DNA of 64,000 nucleotides from an uncultured Gemmatimonadales bacterium (GTDB lineage: Bacteria > Gemmatimonadota > Gemmatimonadetes > Gemmatimonadales > GWC2-71-9): assembly GCA_963844035.1 (NCBI GenBank), contig CAWJMT010000003.1, positions 64,001 through 128,000 on the forward strand, written 5' to 3'. The notes beneath the pieces are model-generated. The model was not told where the DNA came from. It saw only the letters and a list, made by a program, of their open reading frames with translations, and ran no database searches. Positions 1 to 64,000 of the stretch are shown here, in pieces. Made by a program: the position numbers and the translations under genes. Position 1 is the first letter of the stretch. Every line of letters begins with the position of its first letter.

Positions 1-896
1 CTCATCGTGCTGCTGGCGACCGTGGTGCCGACGGTGCTGTGGGCGCGGCTCGACAACCGCTTCGTGCTCGTCGCGCTCTTCGCCACCTGTGGATGGGCGC
101 GATCGGCTTCGTGGACGACTACCTCAAGATCGTGCAGCGGCGCCGCGGGCCTCGTGGCCCGGTACAAGATGGCCGGGCAGGTCTCCTTCGGGCTCGCGCT
201 CGGGCTGGCCTGCTGCTCGTTCCCCTGGACGGCACGGTCCTGCGCCGTCGGCGACCACCGTGCCGTTCTTCAAGTACGTGTACGTGGTGAGGTTCTGGCC
301 GTCCCTTACGTCGTGTGGGTGACGTTCATCGTGACCGGCAGCTCCAACGCGGTGAACCTGACCGACGGCCTCGACGGCCTGGCGGCCGGCCTGTCCGCGA
401 TCGCCGCGGATCACCTTCGCGGCCTTCGCGTACCTCTTCGGCCGCGTGGACGCGTCGGAGTACCTCAAGGTCTTCTACCTGCCCGGCGCGGGCGAGCTGG
501 CGATCTTCTGCGCGAGCCTGATGGGGGCCTGCATCGGCTTCCTGTGGTTCAACGCCCACCCGGCGCAGGTGTTCATGGGCGACACCGGCTCGCTCGCCAT
601 CGGCGGCGCGCTCGGGACCGTCGCCATCCTCCTCAAGGCCGAGTTCCTGCTGGCTCATCGGGGCGGCGTGTTCGTGGCGGAAGCCGTCTCGGTGATGCTC
701 CAGACCAGCGTGTTCAGGTACCGCCGCCGGCGCTTCGGGCTGGAGTACGCGACAGCAGCACCGGTTGTTCCGGATGGCGCCGCTGCACCACCACTTCGAG
801 AAGCTCGGGTGGCCCGAGCCGACGGTGGTGACGCGGTTCTACATCCTCGGCCTGCTGTGCGCGCTCGTGGCGCTCTCCACGTTGAAGGTCCGGTGA
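1..896 (+). CDS. mraY: Phospho-N-acetylmuramoyl-pentapeptide transferase (5'-partial, frameshifted)
   Basis: [13 protein letters not shown] and [23 protein letters not shown] motifs in successive frames; MAPLHHHFE near the end; stop TGA at 894-896. Confidence 0.95.
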
Positions 897-2234
897 TCCC
901 CGACGCCTGGCGGAGCGGGGAAGCCGCGGTCGTCGGCCTGGCGCGGAGCGGCCGCGCCGCGGCGCGGCTGCTGGTCCCGCGGGGTTCGCGTGTACGCGTG
1001 CGATGCGTCGGGCGACCCCGGACTCGAAGCGCACGCGCACGAGCTGCGGGAGGCCGGCGTGCGAGGCCGCGCTGGGGGCCACGACCTCGAGCGCATCCGC
1101 GCGCGCGGCGGTGGTCGTGCTCTCGCCCGGCGTGCCGCCCGACGCGCCGCCCGTCGGGCCGCGGCGGACGCCGGCGTCCCCATCGTCTCCGAGCTGGACC
1201 TCGGCGCGCGGCTCCTGCCCGCACGCGGCTCATCTGCGTCACCGGCAGCAACGGCAAGACGACGACGACGGCGCTCGTCGCGCACCTGCTGCGCGCGGCG
1301 GGGCTGAGCGACGCGCCGCCGCCGGCAACATCGGCAACCCCGTGTGCGCCGGCGCGCTGCGCGCGGCCCCGGCGTGGCTCGCGGTGGAGTGCAGCTCGTT
1401 CCAGCTGCACGACGTCGCCGTCGCTCCACCCGGCGGCGGCGTCGTCACCAACCTCTCGCCCAACCACCTGGACCGGTACGCGAGCCTCGACGCCTACTAC
1501 GGCGACAAGCGGCTCCTCTTCCGGAACGCGCGACGACGCGAGCCGCTGGGTGGTGAACGGGGACGATGACGCGGTCCTGGACCTGGCCGGGGCGCGCGGG
1601 CAGGTCGAGCCGTTCTCCCTGTGACGCCGCCGGCGCCGGGTACTTCGACCGCGCCGCCGGGTGGCTGGTGCTGCGGGGCACGCCGCTCCTGCGCCGCGCC
1701 GAGTTCCCGCTCGCCGGCGACCACAACGTGCAGAACGCCCTCGCCGCGGCCGTCGCGATGCCGCCCGAGGCCGGACCGGCGCGGCGCCTCGCCGAGGGGC
1801 TGCGCACCTTCCGGCGCTGCGAGCACCGCCTCGAGCCGGTCCGCGAGGTGGGCGGCGTGCGGTGGATCAACGACTCCAAGTCCACCAGCGTGGCGGCCAC
1901 GGTCGTCGCGGTGCGCTCGATGGACCGGCCCGTTCGTGCTCCTGCTGGGCGGCCGGCACAAGGGCGCGCCCTACACCGACCTCCGGCCGCTGCTCGCCGG
2001 GGCGCGCGCGGTCGTGGTCGCGTACGGCGACGCGGCCCCCATCGTCGCCGCGGACCTCGCCGGCGCGGCGCCGCTCGAGCGGGGCGGGGACTTCGCGGAC
2101 GTGGTCGCGCGGGCGCGGCGCCCGGCCCGGCCGGGCGACGCCGTGCTCCTCTCCCCGGCCTGCTCGAGCTACGACATGTTCGACGACTACGAGGAGCGCG
2201 GCCGCTCTTCAAGCAGCTGGTCGAGGCCCTCTGA
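893..2234 (+). CDS. murD: UDP-MurNAc-L-Ala:D-Glu ligase (frameshifted)
   Basis: [43 protein letters not shown] and [12 protein letters not shown] across frames; dcw position. Confidence 0.93.
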
Positions 2235-3367
2235 TGGCGAAGCGCGAGTGGCTCTGGGCTGGGAGTCGCGCCTCCTCATCCTCATCGCCGCGATCCTCGT
2301 CGTGTTCGGCCTCGCCTCCATCTATGCGGCGTCGTCCACGCTGGTCGGAGCGCGGCGGCGAGGTCGGAACGGGGTTCGTGCTGCACCAGGTCGTCGGGGC
2401 GCTGGTCGGCGCCGTGCTGCTCCTGGTGCCGGCGCGATCGGACTACCTCGAGTGGCAGCGCGCCGCCTGGCCGCTCCTCGCGGTGACGGCGCTGATGCTG
2501 CTCATGCCGCTGCTGCCGTTCACCCACGGCGATCGCGCCGCCGATCAACGGCTCGCGGCGCTGGCTCAAGCTCGACGGCGTCTCGATGCAGGTCTCCGAG
2601 CTCGCCAAGCTCGCGGTCGTCCTCTGGACCGCGATGCTCTGCGCGAAGAAGGGCGACGAGGTCCGCCGGTTCCGGCGCGGCCTGCTGCCGATCCTCACGG
2701 TGCTGGCGCCGCTGCTCGCGCTCATCTTCCTCGAGCCGGACCTCTCGACGGCGGTGGAGGTCGGCTGCTCGCGATGGTGGTGCTCTTCGCCGCCGGGGCG
2801 CGGATCGGCCACTTCATCGTCCTCGCCGTCGGTGGCGCTCCGCTCCTCTGGCGCGGTCGAGGACGTGCAGTACCAGCTCGCGCGCGTGGTCACCTTCCTC
2901 GATCCGGGCGCGGACCGGCTCGAAGCGACCTATCAGGTGGACCAGTCGCTCATCGGGCTGGGCGCGGGCCGGTTGTTCGGCGTCGGCTTCGGCCAGGGGC
3001 AGCAGAAGCTCGGCTTCCTGCCGTATCCGTACAGCGACTTCATCTTCAGCACCATCGGCGAGGAGTGGGGCTTCATCGGCATCAGCGTGATCCTGCTGCT
3101 GTTCGCGACCTTCGTGTGGCTCGGCTTCCGCATCGCCCGCTCGGCCTCGGACCGGTTCGGCCAGCTGCTCGCGGTGGGGCTCACCGCGTTGATCGGGATC
3201 TCCGCGCTGCTGCACGTGGGGGTGACACTGGCGCTGCTGCCGGCGACCGGCGTGACGCTGCCGTTCATTTCGTTCGGGCGCTCGAGTCTGTTCATCTCGC
3301 TCGTGGTGACCGGCGTGCTGGTGAGCATCGCGCGCGGACGCGGGGCCCGCGGCGGGCGACCGTGTGA
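2234..3367 (+). CDS. ftsW: SEDS peptidoglycan glycosyltransferase FtsW (frameshifted)
   Basis: QVSELAK, EPDLST, LPYPYSDFIFSTIGEEWG and TGVTLPFISFGRSS; between murD and murG. Confidence 0.93.
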   Translation: MAKREWLWAGSRASSSSSPRSSSCSASPPSMRRRPRWSERGGEVGTGFVLHQVVGALVGAVLLLVPARSDYLEWQRAAWPLLAVTALMLLMPLLPFTHGDRAADQRLAALAQARRRLDAGLRARQARGRPLDRDALREEGRRGPPVPARPAADPHGAGAAARAHLPRAGPLDGGGGRLLAMVVLFAAGARIGHFIVLAVGGAPLLWRGRGRAVPARARGHLPRSGRGPARSDLSGGPVAHRAGRGPVVRRRLRPGAAEARLPAVSVQRLHLQHHRRGVGLHRHQRDPAAVRDLRVARLPHRPLGLGPVRPAARGGAHRVDRDLRAAARGGDTGAAAGDRRDAAVHFVRALESVHLARGDRRAGEHRARTRGPRRATV

Positions 3368-4452
3368 AGGTCGTGATCGCCGGCGGCGGCACCGGCGGCC
3401 ACCTCATGCCCGCCCTGGCGCTGGCGCAGGCGTTGCGCGACACGCGGGCCGACGTCGAGATCCTGCTCGTCGGCGCCGAACGCGGGCTCGAATCGCAAAT
3501 CCTCCCGCGCTACTCCGTATCCGTTCCGCCTGCTGCCGATGGAACCGCTGTACCGCCGCACGTGGTGGCGCAACGCGCGCCTGCCGCTGGTCGCGTGGCG
3601 CGTGTGGCGTGCGGTGGACCGGCTGCTCGACGCCGAACAGCCGGCGATCGTCGTCGGCACCGGGGGATACGCGGCGGGACCGACGGTGTGGCGCGCGCAG
3701 CGGCGCGGTGTGCCGACGGCGCTCCAGGAGCAGAATGCGTTTCCCGGGCTCGCCACCCGCTGGCTCGCGAAAGGCGCGCGCCAGATCCACCTGGGATTCC
3801 CCGAAGCGCGTGAGCGGCTCACGCTGGGGCGCGCCACCGAGGTGTTCACCTTCGGCAATCCGATCCGTCCACCCGAGCCCGGCGATCGCGCCGCCGCGCT
3901 GCGCGCGCTCGAGCTCGATCCGGGCGCGCCCGTGCGTGCTGGTGTTCGGCGGCAGTCAGGGCGCGCGGGCCGTCAACAACGCGCTCGCGGGCGCGCTCGA
4001 GCGCGACCTGCTGCCCACGACGAACGTGCTGTGGGGAACCGGAGCCGCATCCGCGGCGGCGCTGGCGCGCCACGCCCAGCCCGGCCGTGTGGTGGTGCGG
4101 GGATTTTTCGATCCCATGACGCCTGCGTATCGGGCCGCCGACCTCGTGGTGTGCCGCGCGGGCGCGATGACCGTGGCGGAGCTGTGCGCCTGGGGGAAGG
4201 CGAGCGTCCTCGTGCCGCTCCCCACCGCGGCCGCCGACCACCAGACGTACAACGCGCGGGCGCTCGCCGACGTCGGTGCCGCCGTGCTGCTTCCCGAGAG
4301 CGAGCTGAGTCCGGAGTCGCTCGCTGACGCTCGTGTCGCAGGTGATCGCGGATCGGGTCCGACTCGCGTCGCTGGGCGCCCTCGCCCGCGACCGGGGACA
4401 CCCCGACGCAGCCCGGGAAATAGCGTCAACAATCTTGACACTTACCCCGTGA
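3364..4452 (+). CDS. murG: Lipid II GlcNAc transferase (frameshifted)
   Basis: GGGTGGH, GTGGYAAGP, EQNAFPG, GGSQGA, RAGAMTVAEL and DHQTYNA; probable end AAREIASTILTLTP* at 4452. Confidence 0.93.
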
Positions 4453-4497
4453 CCTCTTTCGCAAGTTTCGTAGATTCTATATATTAGCCCTCCACTA

Positions 4498-5892
4498 ATG
4501 ACCTTGTTTGGAATGGGTGATCCCCGCCCGATTCACTTCATGGGTATTGGAGGCGCGGGGATGAGTGGCTTGGCGCAGCTGGCCAAGCATCAGGGTGTAC
4601 CGATTACCGGATGTGACAACGACCCATCGGGCGCCGCCGATTTGGCAGCCTCGGGGGTGGAGATCTGGCGGGGCCACGATCCTGGGCACGTGGCGGGAGC
4701 TCGTGCCGTAGTGGTGACCGCTGCAGTCGCGGGGCAGCACCCAGAACTAGAACGAGCGCGCGCCCAAGGGATTCCCGTGGTGCGCCGGGCCGACGCCCTC
4801 GGCCAGGCCGTCGCTGGGGGGACCGTGGTGGCGGTGGCCGGGACACACGGCAAGACGACCACCACGGTGATGATTACGGAAGCATTGGCGGCCGCCAGGC
4901 GAAATCCCACGGGACTCGCCGGCGGCCGCGTCGCTCAATGGGGCGGAAACGCCCGGATCGGCGGGCACGATCTCTACGTCGTGGAAGCGGACGAATACGA
5001 CCGCGCGTTCCTGTCGCTCGCGCCGGCGGTAGCGGTGATCAACAACGTGGAGGCGGACCATCTCGAGTGTTACGGATCGCTGGAGGCGCTCGAGCAGGCG
5101 TTCGCCGAGTTCGCGGGGCGGGCGACGCGCGTGATCGTGGGCGCGGACGACGCGGGCGCCCTGCGGGTCGCGGCGGTCCTGAAGGCTCCGGTGTGGCGGG
5201 TCGGCCTCGCGGATGACGCGGAGATCCGGATCAGCGCGGTGGAGCTCGCGCCCCAGGAATCCCGCGCGCAGGTGCGGCTGCCGGACGGCGCGGAGGTGAC
5301 GCTGCGGCTGCGCGTGCCCGGGCTGCACAATGTGCGCAATGCGGCGGCGGCGCTCGCGGTGACTCACGCGCTACAGGCGGACCGCGCGGCGGCGCTCACC
5401 GCGCTGGAGCGGTTCGGCGGCGTGGGGCGGCGGTTCGAGCGGTTGGGAGAGGCGGGCGGCGTGATGATCGTGGACGACTACGCGCACCACCCGACCGAAG
5501 TGCGCGCGACGCTCGCGGCGGCACGGCAAGCGTTCCCACGGCGCCGGCTCGTGGCGGTGTTTCAGCCGCACCTGTTTTCCCGTACCGCGTCGCACGGGGA
5601 AGCGTTGGGCCAGGCGCTGGCGGCGGCCGACGTCGTCGTGGTCGCGCCGATCTACGCGTCACGCGAGCAGCCGATGCCCGGCGTGACAGCGGAGATCGTC
5701 GCGCGCGGTGCGATCCGCGCCGGCGCCGCGACGACCGCGGTGCGCGAGCGCGCGAACGTGACCGACCGGGTGGCGCGGCTGGTGCAGCCGGGCGATGTAG
5801 TGTTCACGCTGGGCGCGGGCGACATCACGCGAGTCGGGCCGGAGCTGATCGAAAGACTGGGCAAGCGGGAAGGGGGAAGAGGGAAGCGTTGA
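4498..5892 (+). CDS. murC: UDP-MurNAc:L-Ala ligase
   Basis: Intact 464 aa ORF with HFMGIGGAGMSGLA, GTHGKTTT, EADEYD, DDYAHHPTE and FQPHLFSRT. Confidence 0.97.
   Translation: MTLFGMGDPRPIHFMGIGGAGMSGLAQLAKHQGVPITGCDNDPSGAADLAASGVEIWRGHDPGHVAGARAVVVTAAVAGQHPELERARAQGIPVVRRADALGQAVAGGTVVAVAGTHGKTTTTVMITEALAAARRNPTGLAGGRVAQWGGNARIGGHDLYVVEADEYDRAFLSLAPAVAVINNVEADHLECYGSLEALEQAFAEFAGRATRVIVGADDAGALRVAAVLKAPVWRVGLADDAEIRISAVELAPQESRAQVRLPDGAEVTLRLRVPGLHNVRNAAAALAVTHALQADRAAALTALERFGGVGRRFERLGEAGGVMIVDDYAHHPTEVRATLAAARQAFPRRRLVAVFQPHLFSRTASHGEALGQALAAADVVVVAPIYASREQPMPGVTAEIVARGAIRAGAATTAVRERANVTDRVARLVQPGDVVFTLGAGDITRVGPELIERLGKREGGRGKR
5859..5887 (+). repeat. Four-unit GGGAAGN-type array forming the murC C-terminus (GKREGGRGKR)
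   Basis: GGGCAAGC GGGAAGG GGGAAGA GGGAAGC read directly. Confidence 0.8.
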
Positions 5893-6632
5893 AGAAGAAG
5901 CGCCAGAGCCGACGCGCGCGACGGAGCGCGGGAGTGGTCGCGGCCGCGGTATTGACCGCGGGGTTGCTGTATGTCGGTGTGCCGCGCGTGCTCGAGCGCA
6001 TCCCGTTCTTCCGCGTGCGGCAGATCGATCTCGTCGGCGTGAAGTACCTGGCGCCCGACGCGCTGATCGCGGCGTTGCGGCTGCCGGCCGGCGCGAGCGT
6101 GTTTGGTGATACGCAGCTGCTGGCCGACCGGCTGAAAGGCGTTACCGGCGTGGCCGACGCCGCCGTGGTCCGGCGGCTGCCCGCGACGCTCGAGGTGAGG
6201 GTGAACGAAGTGGAGCCGGCCGCGTTCGTCCCCGCGACGCGCGGCGGCCGGCTGGTCGCGGTCGATGCCGCGGCGCGCCCGCTGCCCTTTGATCCCGAGC
6301 GTACCGGCCTGGATCTCCCGGTGGTCGCCAGTGCGGATGCCGGCGTGGTGGGGGTGCTCGCGGTGGTGCAGGCGGTGGACCCGGCGCTGTTTCAGCGCAT
6401 CACCGGTGCCCGCGGCTCGAAGCGCGGCGACGTCCTGCTCGAGCTCGACGCCCATCGCGTGCTGCTGCGGCCCGATGCGGGGCCGGACGTGATCCGCGCG
6501 GTGGCGCTCGTGGGACAGGATCTGACCTCCGTGGGACGCCCCTATGCGGAGCTCGACGCGCGTTTCGCCGGACAGGTCGTGGTGCGGCAGCGTGCGGTGC
6601 GGACCGCGGTGCGGACCAAGGGAGGGGTGTGA
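5889..6632 (+). CDS. ftsQ: Cell division protein FtsQ/DivIB
   Basis: Basic N-terminus, single TM, POTRA-like RRLPATLEVRVNE and ELDARF; precedes ftsA. Confidence 0.88.
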   Translation: MKKKRQSRRARRSAGVVAAAVLTAGLLYVGVPRVLERIPFFRVRQIDLVGVKYLAPDALIAALRLPAGASVFGDTQLLADRLKGVTGVADAAVVRRLPATLEVRVNEVEPAAFVPATRGGRLVAVDAAARPLPFDPERTGLDLPVVASADAGVVGVLAVVQAVDPALFQRITGARGSKRGDVLLELDAHRVLLRPDAGPDVIRAVALVGQDLTSVGRPYAELDARFAGQVVVRQRAVRTAVRTKGGV

Positions 6633-7885
6633 CGCGGGAGCGGCGGATCGTCGCGGGGCTGGACTTCGGAAGCACCAAGACGTGCGCCGTGATCGCCGAA
6701 GTGGTGGGCGATTGGCCGCGCGCGCCGATCGCCAAGATACTCGGCGTGGGGCTCGCGAAGAACGGCGGTGTGCGGCGCGGCATGGTGCGCGACATCGACG
6801 AAACGACGCGCTCGGTGGTGGCGGCGATGCGCGACGCCGAACGCATGGCGGGCGTCAAAGTCTCCGGGCTGACGTGCGGCGTGGCGGGTGAGCATGTGGC
6901 TGCCCAGCCTTCGACCGGTGTCGTGGCCGTCGGAAGCGACGAGATCACCGCGACGGACGTCGCGCGGGTGAACGAAGTGGCCCGCGCGGTTTCCTTGGCG
7001 AAGGACAGCGAGCTGCTGCACGACATCCCGCAGGAGTACCAGGTCGATCAGCAGCGGGGGATCTCCGATCCGATCGGCATGATGGGCACCCGGCTCGAGG
7101 TGGAGATGTACCTCGTGACGGTGCAGGCGACGGCCGCGCAGAACGTGCGCAAGAGCGTGCAGCGGGCGGGGTACCGCGTGGCGGACCTGGTGCTCGAGCC
7201 GCTCGCGGCTTCATACGCGGTGCTGACGGACGACGAGACGGAGCTGGGCGTCGGGCTGGTGGACGTGGGCGGCGGATCCACGGGGGTCGCGGTCTTTCAT
7301 GACGGAAAGATCCGGCACATCGCGACGATCCAGTATGCCGGGACGCAGGTCACCACCGACCTGGTGCAGGTGCTGGGCGTGACGCAGACCGACGGCGAGC
7401 GTCTCAAGGAGCGGCAGGGCGTGGCGTATGCGCCGCTCGTGGATTCGTCGGAGATGATCGACCTGCCGTCCACGCCCGGGCAGGGTCCGCGCCAGGTGGC
7501 GCGCGAGATGTTGTCGACCATTATCCACGACCGGCTCCACGAGATCTTCGACCTCGTGGGGCGCGAGTTCGAGCGGGCGGGGTTCGGCGGCCAGCGGCTG
7601 CCGGCCGGTGTGGTGTTGACCGGCGGCACGACCCACATGCCGGGCATGGTCGAGCTGGCCCGCGAGTCGTTCGCACTGCCGGTGCGGGCCGGAGTTCCCG
7701 AGCAAGGCATCTCGGGGTTGGTGGACAGCGTGCAGGCGCCCCGCTATGCGGTGGCGACGGGTTTGGTGCTGTATGCGGCGCATCAGCTGGCGCAGGGCGG
7801 CCCGGTGAGCGGGCCGGTGACAGGAAGCGGCGGCGTAGATAAAGTGTTCGGACCGCTCAAACGGTGGCTCCAGGACTTCTTCTGA
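6629..7885 (+). CDS. ftsA: Cell division protein FtsA
   Basis: GLDFGSTKT, VDVGGGST and GVVLTGG actin-like motifs. Confidence 0.97.
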   Translation: MTRERRIVAGLDFGSTKTCAVIAEVVGDWPRAPIAKILGVGLAKNGGVRRGMVRDIDETTRSVVAAMRDAERMAGVKVSGLTCGVAGEHVAAQPSTGVVAVGSDEITATDVARVNEVARAVSLAKDSELLHDIPQEYQVDQQRGISDPIGMMGTRLEVEMYLVTVQATAAQNVRKSVQRAGYRVADLVLEPLAASYAVLTDDETELGVGLVDVGGGSTGVAVFHDGKIRHIATIQYAGTQVTTDLVQVLGVTQTDGERLKERQGVAYAPLVDSSEMIDLPSTPGQGPRQVAREMLSTIIHDRLHEIFDLVGREFERAGFGGQRLPAGVVLTGGTTHMPGMVELARESFALPVRAGVPEQGISGLVDSVQAPRYAVATGLVLYAAHQLAQGGPVSGPVTGSGGVDKVFGPLKRWLQDFF

Positions 7886-7901
7886 TCGACCCGAGGGAAC
7901 C

Positions 7902-9068
7902 ATGATCTTCGAACTCGAAGAAAGCGTCTCGCAGAACGCGCGCATGAAGGTCGTCGGCATCGGCGGAGGCGGGGGCAACGCGCTCAACCGCATGGTCGAT
8001 GAGGGGCTCCCTGGCGTCGAGTTCATTTCCGTCAACACCGACGCGCAGGCGTTGCTCACCAACAAGTCGGACGTGAAGGTGCAGATCGGCAAGAAGCTCA
8101 CGCGCGGCCTGGGCGCCGGCGCCCGGCCCGAGATCGGCCGCCAGGCGATCGAGGAGAACCGCGACGAGGTGCTGCACGCGCTGCACGGCGCCGATCTGGT
8201 GTTCGTCACTTGCGGGATGGGCGGCGGTACCGGCACGGGCGCGTCGCCGATCATTGCGCAGCTGGCCCGCGATATCGGCGCGCTCACCATCGGCATCGTT
8301 ACCAAGCCGTTCCTGTTCGAGGGACGCAAGCGGATGCGCCAGGCCGAAATGGGCATCGCCGAGATGAAGAAGCACGTGGACACGATGGTGGTGGTGCCGA
8401 ACGAGCGGCTGCTGGCCGTGGTCGGGAAGGGGATCCCGTTCCAGGATGCCCTGAAGAAGGCCGACGACGTGCTGCTGCACGCCACCCAGGGGATCGCCAC
8501 ACTCATCTCCGTCACCGGAATCGTGAACGTCGACTTCGCGGACGTCCGCACGGTAATGCAGAGCGGCGGGTCGGCGATCATGGGGACGGGGACCGGGCGC
8601 GGCGAGAACCGGGCCATGGAAGCGGTGCAGCAGGCGATTTCGAGCCCGCTGCTCGACAACGTCTCCATCACGGGCGCCACGGGAGTGCTGATCAACATCA
8701 CCGGCGGCGAAGATCTCACCCTGGGCGAGGTGACGCAGATCTCCGACGTCGTCAAGGACGCCGCGGGCGAAGAGGCGGAAATCATCTTCGGGACCGTGAG
8801 CGATCCCGCCATGCACGGCGAGATCCGCGTCACCGTGATCGCCACGGGCTTCGACAAGCTGCCCGCGACCACGGATGCGAGCGGCCGGGCGGCGCCCGGC
8901 GTGCTGCCGTTCCGCGAGCGCGCGGCGCGGCCGACGCCCGGCCCCGTGCCCGGGTACGTGAAGCCGGCCGAGACAGGCGGAGTCACCAAGCGTCCGGTGG
9001 CGCAGCCGCCGGTCGCCGACGTCAACGAGCTCGAGATTCCCACCTTCATCCGGCGCCAGATGGACTGA
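7902..9068 (+). CDS. ftsZ: Cell division GTPase FtsZ
   Basis: GGGTGTG tubulin signature, NVDFADV and C-terminal LEIPTFIRRQMD. Confidence 0.99.
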   Translation: MIFELEESVSQNARMKVVGIGGGGGNALNRMVDEGLPGVEFISVNTDAQALLTNKSDVKVQIGKKLTRGLGAGARPEIGRQAIEENRDEVLHALHGADLVFVTCGMGGGTGTGASPIIAQLARDIGALTIGIVTKPFLFEGRKRMRQAEMGIAEMKKHVDTMVVVPNERLLAVVGKGIPFQDALKKADDVLLHATQGIATLISVTGIVNVDFADVRTVMQSGGSAIMGTGTGRGENRAMEAVQQAISSPLLDNVSITGATGVLINITGGEDLTLGEVTQISDVVKDAAGEEAEIIFGTVSDPAMHGEIRVTVIATGFDKLPATTDASGRAAPGVLPFRERAARPTPGPVPGYVKPAETGGVTKRPVAQPPVADVNELEIPTFIRRQMD

Positions 9069-10345
9069 TGGCCTGGCGACCCAGCCACTACGTGGCGACC
9101 GCAGCGCTGGCCGCCGCCGGATTGGTCTGGGCCGCGCGGGACGCGTGGCCCGGGCGGCGTCCCCTCGTGGCGCCGCCGATTCGCGTGGCCAACGCCTACG
9201 TCGAGTACGAGCGGGCGTTGGGGCGCTCTGAGACGTTCTCCGATCTCCTGGCGCATGGCGGCATCGTGGGGCACGATCGCAACGCGCTGCTCGCCGCGGC
9301 CACCGACCTTCCGGTGCGCCGGCTGCGCCCGGGCCTCGTTTTCCATTTCCGGCGGTTGCACACCGACAGCGTGGCGGACCGGGTGACCGTACGCGTTTCC
9401 CCGGAGCGGCGGGTGCGTCTCTCCCGTGACGACCCCGGCTGGCGCCAGGTAACCGAAGCGATCCCGTGGTCGCTCACGCGCATGCGGGTGACGGGAACGA
9501 TCGGGACGTCGCTGTACGATGCGTTGGACAAGGCCGTGCCCGACGCCGTGCTGCCGCTGGGCGAGCGGCGCAGCCTCGCGTGGGCGATCGCCGAGGTATA
9601 CGACTGGCAGGTGGACTTCACGCGCGACGTCCACCCGGGCGACCGGTTCCGCGTGTTGTTCGAGCGGCTCGAGTCACCCGAGGGCGAATACCGCTTCGGC
9701 CGCGTGCTCGCCGCCGAGGTGCACGTGGCTCGGGTGCCGGCGTACGCGTTCTCCTTCGCCGCCGACGCGTCGGAGCCCGCGAGCTTCTACGACGAGCGCG
9801 GCCGCTCGCTCAAACGCGCGTTCCTCCGGGCGCCGCTCCAGTTTCGCCGTGTCTCGAGCGGTTTCGGAGCGCGCTACCACCCGCTGCTGCACGTGTGGCG
9901 CACGCATGAAGGCATCGACTTCGCCGCCCCGTATGGCGCGCCGGTGCGTGCCACGGCGGACGGCAGTGTGGCGACGCTGGGGCGCGGCGACCCCGGGTAC
10001 GGCAACCTGATCGAGCTGCGCCACGCGAACGGCATCCGCACGCGCTACGGCCACCTGTCGGGGTTCGCGCGCGGCCTGCGAGTGGGCGACCGGGTGCAGC
10101 AGGGCGAGACGATCGGCTACGTCGGCTCGACCGGGTTATCCACCGGGCCTCATCTCCATTACGAGTTTCTCGTGAACGGCCGGCCGGCCAATCCGCGGCG
10201 CAAGGACATGGGTGCGGGTACGCCCGTCCCCAAGAGTCTCAGCGCCGCCTACGACTCTGTGCGGTTCCACCTGCTCGCCGATCTCGAGACACAGTCTACG
10301 GTCACGCCCACCGCGTCTCCGACCGTCGCCGCGCGCGACGACTAA
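9068..10345 (+). CDS. M23-family peptidoglycan endopeptidase (MepM/Csd3-like)
   Basis: ATG overlaps the ftsZ stop; HEGID, YGHLS and STGPHLHYE zinc motifs. Confidence 0.9.
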   Translation: MAWRPSHYVATAALAAAGLVWAARDAWPGRRPLVAPPIRVANAYVEYERALGRSETFSDLLAHGGIVGHDRNALLAAATDLPVRRLRPGLVFHFRRLHTDSVADRVTVRVSPERRVRLSRDDPGWRQVTEAIPWSLTRMRVTGTIGTSLYDALDKAVPDAVLPLGERRSLAWAIAEVYDWQVDFTRDVHPGDRFRVLFERLESPEGEYRFGRVLAAEVHVARVPAYAFSFAADASEPASFYDERGRSLKRAFLRAPLQFRRVSSGFGARYHPLLHVWRTHEGIDFAAPYGAPVRATADGSVATLGRGDPGYGNLIELRHANGIRTRYGHLSGFARGLRVGDRVQQGETIGYVGSTGLSTGPHLHYEFLVNGRPANPRRKDMGAGTPVPKSLSAAYDSVRFHLLADLETQSTVTPTASPTVAARDD

Positions 10346-10410
10346 TGCCGTTCCAACCTCGTCCGTCTCGGCCTACGGTTGCCCACCTCGTAGGGTTGGA
10401 ACGGCACTAG
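10342..10410. repeat. Palindromic MITE/REP-like element with 17-bp terminal inverted repeats (one mismatch)
   Basis: CTAATGCCGTTCCAACC ... GGTTGGAACGGCACTAG. Confidence 0.65.
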
Positions 10411-10423
10411 CTTTTTCACCGGT

Positions 10424-11137
10424 ATGGATCTGTATCCCGCCGTCGACGTGCAGGGCGGGCGCGTCGTGCGCTTGCGCCAGGGCGTCGCGGACCAGTCGAC
10501 CGCCTACGCCGACGACCCCGTCGCCGTGGCACAGCAGTTCGGGCGCGACGGGGCTCGCTGGGTTCACTTTGTGGACCTGGACCGCGCCTTCGGGCGCGGC
10601 GACAACCGCGCGGTCGCGCGCGCCTTCCTGGCCGGCATCACCGTGCCGGTGCAGGTCGGGGGCGGCCTCCGCAGCGCCGAGGCCATCGAAGAGATGCTCG
10701 ACTGGGGCGCCACCCGCGTCGTGATCGGCACCAAAGCGGCGACCGATCCCGCGCTGGTAGGGGAACTGCTCGCGCGCCACGGGCCCGACCGCCTCGCCGT
10801 CGGCATCGACGCCAAGGAGGGCCAAGTCGCCGTGCGCGGCTGGACCGAAGTGTTTGATCTCACCGCCCTGCAGCTCGCCGAGCGGGTGTTCGCCCAGGGG
10901 GCGCGCACGGTCATCTACACTGATGTGGCGCGCGACGGGATGCTCACGGGCCCGGATGTCGCGGGGGCGCGGGCCCTCGCGGACCTGGGGTTGAGCGTTA
11001 TCGCGTCGGGCGGGGTCTCGTCGCTCGACGATCTCCGCGCGGTGCGCGCGGCCGGGCTCGCGGGTGCGATCATCGGCCGGGCGCTGTACGAAGGCCGGTT
11101 CACGCTCCCCGAAGCACTGGCATGCGTCGCCACCTGA
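10424..11137 (+). CDS. hisA: ProFAR isomerase HisA
   Basis: YPAVDVQGGRVVRL, QVGGGLRS, YTDVARDGMLTGPD, ASGGVSSLDD and IIGRALY. Confidence 0.95.
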   Translation: MDLYPAVDVQGGRVVRLRQGVADQSTAYADDPVAVAQQFGRDGARWVHFVDLDRAFGRGDNRAVARAFLAGITVPVQVGGGLRSAEAIEEMLDWGATRVVIGTKAATDPALVGELLARHGPDRLAVGIDAKEGQVAVRGWTEVFDLTALQLAERVFAQGARTVIYTDVARDGMLTGPDVAGARALADLGLSVIASGGVSSLDDLRAVRAAGLAGAIIGRALYEGRFTLPEALACVAT

Positions 11138-12910
11138 CGTGGGGACTCGCATTACTGCGAATCACGGGGTGCGCTGCGCTGCTGGTCCTGCTGTGGAATC
11201 CGATTGCCTCCCGCCTGCTCCCCGGCACCGACCCGCCGCTCGTGCTGCTCGACGCTTCGCTCAGCATGGCCGGGCATGGGGGCCGGTGGCGTGAGGCGCT
11301 GGACAGCGCTCGCTCCCTCGCGGGCGGAGGGCGGGGTGGAGTGATCTGGCGGTTCGGCGACCAGGTCGCCGCCTTCGATTCGGGCGCCCCCTCAGATGGA
11401 TCCAGCCGGCTCGGTCCGGCAATCGCGGCGGCCGCCGCCCGCGGCGGACCGATCGCGGTGGTCACGGACGGTGATGTCAGTGACATCGAGACCATCGCTC
11501 CGGACTTGCTGCGCTCGCTACGTATCGTCACCCTCGAACGTCCGGCGTTTTACGATGCCTTCATTGCGACGGTGGAGGGAACGCACCGGATCGCCGCAAC
11601 GGATACGCTGCTCCTGAAGGTCTCGTACGGAGCTACTGGGAAGAGGGAAGAGGGAAGAGGGAAGGGTAAGGCGTTGCTCGTGGTGACATCGGAGGGGCGG
11701 CGACTAGCCTTCCGCGAGGTGTCTCTCCCCGACAGCGGTATCGTTGCCACCGAGATCACGCTTCCCGCTTCCCGCTTCCCTCTTCCCGGTTGGCACGTTC
11801 TCGATGTTCGCTTGCAAGCCGCTCCCGACCCCGAACCGCGAGATGACGGGCGCCTATTCCTGGTGGAAGTGAACCCGACGCCGTCGGTGGTCGTGCTCGC
11901 GAGCCCGCCCGACTGGGACCTGCGCTTCTTCGCGCGCACCCTGGCAGACGTGGCGCGGGTGCCGGTGACGGTGTTCGTCGAGACCGAGCCAGGGAATCCG
12001 GCGCGCGGCCACTGGCGGGACGCGGCCTCGTTGACCGCGGCACCAGCGGGCGCCGTCGAGCGCGCGGTAGCGGGGGCGCGGCTCATCGTCGAGGGCGGTG
12101 ATCCCGCGGGATTCGGGCGGGTGGCCGCGGCGGCCGATCGGGCGCGCCTGCGCTGGCCGACCGTGGGCGGGCTCGCCGGGGAGTGGTACGTGGACCCGCC
12201 GCCGCCTTCGCCCTTCGCCGCCGGGCTCGGCGGATTGGCGTGGGATTCCCTGCCGCCGGCGGTGGGAGTGATCCCGACGGTCGCCGGACAGCACCACGCT
12301 CGTCGCGTTGACGGCGCGGCTCGCGCGGCGCGGGGCCGCGCGCCCGGTGGTGCTCTTGTCGGAGCGCGGGGGCTCGCGTCACGCGCAGGTCGCGGCGGTG
12401 GGGCTGTACCGCTGGGCGTTTCGCGGCGGCGCGAGCGCGGAAGCCTATCGGGCGCTGGTGGCAGAGATCGCGAATTGGCTCTTGGGGGAAGAGGGAAGAG
12501 GGAAGAGGGAAGGGGTGACGCCGGTGGCGCGTGTGGTTGCGAACGGGCTGCCCGTGGTGTGGCGCTGGACCGGTGCGGGTCCGCCGCACGACTTGACGCT
12601 GACCCTACGCTCGAGCGGCGGCGAACGGCGCGACACGCTGCGGTTCGACGCCGCGGGCGAGGCGGCGCTCGTCGTGCCGCCCGCCGTCTATCACTACACA
12701 ATTGACGGAGGACCGGAACGCGGCATGATCGCGGTCGAGACCTACTCCGATGAGTGGCGCCCTGCCGCAGCCGCGCTCGCGCCGCAGGCCGGAGTGCCGG
12801 CGGGACGCTTCGCGACGGTGAGCATGCGGGACCATTGGTGGCTGTTCGCGCTCGCGATCGCCGCATTCGTGGCGGAGTGGGTGTGGCGCCGCCGGCTGGG
12901 GTTGCCCTGA
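11122..12910 (+). CDS. Membrane-anchored protein with vWA-like domain (frameshift near 12290)
   Basis: N-terminal TM, LLDASLSM (DxSxS MIDAS-like), VVTDG, and C-terminal TM AEWVWRRRLGLP. Confidence 0.7.
11638..11666 (+). repeat. (GGGAAGA)3 GGGAAGG array inside CDS (GKREEGRGK)
   Basis: Read directly. Confidence 0.9.
11760..11787 (-). repeat. Inverted copy of the heptamer array inside the same CDS (LPASRFPLP)
   Basis: GCTTCCC x3 then TCTTCCC on the + strand. Confidence 0.9.
12486..12515 (+). repeat. (GGGAAGA)3 GGGAAGG array inside CDS (GEEGRGKREG)
   Basis: Read directly. Confidence 0.9.
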
Positions 12911-13777
12911 TGTCGCTGTGGAAAAAGCTCGCGCGCGTATTCGGAGGAGGGCGGAGCGCCGCCGCACGCGGCGAGGCGGAGCAGCTCCTGATCGAAGCCG
13001 ATTTCGGGGTTGCCGCGACCGCCGAGCTGCTCGACCAGGTCGCGGGGACGAGCGAAGCTGAGCTGGCCGGGGCGCTCGAGCGGTGCGGTGGCCGCGATGC
13101 TGGCCCCGGCTCCTGGCGCGCCCGGTGCCCTCGCGCGCGCCGACACCCCGCCGACGGTGATCCTGGTGTGCGGCGTGAACGGGACCGGGAAGACCACCAC
13201 GGTCGCGAAGCTCGCGCGGCGGTTGCAGCGCGAGGGACGCAGCCCGCTGCTCGCCGCCGCCGATACGTTTCGGGCCGGCGCGGTGGATCAGCTGAGGATC
13301 TGGGCGGACCGGCTGGCGGTGCCGTGCGTGGGCGCGCCGGTCGCCGGCAAGGGCGATCCCGCCGCGGTGGCGTTCGACGCGATCGCCGCGGCCCGCGCGC
13401 GCGGGCTCGACACGGTGCTCGTGGACACGGCCGGACGGCTGCACACCGACGACCGGCTGCTCGAAGAGCTGAAGAAGATCGCGCGCGTGGCGGCCAAGGC
13501 CCATCCGGGGAGCGGCGCGCCGCACGAGGCGCTGCTCGTGCTCGACGGCACCACCGGGCAGAACGCGGTGCAGCAGGGCAAGATGTTCGCGGCCGCGATT
13601 CCGCTCACCGGGCTCATCGTCACCAAGCTCGACGGGACCGCGAAGGGCGGCAGCGTGGTGGCACTGCGCCGCGAGCTGGCGCTGCCGATACGGTTCGTCG
13701 GGACGGGAGAGGGGATCGACGACCTCGAACCGTTTGATGCGGGAGAGTATGCACAGCAGGCTCGTGACCGGAGCTAA
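12910..13777 (+). CDS. ftsY: SRP receptor FtsY, short NG-only form (frameshifted)
   Basis: GVNGTGKTTT, DTFRAGA, DTAGRLH, DGTTGQN, TKLDGTAKGG and GTGEGIDDL. Confidence 0.95.
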
Positions 13778-13807
13778 GGGGACGAGGGACGGGGGAAGGG
13801 GGACGGG
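13778..13807 (+). repeat. Four-unit GGGA(C/A)GN array in the ftsY-recG spacer
   Basis: GGGACGA GGGACGG GGGAAGG GGGACGG then GTAC. Confidence 0.85.
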
Positions 13808-13817
13808 TACGTGCCTA

Positions 13818-15885
13818 GTGCCGCTGACACTGACCACGTCCGTGAAGTACCTGAAGGGCGTCGGCCCCAAGCGCGCCGAGTCGCTCGCGCGGCTCGGCAT
13901 CCGCAGCGTCGGCGACCTGCTGTACCACGCCCCGCATCGCTATCTCGACGCCACCACCGTGACGCCGTTCGCGCGCGCTGCGGTGGACGCGGAGGTGACG
14001 TGCGTCGGCCGCGTGGTGAGCACCGGGCATTCTCCCCACGCGGCGCGGCCTGCGCGTGTTCCGCGCCGTGCTGCAGGACGCGAGCGGCTCGCTCGAGTGC
14101 GCCTGGCCAGGCCAGCCGTTTCTCGAGCGGCAGATCAAGGCCGGGCAGCTGCTGCTCGTCACCGGTCCGGTGCGCTACTACCACGGCCGCCAGCTCGTGC
14201 CGCGGGAGTTCATCGTGCTCGGCGGACGCGGCCGAGGACGACGACCGGGGCATGGTGCTGCCGGTCTATCCGGCCACCGAGGGCCTCAGCCACCGGCAGA
14301 TCCGCGCGCTCATTCACCAGCACCTGGACGCGCTGCTGGCGCTCGTGGTGGATCCGCATCCTCAGGCGCTGCGCGCGGCGCACGATCTGCCCGACCTGCG
14401 CAGCGCGCTCGCCGCCGTGCACCGGCCGGCGAGCGTGGACGAGGCGGAACGGGGCCGGCGGCGCCTCGCCTTCGACGAGCTGTTCGATCAGCAGCTGGTG
14501 CAGGCGCGGGCCCGGATGCTGGCCAAGCGGGCGCGCGCCGGCATCCGCTTCGAGCTCAAGAAGGAGTTGACGACGCAGCTCAAGGAGCACCTGCCGTTCG
14601 AGCTGACCGCCGACCAGCGGCAGGCGGTGCGCGAGGTGGCGCGACGACATGACCGCGCCGCTGCGCATGCACCGCCTGCTCATGGGCGACGTCGGGACCG
14701 GGAAGACGGTGGTGGCGCTGTTCGCGATGCTGCTCGCGGCCGAGAACGACTACCAGGCCGCGATCATGGCGCCGACCGAGCTGCTCGCCGAGCAGCACCA
14801 CGCCACGCTCACCCGCCTGCTGGCGCCGCTCGAGATCCAGCCCGACCTGTTGAGCGGCCGGCTCGCCGGCGGCGCCAAGGCGGCGGCGCGGCGCCGCCTC
14901 GCCTCGGGGGCGTCGCGCATCGTGGTGGGGACGCACGCGCTGATCCAGGAATCCGTCACGTTCCACCGCCTCGGCCTCGCGGTGATCGACGAGCAACACC
15001 GCTTCGGGGTGGAGCAGCGGGCGGCGCTCGTCGAGAAGGGTGACGCCCCCGACGTGCTGCTGCTCTCGGCGACGCCGATTCCGCGCTCGCTCGCGCTCAC
15101 GCTGTACGGCGACCTGGACGTCACGGAGCTGCACGAGCGGCCGGCCGACCGCGCAGCCGGTGAAGACGGCGCTTCGCACCGAGAGCGGCGCGCGCCAAGA
15201 TCTACGAGTTCCTGCGCCAGCGAGGCCGCGGCCGGCCATCAGGCCTACGTCGTGTATCCCGTGATCGAGGAATCGGAGAAGACCGACCTGAAGGCCGCGA
15301 CGACGATGGCGGAGCGGCTCCAGAAGGCGCTCCCCGAGCTCCGCGTGGGCCTGGTGCACGGCCGCATGCCGGCCGAGGCGCGCGAGCGCACGATGCGCGC
15401 GTTCCGCGACAACGAGATCCAGATCCTGGTCGCGACCACGGTCATCGAGGTCGGTATCGACGTGGCCAATGCGACGGTGATGCTGATCGAGCACGCCGAG
15501 CGCTTCGGTCTGGCGCAGCTGCACCAGCTGCGCGGCCGCGTGGGCCGCGGCGCGGCGCCGAGCCACTGCATCCTGCTCTCGGACGCGCCGCAGGCGGTGC
15601 CGCGCCTCACCGCCTTCACCGCGACGAACGACGGCTTCGCGATCGCGGAGCTGGACCTGAAGGAGCGCGGCATGGGGGAGCTGGCGGGTGCGCGGCAGTC
15701 GGGAGGCATGGCGCTGCGGTTCGCCAACTTCGCGACCGACCTGCCGCTGCTCGAGGCGGCCCGGCGCGCCGCGGGAGAGATTATCGCCCGCGATCCGGCG
15801 CTCGTCCCGCCCGCAGCACGCGGCGTATCGGGAGCGGATTGTGGCGACGATATGAGAGGGGGTTTGAACTGTTCGGGTGGGATAA
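13818..15885 (+). CDS. recG: ATP-dependent DNA helicase RecG (frameshifted)
   Basis: LKGVGPKRA, GDVGTGKT, MAPTELLAEQH, DEQHRFG, SATPIPR and QLHQLRGRVGRG. Confidence 0.95.
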
Positions 15886-15889
15886 GAGC

Positions 15890-15950
15890 GGTGTCAGGTG
15901 TCAGGTGTCGAGTGCAGCTCTGACACCTGGCACCTGACACCTGACACCTG
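15890..15950. repeat. Inverted heptamer arrays (GGTGTCA)3 / (TGACACC)4 able to form a hairpin
   Basis: Read directly between the recG stop and the asnS -35; one unit in each arm has a single mismatch. Confidence 0.88.
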
Positions 15951-15958
15951 CGCTCTCG

Positions 15959-15987
15959 TTGACAGTCCCCACCACCGCCCGTAGAAT
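15959..15987 (+). promoter_or_regulatory. Sigma70-type promoter of asnS
   Basis: TTGACA-17 nt-TAGAAT, with the ATG 9 nt after the -10. Confidence 0.8.
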
Positions 15988-15996
15988 GCCGCCCCT

Positions 15997-17297
15997 ATGC
16001 CGAAAGCTCAGCGGATCGAAGCCCTGTCGCAGTGCGTCGGGGAAACGGTGGCGGTGCGCGCGTGGGTGATGACCACGCGGTCGAGCGGGAAGATCGCGTT
16101 CGCCGCGCTGCGCGACGGCACGGGGCAGGTGCAGGCCGTCCTCTCCAAGGCCGACGCGCCCGCCGCGTGGGAGACGTTCGGGCAGCTCACGCAGGAGACG
16201 TCGGTCGAGGTGACCGGCGTCGTGCGCGCCGACGCGCGCGCGCCCGAGCGGCGTGGAGCTGCAGGTCACCGAGCTCAAGATCATCGGGCCCAGCGTCGAC
16301 TTCCCGGTCTCTCCCAAAGAGCACGGCACCGCGTACCTGTTCGAGCACCGCCACCTGTGGCTGCGCAGCCGGCGCCAGGTGGCGATCGCGCGGGTGCGCC
16401 ATGAAGTGATCCAGGCGATCCGCGACTTCTTCTACACGCACAACTTTACCCTGGTGGACACGCCGATCCTCACCGGCGTCCATCGGCGAAGCGGCGGGAA
16501 ATCTCTTCGCCACCGAGTACTTCGACCTGGGGCAGGCCTACCTCGCCCAGACGGGGCAGCTCTACGTGGAGGCCGCGGCGGCGGCGCTCGGCAAGGTGTA
16601 TTGCTTTGGACCCACGTTCCGCGCCGAGAAGTCGAAGACGCGCCGCCACCTCACCGAGTTCTGGATGGTCGAGCCCGAGGTGGCGTGGAACGATTCCAAC
16701 GCCAACATGGCAGCTGCAGGAGGAGTTCGTCGCCTACATCGTGGCGCGCTGCCTCGAGCGGCGGAAGGCCGAGCTCACCGAGCTGGAGCGCGACATCGCG
16801 CCGCTCCAGAAGGTGCAGCACGCCGTTTCCCAGGATTTCGTACACGCGAGGCCGTGGAGAAACTCCGCAGCCTGGGGAGCGACATGGAGTGGGGACGGGA
16901 CCTGGGCGGGGACGACGAAACCCTGCTCGCCAAGCAGTACGACCGGCCGGTGATGGTCTACAACTATCCGAAGCAGGTCAAAGCCTTCTATATGAAGGAA
17001 AACCCCGCCGATCCCCGCACGGTGCTGAACAACGACATGTTGGCGCCCGAGGGGTACGGCGAGATCATCGGCGGCAGCCAGCGTGAGGACGACTACGACA
17101 AGCTGCTGCACCGCATCAAAGAGGAAGGCCTGCCGGTCGAGTCCTACAGCTGGTATCTGGATCTGCGAAAGTACGGCACGTTCGTGCACGCGGGCTTCGG
17201 CCTGGGCGTCGAGCGGACGGTCGCCTGGATCTGCGGCATCGCGCACATCCGGGAAGCGATCGCGTTTCCGAGGACGTTGTACAAGCTGTGGCCGTGA
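15997..17297 (+). CDS. asnS: Asparagine--tRNA ligase (frameshifted)
   Basis: OB-fold [49 protein letters not shown] and GFGLGVER. Confidence 0.96.
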
Positions 17298-17339
17298 GAA
17301 CCGCCTTCCCCCGTCCGTTCCTTTGCTGCACTATCCCCA

Positions 17340-18551
17340 ATGATGGGTGAGCCTCACATCTTCGGCCAGCACGAGCCCAACACGCTCGAACAGCTGCGCG
17401 ACGTGGCGAGCCGCGCCGACCGAGCCGCCCTCATGGCCGACGGCCATCTGGGCTACGTGATGCCGATCGGCGGCGTCGCGGCGTATCGGGACAAGGTCTC
17501 GGTCGTCGGGGTGGGCTTCGACATCGCGTGCGGCAACGCCGCGATTCGCACGGACCTCACCACGTCGCAGCTTGCCGGCCGCCTGGGCCAGCTCGCGGAC
17601 GAGATTCAGACCACCATTTCGTTCGGGGTGGGCCGGAAGAATCGGGCGGACGACGCGCCGACCGACGATCCCCTGTTCGACGATGCCGCGTGGGACGCAG
17701 TCCCCGGCCGGCACGAGCGGGACCAGCTGCGGAGCAAGGCACGCGCCCAGCTCGGCACGGTGGGCAGCGGGAATCACTACGTCGACGTGTTCGCCGACGA
17801 AGCGGACCGGATCTGGGTGGGCGTGCATTTCGGCTCGCGCGGGTTCGGCTTCGGCGTGGCGCGGGGCTTCCTCGCGCTGAGCCAGAACATGGCGTGGGGT
17901 CAGCGCGCGCCCGAGCGCGAGACCCTGCTGGACGTGCGGCAGCCGCTGGGCGACGCCTATTGGCAGCTGATGACGCTGGCCGGACGGTACGCGTACGCCG
18001 GCCGCGAGTGGGTCGCGCGCAAGGTGGTCGACCTGCTCGGCGGTCGAGAGATCGAGCTGGTGCACAACCACCACAACTTCGCGTGGGTCGAGCAGCACGG
18101 CGGTGAGTCGCTCTACGTCGTCCGCAAGGGAGCGACGCCGGCGTTCCCGGGCCAGAAGGGGTTTGTGGGCGGCTCGATGGGCGACGACGCGGTCATCATT
18201 CGGGGTGCTGAGTCGCCGGATGCTGCGGTGCGGGAGCTGCAAGCGCGCGCCCTGTTCTCCACGGTGCACGGCGCAGGGCGGGTGATGAGCCGCACGCAGG
18301 CGGCGGGGAAGCGCACGCGGCGCGGGAAGGTGATCAGCCCGGGGATCATCTCTGCGGACATGATGCACGACTGGGTGCGGGAGAAGAACGTCGTGTTGCG
18401 GGGCGGCGGCACCGACGAAAGTCCCCACGTCTATCGCCGGTTACCGGACGTCCTCGCCGCTCAAGGCCCGACGATCGAGGTGCTGCATACGCTGCGTCCG
18501 CTGATCGTCGTGATGGCGGGGGCGGAGGAAGTGGATCCGTACAAGGATTGA
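17340..18551 (+). CDS. rtcB: RtcB-family RNA ligase
   Basis: DGHLGYVMPIG, DIACG, GTVGSGNHY, HFGSRG, HNHHN, RKGATPA and HGAGR. Confidence 0.93.
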   Translation: MMGEPHIFGQHEPNTLEQLRDVASRADRAALMADGHLGYVMPIGGVAAYRDKVSVVGVGFDIACGNAAIRTDLTTSQLAGRLGQLADEIQTTISFGVGRKNRADDAPTDDPLFDDAAWDAVPGRHERDQLRSKARAQLGTVGSGNHYVDVFADEADRIWVGVHFGSRGFGFGVARGFLALSQNMAWGQRAPERETLLDVRQPLGDAYWQLMTLAGRYAYAGREWVARKVVDLLGGREIELVHNHHNFAWVEQHGGESLYVVRKGATPAFPGQKGFVGGSMGDDAVIIRGAESPDAAVRELQARALFSTVHGAGRVMSRTQAAGKRTRRGKVISPGIISADMMHDWVREKNVVLRGGGTDESPHVYRRLPDVLAAQGPTIEVLHTLRPLIVVMAGAEEVDPYKD

Positions 18552-18557
18552 CGGGAA

Positions 18558-18607
18558 GGCGGGTGGGCGGGCAGGCGGGTAGCAGGTTGACCAGCCGCCT
18601 ACCTGTC
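18558..18607. repeat. GGCGGGYR octamer array with partial complement between convergent rtcB and mazG
   Basis: GGCGGGTG GGCGGGCA GGCGGGTA ... CCGCCTACCTG. Confidence 0.65.
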
Positions 18608-19353
18608 TCCTTTCACCTCATCCCACAACGCATCCAGCTCCGCCAGGCTCGCCCGTCCCAGCTCCAGCCCGCGCTCCTGCGCCAGGCGTCTCCACCTCCT
18701 CAAACCGTCCTCTGAACTTCTCGTTCGCCCGCTCGAGCGCGGCGCCGGGGTTGATCGAGAGTTTGCGAGCAAGATTCACCACGGCGAACAGCAGATCGCC
18801 GATCTCATCCTCGATCGCGTCATGTTGTCCGTTGCCCGTTGCCACTTCGACCTCAGCGATCTCTTCCTTCACCTTGTCCAGCGGTCCCTTGCGCGTCGGG
18901 CCAGTCGAATCCCACACCAGCGGCGCGCTCTTGAAGTCGGTAGGCCATGAGCAGCGGGGGCAGGGTGGGAGGTAGCCCCGCGAGCGTCTTACCCTTCCCG
19001 CTTCCCTCTTCCCGCTTCCCCAGTTCCCAGGATGCAGGTTTCTCCCCGCCCCCGAACAGGTGGGGATGGCGCCGCCACATCTTCGTCTCGAGCGCGTGCG
19101 TGACCGCCTCGGCGTCGAGCGTGCCGCGCTCCTCGCCGATCACGATCTGAAACGCGAGGTGCAGCAGCAGGTCGCCGAGCTCGTCGCGCACCTCGCCGGG
19201 ATCGTCTCGACGGATCGCCTGATCGAGCTCGAGCACCTCTTCGACGAGGTAGGGGCGCAGGGTCGCAGGGGTCTGCGCGCCGTCCCACGGGCACCGCGCG
19301 CGCAGGTCGCGCACGAGTGCGACGGCACGTCCAAGCGCTGAATCGCCTTGCAT
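18599..19353 (-). CDS. mazG: Nucleoside triphosphate pyrophosphohydrolase MazG (frameshifted)
   Basis: CPWDGAQT, ELGDLL, RRHPHLF, GFDWP, EIGDLLFAVVN and end ELDALWDEVKGDR*. Confidence 0.93.
18992..19021 (-). repeat. Four-unit GGGAAGN array inside mazG (GKREEGSGK)
   Basis: Minus strand reads GGGAAGC GGGAAGA GGGAAGC GGGAAGG GTAAG. Confidence 0.88.
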
Positions 19354-19399
19354 TTAGCCTCCGGGCCGGGTATCATACGCGCGCCTGTGAACGTGTCAA
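19348..19399. promoter_or_regulatory. Bidirectional sigma70-type promoter for mazG and alr
   Basis: + strand TTGCAT-17-TATCAT; - strand TTGACA-16-TATGAT; the two -10 hexamers overlap. Confidence 0.7.
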
Positions 19400-20477
19400 T
19401 GATCAGCGGGCGCACCAGCCGTGCGTGGGTCGAACGTCGACCTGGCTGCCGTAGTCGAGAACGCCCGCACCGTAGCACGAGTCGCCGGCACGCGGCTCCT
19501 CCCGGTGGTGAAGGCGAACGCCTACGGGGTAGGAGCCGTCGCTGTGTCTAGGGCCCTCGAAGCGCTCGACCCCTGGGGCTACGGCGTCGCGACGGTGGAC
19601 GAGGGGACCGAGCTGCGGGCCGCCGGGGTCACGCGCCCCGTGGTGGTATTCATGCCGGGGCAGCCGGCATTGTTCGACCAGTTCGAGCGCTTCCAGCTGA
19701 CACCGGTTCTCGGAGATGCCGACGCGATCGCACAGTGGACCGCCCGCGGGACGCGGGGCTTCCATTTGGAGATCGACACCGGGATGGGGCGGTCGGGGGT
19801 TCGCTGGGACGAGATGGCGCGGATCCGCGACGTCACCGGCACCCCCTCCCTCGAAGGCTGTTACACGCAGTTCCATTCGGCCGAACGGTCCGACGGCTCG
19901 CTCGAGCGACAAGCCGAGCGGTTCCTGCAGGCCGTCAGCCAGCTGCCGCGGCGGCCGGCCCTGCTGCACGTGGCCAATAGCGCGGCGGCGATGCGCGGCC
20001 CGCGACTACGGGTTCGATCTGATCCGCCCCGGCGTGTTCCTGTACGGCGGCTCGGCCGGGCCAGGACTGGCGGCACCCCGGCCGGTGGTCAGCGTGCGGG
20101 CGCGAGTGCTGGCGGTGCGGCGTGTGGCGGCCGGCGAAAGCGTGAGCTACGGTGCCCTCTGGACGGCCCGGGCGGCGACGCGGGTGGCGACACTCGGGAT
20201 CGGGTACGCGGACGGCGTGCGGCGGTCGCTCGGCATTTCGGGGCGCGGGTCTGTGCTGTTGAGCGGAGCGCGCTGCCCGATCGTCGGGGCGGTGACGATG
20301 GACCTGACGATGGTCGAGATCGGCGACCGGCCCGTGAAGGTGGGCGATGTCGCCACGCTGATCGGCGAGGCCGACGGCGACCGCATCAGTCTCGAGGAAT
20401 ACGCGGCCTGGGGAGACGAGCTGCACCGCGAGGTTCTCACGTCGCTCGGGCCGCGGCTGCCGCGAGTGTACGACTAG
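19399..20477 (+). CDS. alr: Alanine racemase (frameshifted)
   Basis: VVKANAYG PLP-lysine motif, DTGMGRSG, RPGVFLYG, VSYG, GYADG and VTMD. Confidence 0.95.
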
Positions 20478-20509
20478 CAGGCGGGCAGGCGGCAGGCGGG
20501 TAGGCGGCA
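20478..20509 (+). repeat. CAGGCGG(G) 7/8-mer array after the alr stop
   Basis: CAGGCGGG CAGGCGG CAGGCGGG TAGGCGG CA. Confidence 0.75.
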
Positions 20510-20653
20510 CAGCGAGGCGGCAGCGGGGTTCTAGGAGTGGCTCGGGAAGGGCAGGTCGATCTTGCGGGGGATCCGGACATGAGCGCGGAGCAAGCGAGCG
20601 GGTGCGGGATTTGACGGGCCGGGCGAGGCGCGCGATACGCGGCGCTGAGCCTC

Positions 20654-21901
20654 GTGCTCGTCCTGACGGCGTGCGCGGAGAAGTTGACCGCTCCGGGGTA
20701 CTGCCCCGATTTCTGCACCAGCAGCTCGCTCACCATGACCGACACCATCCTCCCCGGCGCGATCACCGAGGACTCCGCCTTCAGCCGGCCGAACGGGTAT
20801 GTGAATCCGGACGACGCCGGCTACCTGCTCGCGGTATCCACTCCGGAGCGGGAAAGCCGCCCGATTTTCCGGTTCCCCGCGGTCTCGAATCGACTCGGCA
20901 TTGGCACGGACACGACGACCGCGGTGCTCGTCGGCGCCGACTCCGCGCGCTTGGCGATTACCATCACGCGCCGCGACACGGCCGTCGACCTGACCGTGTC
21001 GCTGTACGCGCTGCCGCTCACCATCGACACGACGACCGCGTTCCACGACCTGGATGGCGCCTTCGCCGGCCCCGCCGTGCGCACCGTGAATCTGGACTCC
21101 CTGCTGGCCAAATCGGCCGCCCCGTGTGCGGGTTTTCCCTGCTACTTCGACCCGGTCACCCACGATAGCGCGTTCTTGGATAAGGCGAACGACCGGGTGT
21201 TCCTGAGGATGGCGCTCGACACCCTCCAGGTGCCCCTCGTGCTGGGGGACACGGGCAAAGTCGCCTTCGGGATTCGCGTCAGCGGGAACGGCCCGACGAG
21301 CACCGCGATCGGCGCCCGGGAGCGCCAAGGCCTGGGTCCATTGTTCACGTGGTACGTGCGGATGGACTCGGCCAGCCAGAAGATCATCCACGTCTCGCGG
21401 CCGGCGGCCCTATCCTCCTTCGACAGCTTCGTGTTCGACCCGCCGAGCCTGCCGATCGGCTCCGACCTGGTGATCGGAGGGGTGCCCTCCGTCCGCACGA
21501 TCATGCGGATTGCGCTGCCCCGCGCCATCCGCGACTCGTCGCGCATCGTGCGCGCCACCCTCGAGTTCATCGCCGCCGCCCAGCTCGTGGGCACCGCCGC
21601 CGACGCGTTTCCGGTCATCGCGGCGCCGGTGCTCGCGGACTTCGGGGCCAAATCGCCGCTCGCGCCCGCGTTCAACGACACGACCCAGTTCGCCATCGCG
21701 CCGATCGACACGGTGCTCATCGACGTGACCAGCGTGCTCACCTACTGGACACTCGATAACCGGCGGCCCACCACGCTCGTGCTGCAGCAGATTCCCGAGG
21801 GAACGAACTTCGCGGAGCTGCGGTTGCACAGCTCCGCCAGCGTGGGCCAGGGTCCCCGGCTGCGCATCACGTACGCGCCGCGCTACCCGATCTCGCCGTG
21901 A
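20654..21901 (+). CDS. Hypothetical lipoprotein (true start probably near 20602, obscured by a frameshift)
   Basis: Lipobox-like LTAC, beta-rich 415 aa ORF, overlaps the next start. Confidence 0.7.
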   Translation: MLVLTACAEKLTAPGYCPDFCTSSSLTMTDTILPGAITEDSAFSRPNGYVNPDDAGYLLAVSTPERESRPIFRFPAVSNRLGIGTDTTTAVLVGADSARLAITITRRDTAVDLTVSLYALPLTIDTTTAFHDLDGAFAGPAVRTVNLDSLLAKSAAPCAGFPCYFDPVTHDSAFLDKANDRVFLRMALDTLQVPLVLGDTGKVAFGIRVSGNGPTSTAIGARERQGLGPLFTWYVRMDSASQKIIHVSRPAALSSFDSFVFDPPSLPIGSDLVIGGVPSVRTIMRIALPRAIRDSSRIVRATLEFIAAAQLVGTAADAFPVIAAPVLADFGAKSPLAPAFNDTTQFAIAPIDTVLIDVTSVLTYWTLDNRRPTTLVLQQIPEGTNFAELRLHSSASVGQGPRLRITYAPRYPISP

Positions 21902-23004
21902 TGCCGTTCCGCCGCGTCACCTTGATCGCCGCCTTCCTGCTCGCCGGGGCGCGCGCCGTCCAGGCGCAGGATTCGCAGTTCGGCATCCGCGGGGGCGGAA
22001 CGCCCGGGCGGCCTGAGAGCGTGCGCGCCCGCTCGACCGGGGGCGCGTTCGCGGCGTTCGACGCCGCGTCGGCCGTCGCGGACGTCTCGATCGCCGAGGC
22101 GCGGGTGCTCACGGCGACGACGATGGGCGCGTCCTATTTCCGCCAGGTGACCCTGCCGAACGCCACGACCGACCTGACCAGCACGCGGTTTCCGCTCCTG
22201 ACCCTGGTCGGGGCGGCGTCGAGCCGCGTGCGGATCGCCGGCGGGTACAGCACCTACCTGGAGGACAGCTACGTCATCACCACGCTCGACAGTGCGGTGG
22301 TGCGCGGCGACATGGTCCGGTTTATCGACCAGTCCGCGAGCGACGGCGGGAGCAGCGATCTGCGGATCTCGACCGCGGTGCGGGTCACCCCGACGTTCAC
22401 GCTCGGCGTCGGTCTGCACGCGATCACCGGCTCCGCACGCATCAGCATGACGCGCACCTTCTTCAATCCGGACTACGCCACCGTGCAGGATTCGCAGACG
22501 GTGCGCCAATCCGGGTTCGGTGTGTCGGCGAGCGCCCTGTTCCGCATGTCCCCGGCTCTCACGATCGTCGCGTTCGGCCGCGCGGACGGTCACACGAAGA
22601 AGAAGATCGACGAAGTCCGGGTGGCTGATACCGACCTCCCGAACATGGTCGGCGGTGCGGTACGGCTGATCCTGGGTCCGCTGGTGCGCGCGGCCGGATC
22701 GGTCGCATGGCGCGAGTGGACCAGCGTGAACGCCCCCGACACCTACAACACCCTCAACTACACGGCCGGCCTGGAGCTCGGGTCGGAGGGAAACGGGCTC
22801 CGCATCGGCGGGCGCTATGGCCAGCTGCCGTTCGGCCCGGGAGGGAGCGCGCCCACGGAATGGGGAGTGGCTGCCGGTTTCGGGCGCGTCATCGCGCGCG
22901 GGCATGCCGTCCTCGACTTCGGGGCCGAGCGGGTGGTCCGCGAAGGCACGACGCTGCACGAAGGGATCTGGACCCTGCTGTTCGGCCTCAGCATCCGGCA
23001 ATGA
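21898..23004 (+). CDS. Putative outer-membrane beta-barrel protein (FadL/OmpP1-like)
   Basis: Signal peptide AVQA-Q, alternating hydrophobic strands, N-terminal RARSTGGA segment. Confidence 0.6.
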   Translation: MMPFRRVTLIAAFLLAGARAVQAQDSQFGIRGGGTPGRPESVRARSTGGAFAAFDAASAVADVSIAEARVLTATTMGASYFRQVTLPNATTDLTSTRFPLLTLVGAASSRVRIAGGYSTYLEDSYVITTLDSAVVRGDMVRFIDQSASDGGSSDLRISTAVRVTPTFTLGVGLHAITGSARISMTRTFFNPDYATVQDSQTVRQSGFGVSASALFRMSPALTIVAFGRADGHTKKKIDEVRVADTDLPNMVGGAVRLILGPLVRAAGSVAWREWTSVNAPDTYNTLNYTAGLELGSEGNGLRIGGRYGQLPFGPGGSAPTEWGVAAGFGRVIARGHAVLDFGAERVVREGTTLHEGIWTLLFGLSIRQ

Positions 23005-24235
23005 ACGTTTTCTTCCATACCTTCGGCTGCCGGGCGAACCAGTACGATACGGAAGTGGTACGGCAGGCCCTCGCGGACCGCGGGGCGGCGGTGGTGGACG
23101 ATCCGGCCGCGGCCGATGTCGCGGTGGTCAACTCCTGCACCGTCACCGAGGAGAGCGAGATCAAGCTGCGGCGCTTCGTGCGCCGGCTGGCGCGCCGCGC
23201 CGACGGCCGGCCGCTCGAGACCGTCGTCATGGGCTGCGCCGCGGCGCGCGATGACGGCACGCTGCGCGCCCTCCCTTCCGTACGGGCCGTGGTTGCGGGT
23301 GCCGACACGGCGGCGGTGCTCTCGGCGGTCGGGTTCGCCGTGCCGCGCGTGGACCCGGTGCTGCGGCGCTTCGGTTCGAACCACCGCGGCTGGCTCAAGA
23401 TCCAGGACGGTTGCGACGAGCACTGCAGCTTCTGCGCGACCACGCTCGCCCGCGGCGCGAACCGGTCGCGCCCGATCGCGGAGCTGGTGCAAGAGGCAAA
23501 GGCACTCGCGCAGCATCATGCAGAGATCGTGCTGACGGGAGTCCATATCGGGACGTATGGCCAAGACGGGAAGGGGGAAGAGGGAAGGGGGAAGGGTACT
23601 CCCTCGGCGAGCTGCTCGAAGCCCTCATTTCTGCCGTGCCCGATGTTCGGTTCCGCCTTTCATCCATCGAAGCCACCGAGATCGACGACCGCATTGCGCA
23701 CCTCTTGATCGAAGAGCCACGGCGGCTCGCGCCCTACCTGCACGCGCCGCTGCAATCGGGATCGAACCGGGTGCTGCGCCGCATGGGGCGGCACTGGTAC
23801 ACGGCCGAGTCGTACCGCGCGCGGCTGGAATGGCTCGCGGCGCGGCTTCCGGTGTTCGGGCTCGGCGCCGATGTGATCGCGGGATTCCCCGGTGAGACCG
23901 ATGCCGACCACCAGGACACGATGATGCTCCTCCGGGCGCTGCCGTTCACCGCGCTGCACGTGTTTCCCTATAGCCCGCGGCCCGACACGGCTGCGACCCG
24001 CTTGGGGGACGACGTGCCGCCGGGGGCGATCCGGGTGCGGGCGGCGGAGCTGCGGACGCTCGGGGACGCCAAGGCGCGGGCCTATCGGGCCAGCCGCGTG
24101 GGCGCGATGGCCGACGGCGTCGCGAGCGGCCGCGTGGCGGGGCGGGTGGACGTGCTCACCGAGGACTATCTCTCGGTGTACATTCCCGTCGAGCACTGGG
24201 ATGGCGCGCCCCGATTCCCGGTGAAGGTGGCCTAG
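23001..24235 (+). CDS. mtaB: tRNA methylthiotransferase, MtaB-like (frameshift near 23598)
   Basis: TFGCRANQYD, NSCTVT, LKIQDGCDEHCSFC, LSSIE and HVFPYSPR. Confidence 0.85.
23568..23596 (+). repeat. Four-unit GGGAAGN array inside mtaB (GKGEEGRGKG)
   Basis: GGGAAGG GGGAAGA GGGAAGG GGGAAGG then GTAC, right after the GVHIGTYGQD codons. Confidence 0.88.
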
Positions 24236-24236
24236 T

Positions 24237-25554
24237 ATGCCCCGCGTGTACATCGAGACCTACGGCTGTCAGATGAACGTCGCCGACTCCGAGCTGATGC
24301 TCGGGTTGCTCGGCGCGAACGGGTACGAGCGCATCGACGATCCCGCCCTCGCGGACGTGATGCTCGTGAACACCTGCGCGGTGCGCGACCACGCGGAGCA
24401 GCGCGTGCTCGGCCGGGTGGGCGAGCTGAAGCGCCACAAGCGCGCCGGCGACGTGCTGGGCGTGGTGGGATGCATGGCGCAGCGGCTCGGCCCCAAGCTG
24501 CTCGAGCGCGTGCCGCAGGTGGATCTCGTCATCGGCCCCGACGGCTACCGCAACCTCCCCGAATTGATCGCCCGTGCGCAGAGCGGCACCCGGGCCGCGG
24601 ACGTGGAGTTCCGCGGCTGGGAGCACTACGAGGACGTGCCCGCGGCGCGCGGCGACGCGGCCTCCGCGTTCGTCACGGTGCAGCGCGGCTGCGATTATCG
24701 GTGCACCTTCTGCATTGTTCCGATGACGCGCGGGCCGGAGCGGAGCCGCATGTTGGCCGACGTGGTGCGCGAGGTGACCTCCGTCGCCGCGCGCGGTGCG
24801 ACGGAGGTGACGCTCCTTGGGCAGACGGTCAATAGTTATCACGACGGCACGCACGATTTCGCCGATCTGCTGCGCGCCGTCGGTGCCGTGGCGGGGATCC
24901 GGCGCGTGCGCTTCACATCGCCGTACCCCACCGACTTCACCGCCCGGGTGCTGGCCGCCATGGCCGAGACGCCCACCGTGTGCGAGCACGTCCACCTGCC
25001 GGTCCAGAGCGGCTCGAACCGCACCCTCAAGCGGATGCTGCGTCGCTACACGCGCGAGCGCTATCTCGAGGTGGTCGCGGAGCTGCGGGCGGCCATCCCG
25101 GCGATCGCGTTCTCGACCGATCTCATCGTGGGGTTCCCCGGCGAGACCGAGGACGACTTCGCGGAGACGATGTCGCTCGTCGAAGCCGCAGGGTTCGACG
25201 ACGCGTACACATTCAAGTTCTCGCCCCGCGACGGCACCCCGGCGCTGCGACTCCCGGACACCGTGCCGGACGACGTGGCCTCCGAGCGCCTCGCGCGGCT
25301 CATCGCGGTGGTGCGCGGCGTGGGGCGCGTCAAGAACGCGGCGCTCGTCGGCACCACGCACGAGGTGCTGGTCGAAGGACCGGCGAAGCGCGGCGAGCTG
25401 CTGCAGTCGCGCACCCGCACCAACAAGATCGCGCTGCTCGCGGGGCCGGTGGAGTGGATCGGGACCTACCGCACGCGTGCGGTTCAGCGGCACGACCGGC
25501 TCGACGTTCACCGCCGTACCGCTCGAAACGCCACAGGAGGTTGCCGCATGGTGA
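24237..25554 (+). CDS. miaB: tRNA-i6A37 methylthiotransferase MiaB (frameshift near 25475)
   Basis: ETYGCQMN, NTCAVR, GCDYRCTFC and GQTVNSY; TRAM domain finishes in another frame with RVRFSGTTGSTFTAVP...AW*. Confidence 0.93.
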
Positions 25555-25832
25555 CGAACGTGACGCTCGAGGTGGTGCAGCGCGAGTACCTCCAGCTGCG
25601 CGAGCGGCTCCCGAAGTTCTGCGGCTGCGCGACCTGCCACGGCGACGTGACGGTGTACGCGCTGAACCGCCTGGCGCCGCACTACGTGTCCACGCGGGAA
25701 GGCGAAGTGTTGACCGAGCTGTCGCTCGGCAGCGACCAGGAGAAGGCCAAGCTCGACGTGGCATTGCTCGAAGCGTTCCGCAAAGTGGGTCTCGCGCCCC
25801 GCTGCGGCGCCAAGCCGGTGCAGCTCCTCTAG
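25548..25832 (+). CDS. ComFB (late competence development) family protein
   Basis: 94 aa, NVTLEVV...CGCATCHGDVTVYALNRLAPHYV...PRC. Confidence 0.85.
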   Translation: MVTNVTLEVVQREYLQLRERLPKFCGCATCHGDVTVYALNRLAPHYVSTREGEVLTELSLGSDQEKAKLDVALLEAFRKVGLAPRCGAKPVQLL

Positions 25833-25849
25833 ACCGCTAAGGCGGCCCG

Positions 25850-28093
25850 GTGCGGCCGCCGATCCTGTTCCTCACAATTGGTTTTGCGCTAGGCCTCGCC
25901 CTTGGGGAAGGGGGACGGGGGATGGGGGACGGGTACGTCGTAGGGCCCGTCCTGCTTACCGCGGCGCTTCTATTTCGGCGCGCGCCGGTGGGCGCGGGCG
26001 TGGGGATCATGGGGGTGGCGGGCGTCCTGTGGGGATCGGCAGCGGTCAGCGCTCGCGCGGCGACCTGCGCCGGCCGCTGGAAGGACGGTAGCACCCGCGC
26101 TGCCATCGTACGCCTGTTGGATCCGGCGTCGGAGGGCGGCACAGTGGTGGAGGCGGAGGTCGTCCGCGGGAAAGAGTGCGGCGGCGGATTGCGGGTTCGT
26201 TGGCCGGACCATCCGGCGGCTGCTGGCGGCACGACATGGGTGGTGGCGGGACGCTGGGCGGCGCTCGGGGAAGGGCGGGGCGTGCTGGTCGCGCGGCGGG
26301 TGAAGCTGCTCGACCCCGTGCCGCGCGGGCGCGGTGCGCTTGCGCGGCCGGGTGATGACGCGCGCCACGGAGTTGTTCGGAAGCCGCGCGCGGCTGGTGC
26401 AAGCCCTCGTGATCGCCCCGGGTGTGGCGCTCGAGCCTGACGTGCGGGAGCGGTACGCGCGCTCGGGACTTGCCCACCTCCTCTCTATCTCCGGGTCTCC
26501 ACGTGGGGTTTCTCGCCGTGTGGCTGGGCGCCGCGCTCGGCCTGATGGGCGCACGCGGGCCGGCGCGTCTGTGGGCTACGTCCGCGGTCGTGATCGGCTA
26601 CATCTGGCTGCTCGGGTTTCCGGCGCCGGCCACGCGCTCGGGAGTGATGCTGGTGCTCGACGCGGTGGCACGCTGGCGCGAGCGGGTGGTCGCACCCCGC
26701 GGCGTGCTCAGCGTGACCGCCCTGTTGCTGTTACTTGCGGACCCCTGGGCGCTGCAATCGGTGGGTGCGTGGCTGTCACTCGGCGCCGTCGCCGCGGTGA
26801 TCTGGGGCGCGCGCGCCGCTGCGGACACTGCCGCGCTTCGCGCGGGTGGTCGTCCCGTCGCATCGCCGCGACGCTGTTCACGGCGCCGATCACCGCGCTC
26901 GCGTTCGGCACGGTCGCGCCGATCGGCGTGGCCGCCAACCTGGTCGCCATCCCAATCGCCGGGATCGCCGTGCCGGGGCTCGTGGTTGCGCTCGTCACAT
27001 CGTGGTTCGCACCACCGCTCGCGGGCTGCTCGCGGCGGGCTCGGGTCTCGGGCTTGCGCTGCTCGACGTGGTGGCGCGCGCCGCCGCCGCCGTTCCGGGC
27101 GGGCACGTGGTGACGGTGGCAGGCTGGAGTGCGGCTGGGGTCTGGCTCGCCGTCGCGTTGGTGGCATGGTGGCTGTGGCATTCGCCGCGGCGCCGCTGGG
27201 TGATCGTGGGACGCGTGGCTTTTGTGGCATGCGGCGTGGCATGGCTCTCGGTCGCGGGCGCTAGCGGCTCCGTCCCTCGACGCATGTCGCTGTGTCACAG
27301 TACATTTTCTCGACGTCGGCCAGGGAGACGCCGGGCTGCTGCGCACGCCCGCGGGCCGGTGGATCGTGATCGACGGGGGGCCGCTGACCCCTCAGGGTGA
27401 TGCGGGAACGCGCGTGGTCGTGCCGTTCCTGCGTCGCATGGGGGTCGAGCGGGTGGCGGTGGTGGTCGCGACCCACGGCGACGCCGATCACCTGGGGGGC
27501 ATTCCGGCGGTCGTGACGGCGTTCGCGCCCGACCTGGTGCTCGAGCCGGGCGAGCCGCTGGGCCGGCCGCACTATCTGCGGTTCCTGGCAACCGTCGAGG
27601 CGTCGCGAGCGCGCTACCGCGCGGCGCGCGCCGGCGACCGGATCGTGCTCGACGGCGTGACGCTCGAGGTCTTGAGTCCGGACAGCGCGCTGTTCGCGCT
27701 TCCCCTCGACGTGAACGAGCATGGCGTGGTGCTGCGCGTGACCTACGGCGACGTGCGGCTGCTGTTTCAGGCCGACGCCGGGTTGCCGGTGGAGCAGCAT
27801 CTCGCGGGCCAGGTGGGGCGGGTGGAGCTGCTCAAGGTGGGGCACCATGGCTCCCGCACCGCCACCTCGGACGCGTGGCTCGTCGGAGCTCGCGCCGCGC
27901 CAGGCGGTGATCAGCGTGGGGCGGCACAACAACTACGGACACCCCGCGCCCGAAGTCGTGGCGCGGTTGGCGCGGCACAGGATCGCGATATTGGAGAACC
28001 GATCGCGACGGAACTGTCACCTTTACCACGAACGGACAACGTGAACAGACAGACATCAGAGGTCAGACATCAGGTGTCAGGCGTCAGAACTGA
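25850..28093 (+). CDS. comEC: DNA uptake channel ComEC/Rec2 (several frameshifts)
   Basis: AHLLSISG(LH), FLDVGQGDA, THGDADHLGG, KVGHHGS, NNYGHP and RTDRDGTVTFTTNG ending at TGA 28091-28093. Confidence 0.9.
25904..25933 (+). repeat. Four-unit GGGANGG array inside the comEC 5' end (GEGGRGMGDG)
   Basis: GGGAAGG GGGACGG GGGATGG GGGACGG then GTAC. Confidence 0.85.
28050..28091 (+). repeat. Six-unit CAGNNNT heptamer array forming the comEC C-terminal tail
   Basis: CAGACAT CAGAGGT CAGACAT CAGGTGT CAGGCGT CAGAACT. Confidence 0.8.
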
Positions 28094-28101
28094 GGTTCGG
28101 G

Positions 28102-29367
28102 ATGCCGCGTAACGCCTTCTACGCGCAGTCGGGCGGGGTCACCGCCGTCATCAACGTCTCCGCGCAGGGCGTGATCGAGACGGCGCGGCGTCATCGCGAC
28201 ACGATCGGCAACGTCTACGCCGGCCGCAACGGCATCATCGGCGCGTTGACGGAAGACCTGATCGACACGTCGCAGGAATCGGATGCCGCGATCGCCGCGC
28301 TGCACCACACGCCGGCCGGTGCGTTCGGGTCGTGCCGCCACAAGCTCAAGCCGTTCGACAAGAACCCCGCCGAGTACGAGCGCCTCATGGAGGTGTTCAA
28401 GGCGCACGACATCGGGTACTTCTTCTACAACGGCGGCGGCGACTCGGCGGACACCTGTCTCAAGGTGTCGCAGCTCGCGGCCGAGCGGAAACTGCCGATT
28501 CAGGCGATCCACGTCCCGAAGACCATGGACAACGATCTGCCGCTCACCGACACCTGCCCGGGCTTCGGGTCGGTCGCGAAGTACGTGGCGATCTCGATCC
28601 GCGAAGCGGGGTTCGATCTGGCCTCGATGGCCAAGACGTCCACCAAGGTGTTCATCCTGGAAGTGATGGGGCGCCACGCCGGCTGGACCGCGGCGGCGGG
28701 CGGTCTCGCGGCCGAAAAGGCGGGCGATGCGCCGCAGGTAATCCTGTTTCCGGAGGTCGTGTTCGACGAGGCGAAGTTTCTCGCCGCGGTGGACACCTCG
28801 GTCAAGAAGTACGGCTCGTGCTCGATCGTGGCGAGCGAGGGACTCAAGTTGCCCTCGGGGGAGTTTCTCGCCGAAGCAGGCGGCAAGGATGCGTTTGGCC
28901 ACTCGCAGCTGGGCGGGCTGGCGCCGCTGCTGGCGCGGATCGTCAACGAGAAGCTCAAGTACAAGTATCACTTCGCCATTGCCGACTACCTGATGCGCGC
29001 GGCGCGTCACATCGCCTCCCGGACCGACGTCGAGCAGGCGTATGCGGTGGGCAAGGCGGCGGTGGAGCTGGCGTTGCTGGGCAAGTCGAGCGTGATGGCG
29101 ACGATCGAGCGTAAGTCGGAATCGCCCTACGTATGGGAGACCGGCAGCGCGCCGCTCGACAAGGTCGCCAATGTCGAGAAGAAGATGCCGCGTGATTACA
29201 TCACGGACGACGGCTTTCACATCACCGACAAGTGCCGCCGCTATCTCTCGCCGCTGATTCAGGGCGAGGATTACCCGCCGTACTCGAACGGGCTGCCGAG
29301 GTACGTGGTGCTCAAGAACGCGGCGGTTCCCAAGAAGCTCGCGACCACGTTCGAGCTGAAAAAATGA
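28102..29367 (+). CDS. 6-phosphofructokinase, probably PPi-dependent
   Basis: YAQSGGVTAVIN, NGGGDS, PKTMDND, EVMGRHAGW and DAFGHSQLGG. Confidence 0.9.
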   Translation: MPRNAFYAQSGGVTAVINVSAQGVIETARRHRDTIGNVYAGRNGIIGALTEDLIDTSQESDAAIAALHHTPAGAFGSCRHKLKPFDKNPAEYERLMEVFKAHDIGYFFYNGGGDSADTCLKVSQLAAERKLPIQAIHVPKTMDNDLPLTDTCPGFGSVAKYVAISIREAGFDLASMAKTSTKVFILEVMGRHAGWTAAAGGLAAEKAGDAPQVILFPEVVFDEAKFLAAVDTSVKKYGSCSIVASEGLKLPSGEFLAEAGGKDAFGHSQLGGLAPLLARIVNEKLKYKYHFAIADYLMRAARHIASRTDVEQAYAVGKAAVELALLGKSSVMATIERKSESPYVWETGSAPLDKVANVEKKMPRDYITDDGFHITDKCRRYLSPLIQGEDYPPYSNGLPRYVVLKNAAVPKKLATTFELKK

Positions 29368-29371
29368 ACGG

Positions 29372-30922
29372 GTGAGCGAGCGCAAGCCGTTCTACGAACC
29401 GTCTGACTGGCCGGGGGATCCCGAGCGCGAGCTGGGGGCCCCCGGTTCGTTTCCCTACACCCGCGGCGTGCACCCCACGATGTACCGCGGCAAGCTGTGG
29501 ACGATGCGCCAGTACGCCGGGTTCGGCACCCCGGAAGAGACCAACGCGCGGTTCCGCCACCTCCTCGCCGCCGGTCAGACCGGCCTCTCGGTCGCGTTCG
29601 ATCTCCCCACCCAGATGGGCTACGACTCCGATCATCCCAAGGCGCTGGGCGAAGTGGGCCGGGCAGGGGTTGCCATCTCGACCGTGGACGACCTCGGCCG
29701 GTTGCTGGACGAGATTCCGCTCGACCGCGTGTCCACCTCCATGACCATCAACGCAACCGCACCGATTCTGCTGGCGATGTACGTCGTGCTGGGGGAGGAG
29801 CGCGGGGTGCCGCGGGCCAAGCTCTCGGGCACGGTGCAGAACGACATCTTGAAGGAGTTCATCGCGCGCGGCACGTACATCTATCCACTCGAGCCGTCGC
29901 TGCGCCTGGTGACCGACCTGCTGCGGTTCGTCACCGAGCAGCGCATGGGGTTCAATCCGATTTCGATTTCGGGCTATCACATGCGCGAGGCGGGGGCGAC
30001 GGCGGTGCAGGAGCTGGCGTACACCTTTGCGGACGGGCTCGAGTATCTGCGGCGCGCGGTGGGGGCGGGGATTGCGATCGGCGACCTGGCGCCGCGGCTG
30101 TCGTTTTTCTTCGCCGCCTTCACCGATCTGTTCGAGGAGGTCGCCAAGTTCCGCGCGGCGCGGCGGCTCTGGGCTCGCCTCATGAAGGAACAGTTCAGGG
30201 CGGACGATGCGGCGTGCCGGCTGCGGTTTCACGTCCAGACCGGCGGCTCGACGCTCACGGCGCAGCAGCCCCAGAACAACGTGGTGCGGGTCGCGATCCA
30301 GGCGCTCGCCGCGGTGCTGGGCGGGACGCAGTCGCTGCACACCAACGCGTACGATGAGGCGCTGGCGTTACCGACCGAGCAGAACGCCACCCTCGCGCTG
30401 CGCACCCAGCAGCTGCTCGCCCACGAGACCGGCGTGGCCAGTGTGGTCGACCCACTCGGCGGGAGCTGGTACGTCGAAGCACTCACCGACAAGGTGGAGC
30501 GCGAGGCGCGGGCGTTGCTTGACGACATCGAGCGGGCTGGCGGCGCGGCGCGGGCGATCGAGCGCGGCACCATTCAGCAGGCGATCGCGGCAAGCGCGTA
30601 CGCGCAGCAGCAGGCGATCGAGTCGGGGGCGGTGGAGGTGGTGGGGGTGAATCTCCACGCCGAGGATCAGGTCGTGCCGTCGGTGGCGGCGCCGGATTAT
30701 CAGGCGTTGGCGGCGCAGCAGGTGCGGCGGCTCGCCGAGGCGCGCGGCAAACGCGACGCGGGGCGGGTGGCGGGGGCGCTGGCGGCGTTGAAGGCGGCGG
30801 CGAACAAGGCCGAAGCGCCGTTGATGCCGGTGATTGTCGATGCCGTCCGTGTACGGGCCACCGTGGGGGAAATCAGCGATGCGTTGCGGGGCGTGTGGGG
30901 GGAATACCGCGAGGGCACCTAG
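29372..30922 (+). CDS. Methylmalonyl-CoA mutase large (substrate-binding) subunit, no B12 domain
   Basis: PYTRGVHPTMY, WTMRQYAGFG, QNDILKEFIARG, SISGYH and SLHTNAYDEAL; no DxHxxG motif seen. Confidence 0.92.
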   Translation: MSERKPFYEPSDWPGDPERELGAPGSFPYTRGVHPTMYRGKLWTMRQYAGFGTPEETNARFRHLLAAGQTGLSVAFDLPTQMGYDSDHPKALGEVGRAGVAISTVDDLGRLLDEIPLDRVSTSMTINATAPILLAMYVVLGEERGVPRAKLSGTVQNDILKEFIARGTYIYPLEPSLRLVTDLLRFVTEQRMGFNPISISGYHMREAGATAVQELAYTFADGLEYLRRAVGAGIAIGDLAPRLSFFFAAFTDLFEEVAKFRAARRLWARLMKEQFRADDAACRLRFHVQTGGSTLTAQQPQNNVVRVAIQALAAVLGGTQSLHTNAYDEALALPTEQNATLALRTQQLLAHETGVASVVDPLGGSWYVEALTDKVEREARALLDDIERAGGAARAIERGTIQQAIAASAYAQQQAIESGAVEVVGVNLHAEDQVVPSVAAPDYQALAAQQVRRLAEARGKRDAGRVAGALAALKAAANKAEAPLMPVIVDAVRVRATVGEISDALRGVWGEYREGT

Positions 30923-31012
30923 GGATCCGCCTTGCTTGCGGGTTGGTGTCCGTCACGCGATTCTCCCTATCTCGACGCGCCGCAATAGTAGACGGGCCAA
31001 CCAGGAGAGAGC

Positions 31013-31981
31013 ATGCCAGGCACCAAGGTGAGGTCGACCGCGAAGCCGGCAGGTCACGTGGAGGTCGAGTCGACCAAGTCATGGGCCGGCAGAGTCCCGC
31101 AGATCAAGCAGGGCACCTACGCCGACGGCCTTCCGTTCGACGAGCTCCACTATCTCTGCTGCAAGCTGGTGCTGAAGCCCAATCGGTTTACCTCCCGGGA
31201 GAGCCTGTTCGAGTTCGGTGACGTGTTGCGTACGCCCGCCGAGGAGCACGGCGTGGTCTTCAAGACCAAGAAATTCCACGGCGTGCCGCTCCAGATCCGC
31301 GAAGTGTTGTTCGTGGACACGGCGGACTTTCGCCTCTACAACAACGCCTTCATCCTCCGGCGGCGGATTCCCTATACGGACGGGTTTCCGAGCGGCGATC
31401 CCGAGATCGTGTTCAAGTTCCGCCACTCGGACGTTCAGCAGGCAGCCGAAACGGACGTGCGGCCGCAGATCCGCGGGACCCACCGGGTCAAGTTCAAGTG
31501 CCAGGCGTTGCCGCTCAAGGATCGGCTGGGCGGGATTCGGCTGCTCTTCTCCCACAACGTGCAGTTTCCCCGGTCGCAAATGGGGGACGGTGGAGTCATG
31601 TCGATGGACGCGATGACGCGAATCTTCCCCGTACTCGAGCGACTGCGAAAGGAGCCGGGCGAGAACATCACACTGGTTAGCGACACCATCATTGAGGAGG
31701 TACTCCAGGACATCGGAGAGCTCGATTTCGGGGAGGGCATGCGGGCGACGACCAACGTCTCGCTGTGGCGCACCCGGGGCGAACATCGCCCACTGATCGG
31801 GGAGTTCTCATTCCAAATTCGGTTCGAGAACCGCAAAGACCTCGCGCGGGCCGCGCTGCAGCGGGCGGAGGCGTTCTTCGTGGCATTGCAGTTCGCGGCC
31901 AGCGACTGGATTTCGCTCAACGCCACGAAGACCGGGGTCGTGTACCGGCTGCACGGCAATCCTCCCAAGGCGCACGAGTGA
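31013..31981 (+). CDS. Hypothetical protein, CYTH/triphosphate-tunnel-like
   Basis: RBS AGGAG; FVDTADFRLYNNAFILRRR, EIVFKFR and GEFSF resemble CYTH strands. Confidence 0.6.
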   Translation: MPGTKVRSTAKPAGHVEVESTKSWAGRVPQIKQGTYADGLPFDELHYLCCKLVLKPNRFTSRESLFEFGDVLRTPAEEHGVVFKTKKFHGVPLQIREVLFVDTADFRLYNNAFILRRRIPYTDGFPSGDPEIVFKFRHSDVQQAAETDVRPQIRGTHRVKFKCQALPLKDRLGGIRLLFSHNVQFPRSQMGDGGVMSMDAMTRIFPVLERLRKEPGENITLVSDTIIEEVLQDIGELDFGEGMRATTNVSLWRTRGEHRPLIGEFSFQIRFENRKDLARAALQRAEAFFVALQFAASDWISLNATKTGVVYRLHGNPPKAHE

Positions 31982-32493
31982 GTGGGCTGAGCCACGAGCG
32001 TTTCCTCGGCGTTCGCTTCGCGGTCAACGTATTCATCGCCACGACCATCGTCTGGTTCGGTCTGCGGCTCGTCGGGGACAGCAACCCGATCTGGGCCATC
32101 GCCTCCATGGTCGCGGCGGCGGATCCGGATCCTGAGGAGGCGCGCCGGATGTTCAAGAGCCGCCTCATCAACGTGCTGGTCGGCTGCACGGTGGGACTCG
32201 TGTTCCTCGTGGTCGGCACGAGCCCCTGGGAGCTTCCTCTCGCGTTGGCCGTTACCGTGCTCATCTCCAGCTACGTCGTCCGCGTCAAGACGATGTGGCG
32301 TCAGGGTCCGATCACGGCGGCGGTGGTCATCGCGGCGGCACTAACCAACGAATCGGCCGAGATCGGCATGCGGCAAGGCCTGCACAAAGTCGCCGAGGTC
32401 ATCTTTGGGTGTCTCGTCGGGATGCTGGTGAGCGTATTCATGGCGCAACTGTGGCGCGCCCCGCCGCCGAAGGAAGGAGACACGGGCGCGTGA
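31978..32493 (+). CDS. FUSC / aromatic acid exporter family membrane protein
   Basis: PIWAIAS, SRLINVLVGCTVG and KVAEVIFG; start overlaps the upstream stop. Confidence 0.75.
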   Translation: MSGLSHERFLGVRFAVNVFIATTIVWFGLRLVGDSNPIWAIASMVAAADPDPEEARRMFKSRLINVLVGCTVGLVFLVVGTSPWELPLALAVTVLISSYVVRVKTMWRQGPITAAVVIAAALTNESAEIGMRQGLHKVAEVIFGCLVGMLVSVFMAQLWRAPPPKEGDTGA

Positions 32494-32554
32494 ATCGCGC
32501 GGGGACGTGCGTACCGCGATGATCTGCACATCAATCACCTGGGAGAAACGCGGC

Positions 32555-33067
32555 ATGCGAATCGGAATGCTGGGCGCCGTAGCGATGCTCGTGGCAATGC
32601 CGGGTCGAGCGTGGGGACAGGGCTCCGGGGACGCGGGCCTCGAGACCTATGAGCTCACGATGCCGAACATTCGCAAGATGGCTGCCGCGTACGAACGGCT
32701 GGACGCGGCGCTCACCGCCAACCCCTCGGTCGGCCGCAGCGTCGCGAGCGACGAGGGCGTCACCTCCGTGGCGGACGTGATTGCGAAGCTCGAGCGCGAG
32801 CCGGTGGTCCACCAGGCGATTGCGGCGGCCGGAATCACCACGCGCGACATGGTGCTCACCCAGTTCGCCACGTTCACGGCGGCGGTGAACGACTTCGCGG
32901 TGCGGTCCGGAGCGCCGGCGCCCACCGCGCCGGCGGCCGTTGCCAACCTGGAGTTGTTCCAGCAGAACCGGACCGAGCTCGACCAGATCACCGCGCGGCT
33001 GAAGCGGCTCCCGAGCTGGCAGGCGCTCCAGGCGGGGGAGGAGGGCGTGGAAGTGGAGGAGGACTAG
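32555..33067 (+). CDS. Secreted helical hypothetical protein
   Basis: Signal peptide AWG-Q; RBS GGAG. Confidence 0.7.
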   Translation: MRIGMLGAVAMLVAMPGRAWGQGSGDAGLETYELTMPNIRKMAAAYERLDAALTANPSVGRSVASDEGVTSVADVIAKLEREPVVHQAIAAAGITTRDMVLTQFATFTAAVNDFAVRSGAPAPTAPAAVANLELFQQNRTELDQITARLKRLPSWQALQAGEEGVEVEED

Positions 33068-33069
33068 AT

Positions 33070-33388
33070 GTGACGTTTTCCCTCTTCCAATCGAGCAGTC
33101 AATCGACGTTGGAGGTCGATCCGCTCCTGTCTTTGTTCACGGGCGTGCGCGTCGCGCTCTCACCGGCGTCGACCCACATGTATCTACACGGTTCCGTCGG
33201 CGTGTTCGCTCCCAGCGAGGAGGGGTCCGACCGCGGGGGGCGTCGGAATCGGCGTCGGGATTCGTAACCCCCGGGTGTTCGGGGAGATCGCCTACACGCA
33301 CGGGTTCGAGGCGCACGACAACGGGGGGCAAGTCGATGGCTTCGGCTACGGGTCGTTCCGATTTGGTGTCGTTCTCGGCTCTCGGTGA
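33070..33388 (+). pseudogene. Fragment of a small beta-barrel-like protein (no signal peptide, frameshift near 33240)
   Basis: Joined frames give LFTGVRVAL..YLHGSVGV..VGIGVGIR..VFGEIAYTH..GSFRFGVVLGSR*. Confidence 0.4.
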
Positions 33389-33669
33389 ATCTGCGGCGTC
33401 GTTCCTTCGCTATCGTCGTTTTCCTCCTTGCTCTCATCGTCTCTGCCGCGGCCTTCAACCGGATGGACAGCGTGCCCGGTCTCATTGTGATAGCGCCTGG
33501 CTACCTGGTACAGGCATGGCTGTTCGAGCGGAATTGGGCGTTAGGCGGGGCCGGCTATCGGGCAACGATGATCGGGGTGTCGGCACTGTTTTGGACCCTG
33601 TTTGTCCTGACGCGCCGTATGGTCAGTCCGCTGGCTTGCATCCCGGGTGTTGCGTGGGCGCGGCCCTAA
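33385..33669 (+). CDS. Small membrane protein
   Basis: 94 aa hydrophobic ORF. Confidence 0.5.
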   Translation: MNLRRRSFAIVVFLLALIVSAAAFNRMDSVPGLIVIAPGYLVQAWLFERNWALGGAGYRATMIGVSALFWTLFVLTRRMVSPLACIPGVAWARP

Positions 33670-33775
33670 CCAAGTCTCGGGCCGCGATGGTGGGACCTTC
33701 GAGCAGATGCGAGCGGGGTGCAAAGCGGCGACGTATACTCGGAGGAAGTCACTGTCGTCCTGCGCGAGGTAGCCG

Positions 33776-34276
33776 ATGCCCACTATTTGCCGCCTGATCC
33801 AGTTGGCACCGGCAGAATGTGAGGCGCTCCGGGCGGACCCTGGGAGCCTCACGGAGTGCGTGGCCGAGGCAAAGGTGCACTCGGACGTGTATCGCTATTG
33901 GGATGGCATTCAATTTCTGCTCAGCCGCCACAGTCCCGATAGCGTGGCTGCTCAGTGGCTCGACCTTGGCCGGCCAATTCGTAGTCCCGATCCGTCTCTT
34001 CCCGACGACCGCCTCATCCTTCCTCCCGACGTCGCGGCGCTCGATGCGGCGCTCAGAGACGTGGCGCCGGATGATCTAGCGGCGCACTACGATGCCGGCG
34101 CAATGGATGCCGACAATATCTATCCCGGAACGTGGCAGGTGTGGGAGGAGAACTTCGATCCGCTGGGCCAGGTACTGGAGCACTATTTCTTCCTGCAGCA
34201 ATTCGTTGCGCGATGCGCGGGGGCACAGGAAGCGCTCTTGCTGCACTTCGACGCCCTGGCTGAAGGCAGCGTGTGA
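33776..34276 (+). CDS. YfbM/DUF1877-family protein
   Basis: DVYRYWDGIQFLL, YDAGAMDADNIYPGTW and C-terminal ALLL. Confidence 0.75.
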   Translation: MPTICRLIQLAPAECEALRADPGSLTECVAEAKVHSDVYRYWDGIQFLLSRHSPDSVAAQWLDLGRPIRSPDPSLPDDRLILPPDVAALDAALRDVAPDDLAAHYDAGAMDADNIYPGTWQVWEENFDPLGQVLEHYFFLQQFVARCAGAQEALLLHFDALAEGSV

Positions 34277-34368
34277 CTGGGCCCGAGATCCTGCCCTTTG
34301 GTGCACCTTCCCCGGGGACGCGGGGTCAGTATTTTGGGGGTCAGTTATCCCCAACCCAGGAGACTTGC

Positions 34369-34926
34369 ATGACCCGTACGATTCAGGCCGCAGCGTTGCT
34401 CGCCATCGGTGCCTTCCTCTTGATGCCCGTTTCGATGGCCGCCCAGGGGGCACCGCGCCCGGCCAGTCAGCCCGCGGCCGCTCCCGCTACCGCTCCCGCT
34501 ACCGCGGCGCCCACGATGGCCTCGGATGAGGACATCCAGATGCTGCGCGCGGACATCCGCGCCAAGCGGAAACAGATCGTGGCGGCAAACATGACGCTGA
34601 CCGCGGACGAGGCCACCCGGTTCTGGCCGCTGTTCGACCAGTACACGGGTGAGGTGAGGAAGATCAACGATACGCGCTGGGAGATGATGAAGGAGTACGC
34701 CGCGGCAAAAGGAAATCTGACTGACGCGCAGGCGTTGGATCACATGAAGAAGTCGGCCGCCGTCGACGCCGAGCTGGTCGCGCTCCGGACCAAGTACATG
34801 CCGCAGTTCGAGAAGCTGATCCCGGCCAAGAAGGTCGTGGTGCTGTATCAGCTCGACCGCCGGATGGACTTGCTCATGAATCTGCAGATCGCGCAGCTCA
34901 TTCCGCTGGTCGATCCGACGCGCTAA
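34369..34926 (+). CDS. Secreted helical hypothetical protein
   Basis: Signal peptide, PA-rich linker, LTADEATRFWPLFDQY; RBS AGGAG. Confidence 0.75.
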   Translation: MTRTIQAAALLAIGAFLLMPVSMAAQGAPRPASQPAAAPATAPATAAPTMASDEDIQMLRADIRAKRKQIVAANMTLTADEATRFWPLFDQYTGEVRKINDTRWEMMKEYAAAKGNLTDAQALDHMKKSAAVDAELVALRTKYMPQFEKLIPAKKVVVLYQLDRRMDLLMNLQIAQLIPLVDPTR

Positions 34927-34949
34927 CGGGGCGGAACGGAAAGCACACT

Positions 34950-34976
34950 GGGGCGCCCGGCCATGCGGGGCGCCCC
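34950..34976 (+). terminator. GC hairpin, possible terminator
   Basis: GGGGCGCCC...GGGCGCCCC 9-bp stem; U-tract is weak. Confidence 0.4.
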
Positions 34977-35080
34977 TTCGACTATCAGGCGGGTGAAGGT
35001 GGCGGCGCGGCGCCGTCACAGTAGAATAGCGGGTGTGCGCCAGCATCCTTCGGTACCCTCGCTATCGTTTTCTCGTCGAG

Positions 35081-35731
35081 ATGACGTGCTGCCACCGCTG
35101 CGACGCGGCGGAGCAATTCGATGACCGGATCGCCCGGCGCGATCTGCGACGGTTCCGCCGTCGCGGCCCCGACGCGCCGACGCAACGGCTGATTGAGGGC
35201 GTGCTGAGCCGTCCTGTTCCCGCCGCAGGATCGCTCCTCGACATCGGTGGCGGCATCGGCGCCATTCATCATGCGCTGCTCGATAAGGGATTCGCGAGCG
35301 CCACGCATGTCGACGCGTCCCAGGCCTATCTCAGCGTTGCCGCCAACGAGGCTCAGCGGTTGGGGCACGGTACGCGGGTGCAGTTCCAACTCGCGGATTT
35401 CCCGAACGATGCGGCCGGCGTGCCGGCAGCCGACGTCGTCACCCTTGATCGGGTGGTTTGTTGCAATCCTGACTACGTCGCGATGTTGAGCGCCGCTGCC
35501 GGCCACGCCCGCCGCCTGCTCGCCTTCAGCTATCCGCGCAACCGTCTGCTCACGAGGATCGTGGTCGCAACTGCCAACGGGTTTCGTGGCATGCTGCGCC
35601 GGCCATTCAGGGCGTATGTGCACCCCCCGGCTGCGATGAGGGCAGAGGTTGAGGCCACCGGGATGCGCCTCGGCTGGACCGGTGGCACCTGGGTCTGGGC
35701 CGTCGAGATCTATGAGCGCACGGCCTGCTGA
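35081..35731 (+). CDS. Class I SAM-dependent methyltransferase
   Basis: LLDIGGGIG and DVVTLDRVVCC. Confidence 0.85.
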   Translation: MTCCHRCDAAEQFDDRIARRDLRRFRRRGPDAPTQRLIEGVLSRPVPAAGSLLDIGGGIGAIHHALLDKGFASATHVDASQAYLSVAANEAQRLGHGTRVQFQLADFPNDAAGVPAADVVTLDRVVCCNPDYVAMLSAAAGHARRLLAFSYPRNRLLTRIVVATANGFRGMLRRPFRAYVHPPAAMRAEVEATGMRLGWTGGTWVWAVEIYERTAC

Positions 35732-36233
35732 CCTCGGAGCGACGCTGCTCGCCGCGTGGCGGACGAACAACCGGGTCACCGTCGCCCTGGTCCAGCAGCT
35801 GCCGGCCGCACTGTGGGATGTCGCCGTGCCTGGGCGCACGATTCGCGCGATCGCGGCCCACCTGCACAACGCCCGCTGCATGTGGATCAAGACGCTGGGG
35901 CGCGAGCACGGGATCACCACGCCCACTCGCGTCGATCACGCCCGCGTCACGCGCCGGCAGCTCGTCGCGGCGTTGAAGCGCAGCAGCGAGGGGATCGAAG
36001 CGTTGCTCAAGTTGGGCCTCGCTGCGGGTGGTCAGGTGCCACCATCCAAGGGGTATGTGTGGCGCAACCTGTCGCTCGACGTGGCCCATGTGCTCACCTA
36101 CTTCGTGGCGCATGAGGGTCATCACCGTGGTCAAATCGTCATGGTGGCCCGCCAGACCGGGCACCGGTTGACCCCTGCGGCCGCGGGTGCGTTGTGGCGA
36201 TGGAAGACCGACGCGATAAAGCGGCGGCGCTGA
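35712..36233 (+). CDS. DinB-family protein
   Basis: AHLHNAR and HEGHHRGQI histidine triad. Confidence 0.85.
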   Translation: MSARPADLGATLLAAWRTNNRVTVALVQQLPAALWDVAVPGRTIRAIAAHLHNARCMWIKTLGREHGITTPTRVDHARVTRRQLVAALKRSSEGIEALLKLGLAAGGQVPPSKGYVWRNLSLDVAHVLTYFVAHEGHHRGQIVMVARQTGHRLTPAAAGALWRWKTDAIKRRR

Positions 36234-36265
36234 CGCCGCCCCGAGTTGGCAACGAGGTGGTACGC

Positions 36266-37057
36266 GTGGCCCCTGATGTGTGGGATGACGGTTCCAGGTA
36301 CGAGCCGTATATCGGGCGGTGGAGTCGGCTCGTGGCGGCCGAGTTTCTTCGCTGGTTGGCTGTCCCCGCCGGCGCCGCGTGGTGCGACTTTGGCTGCGGG
36401 ACCGGGGCGCTCACGCAGGCGATCCTGGCTGACTGGCAGCCACGGCTGGTGATCGGGTGTGATCGCTCCACGGGATACATCACGTTTGCCCGCGACCATA
36501 CGCGCGATCCGCGCGCCGAGTTCGTCGTCGCCGAGCTCCCCGACCTGCCGCGACGCGAGGGTGGGTTCGATGCCCTCGTCTCCGGACTGGTGCTCAACTT
36601 CCTGCCGACTCCCAGTGATGCAGTTCAGGCGTTAGCGGCCCGGGCGCGACACGGGGCGACGGTGGCCGCCTACGTCTGGGACTACGCCGACGGCATGCAG
36701 ATGTTGCGCGTCTTCTGGGACGCGGCCATTACGCTGGACGCGGGCGCGCGGCCGCTCGCCGAGGGCGTGCGGTTCCCGCTGTGCCGGCCGGAGCCGCTCG
36801 GGGAGCTGTTCCAGACGGCGGGCCTGCGCCAGGTGGAAGTCGAGCCGATCGTGGTTGCGACGGTGTTCCGAAACTTTGACGACTACTGGACGCCCTTCCT
36901 CGGGGGCCAGGCACCTGCTCCGGGATACGCCCGGGGCCTCACGCCTGAGCGGCGCGCACTGCTTCGGGATCGCATCCGGGAGCGCCTTCCCATCGCGCCC
37001 GACGGGTCGATTCCTCTCAGTGCCCGGGCCTGGGCGGTGAGAGGGATTGTTGCGTGA
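36266..37057 (+). CDS. Class I SAM-dependent methyltransferase
   Basis: YIGRWS, DFGCGTGAL, SGLVLNF and YVWDY. Confidence 0.88.
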   Translation: MAPDVWDDGSRYEPYIGRWSRLVAAEFLRWLAVPAGAAWCDFGCGTGALTQAILADWQPRLVIGCDRSTGYITFARDHTRDPRAEFVVAELPDLPRREGGFDALVSGLVLNFLPTPSDAVQALAARARHGATVAAYVWDYADGMQMLRVFWDAAITLDAGARPLAEGVRFPLCRPEPLGELFQTAGLRQVEVEPIVVATVFRNFDDYWTPFLGGQAPAPGYARGLTPERRALLRDRIRERLPIAPDGSIPLSARAWAVRGIVA

Positions 37058-37096
37058 GAGACGTCAACTCTCCCATTGCGCAGCAAGGAGATTGGT

Positions 37097-37414
37097 ATGG
37101 AGATCCATGAATTGGCGCGCTACGAGGTGCGAGCGGACGCGCTCGAGGAGTGCCTCGCGGCGATCCACGAGTTCGTCGCCTACGTACGCTCGAGCGAGCC
37201 CGGTGCGCTGCGCTACGAGGTGTGGCAGGAATCGGGGCACCCGACGCGCTTCGTCCACATCTTCGTGTGGCGCGACGCAGAGGCGAACCGCATCCATGGA
37301 GAATCAGCGGCAGTCAAGAAGTTTGCCGGGATCCTGTACCCCAGGTGCCTGGCGCCCGTTGAATTCATCGAGTACAAGCAGGTCGATGCCAATGCGGCGT
37401 TCCGGCGTGTCTAG
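37097..37414 (+). CDS. ABM / putative quinol monooxygenase family protein
   Basis: SEPGALRYEV...W...H pattern, 105 aa, RBS AAGGAG. Confidence 0.8.
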   Translation: MEIHELARYEVRADALEECLAAIHEFVAYVRSSEPGALRYEVWQESGHPTRFVHIFVWRDAEANRIHGESAAVKKFAGILYPRCLAPVEFIEYKQVDANAAFRRV

Positions 37415-37487
37415 TTCGAGCTGGGGGCCCTACCGCGAGCCGCTGCGCGTTCTGGCGGCGCGGTGCCCTCGAGGCAAGATTGCACGC

Positions 37488-37934
37488 ATGTCTCACCTCT
37501 TGCGTCGTCTGGCCGTCCTCGGACTTGTCGCGGCGTGCGCGCCTGACGGAATTCCCGAACCACCCAGCGGGCTACCCTACTCGGCAGCGACACCCGCCTG
37601 CGGGCCCGCGGACGGTCCGGCGGTCGCGATCTATCTCTCCCCCAACCCCGTCACCTCGTTGGAGCCGGCGACCCCATTCGTCCACGTGGCAGTGTGGCAG
37701 CCGCTCGACCGTCTCGAGGACCAGTCCTGGACGCTCGGCGCAGGTGCGGGAACGGCCTCGTACTTCTCGACCCCCAACGAGCTCGAAAGCGCGACCGCCG
37801 GGTCGGTGACGGTCAGTGCCGTCGATCCCGATTCGACGGTACGGGGCTCGGTCGAGCTCACGTTCCCGACGCACGGCAAGATCGCGGGCGGGTTCCAGGC
37901 GCACTGGATCCCCGTTGCGCTTCGCTGCGGGTAG
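37488..37934 (+). CDS. Hypothetical lipoprotein
   Basis: Lipobox VAAC; CGPADGPAV. Confidence 0.65.
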   Translation: MSHLLRRLAVLGLVAACAPDGIPEPPSGLPYSAATPACGPADGPAVAIYLSPNPVTSLEPATPFVHVAVWQPLDRLEDQSWTLGAGAGTASYFSTPNELESATAGSVTVSAVDPDSTVRGSVELTFPTHGKIAGGFQAHWIPVALRCG

Positions 37935-38156
37935 TCGCAGAGACGTAGACACGTAGGGCCCGCCGCTACTCTCCTTTCCGTTCACCGCTCGTAGCAGCAC
38001 CAAAGTGCTATGTGGGGTTGTGGTCGCCCGATGCATACTCGGTGCAATGGGAAACGCCCCCGCGAATAGAGTTCTGGCGACACGCAGACCGGTGACGGCC
38101 GTCTGCCGCACGTAAGCAAGCCAGCGCTCCTGTCGGAGCGGCCGGACTTCTCGCTG

Positions 38157-39301
38157 GTGCTCGGGGGTCCGCTGTTTCAGCTCCTCCGGCGCGCCCGTCT
38201 GAGCGGCAATGCGCTGGAGCTGCTGCAGCGCCGCATGATCGTCATCTCGTGCGTCGCCTGGGTGCCGTTGTTGCTGTTGTCGCTGGCGGCGGGCCACGCC
38301 CTCGGCGGCACCCTCGAGATTCCGTTCCTTTACGACGTCGAAGCCCATGCCCGCTTCCTGATCGCGCTCCCGCTGCTCATCGCGGCCGAGCTGGTCGTCC
38401 ATATGCGGATGCGCCCCGTCGTCGTGCAGTTCTTGGAACGCCGCATCATTGCGGATGAAGAAATGCCGAAGTTCCGCGCGGCGATTGAATCCACGCTGCG
38501 GCTGCGCAACTCCCTTGTGGGAGAAGTGAGTCTGGCGGTGGTGGTCTACTCAGTAGGCATCTGGGTCTGGCGCAGCCGGTCCGCCATCGCGACCGCCAGC
38601 TGGTATGCCATCCCGGGCGCGAATGGGATGGAGCCCACCTGGGCCGGATATTGGTACGTCCTCGTGAGCGTCCCGATCTTTCAGTTCATCGTGCTGCGAT
38701 GGTATCTGCGGTTTTGCCTCTGGTTCTGGTTCCTGTGGAAGGTCTCCCGGCTCAACCTGCGGCTGATTCCCATCCACCCCGACCGGACCGCCGGGCTGAG
38801 CTTTCTCGCCAACAGCACCAACGCCTTCGTGCCGATTCTGTTCGCCCAGGGCGCGTCGCTCGCCGGCATGGTCGCCAACCAGATCTTCTACGCCGGACAG
38901 ACGCTGCCGGACTTCAAGGCGGAAATCGCCGCCTTCGTGGGCTTTTTCGTCGTCGCGATCCTGACCCCGCTGACGGTGTTCGCTCCGCAGCTGGCGCGCA
39001 TCAGACGCCAGGGGCTGCGCGAGTTCGGCAAGCTGGCGAGCCGGTACGTGGACGAGTTCGAGGCGAAGTGGATGCAACGACCGGGCGACAGAGGGGGAGC
39101 TGTTGGGGAGCGGCGACATCCAGTCGCTCGCCGACCTGGGCAACAGCTATGCCCCCATCCAGGAAATGCGCTTCGTGCCGTACGGAATGAAGGACGTCAC
39201 GCGGCTTGCGGTGGCTGCGGCTGCTGCCGCTGCTGCCGTTGACGCTGACGATGTTTTCAGTGGAACAGGTGGTGGCGCAGCTGGTCAAGGTGTTGTTGTG
39301 A
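38157..39301 (+). CDS. Polytopic membrane protein of unknown function (start uncertain, frameshifted)
   Basis: DFSLVLGGPL, HPDRTAGL and DIQSLADL; multiple TMs; directly upstream of the sulfatase. Confidence 0.75.
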
Positions 39302-39320
39302 CAAACTCTTGGGAGGGGCA

Positions 39321-41743
39321 ATGAGAACGCTGGTCGATTCCGTCAAGAAGGGCGTGATGCTTGCCGCGGTCGACTTCGCTGGTCGCAGGCTCGGCCTGGG
39401 CCCAGGCGCCGGCCAAACCGGCGCCCAAGCCCGCGGCGAAGCCGGCCGCCAAGCCGGCGGCGAAGCCCGGCCGGGATCGATCGGACGGTCTTGCCGATCG
39501 CCGAGCCGATCTATCCGCGGTCCACGGTGCTCGATGCGCGCGATGCCAAGGCGCCGCCGCGCTTCGAGGTGAAGGCGCCCGCGGGCGCGCCCAACGTGAT
39601 CATCTTCCTGATCGACGACATCGGGTTCGGCCATGCGGCGACGTTCGGCGGCGGCATCCCGATGCCGACGCTCGATCGGCTCGCGGGAACGGGGCTCAAG
39701 TACAACCGCTTCCACACGACGGCGCTCTGCTCGCCGACGCGCGTGGCGATCCTCACCGGCCGCAACCACCACACCAACAACGCCGGCGCGATCATGGAGC
39801 TCGCGACCGCGTTCCCGGGGAACACCGGCGTGCGGCCGCAGAGCGTCACACCCCTGGCCGAGATCCTGCGCCAGAACGGCTACAGCACGGCGGCGTTCGG
39901 GAAGTATCACGAGACGGCGCCGTGGGAGGTGAGCGTGTCGGGGCCGTTCGATCGCTGGCCCACGCACTCCGGGTTCGACAAGTTCTACGGCTTCATCGGC
40001 GGCGAGACCAATCAGTGGGCGCCGCTGATCATCGACGGCACCGTCAAGGTGGAGGTGCCGCACGACCCGAACTACCACTTCACCACCGACATGACGAACC
40101 AGGCGATCGCCTGGATCCGCACCCAGCAGTCGCTGACGCCCGACAAGCCGTTCTTCACCTACTTCGCGACCGGCGCGACCCATGCGCCGCATCACGTGCC
40201 GAAGGACTGGATCGCCAAGTTCAAGGGCCAGTTCGACGGCGGCTGGGACAAGTACCGCGAGGCGACCTTCGCGCGGCAGAAGCAGCTCGGCATCATCCCG
40301 CCCGACACCAAGCTCGCGGCCAAGCCCGCCGACATCAAGGACTGGGACGCAGCTGACGGCGGACGAGAAGCGGCTGTTCGCGCGGCAGATGGAAGTGTTT
40401 GCGGCGTTCGCCGCGCACACCGACTACGAGATCGGCCGGGTCGTGCAGGCGATCGAAGACATGGGCGAGCTCGACAACACGCTGATCTTCTACGAGGTGG
40501 GGGACAACGGCGCCAGCGCCGAAGGCGGCATGGTCGGGATGTTCAACGAGATGACGTACTTCAACGGCGTCGCGGAAGACGTGCCCACCATGCTCAAGAG
40601 CATCGACAAGTGGGGCGGGCCCGAGACGTTCCCGCACATGGCGGCGGGGTGGGCGGTGGCCGGCAATACGCCGTTCATGTGGACCAAGCAGGTGGCCTCG
40701 AACTTCGGCGGCACCCGCAATCCGCTGGTGATCAGCTGGCCGAAGCGGATCAAGGCCAAGGGCGAGATCCGCAGCCAGTTCCAGCACGTGGTGGACATCG
40801 CGCCGACGGTGCTCGAGGCGGCGGGGATTCCGGAGCCGAAGACGGTGAACGGGGTGGTGCAGACGCCGATGGAAGGCGTCAGCATGGTCTACACGTTCGA
40901 CGCACCCAAGGCGGTCGGGCCGCCACAAGACGCAGTACTTCGAGATGGCCGGCAACCGCGCCATCTACAGCGACGGCTGGGTGGCGGCCACGGTGCACAA
41001 GGCGCCGTGGGAAGCCGCGCCGCGCCACAAGCTCACCGAGGATGTGTGGGAGCTGTACAACGTCGACGCGGACTTCAGCGAGAGCACCGACCTCGCGGCC
41101 GGCAATCCCGCCAAGCTGAAGGAGCTGCAGGCGCTGTTCATGAAGGAGGCCGAGCGCTATCGCGTGCTGCCGATCGACGATCGGACGCTCGAGCGATTCG
41201 ACCCCAACATCGCGGGCCGTCCCGACCTGATGGGCGGCCGCAAGTCGCTCACGGTCTATGCGGGGATGACCGGGATGATGGAGAACGCCTTCATCAACGT
41301 GAAGAACCAGTCGGTGACGATCACCGCCGACGTGGAGATCCCCGCCGGCGGCGCGAACGGCGTCATCCTGGCCCAGGGCGGGCGCTTCGGGGGTTGGAGC
41401 GTCTACGTGAAGGACGGCAAGCCGGCCTACACCTACAACCACGTCGGCCTGCACGAGTACACGGTCACGGGCACCCAGGCGCTGGCGCCGGGCAAGGCCA
41501 CGATCGTGGTCGACTTCGCCTACGACGGCAACGGCCGCGGCAAGGGCGGCACCGCCACGATTACGGTCAACGGCAAGAGCGGCGGGATCAGGGCGCGTCG
41601 AGCCCACCAATGCGAACGTCTTCTCGGCCGACGAGGCCGCCGACGTGGGCGTGGACGAAGGGACCAACGTGAGCTCGGCGTACGGCCAACGCGGGAACGA
41701 GTTCACCGGCACGATCGACAAGGTGCGGGTGGACGTGAAATAA
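39321..41743 (+). CDS. Arylsulfatase, Cys-type formylglycine sulfatase (frameshifted)
   Basis: PNVIIFLIDD, CSPTR, GKYH, HAPHH and GDNG; LamG-like C-terminus ending VRVDVK*. Confidence 0.92.
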
Positions 41744-42025
41744 GGACGCGGTATGCCATCCCCAGCACCGAGCTCGCGAAGCAGTTCTTCGTAATCGATT
41801 CGAAACAGGGTTCAGGCTGCGTCGTCGCGCATGATCTCGCGGTACGCGGTGGGTTGCTCGAAGCCCTGCAAGCGCGCCTTCCTGGGGTCAACAACGAGGC
41901 GGTGATTGCCGCGATGGTGTCGGTCGAGAATCGCACGTTTACCATCTGGGAAGCACCGGACAGTGCCCCCGACGCTGGCGGGGCGGGTGGTTCAAGGTAG
42001 AATTCCAGCAGCCTGGGAGGCACCC

Positions 42026-42352
42026 GTGAAATTCAAGCACCGCGCCTGGATACCGATCGCCTGGATCCTGTCCGTCGTGAATTTTGTCTCCGTATTTTTT
42101 GCCGCCCGGCCGGCCGAGCCGTGGCATGCGACGATCCATGCCGGGCTCGCCGTCCTGTTCGCCCTCGGCGCGCAACGGCTGGCGGCGCGGCGTCGCGCGA
42201 GCGGGCCGGGGGAACTCGAGACGGGCGAGTCGCACGAGTCTCTGTCGGACATGCAAGCTCGCCTGGGCGAGATGGAAGAGCGTCTGGACTTCACCGAGCG
42301 GCTGCTCGCCAAGCACCGCGAGACGGACCGCCCGGGCTCCCCGCCGCGCTGA
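42026..42352 (+). CDS. Small membrane protein with C-terminal coiled coil
   Basis: Two TMs then EMEERLDFTERLL; RBS GGGAGG. Confidence 0.75.
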   Translation: MKFKHRAWIPIAWILSVVNFVSVFFAARPAEPWHATIHAGLAVLFALGAQRLAARRRASGPGELETGESHESLSDMQARLGEMEERLDFTERLLAKHRETDRPGSPPR

Positions 42353-42368
42353 GTTCGTCGTCATCTCC

Positions 42369-43141
42369 ATGCACCGACTCACGCTGATTGCTTGCGCCGT
42401 CGTCCTCGGCGCCGCCGGATACGGTCACGCGGCGGGACCTCCGCACGGACGGACGTTTCGGCCGGGCCTCTACCTGGGTTCATGGGCCACTGGAAGCGAC
42501 AATGCGGAAATCCACTGGCTGTTGCTCGCGGTCGAGAAGGAGACCCAGGGGGTTACCTACGATCCGCCGCGGGGTCGGGCGCTGTGCCAGCTCAAGGTCC
42601 AAGGCGATTCGGTGGCGTTCATGACCGGCGAGATGATGGAGAACAACGAGCGATACCAGCTCGCGTTCCGTGGTCTCCTCACCGATTCCGGAATGGCCGG
42701 GACACTGGTCGTCTACAGCCCCCGGTCCGACCCGCTGCTCCTTCCCACCATGTTCAAGCGTGTCGCTTCACCTGAGACCGGTGTGGCAGCGGATACCGCG
42801 GCAGATGGTCTCTATTCGGGCGTCAAGCGTGAGGGGTCGGGCAACCTGAATGGCAATGAGCTCCTCATGCTCAGGACCCGCCGGGGCGTGCTGGCGCTGT
42901 TCACCATCTATGCGGACGTGCCCTTCGGTCCGTCGCTGGCCGACAGCGTGCGGATCCATGGTGACACCGTGGATTTCGTGACGACCATCTGGGGCCCGAC
43001 CGCGCCGTTCTCACGCACGCTTCATCCTGACGCGGCAGGCCGCCGGCCAACCCCTGGAGAAGGGGTACCTGCGCCGCGTGGCCTCCGTTGCCCAGCTGTT
43101 CCAACCCGAGCAAGCGGCGCCGTGTGTGCCACCCGAGGTAG
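42369..43141 (+). CDS. Secreted hypothetical protein (3' end probably frameshifted)
   Basis: Signal peptide; two similar beta-rich halves (GLYLG/GLYSG, VQGDSVAF/IHGDTVDF). Confidence 0.55.
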
Positions 43142-43191
43142 ACGGCCGCACCGGCTGGTGAAGCGCCCTCCTTGACTACGCGGAGTACGTC

Positions 43192-44535
43192 GTGATCAAC
43201 CAGAACTGGTGGTTCACCACCCTGCTGTGGAAGCAGTTCAAGCACTGTCCGCCACTGAATCGCGCGATCCGGTGTGACGTGGCGATCGTCGGCGGCGGGC
43301 TGAGCGGCGTCAGCGCCGCGGCGGAGTTCGTGCGGCAGGGGTACAGCGTCGTGTTGATCGAAAAGAACATCCTCGGCGGCAGCTCCACCGGCCGCAGTGC
43401 CGGGTTTCTCACGCCCGACAGCGAGCTGGAATTGCACCAGCTGGTGCGTCGCTACGGCCTCGAAGCCGCCAGGGAAATCTGGGATATGCCGGTCCGGGGC
43501 ATCGACCGACTCGTCCAGGGGATCAAGACCCACGAGATCGAGTGCGGGCTCCTCGAGCAGGATTCGCTGTTTCTGGGCATCGGCGCGGGCGGCAAGAAAG
43601 CCGTGGCGTCGGAGCTGGAGTGCCGCCAGAGCGTCGGATTCACCGATCAGGAGGTCTACGATCAGCAGGAGTTGAAGCGCGTGATCGGTGCGGAGGGATA
43701 CACCGCCGGGCTCCGCTACACCGGGACCTACGGGATCAACCCGCTGCTGTGTATGCAAGGGTTCAAGGATGTGTTGATAGAGCACGGCACGCAGGTGTTC
43801 GAAAGCACCGAGATGGAGCGCCTGGACGATCACACGCTGTACACCCACGGTGGGAGCGTCACAGCCGACCGGATCATCATCGCGGTGGACAAGATGCCGC
43901 GCTCGATCAGTTCGCTCGCCGACGAACTGTTCCACGCCCAAACATTCATGAGCGTGACCGAGCCGCTGACCGACCAGGAGCTACGCCTGCTGTTCCCGAG
44001 CGGGAGACAGATGCAGTGCTGGGATTCGAGCCTCGTGTACTCGTACTACCGCTTGACGGGTGACAACCGGCTGGTGCTGGGCGGCGGCACCGCGCTGACC
44101 ACGTTTCTCAGGGAGGCGTACAACGACCACAGGGTGATCGGCAAAGTCATCAGGCATTTTAAACGGCACTTCCCGTTCCTGAAGGATCTCTCCTTCATCC
44201 AGTTCTGGCCGGGGCTCATCGACACCACGCGGGATCTCTTGCCAATCATCGTCAAGCCGCCGACCCAGCCGCACCTGCAGTTCATCCTGGGGATCGTGGG
44301 GCTCCCCTGGGCTGCCTTCGCCGGCAGCTTTGCCGCGCGCAACATTCTCGGCTCAGGCGACGACGACTACAAGAAATACTACCCGTACTTCACGAACCGC
44401 CGGCACTTTGCCTTCCCGGCGGGCCTGGCGAAGATCATCGGGAAGCCGGCGCTGTTCTCGCTGAGCAACGGGTGGGCAAAGTTCTATCAGGTGGACTCGC
44501 ATCGAAAACCCGAAGCCGTGAAGGATGAGTTCTAA
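43192..44535 (+). CDS. FAD-dependent oxidoreductase (DAO/PuuB-like)
   Basis: DVAIVGGGLSG, GSSTGRSAG, YYRLTGDNRLVLGG and WPGLIDTT. Confidence 0.88.
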   Translation: MINQNWWFTTLLWKQFKHCPPLNRAIRCDVAIVGGGLSGVSAAAEFVRQGYSVVLIEKNILGGSSTGRSAGFLTPDSELELHQLVRRYGLEAAREIWDMPVRGIDRLVQGIKTHEIECGLLEQDSLFLGIGAGGKKAVASELECRQSVGFTDQEVYDQQELKRVIGAEGYTAGLRYTGTYGINPLLCMQGFKDVLIEHGTQVFESTEMERLDDHTLYTHGGSVTADRIIIAVDKMPRSISSLADELFHAQTFMSVTEPLTDQELRLLFPSGRQMQCWDSSLVYSYYRLTGDNRLVLGGGTALTTFLREAYNDHRVIGKVIRHFKRHFPFLKDLSFIQFWPGLIDTTRDLLPIIVKPPTQPHLQFILGIVGLPWAAFAGSFAARNILGSGDDDYKKYYPYFTNRRHFAFPAGLAKIIGKPALFSLSNGWAKFYQVDSHRKPEAVKDEF

Positions 44536-45376
44536 GGCGCTGTGGGCCGCCCTGGCCCTGATTGCCTTCGCCGCCAACTCGTTGCTCTGCCGTCTCGCCC
44601 TCGCTCGCGGTTCGATCGACCCGGCCAGTTTCACGACCATACGGCTCGTCGCCGGCGCCGTCACACTCGCTGTGCTGGCCCGGCTCGCATCGCCGGCGGG
44701 CGCGCCGGCCGAGCCCTCATGGACCTCGGCCGGTCTGTTGTTCCTGTACGCCGCGCCCTTCTCGTTCGCCTACGGTACGCTCAGCACCGGGACGGGCGCG
44801 CTGTTGCTCTTCGGCGCAGTGCAGATCACGATGATCCTTGGCGCGCTCCGCGCGGGCGATCGTCCCAACGCGGCACAGTGGCTGGGCTTCGGGATCGCCT
44901 TCGGCGGTCTCGTGTATCTCGTGCTCCCCGGGATCACTGCACCGTCCCCGCTCGGTGCATCGCTGATGCTGTTGGCAGGGCTTGCATGGGGGCTGTACTC
45001 GCTGCGGGGTCGGGGGGCGCCTAATCCGCTCGCCCAGACGGCGAGCAACTTCGCGCGCACCGTACCGATGGTGCTCGCTCTCAGCCTGATCGCCCACAGC
45101 GCCCGCCATGTCGAGTCCCGGGGTGTGGTCCTCGCGCTGCTATCCGGAGCGCTCGCGTCTGGCGTCGGCTACGTCGTGTGGTACCAGGCCCTCGCATACC
45201 TGTCGGGAATCACCGCCTCGATCGTGCAGCTCGCGGTACCTGTTCTCGCGGCCGGGGGCGGAGTCCTTGTGCTCGACGAGCAGATCACGCTGCGCCTCGG
45301 GCTGGCTGCGCTGCTGGTGCTTGGCGGAGTCGCGTTGACCGTCCTGACGCGCCCGCGGGCCCGTGACACCGCCTAG
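44525..45376 (+). CDS. DMT/EamA-family transporter
   Basis: AFAANSLLCR, about 10 TMs, QLAVPVLAA. Confidence 0.88.
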   Translation: MSSKALWAALALIAFAANSLLCRLALARGSIDPASFTTIRLVAGAVTLAVLARLASPAGAPAEPSWTSAGLLFLYAAPFSFAYGTLSTGTGALLLFGAVQITMILGALRAGDRPNAAQWLGFGIAFGGLVYLVLPGITAPSPLGASLMLLAGLAWGLYSLRGRGAPNPLAQTASNFARTVPMVLALSLIAHSARHVESRGVVLALLSGALASGVGYVVWYQALAYLSGITASIVQLAVPVLAAGGGVLVLDEQITLRLGLAALLVLGGVALTVLTRPRARDTA

Positions 45377-45490
45377 CACGCGCTAACACCAAAGTGCAAT
45401 GTCGGGTTCGCGCGACCTGAAGCATCATCGGGGAGGCCGCCCAGCGGTGCAACCTTCTCACCGATCAACGGAGACCGAAAGACACACGCT

Positions 45491-45943
45491 ATGAAAATGA
45501 TCACGCCTATCGCATCGCTCGCGGTACTGGTCCTCGTCGCTGGCTGCATGCACCCACCCAAGTACGTGCCGCCACGACCGGAAGTGCCCGTGGCCGCGTC
45601 GTTCGGCCGCACCTGGGACGCCGCCCTCGCCGCGCTCGCCGCGCGGAAGATCACAGTGAATGTCGACCGCAACGGTGGAATGATCATGTCCATCGGCTTG
45701 TCGGTGGCCGAGAACGACTCCTCCTGGACGAGCTGCGGCACGGCGGGAGTCAACGCGCGGGTGATGCGACCGGAGATCGTGCGATACAAGGTGATGGTGA
45801 AGGGCGACAGTACCAAGTCGACGCTGAAAGCCGAGGCGATGTTCGGCAGCGACGCGGGTCTGCTGGTGGCGCAGTGCCCCAGCAAGGGAACTTGGGAAGC
45901 GGAGTTCGAGGCGGAGGTCAAGAGCAAGGCGGAGCAGCCCTAG
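45491..45943 (+). CDS. Hypothetical lipoprotein
   Basis: Lipobox VAGC. Confidence 0.65.
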   Translation: MKMITPIASLAVLVLVAGCMHPPKYVPPRPEVPVAASFGRTWDAALAALAARKITVNVDRNGGMIMSIGLSVAENDSSWTSCGTAGVNARVMRPEIVRYKVMVKGDSTKSTLKAEAMFGSDAGLLVAQCPSKGTWEAEFEAEVKSKAEQP

Positions 45944-46082
45944 CGGTGAACCCAGCAGGCTAGACCCAACGGACGATTTGCAGGCAGCCGCGCCCTCTGC
46001 ACATTGCGTGCAGAGGGGCGGGCAGGCCTTTCCTTTTCACAGGAGACCCAGTGCTGCCCTCGCTGGCAACGAGGAGTCCGCC

Positions 46083-48287
46083 ATGAGGATCGCACGCTAT
46101 GTGACGCCGGCCCTGTTGCTGGCGCTCATTCCCACCGCCGGTTTCACCAACCAGTCATACCAGGACCCGTCGTCACGCGTTGGACGCCTGAGCTTCCTCG
46201 GCGGTCCGGTGTCGTTGCGTCCAGGAGGAGTGGACGAGTGGACGGACGCGACGATCAACTACCCGCTCACTGCAGGTGACGAGCTCTGGGCCGACGCCAA
46301 CGGCCAGACCGAGATCACTATGGACGGGAGCGCGCTCCGGCTCGCCCCCAATACGTCCTTCGGGTTCCTGGCACTCGACGACCAGACGACGCAGGTCCGC
46401 CTCTCTCAGGGATCGCTCCAGGTGCGCCTGCGCGACCTGGACCGCGATGAGACCTTCGAGATCGACACCCCGAATGGTGCGGTGTCGCTGCTGCGGTCGG
46501 GCACGTACCGTGTCGACGTGGCATCGAGCGGGGATGAGACGACGGTCACGGTGCGTGAGGGCGAAGTGGAGTTCACCGCGGCGCGGGGTGCCTTCTCGGT
46601 CAACGCGGGGGAAACCGCCGTCGTGTCCGGCATCGACTCGCCCACCTACGACATCCTCGATGCGCGCGGCCCGGACGCTTGGGATCAGTGGTGTGCCAAC
46701 CGGGACCGCCGCCGCGACCAGTCCCGCTCGGCGCAGTATGTCTCCCGCGACATGCCCGGGTACGAAGACCTCGACGACTACGGCGACTGGAGTCAGACGC
46801 CGGACTACGGAGCCGTATGGATGCCGCGCCGCGTCAGCGCGGACTGGGCACCGTACCGCGACGGCCGCTGGGTGTGGGTGGATCCGTGGGGATGGACGTG
46901 GGTGGACGAAGCCCCGTGGGGGTTCGCGCCGTTTCACTACGGTCGCTGGGCACAGTTCGGCGGACGCTGGGGCTGGGTCCCGGGACATGTGGTCGCGCGG
47001 CCGGTGTATGCGCCCGCGCTCGTAGTGTTCGTGGGCGGCGCAAACTGGAGCGTGTCGGTGGCGGTCGGGGGTGGCGACGTCGGGTGGTTCGCCCTGGCGC
47101 CGAACGAGATGTACGTCCCTGCGTATCACGTGAGTCAGACCTACGTGCGGAATATCAACGTCACCAACGTCACGAACATCACCGTCGTCGACACAAAGAA
47201 CTACAAGTATCGCAACCGCGAGGCACCCGGTGGTGTCACCGTGGTCTCACGGGAAACGTTCGTGGGCGCGGCACCTGTCAACCGCGGCCGGGTCGCCGTC
47301 GAGCGCGACCGGCTGAGTACGGCGCCTGTGGTAGAGGCGGCTCCCTACGCGCCGACCCGGCAGAGTGTAACGGCCTCCAACGGACGGCCGGCGCGTCAGC
47401 CGCCCTCCGCACCCATCAACCGGCGCGTGGTGGTTCACAACACCCCGCCTCCCGCGCCCGTGCCGTTCAGCGTTCGGGAAGAGGCGCTGCAGGCCAAGCC
47501 GGGTCGCCCGCTCGACCCTGCCACCGTCGCCACGTTGCGGGGGCGCGGCGCTGGGACTGACGTGAACCGCGTCCGTCCCGCCACGAGTGACGGCGGAGCG
47601 GCGCTCAAGCCCGCGCGCGGTGGACTGCCCCAACCTCGCGCGGCGACTCCGGCGGGTGCCAAGCACCAGCCCGAACGTGCTGCTCCGCCAGCGCGACCGG
47701 CACCGTCCGCCGCGCAGCCGACAGGCCACACCGATGCAGCCCGCGCAGCCGGCAGCCCAGAAGCCCGCGCCACCCGCGAGGCAACCGCAGCCCGAGCAAC
47801 CCTCGGCGCGGGGCCATGAGAAGCAAGGCAACGCAGAAGCGCAGCAAGGGAAGCCCGCGCAGGCGCCGCCCGCGCAGCAGGGGCAAGAGAAGCCAGGCAA
47901 CGCCGCGGAGCGGCAAGCGCGGAAGCCCGCGCAGGGACCCGCGCCGCGCAGCAGGGGCAGCAGCAGGGGCAACAGAAGCAAGACAACCCTGCGGCGCAGC
48001 AGCACGGGAAGCCTGCACAGGGACCGCCCGCGCAGCAGGGGCAGCAGCAGGGGCAACAGAAGCAAGACAACCCTGCGGCGCAGCAGCACGGGAAGCCTGC
48101 GCAGGGACCGCCCGCGCAGCAGGGGCAGGGGCAACAGAAGCAAGACAACCCTGCGGCACAGCAGCACGGGAAGCCTGCGCAGGAGCCGCCCGCGCAGCAG
48201 GGGCAAGGGAAGAAGGACAACCCAGCAGCGCAGCAGCAGGGGCATCAGAAGAAGGACACGTCAGGGACCCACGGACACAAACCGTGA
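46083..48287 (+). CDS. Secreted FecR-like plus DUF6600 (Trp-rich) protein with Gln-rich repeat tail (frameshifted)
   Basis: FecR-like N-domain, WAPYRDGRW and PWGFAPFHYGRW; tail ends GHQKKDTSGTHGHKP*. Confidence 0.8.
47921..48250 (+). repeat. Coding tandem repeat, about four units of 78-86 nt
   Basis: Units start near 47921, 48007, 48091 and 48169; the 84-nt unit encodes GKPAQGPPAQQGQQQGQQKQDNPAAQQH. Confidence 0.9.
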
Positions 48288-48429
48288 TCGGCATGAGTTG
48301 GGCGCCGCGATCTGAATCCGGAGTGCGCTGAACAAGGGAGGGGCGGGGAAGACACCGTCCTTGCGCCCCGTCGCGAGTCGTCCGCAGCTTAGGTCCGATC
48401 ATGGCTACCAAGAAGGTCGTGGTGCGCTG

Positions 48430-49131
48430 ATGCGTTGGCCGGCGAAGCACCGTGAGGGGCACCGCGGCGGACGCGTCGGCTGGTTACGCGCCGCGGTGCT
48501 CGGCGCCAATGACGGCCTGATCTCCACCAGCAGCCTGGTGGTCGGCGTGGCGTCCGCCGAGCCGAGCCGCGCGGCGATCCTGCTCGCCGCGGTTGCGGGC
48601 CTCGTCGCGGGCGCGCTGTCGATGGCCGCCGGCGAGTACGTCTCCGTCAGCTCCCAGTCCGATACTGAGCGCGCCGATCTGACGCGGGAACGTCGTGAGC
48701 TTGCCGCGTCGCCCGAGGCGGAGCGCGCGGAGTTGGCGGGGATCTACGTGGGCCGGGGTCTCAGCCGCGAGCTCGCCGCGCAGGTCGCCGATCAGCTCAT
48801 GGCCCATGACGCGTTGGGGGCGCACGCCCGGGACGAGCTCGGCATTCATGAGATGACGCGGGCCCGTCCCATTCAGGCCGCGCTGGCGTCGGCGGTCGCG
48901 TTCGCGGTCGGGGCCGCACCGCCCACGCTGCTGGCGGCGCTGCTCGCGGGCGGGGGCCTCACACGGACGGTCGTGATGGTGACGCTGGCGCTGCTCCTCG
49001 TGCTCGGCGGCGTCGCCGCTTACCTGGGCGGTGCGTCGCTCACCCGCGGCGCCGTGCGCGTCGCATTCTGGGGCGGCGTGGCCATGGCCTGTAGCGCCGG
49101 TGTCGGGCGTCTCTTTGGCGCGGTTGGGTAG
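48430..49131 (+). CDS. VIT1/CCC1-family iron/manganese transporter
   Basis: LRAAVLGANDG, SMAAGEYVSV and HARDELG. Confidence 0.92.
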   Translation: MRWPAKHREGHRGGRVGWLRAAVLGANDGLISTSSLVVGVASAEPSRAAILLAAVAGLVAGALSMAAGEYVSVSSQSDTERADLTRERRELAASPEAERAELAGIYVGRGLSRELAAQVADQLMAHDALGAHARDELGIHEMTRARPIQAALASAVAFAVGAAPPTLLAALLAGGGLTRTVVMVTLALLLVLGGVAAYLGGASLTRGAVRVAFWGGVAMACSAGVGRLFGAVG

Positions 49132-49140
49132 GGAACGCGC

Positions 49141-49635
49141 ATGAGTGCCCGGCCCTTGCCTCCCGGTCCCACGCCCAGACCCCAGACCTCGCAGGGGATG
49201 CCGCACGCGCAGATCGGCGTGACGCCCGACTCGGGCGTCGACCGCGAGCTGCGGCGGCGCGCCTACGCCTTGCCCGGGGTGCTCGACCGGCCCACCGTCA
49301 TTTCCGTCCCGGGTGCGCGGGCGCTCTGGCTCGCCGACGACATAGACCTACAGCGGCCCGAGCTCATCCTGCGCGGTCGCGAGTTTGCACACATTCACCC
49401 TGACGGCAGCCTGCACGCGATCTTGCCCGAGCCGCGGGCCCGAGAAGCCATTGCCGCGGGTTGGGCCGAACAGCATCCGATCGCCGTACAGCTGGGAATG
49501 CCGGGGTTGGTGCTGCTGTACACTCCCCACACCATGAACGAGCTGGACGCGGTGTTTGCGCTCGTCGTGGACTCGTACAATTTCGTCACCGGCCGATCGA
49601 TCGATGCGGCGACGCTCGCGGCCCCCGGGCGTTGA
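49141..49635 (+). CDS. DUF5519 / luciferase-domain protein
   Basis: REFAHIHPDGSLH and GWAEQHP. Confidence 0.8.
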   Translation: MSARPLPPGPTPRPQTSQGMPHAQIGVTPDSGVDRELRRRAYALPGVLDRPTVISVPGARALWLADDIDLQRPELILRGREFAHIHPDGSLHAILPEPRAREAIAAGWAEQHPIAVQLGMPGLVLLYTPHTMNELDAVFALVVDSYNFVTGRSIDAATLAAPGR

Positions 49636-50195
49636 CTATCGGGCACCGAGGGGCGGACGCTGTCGTGCTGGAGCTGGCCACGCCCGACACCGCTCCGTTG
49701 CTCTCCAACCTCCTCGCGCTCTACATGCAGGACATGAGCGAGATCTTCCCCGTCGCCGTCGGGGCGGATGGCCGGTTCGAGTACGGCAACCTGCCGCTGT
49801 ATTGGTCGGAGCCCCACAGGCGCTTCGCGTTCCTGATTCGCTCGGGCCCGCAGCTGGCCGGGTTCGCACTTGCCACCAGGGGCTCGCCGGCGAGCGACGA
49901 TCCCACGGTGCTTGACGTCGCGGAATTCTTCGTGCTCCCGGACTGGCGTCGCACCGGAGTTGGCCGCCAGGCCGCATTTCTGCTCTGGGATCGGCTCCCG
50001 GGGCAGTGGGTGGTCCGGGTCTCGGAGGCGAATCGCACCGCGCTCCCGTTCTGGCAGGCGGCCGTGCGTCAATACACGGACGGTGCCTTCTCCGAGATGG
50101 TTCGCCCCGGAGACCCGCACGGCTGGCGGGTGTTCACGTTCCGCACGGCGACCCCAAGCGCGAGCCAAGCTCGGCGCACACGCCTGATCCCATGA
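49632..50195 (+). CDS. GNAT-family N-acetyltransferase
   Basis: EFFVLPDWRRTGVG and NRTALPFW. Confidence 0.85.
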   Translation: MTIGHRGADAVVLELATPDTAPLLSNLLALYMQDMSEIFPVAVGADGRFEYGNLPLYWSEPHRRFAFLIRSGPQLAGFALATRGSPASDDPTVLDVAEFFVLPDWRRTGVGRQAAFLLWDRLPGQWVVRVSEANRTALPFWQAAVRQYTDGAFSEMVRPGDPHGWRVFTFRTATPSASQARRTRLIP

Positions 50196-50446
50196 GAGAA
50201 TTCCACATCACGATCGATATCGCCGCTCCCGCCGAGCGGGTCTGGCAGGTGATGCGGGTCGTGGCCCGACATGGGGTCGAGTCCACGGCCGCCGGGAGCC
50301 GGGCGACGCTGTCGCTCGAGCTGCAGGGGATCTTTGGCGGCCTGTTTGGGTGGATAACGGGAGCCATCACGGAGCGATATCTTGGCTTCGAGGCGAACGG
50401 CCTCAAGACGCGCAGCGAGAACCCCGGATTCAGGAGGATCACATGA
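50192..50446 (+). pseudogene. SRPBCC-family gene with in-frame internal deletion
   Basis: N-terminal ITIDIAAPAERVWQVM joined directly to C-terminal strands and helix (EANGLK); only 84 aa. Confidence 0.6.
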
Positions 50447-50592
50447 AAAAGAACCTCGGTCTATTGCTGCTGGGGATTTGGCTCATCATCCATGGCCTGA
50501 CTCAGGTGGTCAACTTCCATTTCGAAGGCCTGGGTATGGTGATGGCCATCCTGGCCATCGTGGCTGGCGCGTTGATTGTGGTGGGCCGGTAA
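50443..50592 (+). CDS. 49-aa two-TM membrane protein
   Basis: Strong RBS AGGAGG; MKKNLGLLLLGIWLI. Confidence 0.8.
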   Translation: MKKNLGLLLLGIWLIIHGLTQVVNFHFEGLGMVMAILAIVAGALIVVGR

Positions 50593-50689
50593 GGGATCGG
50601 CCGGCCGCTAGGTCCTCTCGGGGCGCAGGTCGTCGCGGATGTGATGTGGGTCGTGGTTGCCGGGTGCTTGACTGGGTAGAATTGCAGCC

Positions 50690-51223
50690 ATGCATTTTCA
50701 CCTGGCCCAGGGTCTGCGCTTCCTGTCCCTCTCGGTGGGCTTGGCGATCGCGCTGATCCCTGCGTCCGCCGCGGGACAGACGTCCAGCTCCTCTCGCAGC
50801 GACGTCGTCTGGCACTGGTACGGCGACTGCGCGGGCGGCGACTCGCTGGTGCTGGAGATCAAGTTCGACGGCAAAGATCTCTATGCCACGACCTTTCCAG
50901 TGTGTAAGGTCCGCCGCGGTCAGATCAAGCCGGAGCCGGAACAACGCCTGATCAAGGTCCGGTTCACCGCGCTGCCCAAGCGATTTCGAGCCTCGAACAA
51001 AGCGCCTGAGCCCGTTCCGATCACCTGCGCGATATGGGAATCGCGCGGGGACGGCAACTCGATACGGTTCGGCGTCCAGTTCGCCACGAAGGACGAGTCG
51101 CTGCTCAACACCAATCACCCGGCGCGCATCGATATCGCGACGCGGACCGAGCGGGTGCGGGGGTTCGTGATCGACACACGCCCGGTGCGGCGCAGCAACA
51201 AGAAGCCGGCCCCGGCCAAGTAG
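50690..51223 (+). CDS. Secreted hypothetical protein
   Basis: Signal-like N-terminus, 177 aa. Confidence 0.6.
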   Translation: MHFHLAQGLRFLSLSVGLAIALIPASAAGQTSSSSRSDVVWHWYGDCAGGDSLVLEIKFDGKDLYATTFPVCKVRRGQIKPEPEQRLIKVRFTALPKRFRASNKAPEPVPITCAIWESRGDGNSIRFGVQFATKDESLLNTNHPARIDIATRTERVRGFVIDTRPVRRSNKKPAPAK

Positions 51224-51230
51224 CGGCCGC

Positions 51231-51542
51231 CTAGCCCTCGAGCTTGTAGATCTCTCGGCGCCCGAAGTCCACCAGGTCGTGGTAGCCCTTCATGATATTC
51301 TCGAATTCCTTCTGACTCTCGGGGCTCTGCCCCTGGCCCGACATCATGGCCTCGAACGCCTGCATGCTCGGGACCTCGAATTCCGACACGATCGTCCAGT
51401 AGCGCTCCGCACACACGTCGGTCATGACGCGCATTTTGCCCTGTCCCATCTTGTCCATCAGCTTGCTCATCGCGAGGAATTTCTCGACCAGCGGGCGCAC
51501 TTTGCCCGGCTTGCAGAACATGACTTCGCGGATCAATAGCAT
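51231..51542 (-). CDS. NIPSNAP-like dimeric alpha-beta barrel protein
   Basis: RBS AGGAGG; IREVMFCKPGK...GRREIY. Confidence 0.7.
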   Translation of the reverse strand: MLLIREVMFCKPGKVRPLVEKFLAMSKLMDKMGQGKMRVMTDVCAERYWTIVSEFEVPSMQAFEAMMSGQGQSPESQKEFENIMKGYHDLVDFGRREIYKLEG

Positions 51543-51603
51543 GGGGCCTCCTGGGGCGGGTGGCGCGACCTTGTAGCGAGAGGGTAAAAACTGCACCGCG
51601 ACC

Positions 51604-52548
51604 CTAGGGGATGACCAGCCCCGTCATCTTCACGACCTCGAAGTCCGTCCCATGCAGCTGTTTCATCGTGTTGATGTGCGCGTCGTTCCAGCGGGGATCG
51701 GGCGCGCCGCTCACGAAGAACGCGCCGCCGTTGTCGGCGAGCAGCATCCCATACGTCTTGAGCCCCGTGAGAATCACCTGCACGTCGGCGGGGAACCCCG
51801 AGATATTCACGCCCGCCTTGAGTCGAACCCGCATCCCCATCGGCGGCAGCATGGAATCGGCGTGCGTGCTGGCGAAGTGGCGCGCCGGCGGCACGTAGGC
51901 GCGGCGCGTGACGGGACAGGTGAACCGCACCGCGTGCGTGACCACCCCTTGGGTCACGACCTCGTCGTAGCGCACCAGACCGGGGAAGATCGGCAGCCCC
52001 GCCGCGTCGGCGGAGGTCCAGCCGTCGTGCCGCAGCGTGTTGGAGGCCAGGTCGAAGACCGCCCCTGATCCCGCCGTCCACGACGCACCGCCGTTGACCG
52101 GGTGCGCGTCGAACAGCTCGTACAGCATCCAGTTGTCCACGTCCACCACCAGGACGTGCCGGTCGCCGCCCGCGCTCGAGCCACCTTCGACGGCCGCGTT
52201 GCGCGGAATCGGATAGGGCCCCGGATCGCTCTCGTCGTCATAGTCGAAGGTGACGGGCACGCGCTGCTGGGCGCCGGACACGGTGGTGAACGGGATGCCC
52301 CAGGGCGCGCCGCCGTACGTCGTTCCGAAATCGGGATGTACGCTGGCCGATCCGCCGCAGCGTGCGATCAAGCTGTCGGATTTCGGGTCCACCGGGTCGG
52401 CCGCAATACTGCGGTTCCACGGATTGTCGGCGGGAAACACGCGGCGGCTTGGGAGCAGGGGCGCCTCGCCTGTGGACCCCGGCTCCTCCGTCGCGAAGCC
52501 GCAGGCGACGGCGACCCCCAAGGCCAGGCTCCAAGCGAGGCGTCTCAT
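51604..52548 (-). CDS. Hypothetical lipoprotein
   Basis: Lipobox AVAC; FPADNPWN, GDRH, DAAGLPIFPGLVRYDEV and YGMLLADNG. Confidence 0.8.
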   Translation of the reverse strand: MRRLAWSLALGVAVACGFATEEPGSTGEAPLLPSRRVFPADNPWNRSIAADPVDPKSDSLIARCGGSASVHPDFGTTYGGAPWGIPFTTVSGAQQRVPVTFDYDDESDPGPYPIPRNAAVEGGSSAGGDRHVLVVDVDNWMLYELFDAHPVNGGASWTAGSGAVFDLASNTLRHDGWTSADAAGLPIFPGLVRYDEVVTQGVVTHAVRFTCPVTRRAYVPPARHFASTHADSMLPPMGMRVRLKAGVNISGFPADVQVILTGLKTYGMLLADNGGAFFVSGAPDPRWNDAHINTMKQLHGTDFEVVKMTGLVIP

Positions 52549-52717
52549 GCCCTCAACCTCCACCCGACTCACCGGCAGGGATGTGGCGGGCATCACCAAC
52601 ACGAGGGTTGGCCTCGCGTCGCATTTTGGGAGACATGGAGTTGCAGCAGGTCCGCCAGCGGTTCAGCTTTGTACCGCCGCTCGATCGCACCCACCTTCAA
52701 CACACGGGAGATCGTCC

Positions 52718-53170
52718 ATGCGCACTTCGGTATTCTTGCTGCTCTGCAGCCTGGCTGCCGTACCCGCCTTCGCCCAGGCCCCAACCGCCGCCGTGCCGTG
52801 GGGTCCCGCGCCGCCGTTCTTGAGCGCCGGCGCCCGATTCGCCGTCATGCAGGGCGATCCCTCGAAGGCCGCCGTCTACACGATCCGTCTCGAGTTTCCG
52901 GACGGCTACGTGATCAAGCCCCACTTCCATCCCACCGACGAGCACGTCACCGTCATTTCGGGCACGTTTCTCGTGGGGATGGGGGATTCGGTCGACTTCA
53001 AGTCCGGCATGACGGTGCCGGCGGGTGGGTTCGTGACGGCGCCGGCGCTGGCGCACCACTTCGCGAGTGCGCGCGGGCTCACCGTCGTTCAGGTGCACGG
53101 CATGGGTCCGTTCGCCATCACGTACGTGAAACCGGCGGACGACCCTCGCATAGCGATGCCGGCGCACTGA
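52718..53170 (+). CDS. Secreted cupin-domain protein
   Basis: Signal peptide AFA-Q; PHFHPTDE and HHFA. Confidence 0.85.
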   Translation: MRTSVFLLLCSLAAVPAFAQAPTAAVPWGPAPPFLSAGARFAVMQGDPSKAAVYTIRLEFPDGYVIKPHFHPTDEHVTVISGTFLVGMGDSVDFKSGMTVPAGGFVTAPALAHHFASARGLTVVQVHGMGPFAITYVKPADDPRIAMPAH

Positions 53171-53224
53171 CTACAGATGAGTGGGTGCTCGCCGCCACGG
53201 CCGATGCCGACGGCGAGCACCCGC

Positions 53225-55514
53225 CTACGCGTCCCTGGCCTTCCGGTTGTACAGGTACGCGAGCAGCAGCGACACGAGTCCGGTGATGAACACCGAGCCC
53301 ACGCGATACAGGGCGTCGAGCGACGACAGATCGTGGACCACGATCTTGACCGCCGCCATCGCTGCCACCAGCAGACCGGCTTGCCGCACGCGCCGCAGGT
53401 CGCGCCGGAATCCCAGCAGCACCAGACCGCAGGCGAACAGGATCCACCACACGCTGATCGAAAGTCCCGTCCACAAGCGCTGCGGTGCTTCCCTCGAGTT
53501 CGCGCAGCACAAAGAAGCGCCCCAACTCCCCGGTCACGCCGAACAGCAGCAGCACGCCGGCGCCGATCCACAGCGCCGGGACGAGCGGTTCGTTGGCAAA
53601 CGGGGAGGTTCGAGGAGACAACCATGCGGCGAGCCCAGCCAGCGTGGCGACCGAGAGCCACAGCGCCGCAGCCCAGAGGCCCCAGAACGCCGGGTCCGAG
53701 TTTCCACGCACCGCCAGATCCACGTAGACGAGGTACAGCGCCGCCCCAAGCAGCCCGGCGCCGGCCAGAGCCCGGAGCGGGCGGATAAATCGCCTCACAC
53801 CAATGACCAACAGCGTGCTGAAGAAGAGCAGCCACCACACGACGGCGGCCTCATTCCAGGCCAGGTTTGCGGTCGCGGATGCGTAGCCGCGCGCGCCGAA
53901 AAAGCGCGGCAGCTCCCCGGTCACTCCGCAGAACAGCAACACGCCCGCCGCCGTCCAGAGCGCGGGCACGATGCCGCGAGTGTGCGGTGACGGGTCGCCC
54001 ACCTTCCAGAGTCCCCGGGCCATCACGACCAGGGATGCGATGCAGGCCCAGAGAGTCAGCGCCCAGCTGTCCACAAAGGCGGGCGTCGATTGCGGTCGCG
54101 ATCCGGGATCGACGAGAACCACGTGCAGTAGCGCACCGGCTATGGCGAGCAGCGCGTACCAGCGGCCGTCGGTGCGTGCCAGCGCGTGGTCGAGCACGGC
54201 CCAGAGCAGCGCCAGGGCGACGAGCGCCCACACCGCCTCGAGACCGCTCCACTGCGCCAGGCCGGCGAGTCCGGCGGCCGTCGTCCCGACAAGCGCGAAC
54301 TCCGGATGCATGCGCAGGTACCCGGCCGCCAGGTAGGGGAGCGCCACGATCAGCAGCACGAGCCCGGGGTGCCGTGCAAATAGCGCGGGGTTGACGAGCT
54401 GAATCGCCCACGCGAGCAGGATCGGTGTGACAAAGAAGTACAACGTTTCGCCGACGGACCAGGGCGTTACCCTGTCCTCCTGCGCTCCTCGAATCGGCCA
54501 GAACTCGGGAGCGCGCCACGCGTGCAGCCAAACCGGCACCGCCAGGCCCACGCCCGCCAGCACGACCCCCCACGGCGCGTCCAGGCGGTTGCTCGCGGCC
54601 GCGATCAGTCCCCACCCGCCGCTAAACGAGAGGAAGCGGGTCTCCCACCATCCTTCGCGCAGCCCGACGTACAGCCCGAAGCTTCCGCCCAACACGCCGA
54701 ACAGCAGCACGCGCCACGGCTCCGCACTCCAGCCGGCGCCCCCGGTGAATGCCAGGCCGAAATAGCTGAACGCGATGAGCGCGCTGGCGAGTCGCCAGTG
54801 CTTGCGGGCCGCCACCCAACCGAGCGTGAAGGCCATGAAGCTCAGGTACACGAGCAGCAGGTCGGCGTTGGATGCGTTGCGGCCCAGCAGCACCGGTGCC
54901 AGGAAGGCGCCGATCACCGCGGTGGCGCCGAGCGCTTCGACGTCCACTACGAAGGCGACGGCGGCAAGGGCCAGGGACACGAGCGCGAGTCCGGCGATTC
55001 CCTCGGGCGGAGGCAGGAACGCGTAGAGGTACGACGCGGCCCACACGGCGAGGTAGATCACCGCCGCCCCGCAGCCGATCAGTGCGGCTCCATAGGTGCG
55101 CAGTTCCTTGCCGTACAGGCGCCATCCGATCACGCCGATCGCGACGCCCGCCAGGGCGCCGCTGATGCATCGCACCAGCGGGGACACCCAGCCCTGGTCG
55201 AACGAGTACTTGAGCAAGTAGCCCGCGGCCAGGATCACGAACAGGACGCCGACCGCGAGCAATCCCCGCTGGCCGAGCCATTGCTCGGTGTCCCGCGCCG
55301 GCGTGGCCCGAGGAGCTGACTCGGCCGGAGCGTCGAGCCACTCCGGCGGCGTGTACGCTGGTTCGGGGACGTAGGCTGGTTCCGGGACTGGAGCAGGCGG
55401 AGGGGCAGGGGGGGCGATGGGCTCCGACGTCCCGCCCGTCACCAGCTGGCGGATCAGCTGTTCGAGCACGGCTACCCGTTGCTCTAACCGAGTCAGGCGG
55501 TCGTCATTGCTCAT
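53225..55514 (-). CDS. DUF2339-family membrane protein (frameshift near 53480)
   Basis: Coiled-coil and Pro-rich N-terminus, EQWLGQR, YLLKYSFDQGWVSP and C-terminal KIVVHDLSSLDALYRVGSVF. Confidence 0.82.
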
Positions 55515-55718
55515 CCGGGTCTCCTGTCCGAGTGCCGCGCACTCAGCGCGATGCAAATCGAAATCGCGGGGATTGACGGGCTAACATACTGCACGAACGC
55601 ACGCCCGTGGGTACCGCCTTACCAGTTGCGCCGGAGCCGGGGGGTCAGCACCTTACGCGCCAGCGGTTCTTGGGATGCATCACTTGCCCCTGACTCTTTG
55701 CTTGGCGTGGAGGATCCG

Positions 55719-56093
55719 GTGCCCCTAGAGGTCTATAAGGTCATCCATATCATCGGCATCATCCTGATCATGTCCGCGCTGGGTGGCGCGGCCGTGCGCG
55801 CCATGCTGGGCGCGGGCGAAGACCGTCCCACCCGCAAGCTGCTCGCCATGCTGCACGGCATCGGTGCCTTCCTCGTGCTGCTTGGGGGGTTCGGCATGCT
55901 GGCGCGGCTCGGCATCATGCAATCAGGCGGCAGTTTCCCCGCCTGGCTGTGGGTGAAGCTCGTCATCTGGGGCCTCCTCGCCGCAGCGCTGGTTATCCCA
56001 CGCCGGCGCCCGTCGCTCGCGCGTCCCCTGTTGCTCAGCCTTCCGATTCTGGGCGGCCTGGCGGCATACATGGCGATCTACAAGCCCTTCTAA
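55719..56093 (+). CDS. Four-TM hypothetical membrane protein
   Basis: RBS GGAGG; YKVIHIIG...WLWVKL...YKPF. Confidence 0.75.
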   Translation: MPLEVYKVIHIIGIILIMSALGGAAVRAMLGAGEDRPTRKLLAMLHGIGAFLVLLGGFGMLARLGIMQSGGSFPAWLWVKLVIWGLLAAALVIPRRRPSLARPLLLSLPILGGLAAYMAIYKPF

Positions 56094-56098
56094 CGGAT

Positions 56099-56605
56099 AT
56101 GCCCACATCCCGCTGGATGGTCCTCTGCATCGCGCTCGCGGCCGCGGGTTGTGCTACCACCCACGCGTCGCACGACCCGATGGGGCAGATTGGCACGAAG
56201 CCGACCTCGTGCGCTGCGGCCAAGAGCGCCGATACGACGGCCTATGAGTCGACACAGCTTTCAGAGCAACCCGTGCCGCGTTCGGTTCCCGAGCTCGTGT
56301 ATCCGGAAGAGGCGAAAGAGAAGAAGATTCAGGGCCGGGTCCTGGTCAGCGCGGTGGTGACCGCCGATGGGACGGTCGATTCCGCATCGGTGGCGGTGAC
56401 GATGCGCGTCCACAAGCTGTTGGACGACGAAGCGCGGCGCGTCGTCTCACACGCCACCTTCTGGCCGGGGTGCCGCGATAGCTTGGCGGTACGGACGCGG
56501 CTCACCTTCCCGTTCGACTTCCATTCGAAGAGCGGCAACGCTGGTGTGGTGTTCGGAGTGCTGGTGGGAGTCTGGGCGGGGGTGATGGCGGTTATGATGG
56601 ACTGA
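56099..56605 (+). CDS. TonB C-terminal domain lipoprotein
   Basis: Lipobox AAGC; YPEEAKEKKIQGRVLV and LDDEARRVV. Confidence 0.75.
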   Translation: MPTSRWMVLCIALAAAGCATTHASHDPMGQIGTKPTSCAAAKSADTTAYESTQLSEQPVPRSVPELVYPEEAKEKKIQGRVLVSAVVTADGTVDSASVAVTMRVHKLLDDEARRVVSHATFWPGCRDSLAVRTRLTFPFDFHSKSGNAGVVFGVLVGVWAGVMAVMMD

Positions 56606-56635
56606 TACCACCCACCTTTACCCCGCCGGGACTTC

Positions 56636-57106
56636 ATGATCTCCATCGAGCCAATCGGCCGCGTGCGCTGCCTCAAGCATGACACCACCGACGATCACTG
56701 GGGCGACGGCGCGGCGGCGATCGAGCTGGACGATACGTTCGACGCGGCAGCGCTCGACGGCTTGGACCAGTTCTCACACGCAGAAATCATTTTCCATTTC
56801 GACCGCGTGCCCGAGGGGGCGATCGAGCGTGGCACCCGTCACCCGCGGGGGAACGTGGCGTGGCCGCGCGTCGGCATTTTCGCGCAGCGCGGCAGCGCAC
56901 GACCGAATCGTATCGGCGCGACCATCGTCGAAATCGTGCAGCGCTCGGGACGGGTACTCACGGTGCGCGGCCTGGACGCCATCGACGGCACGCCCGTGCT
57001 TGACATCAAGCCGGTGATGGTGGAATTCTTGCCCCGCACTCCGGTGCGGCAGCCGGCGTGGTCGCGAGAGCTGATGCGCCACTACTGGAAGGCAAACGAT
57101 GAATGA
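56636..57106 (+). CDS. TsaA/TrmO-like SAM-binding methyltransferase
   Basis: GIFAQRGSARPNRIG and GLDAIDGTPVLDIKP. Confidence 0.88.
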   Translation: MISIEPIGRVRCLKHDTTDDHWGDGAAAIELDDTFDAAALDGLDQFSHAEIIFHFDRVPEGAIERGTRHPRGNVAWPRVGIFAQRGSARPNRIGATIVEIVQRSGRVLTVRGLDAIDGTPVLDIKPVMVEFLPRTPVRQPAWSRELMRHYWKANDE

Positions 57107-57311
57107 TGATCGCGTCGTACACCTGCTGGAGGAGATCCGCGACCTCCAGCGCCAGCACATCGCCAACTATCAGGAAGCGTTGCGGAACCAGCAGGAGGCC
57201 ATCGGTTTCCAGCGGCAGGCGACGCGTCGCGTCATGCGTATCGCCACTGCGCTCATGGTGCTGGTCGTGGTGCTGATCGCGGTGTTCATCGTGCCGTACG
57301 CGATCCGGTGA
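57099..57311 (+). CDS. Small coiled-coil plus TM protein
   Basis: LLEEIRDLQR and C-terminal TM. Confidence 0.6.
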   Translation: MNDDRVVHLLEEIRDLQRQHIANYQEALRNQQEAIGFQRQATRRVMRIATALMVLVVVLIAVFIVPYAIR

Positions 57312-57356
57312 CGCCCCGTTCGTTCACTCCCCCGCACATCCCGCATGGAGGTTCCG

Positions 57357-57824
57357 ATGGAGACGGCCTTTAGCATCGTCCCGGCCGGAATCCGGCCGTT
57401 CTACCTCCTGCTTCCTGTTTTCCTTCTTCTGGGCGTAGTGCTGTACTGCCTCTGTTTGGTCGGGTACGGTTCGCAGCGAGCGAGTTTCGTACTCTCCGAC
57501 TCCGGCCTCGATTTTCGGGGCGACGTTTGGGGGAAGCGGGTCCCCTGGAGAGCGGTGGAGATCGAGAAGGCTCGGGTGTTGGACCTGACCCGTGAGCCCG
57601 GGCTCCGGCCGGTGTCGCGTCGCATGGGGACCGGCCTCCCCGGATACGTGGCTGGCTGGTTTCGCCTGGCCAACGGCCACCGCGCGTTGCTCTATGTGAC
57701 CACGTGGCAGCGGGTGCTGTATGTGCCCACCACCGCGGGCTACGTCCTGTTGCTGAGTCCCCAGGATCCCGACGCGATGCTGGCGGAGCTCCGGCGTCGC
57801 GCGGGTCGGCGGAGTGGTACCTAG
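57357..57824 (+). CDS. Bacterial PH-domain membrane protein
   Basis: RBS GGAGG; GTGLPGYVAGWFRL and LLLSPQDP. Confidence 0.75.
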   Translation: METAFSIVPAGIRPFYLLLPVFLLLGVVLYCLCLVGYGSQRASFVLSDSGLDFRGDVWGKRVPWRAVEIEKARVLDLTREPGLRPVSRRMGTGLPGYVAGWFRLANGHRALLYVTTWQRVLYVPTTAGYVLLLSPQDPDAMLAELRRRAGRRSGT

Positions 57825-57910
57825 CGCTCCGTTGGCGTGAGGCGCACGTTTGCGCGCTCGAGAGCCCTGCCAACGCGACCTTAAAAGGGACGGGCACCGT
57901 GAACCTCGCA

Positions 57911-58378
57911 ATGTCAACATCTGGGTTGGTGCACACGCTGATCAGCCTGGTTGGGATCATCGCCGGGTTCGTTATCGTGTACGGGATGTTCAATAGCAAA
58001 CGGCTCGACGGGTGGACGGCGGTGTTCCTGCTTAGCACCGTGGCGACGAACGCAACCGGATTTGTTCTGGTGCCCGGCCTCTTCTTGCCGTCGCACAAGA
58101 TCGGCGCCCTCTCGCTCGTGCTGCTGGCGATCGCGATCGTGGCGCGCTACGTCGGGCACCTCGCCGGCGGCTGGCGGCGGACCTACGTGATCACCGCCGT
58201 GGCGGCGTTCTACTTCAACGTCTTCGTCCTGGTGGTGCAGCTGTTCCGGCGCGTCACCGTGCTGCAGGAGTTGGCGCCCACCCAGTCCGAGCCGCCGTTC
58301 GCGGTCGCGCAGGTGGTGGTGCTGGTGCTTTTCATCTGGATCGGCATCCGCGCGGTGAAGCGGTTCCACCCGGCGTAG
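57911..58378 (+). CDS. Hypothetical membrane protein
   Basis: HTLISLVGI, YFNVFVLVVQLF and APTQSEPPF; about 5 TMs. Confidence 0.8.
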   Translation: MSTSGLVHTLISLVGIIAGFVIVYGMFNSKRLDGWTAVFLLSTVATNATGFVLVPGLFLPSHKIGALSLVLLAIAIVARYVGHLAGGWRRTYVITAVAAFYFNVFVLVVQLFRRVTVLQELAPTQSEPPFAVAQVVVLVLFIWIGIRAVKRFHPA

Positions 58379-58397
58379 GCGCGGCGCCGCGGCCGCG

Positions 58398-61117
58398 CTA
58401 GCGTCCTCTGCTCCTCATGGCCGCCTTCAGCTCGTTGAGAAAGTTGAAGACGACGACCGCCTCGGGGAGCGGGTTGCCGACGACGCGCAGCATCAGGAAG
58501 CGCTTGCCATCGGGGGACACGTCGTACGTTTGGCTGTAGGTTGCTGACTGGAATCCTGAGACGCCGAATAGGTCCACAGGCGCTCCTTTCGTGAACGTCG
58601 GCCCAGGGATCACCGGTACGCTCACCAGCTTGTCCCGCGGGCTGCGATAGAACAGTTCGCGCCCGCTGCGCGACCAGCGTGGCTCCGCGCCGCCATCCAG
58701 CGAGACCTGAAATTTCGCGGCGTTCGTTTCCGGAAATGGACGGACGTAGATCTCGTGCCGGCCCGACTCGTTCGAGCTGTACGCCATCCAGCGGCCGTCG
58801 GGAGAAATCGCGGGCGATACCTCTTCGAACTTCGAGGCGATGAACACCCGCGGCACCGTATCGACGCCCAGGCGCAGGCCAAGAATGTCTCCCGCACCCG
58901 GCGCCTGGTTGTCGGTGCGAAACACGAGCCAGGCGCCATCGGGCGAGAGGGCGGTGCCGAAGACCTGCCGGCTGTCATGCACCGCTACCTCCTCGGCTTG
59001 GCCGCCGTCGCGCACCGGCACGCGCAGCACCGTGGAAAACCGGCCCTCGCGATAGCCAACGACATACAGCGTGTGCCCGTCCGGCATCCACGCCACGCGC
59101 CCCGTACCTGCGATCCCGCCCGTCGTGAGACGGAGCGGTGGCGAATTGTCGAACGGCACGAACCAGATGTCGTCGTCGATCGCCATCGCCACGCCGGAGC
59201 CATCCGGCGAGATCGTCAACCCTTGATGCTGCCCTGCAAGACCGGGACGCATCGGGATGGCTCTGCCGGCGCGGTCCACCCAGGTCGCGCTGTATGTGAA
59301 AGGCGCGAGCTTCGTGTAGAACAGCGTCCCATCTCGCGAGAGCGCGAAGTCGGCGCTGATCGCTGATCCGGGGCCCTTGAGCATTGCCGTGTCACGCAGG
59401 GCGATGGCGGGGCCCGTAACGCGCAGCCGGGCCTGGTCGAACGGCGCGGCCATGAGCACGCCGTCAGGCCGCACATATACGACGTGTCCGGACCGGGCGT
59501 ACTGCGGACGAATGCCACGCAGCAGCGCCGTGGTCTTTCCCGTGGCGAGATCGACCACACCCACCACGAGCGAGTCGGGCCGGTTGCCGAACAGCGCATC
59601 GAAGGCCACGGTGACCAGCACGCCCTTCCCGTTCGGCAGCAGGCGTGGAAACAGGTGCGCGAAGTCGCCGCGCGTCGAGTCGAGCTGCGACACGCGCACC
59701 AGCCGGTTCTCACCCGGCCGCACACGCCCCACTCCTGATTGCGCCGTCACGTAGAGGGCGCCATCGGTGCCCCAGTCGAGTCCGTTGATGCCGTCGGAGA
59801 AACCGTACAACCCCGAATCCGCGACGATCACCGGGACCCCGCCCGTGAGCGGCACGACCTTCACACGATGCGGAGACAAGACGAACGCCAGCGAATCACC
59901 GCTCGGCGAGAAGTTGGGATCCCACCCCCCTTCCGAGCCGGGGACCATCGTGGCGTCGAGCGTGTCCCAACGCCGTACGAAAATGTGGCTCGAGCCATCG
60001 GGCGCGCTGCCCACGTACGCGATGCTCGCGCCGTCCGGCGCGACACCGACGTTCCGGCCCGCGGTCTGGAGGGCCACCGCCGCGAGCTCGGGCAGCTCGA
60101 GGCGCAACCGCTTGACGGTGCGGTCAGCGCGGCCACTCCCCGTGCGCAGCGCGAGCGCGGTGACGGCGGCCGTCCCGAGCATGGTCCCCACGATGATTCG
60201 CGCCGAGCCTGCGAGCACTGGGCGCGCGCGGGGTGGAGCGCACGGCGCCTGAAGACACCGCGCGACTCGAAGAAGCGGTGACGAGCGCGTGCGCAAGCTC
60301 CTGTGCGGTTTTCGGGCGGTCGGCCGGCAGCTTGGCCAGGGCGCGGCTCGACGGCGGCCTCCACGTGCGGCGGGATCGTCTTGCGCTGGAGCGTGAGGCT
60401 GCGCGGCTCTTCGGTCATCACCCGCGCGATGATCGCCTGGGCAGTGGCGCCCGTGAACGGCGGCTCCGCCGTGAGCATCTCGTAGAGCACGCAGCCCAAC
60501 GCATAGATGTCCGCCTTGGGCGTGATCTCGCGCTCGCCCATCGCCTGTTCGGGCGCCATGTAGTGCGGGGTGCCGAGGCTCATGCCCGTCTCGGTCATGC
60601 GGGTGCCGCCGTCGGAGCGGCTGACGGCGAGCGCGATACCGAAGTCGGCCACGAGGGCGCGCCCATCGTGCAACAGGATGTTCTCGGGTTTGATGTCTCG
60701 GTGCACCACGCCGTGGCGGTGCGCGTAGTCCAGCGCGTCGGCCACCTCACACGCAATGCGTACGGCCTCGTCCACGGGCAGCTGCTGCTCCCGGTTCAGC
60801 CGGTCCCTCAGGCTCTCGCCCTCCACGTACGGCATCACGTAGAACACGTGGCCGTCCGCCTCGCCCGAATCGAAGAGTGAGAGGATGTGCGGGTGCTGGA
60901 GGTTGGCGGTGGTCTTGATCTCGGTGAGAAAGCGCTCGCTGCCGAGGATGGCGGAGAGCTCCGGGCGCAGCACCTTCAGGGCGACCTTGCGGTCGTGCTT
61001 GATGTCGCGCGCGAGGTACACCGTGGCCATGCCGCCCGCGCCGAGCTCGCGCTCGATCACGTACCGGTCGGCGAGGGCCGTTGCGAGACGGGCGGCCATG
61101 GGGCTGTCGGCGCTCAC
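58398..61117 (-). CDS. Ser/Thr protein kinase with TolB-like beta-propeller (frameshifts near 60250-60350)
   Basis: GAGGMATV, HRDIKPEN, DFG and GTPHYMAPE; TM; SPDG repeats. Confidence 0.92.
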
Positions 61118-61120
61118 GTG

Positions 61121-63784
61121 CTAATTCCTGGGGCCGCTCTCGGCCACGCGCCGGCGCAGCTCCGTGATCCAGTTGGGCGAGGCGACGAGCTGGAAGTCGT
61201 CCGCGTCGGACAGGATCGCCAGGATGCGCCGGCCATCGCGCGTCACGTCGTAGGTCGGCCCCCGGTAGGCGCCACCCGCGAGCGTTGGCAGAATGGTGTC
61301 TCGCGCCAGCAGCGTGAAGGCCGGCGAAAGCGAAACTCTCGCGGCGAGCAGGGCGGGGCCCGCGCGGTAGTAGAGGCGGCTGCCGTCGCGGGACCAGATC
61401 GGTTCTCTCCCCCCGGCCACCGAAATCTGAATCCTGGACGACGGATCGGGGAATGAGCGGACGTACACCTCATCGCGTCCGGATTCGTCCGACACCAGCG
61501 CTACCCACTTGCCGTCCGGCGAGAATCCCGGAGCGGTTTCATTCGCCGGCGTCGTGAGGTAGTTCTGCTCGACGGGTTGCGAGTCGAGGCGGACCCGGTA
61601 AAGGTCCCAGGAAGACTCGTGCAGGGATTGCAGCAGCAGCCAGCGGCCATCCGGCGATCGCGTCGCCGCCGGGGTGAGAAATGGGCTCTCGAAGAGCTTT
61701 TCGGCCGGAGATCCGCCGGCGGCGATCTGCGACCACACCGCGCTGCGCGCCTCTCCGCCCGCGGCGGTGAACACGATGCGCGAGCCGTCGCTGCTCCACT
61801 CTGCGGAGTTCGCCGTTTCGGCGGAGGTCAGCCGCGAGAACGTCGCGAGATTCCGGTCGTAGATCCAGACGTCGCTTTTCTGTCCCTCCCGCACCAGGAT
61901 GGCGATCCGGCGTTCATCGGGGGAGAGCCTGGGATAGTCGAAACCGCGCGCCTGTTCCAGCGCCGGCTCGCGGCGTCCATCGCGCGATACCCAGTTGAGT
62001 TTGCCGCGCGCGCCTCCGCGGGATGCCACCAGCGCCCCGCCGGTGGAAATGAAGATCCCGGAGTTGCCGTTGGCCCACGATTGCACGGGCACGGGGTCAT
62101 GCACGGGAATCGGTCGGCCATCGATGCGCTTCTTCCGGGCATTCAGGGACGCGGCCATCACCGCGCCGTCGGCCTGCAGGTAGACGACCATGCCGTCCAC
62201 CACCGCCAACGGGCGGATGGCAGGGGTACCGAGGGGCACGAACGCGCCATTCTCGAGGGAGGCGATGGCGAGCCGGGATGCAGCGAGCGTGCCCGACCAA
62301 ATGACGAAAACGATCGACCTGCCGTCGGGCAGCGCGATGGGCCAGAGGTGATCGCGCTCGCCGCGTGCCGTATCGGGCTGGGTCAGCGCGACGGCATCGC
62401 CGCCGGCGGCGCTCACGCGCGACAGCCCGTGGAAGCGACCCTGGGCGCCGAGCACGATCTCGTTGCCGGCCGTCCAGTCGGCCCCGTTCGCGCCATTCGC
62501 GTCGCTGATCGTTACGGGCGCGCCCCCGTCGAGCCGCACCTTGCGTTCCTTTCCCGCCATCTCGAACGCCAGCCAGCTCCCGTCGGGCGAGAAGTACGGT
62601 TGATAGGCGTCCGTCGTTCCCGGAATGGGATGTGCCTCGAGCTGGTCGGTGCGGAGCGCGTACAACATCGAGTTCGTCGCATTCTGCGCAACGGAGTACA
62701 CGACCGTGCCGCCGTCGGGTGAGATCGCGGCCGGCCAGGGAAACTTGTCGCTGGGCTTGGTGCTGTCCGTCGCGGCCACGACAAAGCGGATCGGCGGCAG
62801 CGCGGATCGCTCCGTCCGTCGTGCCAGACCGATCGCGACCGCCAGCGACGCCACGGCGACGAGCGATGGTCCGAAGACGAGCGGATCGCGCAGGCGCGCG
62901 CGCCATGCGGGGGCTGCCGGCGCACGCTCCGTTACTGCGCTGCGGGGCACTGCATTCCCCTGGAGCGCCTCGGCGAACTCATGGGCGGTGGCGAAGCGGT
63001 CCGCCGGCAGCTTCTGCAGCGCGGTGTGCACGGCGGCTTCGACGTGTGGCGGGATCGTCCGGCGCTGCAGCGTCAAGCTGCGCGGCTGCTCTGTCATCAC
63101 CCGCGCGATGATGGCCTGCGCCGTGGGCCCGGTGAACGGCGGCTCCCCCACGAGCATCTCGTAGAGGACGGCGCCGAGCGCGTAGACGTCGCTGCGCGCC
63201 GTGACCTCCCGTTCACCCATCGCCTGTTCGGGGCTCATGTAGTGCGGCGTGCCCAGGCTCATGCCCGTTTCGGTCATCCGGGTCCCGCTGGCCGAGCTGA
63301 CCGCGAGCGCGATTCCGAAGTCGACGACCAGTGCCCGGCCGTCGTGCAGCAGGATGTTCTCCGGCTTGATGTCGCGGTGGATCACTTTGTGGCGGTGGGC
63401 ATAGTCGAGCGCCGAGGCGATCTCGATCGCGATCCGCAGCGCTTCGGCGACGGGAAGCTGTTGCTCGCGGGTGATGCGGTCGCGGAGCGATTCGCCCTCG
63501 ACGGACGGCATCACGTAGTAGAGGAGGCCGTCCACCTCCCCCGAGTCGATCAGCCCCAGGATGTGGGGGTGCTGCAGGTTGGCGGTGACCTTGATCTCTT
63601 TGAGGAACCGGTCGGCGCCGATGACGGCGGCCAATTCCGGGCGCAGCACCTTCAGGGCCACGTGGCGGTCGTGCTTGAGGTCGCGGGCGAGGTATACCGT
63701 CGCCATCCCGCCCGCGCCAAGCTCGCGCTCGATCGTATAGCGCGCCCCGAGGGCGGTGCTCAGGCGTTGCGTCACATCAATCAT
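61121..63784 (-). CDS. Ser/Thr protein kinase with TolB-like beta-propeller
   Basis: Intact 887 aa ORF with the same architecture. Confidence 0.95.
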   Translation of the reverse strand: MIDVTQRLSTALGARYTIERELGAGGMATVYLARDLKHDRHVALKVLRPELAAVIGADRFLKEIKVTANLQHPHILGLIDSGEVDGLLYYVMPSVEGESLRDRITREQQLPVAEALRIAIEIASALDYAHRHKVIHRDIKPENILLHDGRALVVDFGIALAVSSASGTRMTETGMSLGTPHYMSPEQAMGEREVTARSDVYALGAVLYEMLVGEPPFTGPTAQAIIARVMTEQPRSLTLQRRTIPPHVEAAVHTALQKLPADRFATAHEFAEALQGNAVPRSAVTERAPAAPAWRARLRDPLVFGPSLVAVASLAVAIGLARRTERSALPPIRFVVAATDSTKPSDKFPWPAAISPDGGTVVYSVAQNATNSMLYALRTDQLEAHPIPGTTDAYQPYFSPDGSWLAFEMAGKERKVRLDGGAPVTISDANGANGADWTAGNEIVLGAQGRFHGLSRVSAAGGDAVALTQPDTARGERDHLWPIALPDGRSIVFVIWSGTLAASRLAIASLENGAFVPLGTPAIRPLAVVDGMVVYLQADGAVMAASLNARKKRIDGRPIPVHDPVPVQSWANGNSGIFISTGGALVASRGGARGKLNWVSRDGRREPALEQARGFDYPRLSPDERRIAILVREGQKSDVWIYDRNLATFSRLTSAETANSAEWSSDGSRIVFTAAGGEARSAVWSQIAAGGSPAEKLFESPFLTPAATRSPDGRWLLLQSLHESSWDLYRVRLDSQPVEQNYLTTPANETAPGFSPDGKWVALVSDESGRDEVYVRSFPDPSSRIQISVAGGREPIWSRDGSRLYYRAGPALLAARVSLSPAFTLLARDTILPTLAGGAYRGPTYDVTRDGRRILAILSDADDFQLVASPNWITELRRRVAESGPRN

Positions 63785-63920
63785 CGGCGGCCCTGTGGCG
63801 AGAGGCCTGCAAGTTGCACCGGGCCGGATGAGCGGGCCAGGGGTGCCGCTGGCGGCGCGCGCGCGTCAAGGTAGAATTGCGGAGCCAACCGCTCGCCGAC
63901 CGTTACTCGAGAGGGCTCAG

Positions 63921-64000
63921 GTGGAAAAATTCGGACTGACTGTGCGCGCCGCGTCCGGCCCCGGAGTCATGCACCAGATGACCGGGGTGATTGCCAAACA
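63921..64000 (+). CDS. ACT-domain protein, 3'-partial
   Basis: VEKFGLTVRAASGPGVMHQMTGVIAK resembles the ACT beta1-loop-alpha1. Confidence 0.5.
   Translation, partial: MEKFGLTVRAASGPGVMHQMTGVIAK

Follow-up and report, generated by a model that had tools for sequence, protein, structure and literature searches.

Dispersed four-unit GGGAMGV arrays in a Gemmatimonadales genome and their possible origin as solo arms of a PF05635 cassette

A stretch of 64,000 nt from an uncultured Gemmatimonadales bacterium (the window) repeatedly carries a G-rich array of four heptamers, inside genes for unrelated proteins as well as between genes. This raises the question of whether the copies arose one by one or belong to an element that spreads, and what that element might be. 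We know of no mechanism or function for four-unit heptamer repeats since their first description and, to our knowledge, the PF05635 four-helix-bundle proteins to which the analysis below connects them have a solved structure and no known activity. Throughout, G000 is the genome under study and other G numbers are relatives.

Array copies in the window

The first-pass annotation had reported eight copies of the array, here written GGGAMGV, and each was confirmed at its position:

5859..5888, plus strand: GGGAMGV array in the last residues of MurC (ORF 4498-5892), at the murC-ftsQ junction; four units, the first degenerate
11638..11667, plus strand: GGGAMGV array in a large unnamed ORF that starts at 11122; it is the left, G-rich arm of an inverted pair that is in frame
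11759..11787, minus strand: GGGAMGV array, the right arm of that pair, C-rich on the sense strand
12486..12515, plus strand: solo GGGAMGV array, in the same gene again but in its distal part
13779..13808, plus strand: intergenic solo GGGAMGV array, immediately 3' of the ftsY stop codon and before recG
18991..19020, minus strand: GGGAMGV array within mazG; it overwrites what follows WE..K.E, namely the end of the helix and the linker, with length unchanged
23568..23597, plus strand: GGGAMGV array in an MtaB-like methylthiotransferase, in the loop after HIGxYG
25904..25934, plus strand: GGGAMGV array close to the ComEC N-terminus (ORF from 25850), between hydrophobic segments

Seven copies had been assigned to coding sequence. 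This stood for the arrays in mazG, comEC, the end of murC and the large gene starting at 11122; the mtaB copy sits on a frame break, and the copy at ~13778 is intergenic. The gene starting at 11122 had been labelled 'vWA-like', and no match to it was found in Pfam or NCBIfam (E<=1e-15 for NCBIfam). Its inverted pair encodes GKREEGRGKG (11638 arm) and LPASRFPLP (11759 arm) and is predicted to form a long hairpin (RNA fold, -92.2 kcal/mol; z -5.68); the gene, which also holds the 12486 array, is frameshifted near 12,280 in the G000 assembly. Other details of the first description held up: five copies (mazG, mtaB, comEC, 11638 and ftsY-recG) end in GGGTA, the ftsY-recG (~13778) and comEC (25904) copies share GGGGACGGGTACGT, in seven of the eight the G-rich strand is the sense strand of the neighbouring genes, and the region from 31 to 64 kb, described as free of copies, is indeed so, with none from 25,934 to 64,000.

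At least eight ~30-nt repeat families coexist in the G000 genome, and the window also holds members of a second and a third:

15890..15950, unstranded: inverted pair of the GGTGTCA heptamer (second family) at the recG-asnS boundary; same size class
18553..18582, plus strand: GGCGGG-type 8-mer array (third family), directly 3' of the rtcB stop codon

The name asnS was inferred from OB-fold and class II synthetase domains. The GGTGTCA pair had been overlooked in the first description.

The corresponding sites in relatives carry arrays in some genomes and lack them in others. The murC-end array is present in G006 and missing from G001, G003 and G004. At the 11638 site, arrays occur in G001, G004 (+21 nt) and G006 (GGGAAAC variant), and G003 is 6 nt shorter with no array; at 12486, G006 has the array, G004 is of equal length without it and G003 is 3 nt shorter without it. 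G000 shares the ftsY-recG array with G002; in G003 and G004 the array is missing and the sequence is shorter by 39-44 nt. Arrays at the mazG site are found in G001, G002, G004 and G005, with variant units in G015 and G017 and a partial array in G016, and those at the comEC site in G002 and G006, with variant units in G001 and G004. The mtaB site has in-frame arrays in G001, G002, G005 and G006 (GGGATGC variant).

In the G000 assembly, the mtaB array has a 1-nt frame break at its 5' edge. The anchors around it lie 86 nt apart, a spacing that is a multiple of 3 in all 14 relatives with both anchors (22 examined), and the break is one among many frameshifts at 12-28 kb of the window; it is probably a sequencing frameshift. 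Such frameshifts, together with duplicated near-identical contigs, could suggest that the genome is error-rich and that the arrays themselves are artefacts of assembly or sequencing. For the family, this scarcely credible reading is refuted by in-frame arrays at the same sites in other genomes of the genus, although errors are likely in single-base details, the mtaB frame break among them.

Genome-wide distribution and DNA-level conservation

The element consists of four GGGAMGV units plus G(T), ~30 nt in all. Within the G000 genome, 82 copies, a few of them duplicates on near-identical contigs, match a 29-nt consensus with at most four mismatches (36, 23, 10, 8 and 5 copies at 0 to 4 mismatches), compared with 0 in three simulated genomes generated under a 5th-order Markov model. 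At five mismatches, 13 were observed versus 9 summed across the three null genomes. Exact arrays in G000 comprise 39 of four units, 26 of three and 30 of two, with none beyond four; four units are the mode (58/87 arrays), and longer arrays were found in G004 and G005. The majority of copies are solo arms (58/82 lack a downstream inverted partner within 150 nt), and convergent inverted pairs, such as 11638/11759 in the window, also exist. The heptamer spectrum differs by genome, GGGAAGC making up 70% in G004 and GGGACGG 42% in G006, and both arrays and PF05635 are absent from G003, which is 100% complete and belongs to the same genus.

The arrays might instead have been built by polymerase slippage, independently from site to site and with a 7-nt bias, selection sparing those in tolerant loops. 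A slippage origin of heptamer excess is a published hypothesis (cited in the discussion of PMC4692102), and the longer arrays in G004 and G005, like the 21 nt added in G004 at 11638, are in line with it. However, slippage would copy local sequence and would not yield one consensus at 82 unrelated sites, and it leaves the mixed units, the four-unit cap, the inverted pairs and the replacement by another genome-wide family unexplained. We strongly disfavour slippage as the origin of the arrays and consider it quite unlikely, though it may change the length of existing ones. The data instead support a dispersed family, as the first-pass annotation had proposed.

Arrays are placed in loops, linkers and gene ends, with loop copies in ValS, DnaG and DnaX, and 35 of the relatives' 68 copies are internal to ORFs. 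For G000, a strict classifier that undercalls (257/600 random positions called coding) placed 18 of 82 copies inside ORFs; the frameshifts of the assembly made an earlier classification by codon model too noisy. The Fisher test of the coding share set 17/69 against 11/188, excluding 3 AGACGCAT and 42 unassigned arrays (10 in frame), and since the genomes are related, p-values are overstated. Fourfold-degenerate sites, counted in orthologs obtained by synteny or protein search, are conserved at 62/73 within arrays versus 211/497 in flanks, while amino-acid identity is similar inside and outside (124/180 versus 722/1060). This indicates that the element is kept at the DNA level. An earlier synonymous-site count (100/113 versus 286/620) was set aside as circular, its loci having been found by the pattern itself.

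Of 41 orthologous sites, 19 carried the same family and 16 were without an array; another family was present at 5 and both at 1, the families that take the place of GGGAMGV being GGCGGTC, GGTGTCA and GCCATCA. Plain inheritance plus selection could explain most of the shared sites. Length was unchanged in 14/54 comparisons, with net gains elsewhere (39-44 nt at ftsY-recG; +33 and +45 nt at other sites); tblastn yields in-frame length differences that are necessarily multiples of 3, and these were not counted as evidence. The encoded peptides had been raised as possible insertions, but GGGAMGV is often a same-length replacement: the MazG loop is 23 aa both with and without the array (25 of 30 sequences anchored), and MazG retains WE..K.E. 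By eye, no target-site duplication was seen at array sites in genomes that are only 72-78% identical. Trees of MazG and MtaB with the loop removed did not fix the placement of G003, and either gain in the carriers or decay in G003 would fit.

PF05635 cassettes and the origin of the arrays

Six relatives, each of them with many dispersed copies, have the GGGAMGV heptamer as inverted arms around one clade of PF05635 genes, whose protein matches TIGR02436 and PDB 2GSC (E 1e-19). The clade (>=50% identity) is present in 9/61 genomes: six carriers combine GGGAHGV arms with 7-90 exact dispersed matches, and three have other arms and 0-2 matches, so that the coupling between protein clade and heptamer is not strict (3/9 differ). 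This cassette occupies one convergent site in G002, G006, G017 and G026 (three genera), which is empty in G000 (C31:75089-75102), and lies at other sites in G004, G016 and G025; its flanks are protein-coding genes, not 23S rRNA. All seven PF05635 loci in G000 have inverted 7/8-nt arms of other families, whose units are also dispersed. Across phyla, 70 of 80 PF05635-like loci have a 7/8-mer arm, versus 4 control windows with an array, and at 32 the arms are an inverted pair of one unit; two downstream 'arms' in this survey were N runs, leaving these counts and that of G3-type arms (24 of 80) unaffected.

The matching clade was not found in G000 (84% complete; best 37-43% identity), nor in G001, G005 or G014, and a PF05635 match is absent from G014 (97% complete, 9 array matches) and G031 (95%, 4 matches). 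G041 has the most array matches (132), yet its PF05635 gene is outside the clade, with a matching arm on one side. Of the co-occurring genes that the first-pass annotation had suggested, a four-helix-bundle gene is thus linked to the arrays in relatives, whereas neither a reverse transcriptase (PF00078) nor a GxxExxY nuclease-like gene (PF13366) was found in the 84%-complete G000; no copying intermediate or catalytic gene for array spread turned up either.

We favour, with a probability of roughly 0.55, the reading that GGGAMGV arrays are solo arms of the PF05635 cassette which spread by a conversion-like overwriting, with the reading frame acting as a filter. The ~30-nt arms and gene-less arm pairs, the only form that the window carries, would be copied over short tolerant stretches, possibly by host recombination or repair with the arm as template, and codons that happen to resemble GGGA, or an array already in place, may seed the copying. 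The small pentamer-forming PF05635 protein, which has no evident catalytic domain, might bind the arm or its transcript. The filter would let GGGAMGV into coding DNA more often than other families, plausibly because both of its strands are free of stop codons and the peptides encoded by the G-rich one are flexible and made of G/K/R/E. It is equally conceivable that the arms are just a pair of ordinary dispersed repeats which flank the PF05635 gene or have captured it. More tentatively, S23p/Avd-like pentamers might be the trans-acting part of widespread selfish micro-elements, in which each paralog would recognise its own ~30-nt arm and drive templated overwriting of genomic slots, among them surface loops of essential proteins (such as ValS, DnaG, DnaX, MnmE and Dxr), competing families rewriting peptides with the frame intact.

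Could the arrays instead be selected G-quadruplex signals in DNA or mRNA, acting in pausing, termination or R-loops and kept by purifying selection on the four G-tracts, with the match to cassette arms incidental? Four intact G3 tracts remain in 74/82 copies (mean G4Hunter-type score 2.0, custom script), among solo in-frame copies the G-rich strand is the sense strand (13/13 in G000, 13/15 in relatives), synonymous positions are conserved, and GGGAATC repeats form G-quadruplexes in vitro (PMC4692102, covered portion). We nevertheless consider this unlikely. GG-only families share the four-unit mode (GGTGTCA 31/50, GGCGGTCR 28/50), which weakens the G-quadruplex reading and shows that the constant unit number is not specific to G3 tracts, even if GG-only units could form weak two-tier G-quadruplexes. 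Arrays of GGCGGTC, GGTGTCA or GCCATCA replace G3 arrays at 5-6 of the 41 sites, G3-type arms occur at just a minority of cassette loci, the non-G position A4 is conserved along with G6, and G003 is entirely without arrays. G-quadruplex folding is likely a side property of the family and not the cause of its four-unit size.

It is also improbable, in our estimate, that the arrays are selected binding sites of a domesticated four-helix-bundle protein, forming a nucleoid or mRNA network with one family per paralog and little copying. Consistent with such a role, 19/41 sites are shared, often inherited across the genus, four genomes from three genera have kept the cassette at a single locus, and each paralog has its own arm unit. 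Yet arrays persist in G000, G001, G005 and G014, where no matching gene was found, and a regulatory site would be expected neither to swap families at one position nor to lie in arbitrary loops of ValS, DnaG and DnaX.

Taken as a whole, the earlier interpretation is partly supported. Heptamer repeats and PF05635 come together here: the protein clade and the 30-nt arm are both defined, the cassette site exists in filled and empty versions, and families have swapped at coding sites. If arrays are indeed cassette arms, a long-unexplained class of bacterial repeats would be tied to one gene family, and short repeats would be a recurring source of loop sequence for essential enzymes. The four-unit size would then be set by the element and not by G-quadruplex geometry, and bacterial G4-motif enrichment would be read differently.

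Comparison with known repeat systems

REPIN/RAYT and MITE systems combine a rare gene-bearing element with many short gene-less copies, often inverted pairs; GGGAMGV, for which we know of no associated HUH/DDE transposase, differs in having tandem heptamer arms and many coding copies. Cyanobacterial STRR and dispersed repeats have 7-nt units and 20-30-nt elements, as here, in another phylum and with another unit. Such STRR heptamers and small dispersed repeats were reportedly described by Mazel in 1990 and Elhai in 2008, and long heptameric SSRs are said to have been treated by Mrazek in 2007. In literature that mostly did not extend to subscription papers, we found no publication that connects PF05635 genes with dispersed heptamer arrays, nor one that deals with G4 repeats of Gemmatimonads, and the covered part of MacGregor 2015 (PMC4679880) does not mention 'four helix'.

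As far as the covered part of PMC10969869 goes, Rickettsia palindromic elements, which are ~150-bp palindromic insertions, resemble GGGAMGV as selfish-looking DNA translated in frame within unrelated housekeeping proteins, and differ from its 30-nt tandem arrays, often equal-length replacements. MITEs and Rickettsia elements are single palindromic units with terminal inverted repeats, whereas most copies here are solo arms. ORF-bearing 23S rRNA intervening sequences (IVS) with S23p/PF05635 (Coxiella; PMC4990558, in part) likewise pair a small four-helix-bundle gene with inverted heptamer arms, but the cassettes here are flanked by protein-coding genes instead of residing in rRNA. IVS-type excision by RNase III would be ill-suited to coding copies, and a hairpin is predicted for one pair only.

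The covered portion of Rehm 2015 (PMC4692102) describes four-unit GGGAATC and GGGGA(C/T)T heptamer repeats in Xanthomonas and Nostoc, so the class is not unique to this lineage, contrary to the lineage-specific signal first suggested as a possibility. Like these repeats, GGGAMGV has a G3-led heptamer with positions 1-4 and 6 conserved, a four-unit mode, mixed units, copies on both strands and right after stop codons, convergent inverted pairs, sites common to several species and G4 potential (predicted here). Its unit differs, and 35/68 relatives' copies are ORF-internal versus 7-11% intragenic in Xanthomonas, so that the ~90% intergenic share of Rehm-type repeats does not apply. As far as covered, that paper makes no mention of a four-helix-bundle link or of family swapping. 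Its supplement lists a four-unit GGGAATC array that runs across the start of XCC0516, which is the solved four-helix-bundle pentamer PDB 2GSC; this speaks for the link between arms and gene. GGGAMGV is a member of this known class of four-unit G-rich heptamers (Rehm 2015), and one that is coding unusually often.

The heptamer element and its gene context

The first-pass annotation had described eight copies of a G-rich element in the window, and we recovered all eight as described. The repeat unit is GGGA[AC]G[AGC] (GGGAMGV), present four times and then usually followed by G(T). At ≤4 mismatches to a 29-nt consensus, the 3.47-Mb genome under study, G000, contains 82 copies, versus 0 in three Markov-5 simulated genomes, and four units are the ceiling for its exact arrays. 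An exact 27-nt pattern was present in 18 of the 61 genomes searched, among them 5 of 6 other genus members. In G034, the backward-read control pattern matched 55 + 55 times and the forward pattern 0 times; these backward matches constitute a separate abundant G-rich heptamer family. Fourteen copies lie on the 405-kb contig C3, 8 of them inside 20 kb of conserved housekeeping genes (window 5859-25934), in contrast to a genome mean of about one per 42 kb.

Gene context of arrays in the window, from Pfam matches
Array at the end of murC
Array after ftsY
Array in mazG
Array in an MtaB-like methylthiotransferase gene
Array in comEC

The large window ORF holding three copies had no family match in Pfam or NCBIfam profile searches. 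Using a strict classifier, in-frame placement was found for 17 of 69 GGGAMGV arrays in G000, 11 of 191 arrays across eight further families, and 10 of 42 arrays of no assigned family. Among classified arrays in relatives, 35/68 were internal to long ORFs, in genes including those for ValS, DnaG, DnaX, MnmE, Dxr, PdxA, HisF, NadE, MutS2 and FtsK. Solo in-frame copies were G-rich on the sense strand (13/13 in G000; 13/15 in relatives), and most copies that were C-rich on that strand formed the second arm of a pair. Neither strand of the GGGAMGV unit contains a stop codon; GGCGGGAA and GGAATGC are likewise stop-free, yet are less often coding, so stop absence is not the whole filter for coding placement.

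The G000 assembly is frameshift-rich. The mtaB copy sits on a frameshift that is probably a sequencing or assembly error, since it is absent from 14/14 anchored relatives. Compared with G004 orthologs, window 12270-28100 carries at least 11 frameshifts (large ORF, ftsY, recG three times, asnS and alr twice each, mtaB and the methylthiotransferase gene that follows it); mazG and comEC are broken as well, whereas window 4.5-12 kb is clean; these are likely sequencing errors. Duplicated regions at 80-94% identity (C1 vs C17, C3:14050 vs C35:285090, C5:205395 vs C21, and the four-helix-bundle loci on C9/C30/C1) suggest that the bin includes contigs from sister strains or species.

Array slots and conservation at the DNA level

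A de novo scan of G000 identified 302 arrays of period 7 or 8, which fall into at least eight families whose median lengths are 27-32 nt. Four units were the mode for GGGAMGV (58/87), GGTGTCA (31/50), GGCGGGAR (35/53) and GGCGGTCR (28/50); GGCGGTTA (3 full units) and GACGCTAA did not share this mode. We compared 69 arrays from five relatives with G000; two-sided anchors placed 54 of them, at 41 sites, and the other 15 were dropped. G000 had the same family at 19, no array at 16, another family at 5 and both at 1, and the sites thus behave as slots. One intergenic pair was GGGACG-type in G006 (100 nt) and GGTGTCA-type in G000 (101 nt), and in valS G002 and G006 have a GGGACG array where G000 has one of GGCGGTC type, the G000 version being 15-18 nt longer. 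A family swap also occurs within the G000 assembly itself: of two 85%-identical regions (C23:48865, C12:643), one holds a GGGAAG array and the other, at the same place, one of GGTGTCA type. The G000 dnaX linker (C35:93620-93780) contains a long degenerate GGGAMGV array and then an inverted GGCGGTC-family arm; at this position G001 and G002 carry an arm of GGGAMGV type.

The MazG loop was 23 residues in seven array carriers (G000, G002, G004, G005, G015, G016, G017) and likewise in array-free G003 and G023, while the MtaB loop was 81-102 nt in four carriers versus 63-84 nt in ten non-carriers and the ftsY-recG array was a net gain of ~40 nt; both replacement and insertion therefore occur. The mazG array encodes the conserved E. 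coli MazG motif W-E..K.E and covers a helix end and the lowest-confidence linker of the MazG model (residues 111-120, mean pLDDT 57). A GGCGGGA-type run occupies this loop in G021, from another genus.

At six window sites, with orthologs obtained via synteny or protein search, fourfold-degenerate positions were conserved in 62/73 codons inside arrays versus 211/497 outside (nominal p 4e-12, overstated as the genomes are related), and amino-acid identity was the same inside and outside (124/180 vs 722/1060). Unit positions 5 and 7 varied, with changes that alter amino acids and follow genome-specific spectra; in a single case, every one of the four units of an array differed at position 7 between two contigs 91% identical. 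Such a pattern would be expected if copies convert one another or if selection acts on a DNA motif, but not under protein-level selection. Independent slippage at each site appears improbable as the source of arrays of this shared length and sequence. The cross-genome comparisons give good support to upkeep of the arrays at the DNA level and to replacement of one family by another.

The four-helix-bundle cassette

G000 contains seven PF05635 (four-helix-bundle) loci, each between inverted arms of families other than GGGAMGV; three of the genes are frameshifted (C27:104682-104943, C37:130338, C1:103422) through error or decay. In relatives, one PF05635 clade with a GYALGT motif is flanked by GGGAHGV arms; its closest named relatives are Gemmatimonadales proteins, which makes a host from this order likely. 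The clade was present in 9/61 genomes. Those with GGGAHGV arms had 7 (G002), 32 (G004), 38 (G006), 90 (G017), 23 (G025) and 44 (G026) exact dispersed matches, counts inflated in long arrays by overlaps, and three with other arms had 2, 2 and 0 (for G033, one of two copies was inspected). In four genomes the cassette occupies a single shared convergent site; G000 lacks it there, and three other genomes carry it elsewhere. At L021, L025 and L223, PF05635-like loci, its arms adjoin the stop codons of both convergent flanking genes.

Set beside the observed cassette layout, slots and DNA-level conservation, the most likely reading (probability roughly 0.55) is that the arrays are cassette arms spread as solo arms or gene-less pairs. 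Arms would move by short-tract, conversion-like copying, in which the four-helix-bundle protein may take part, and copies in genes would persist where the encoded protein tolerates a G/K/R/E or P-rich peptide. The four-helix-bundle protein is a plausible candidate driver. Strict dependence on the clade is countered by its absence from 6/12 genomes having at least five matches, and by G014 (97% complete), with no PF05635 match at all. The arrays could instead form the binding-site network of a domesticated protein, which the cassette association would suit and these absences less so; we consider this unlikely. It is similarly doubtful that they are a selected G4 signal. The available text of Rehm et al. 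(PMC4692102) reports G4 in vitro for repeats of this class and gives their function as unknown. Among related loci across phyla 70/80 had an arm but only 24 had G3 units.

Relation to known repeats

Our search, largely outside subscription papers, found no paper joining Rehm-type heptamer repeats, S23p/PF05635 genes and coding insertions. The GGGAMGV repeats belong to the class that Rehm et al. (PMC4692102) report from Xanthomonas and Nostoc, with a four-unit mode and inverted pairs, 7-11% of the Xanthomonas repeats being intragenic. Their supplement includes a four-unit array that overlaps XCC0516 at its start; this gene, which the main text does not name, encodes the solved four-helix-bundle pentamer. 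In Coxiella, heptamer repeats precede the S23p ORF of the IVS (PMC4990558), and RPEs are a precedent for insertions into coding sequence (PMC10969869). The GGGAMGV element is a real, often coding variant of this known repeat class.
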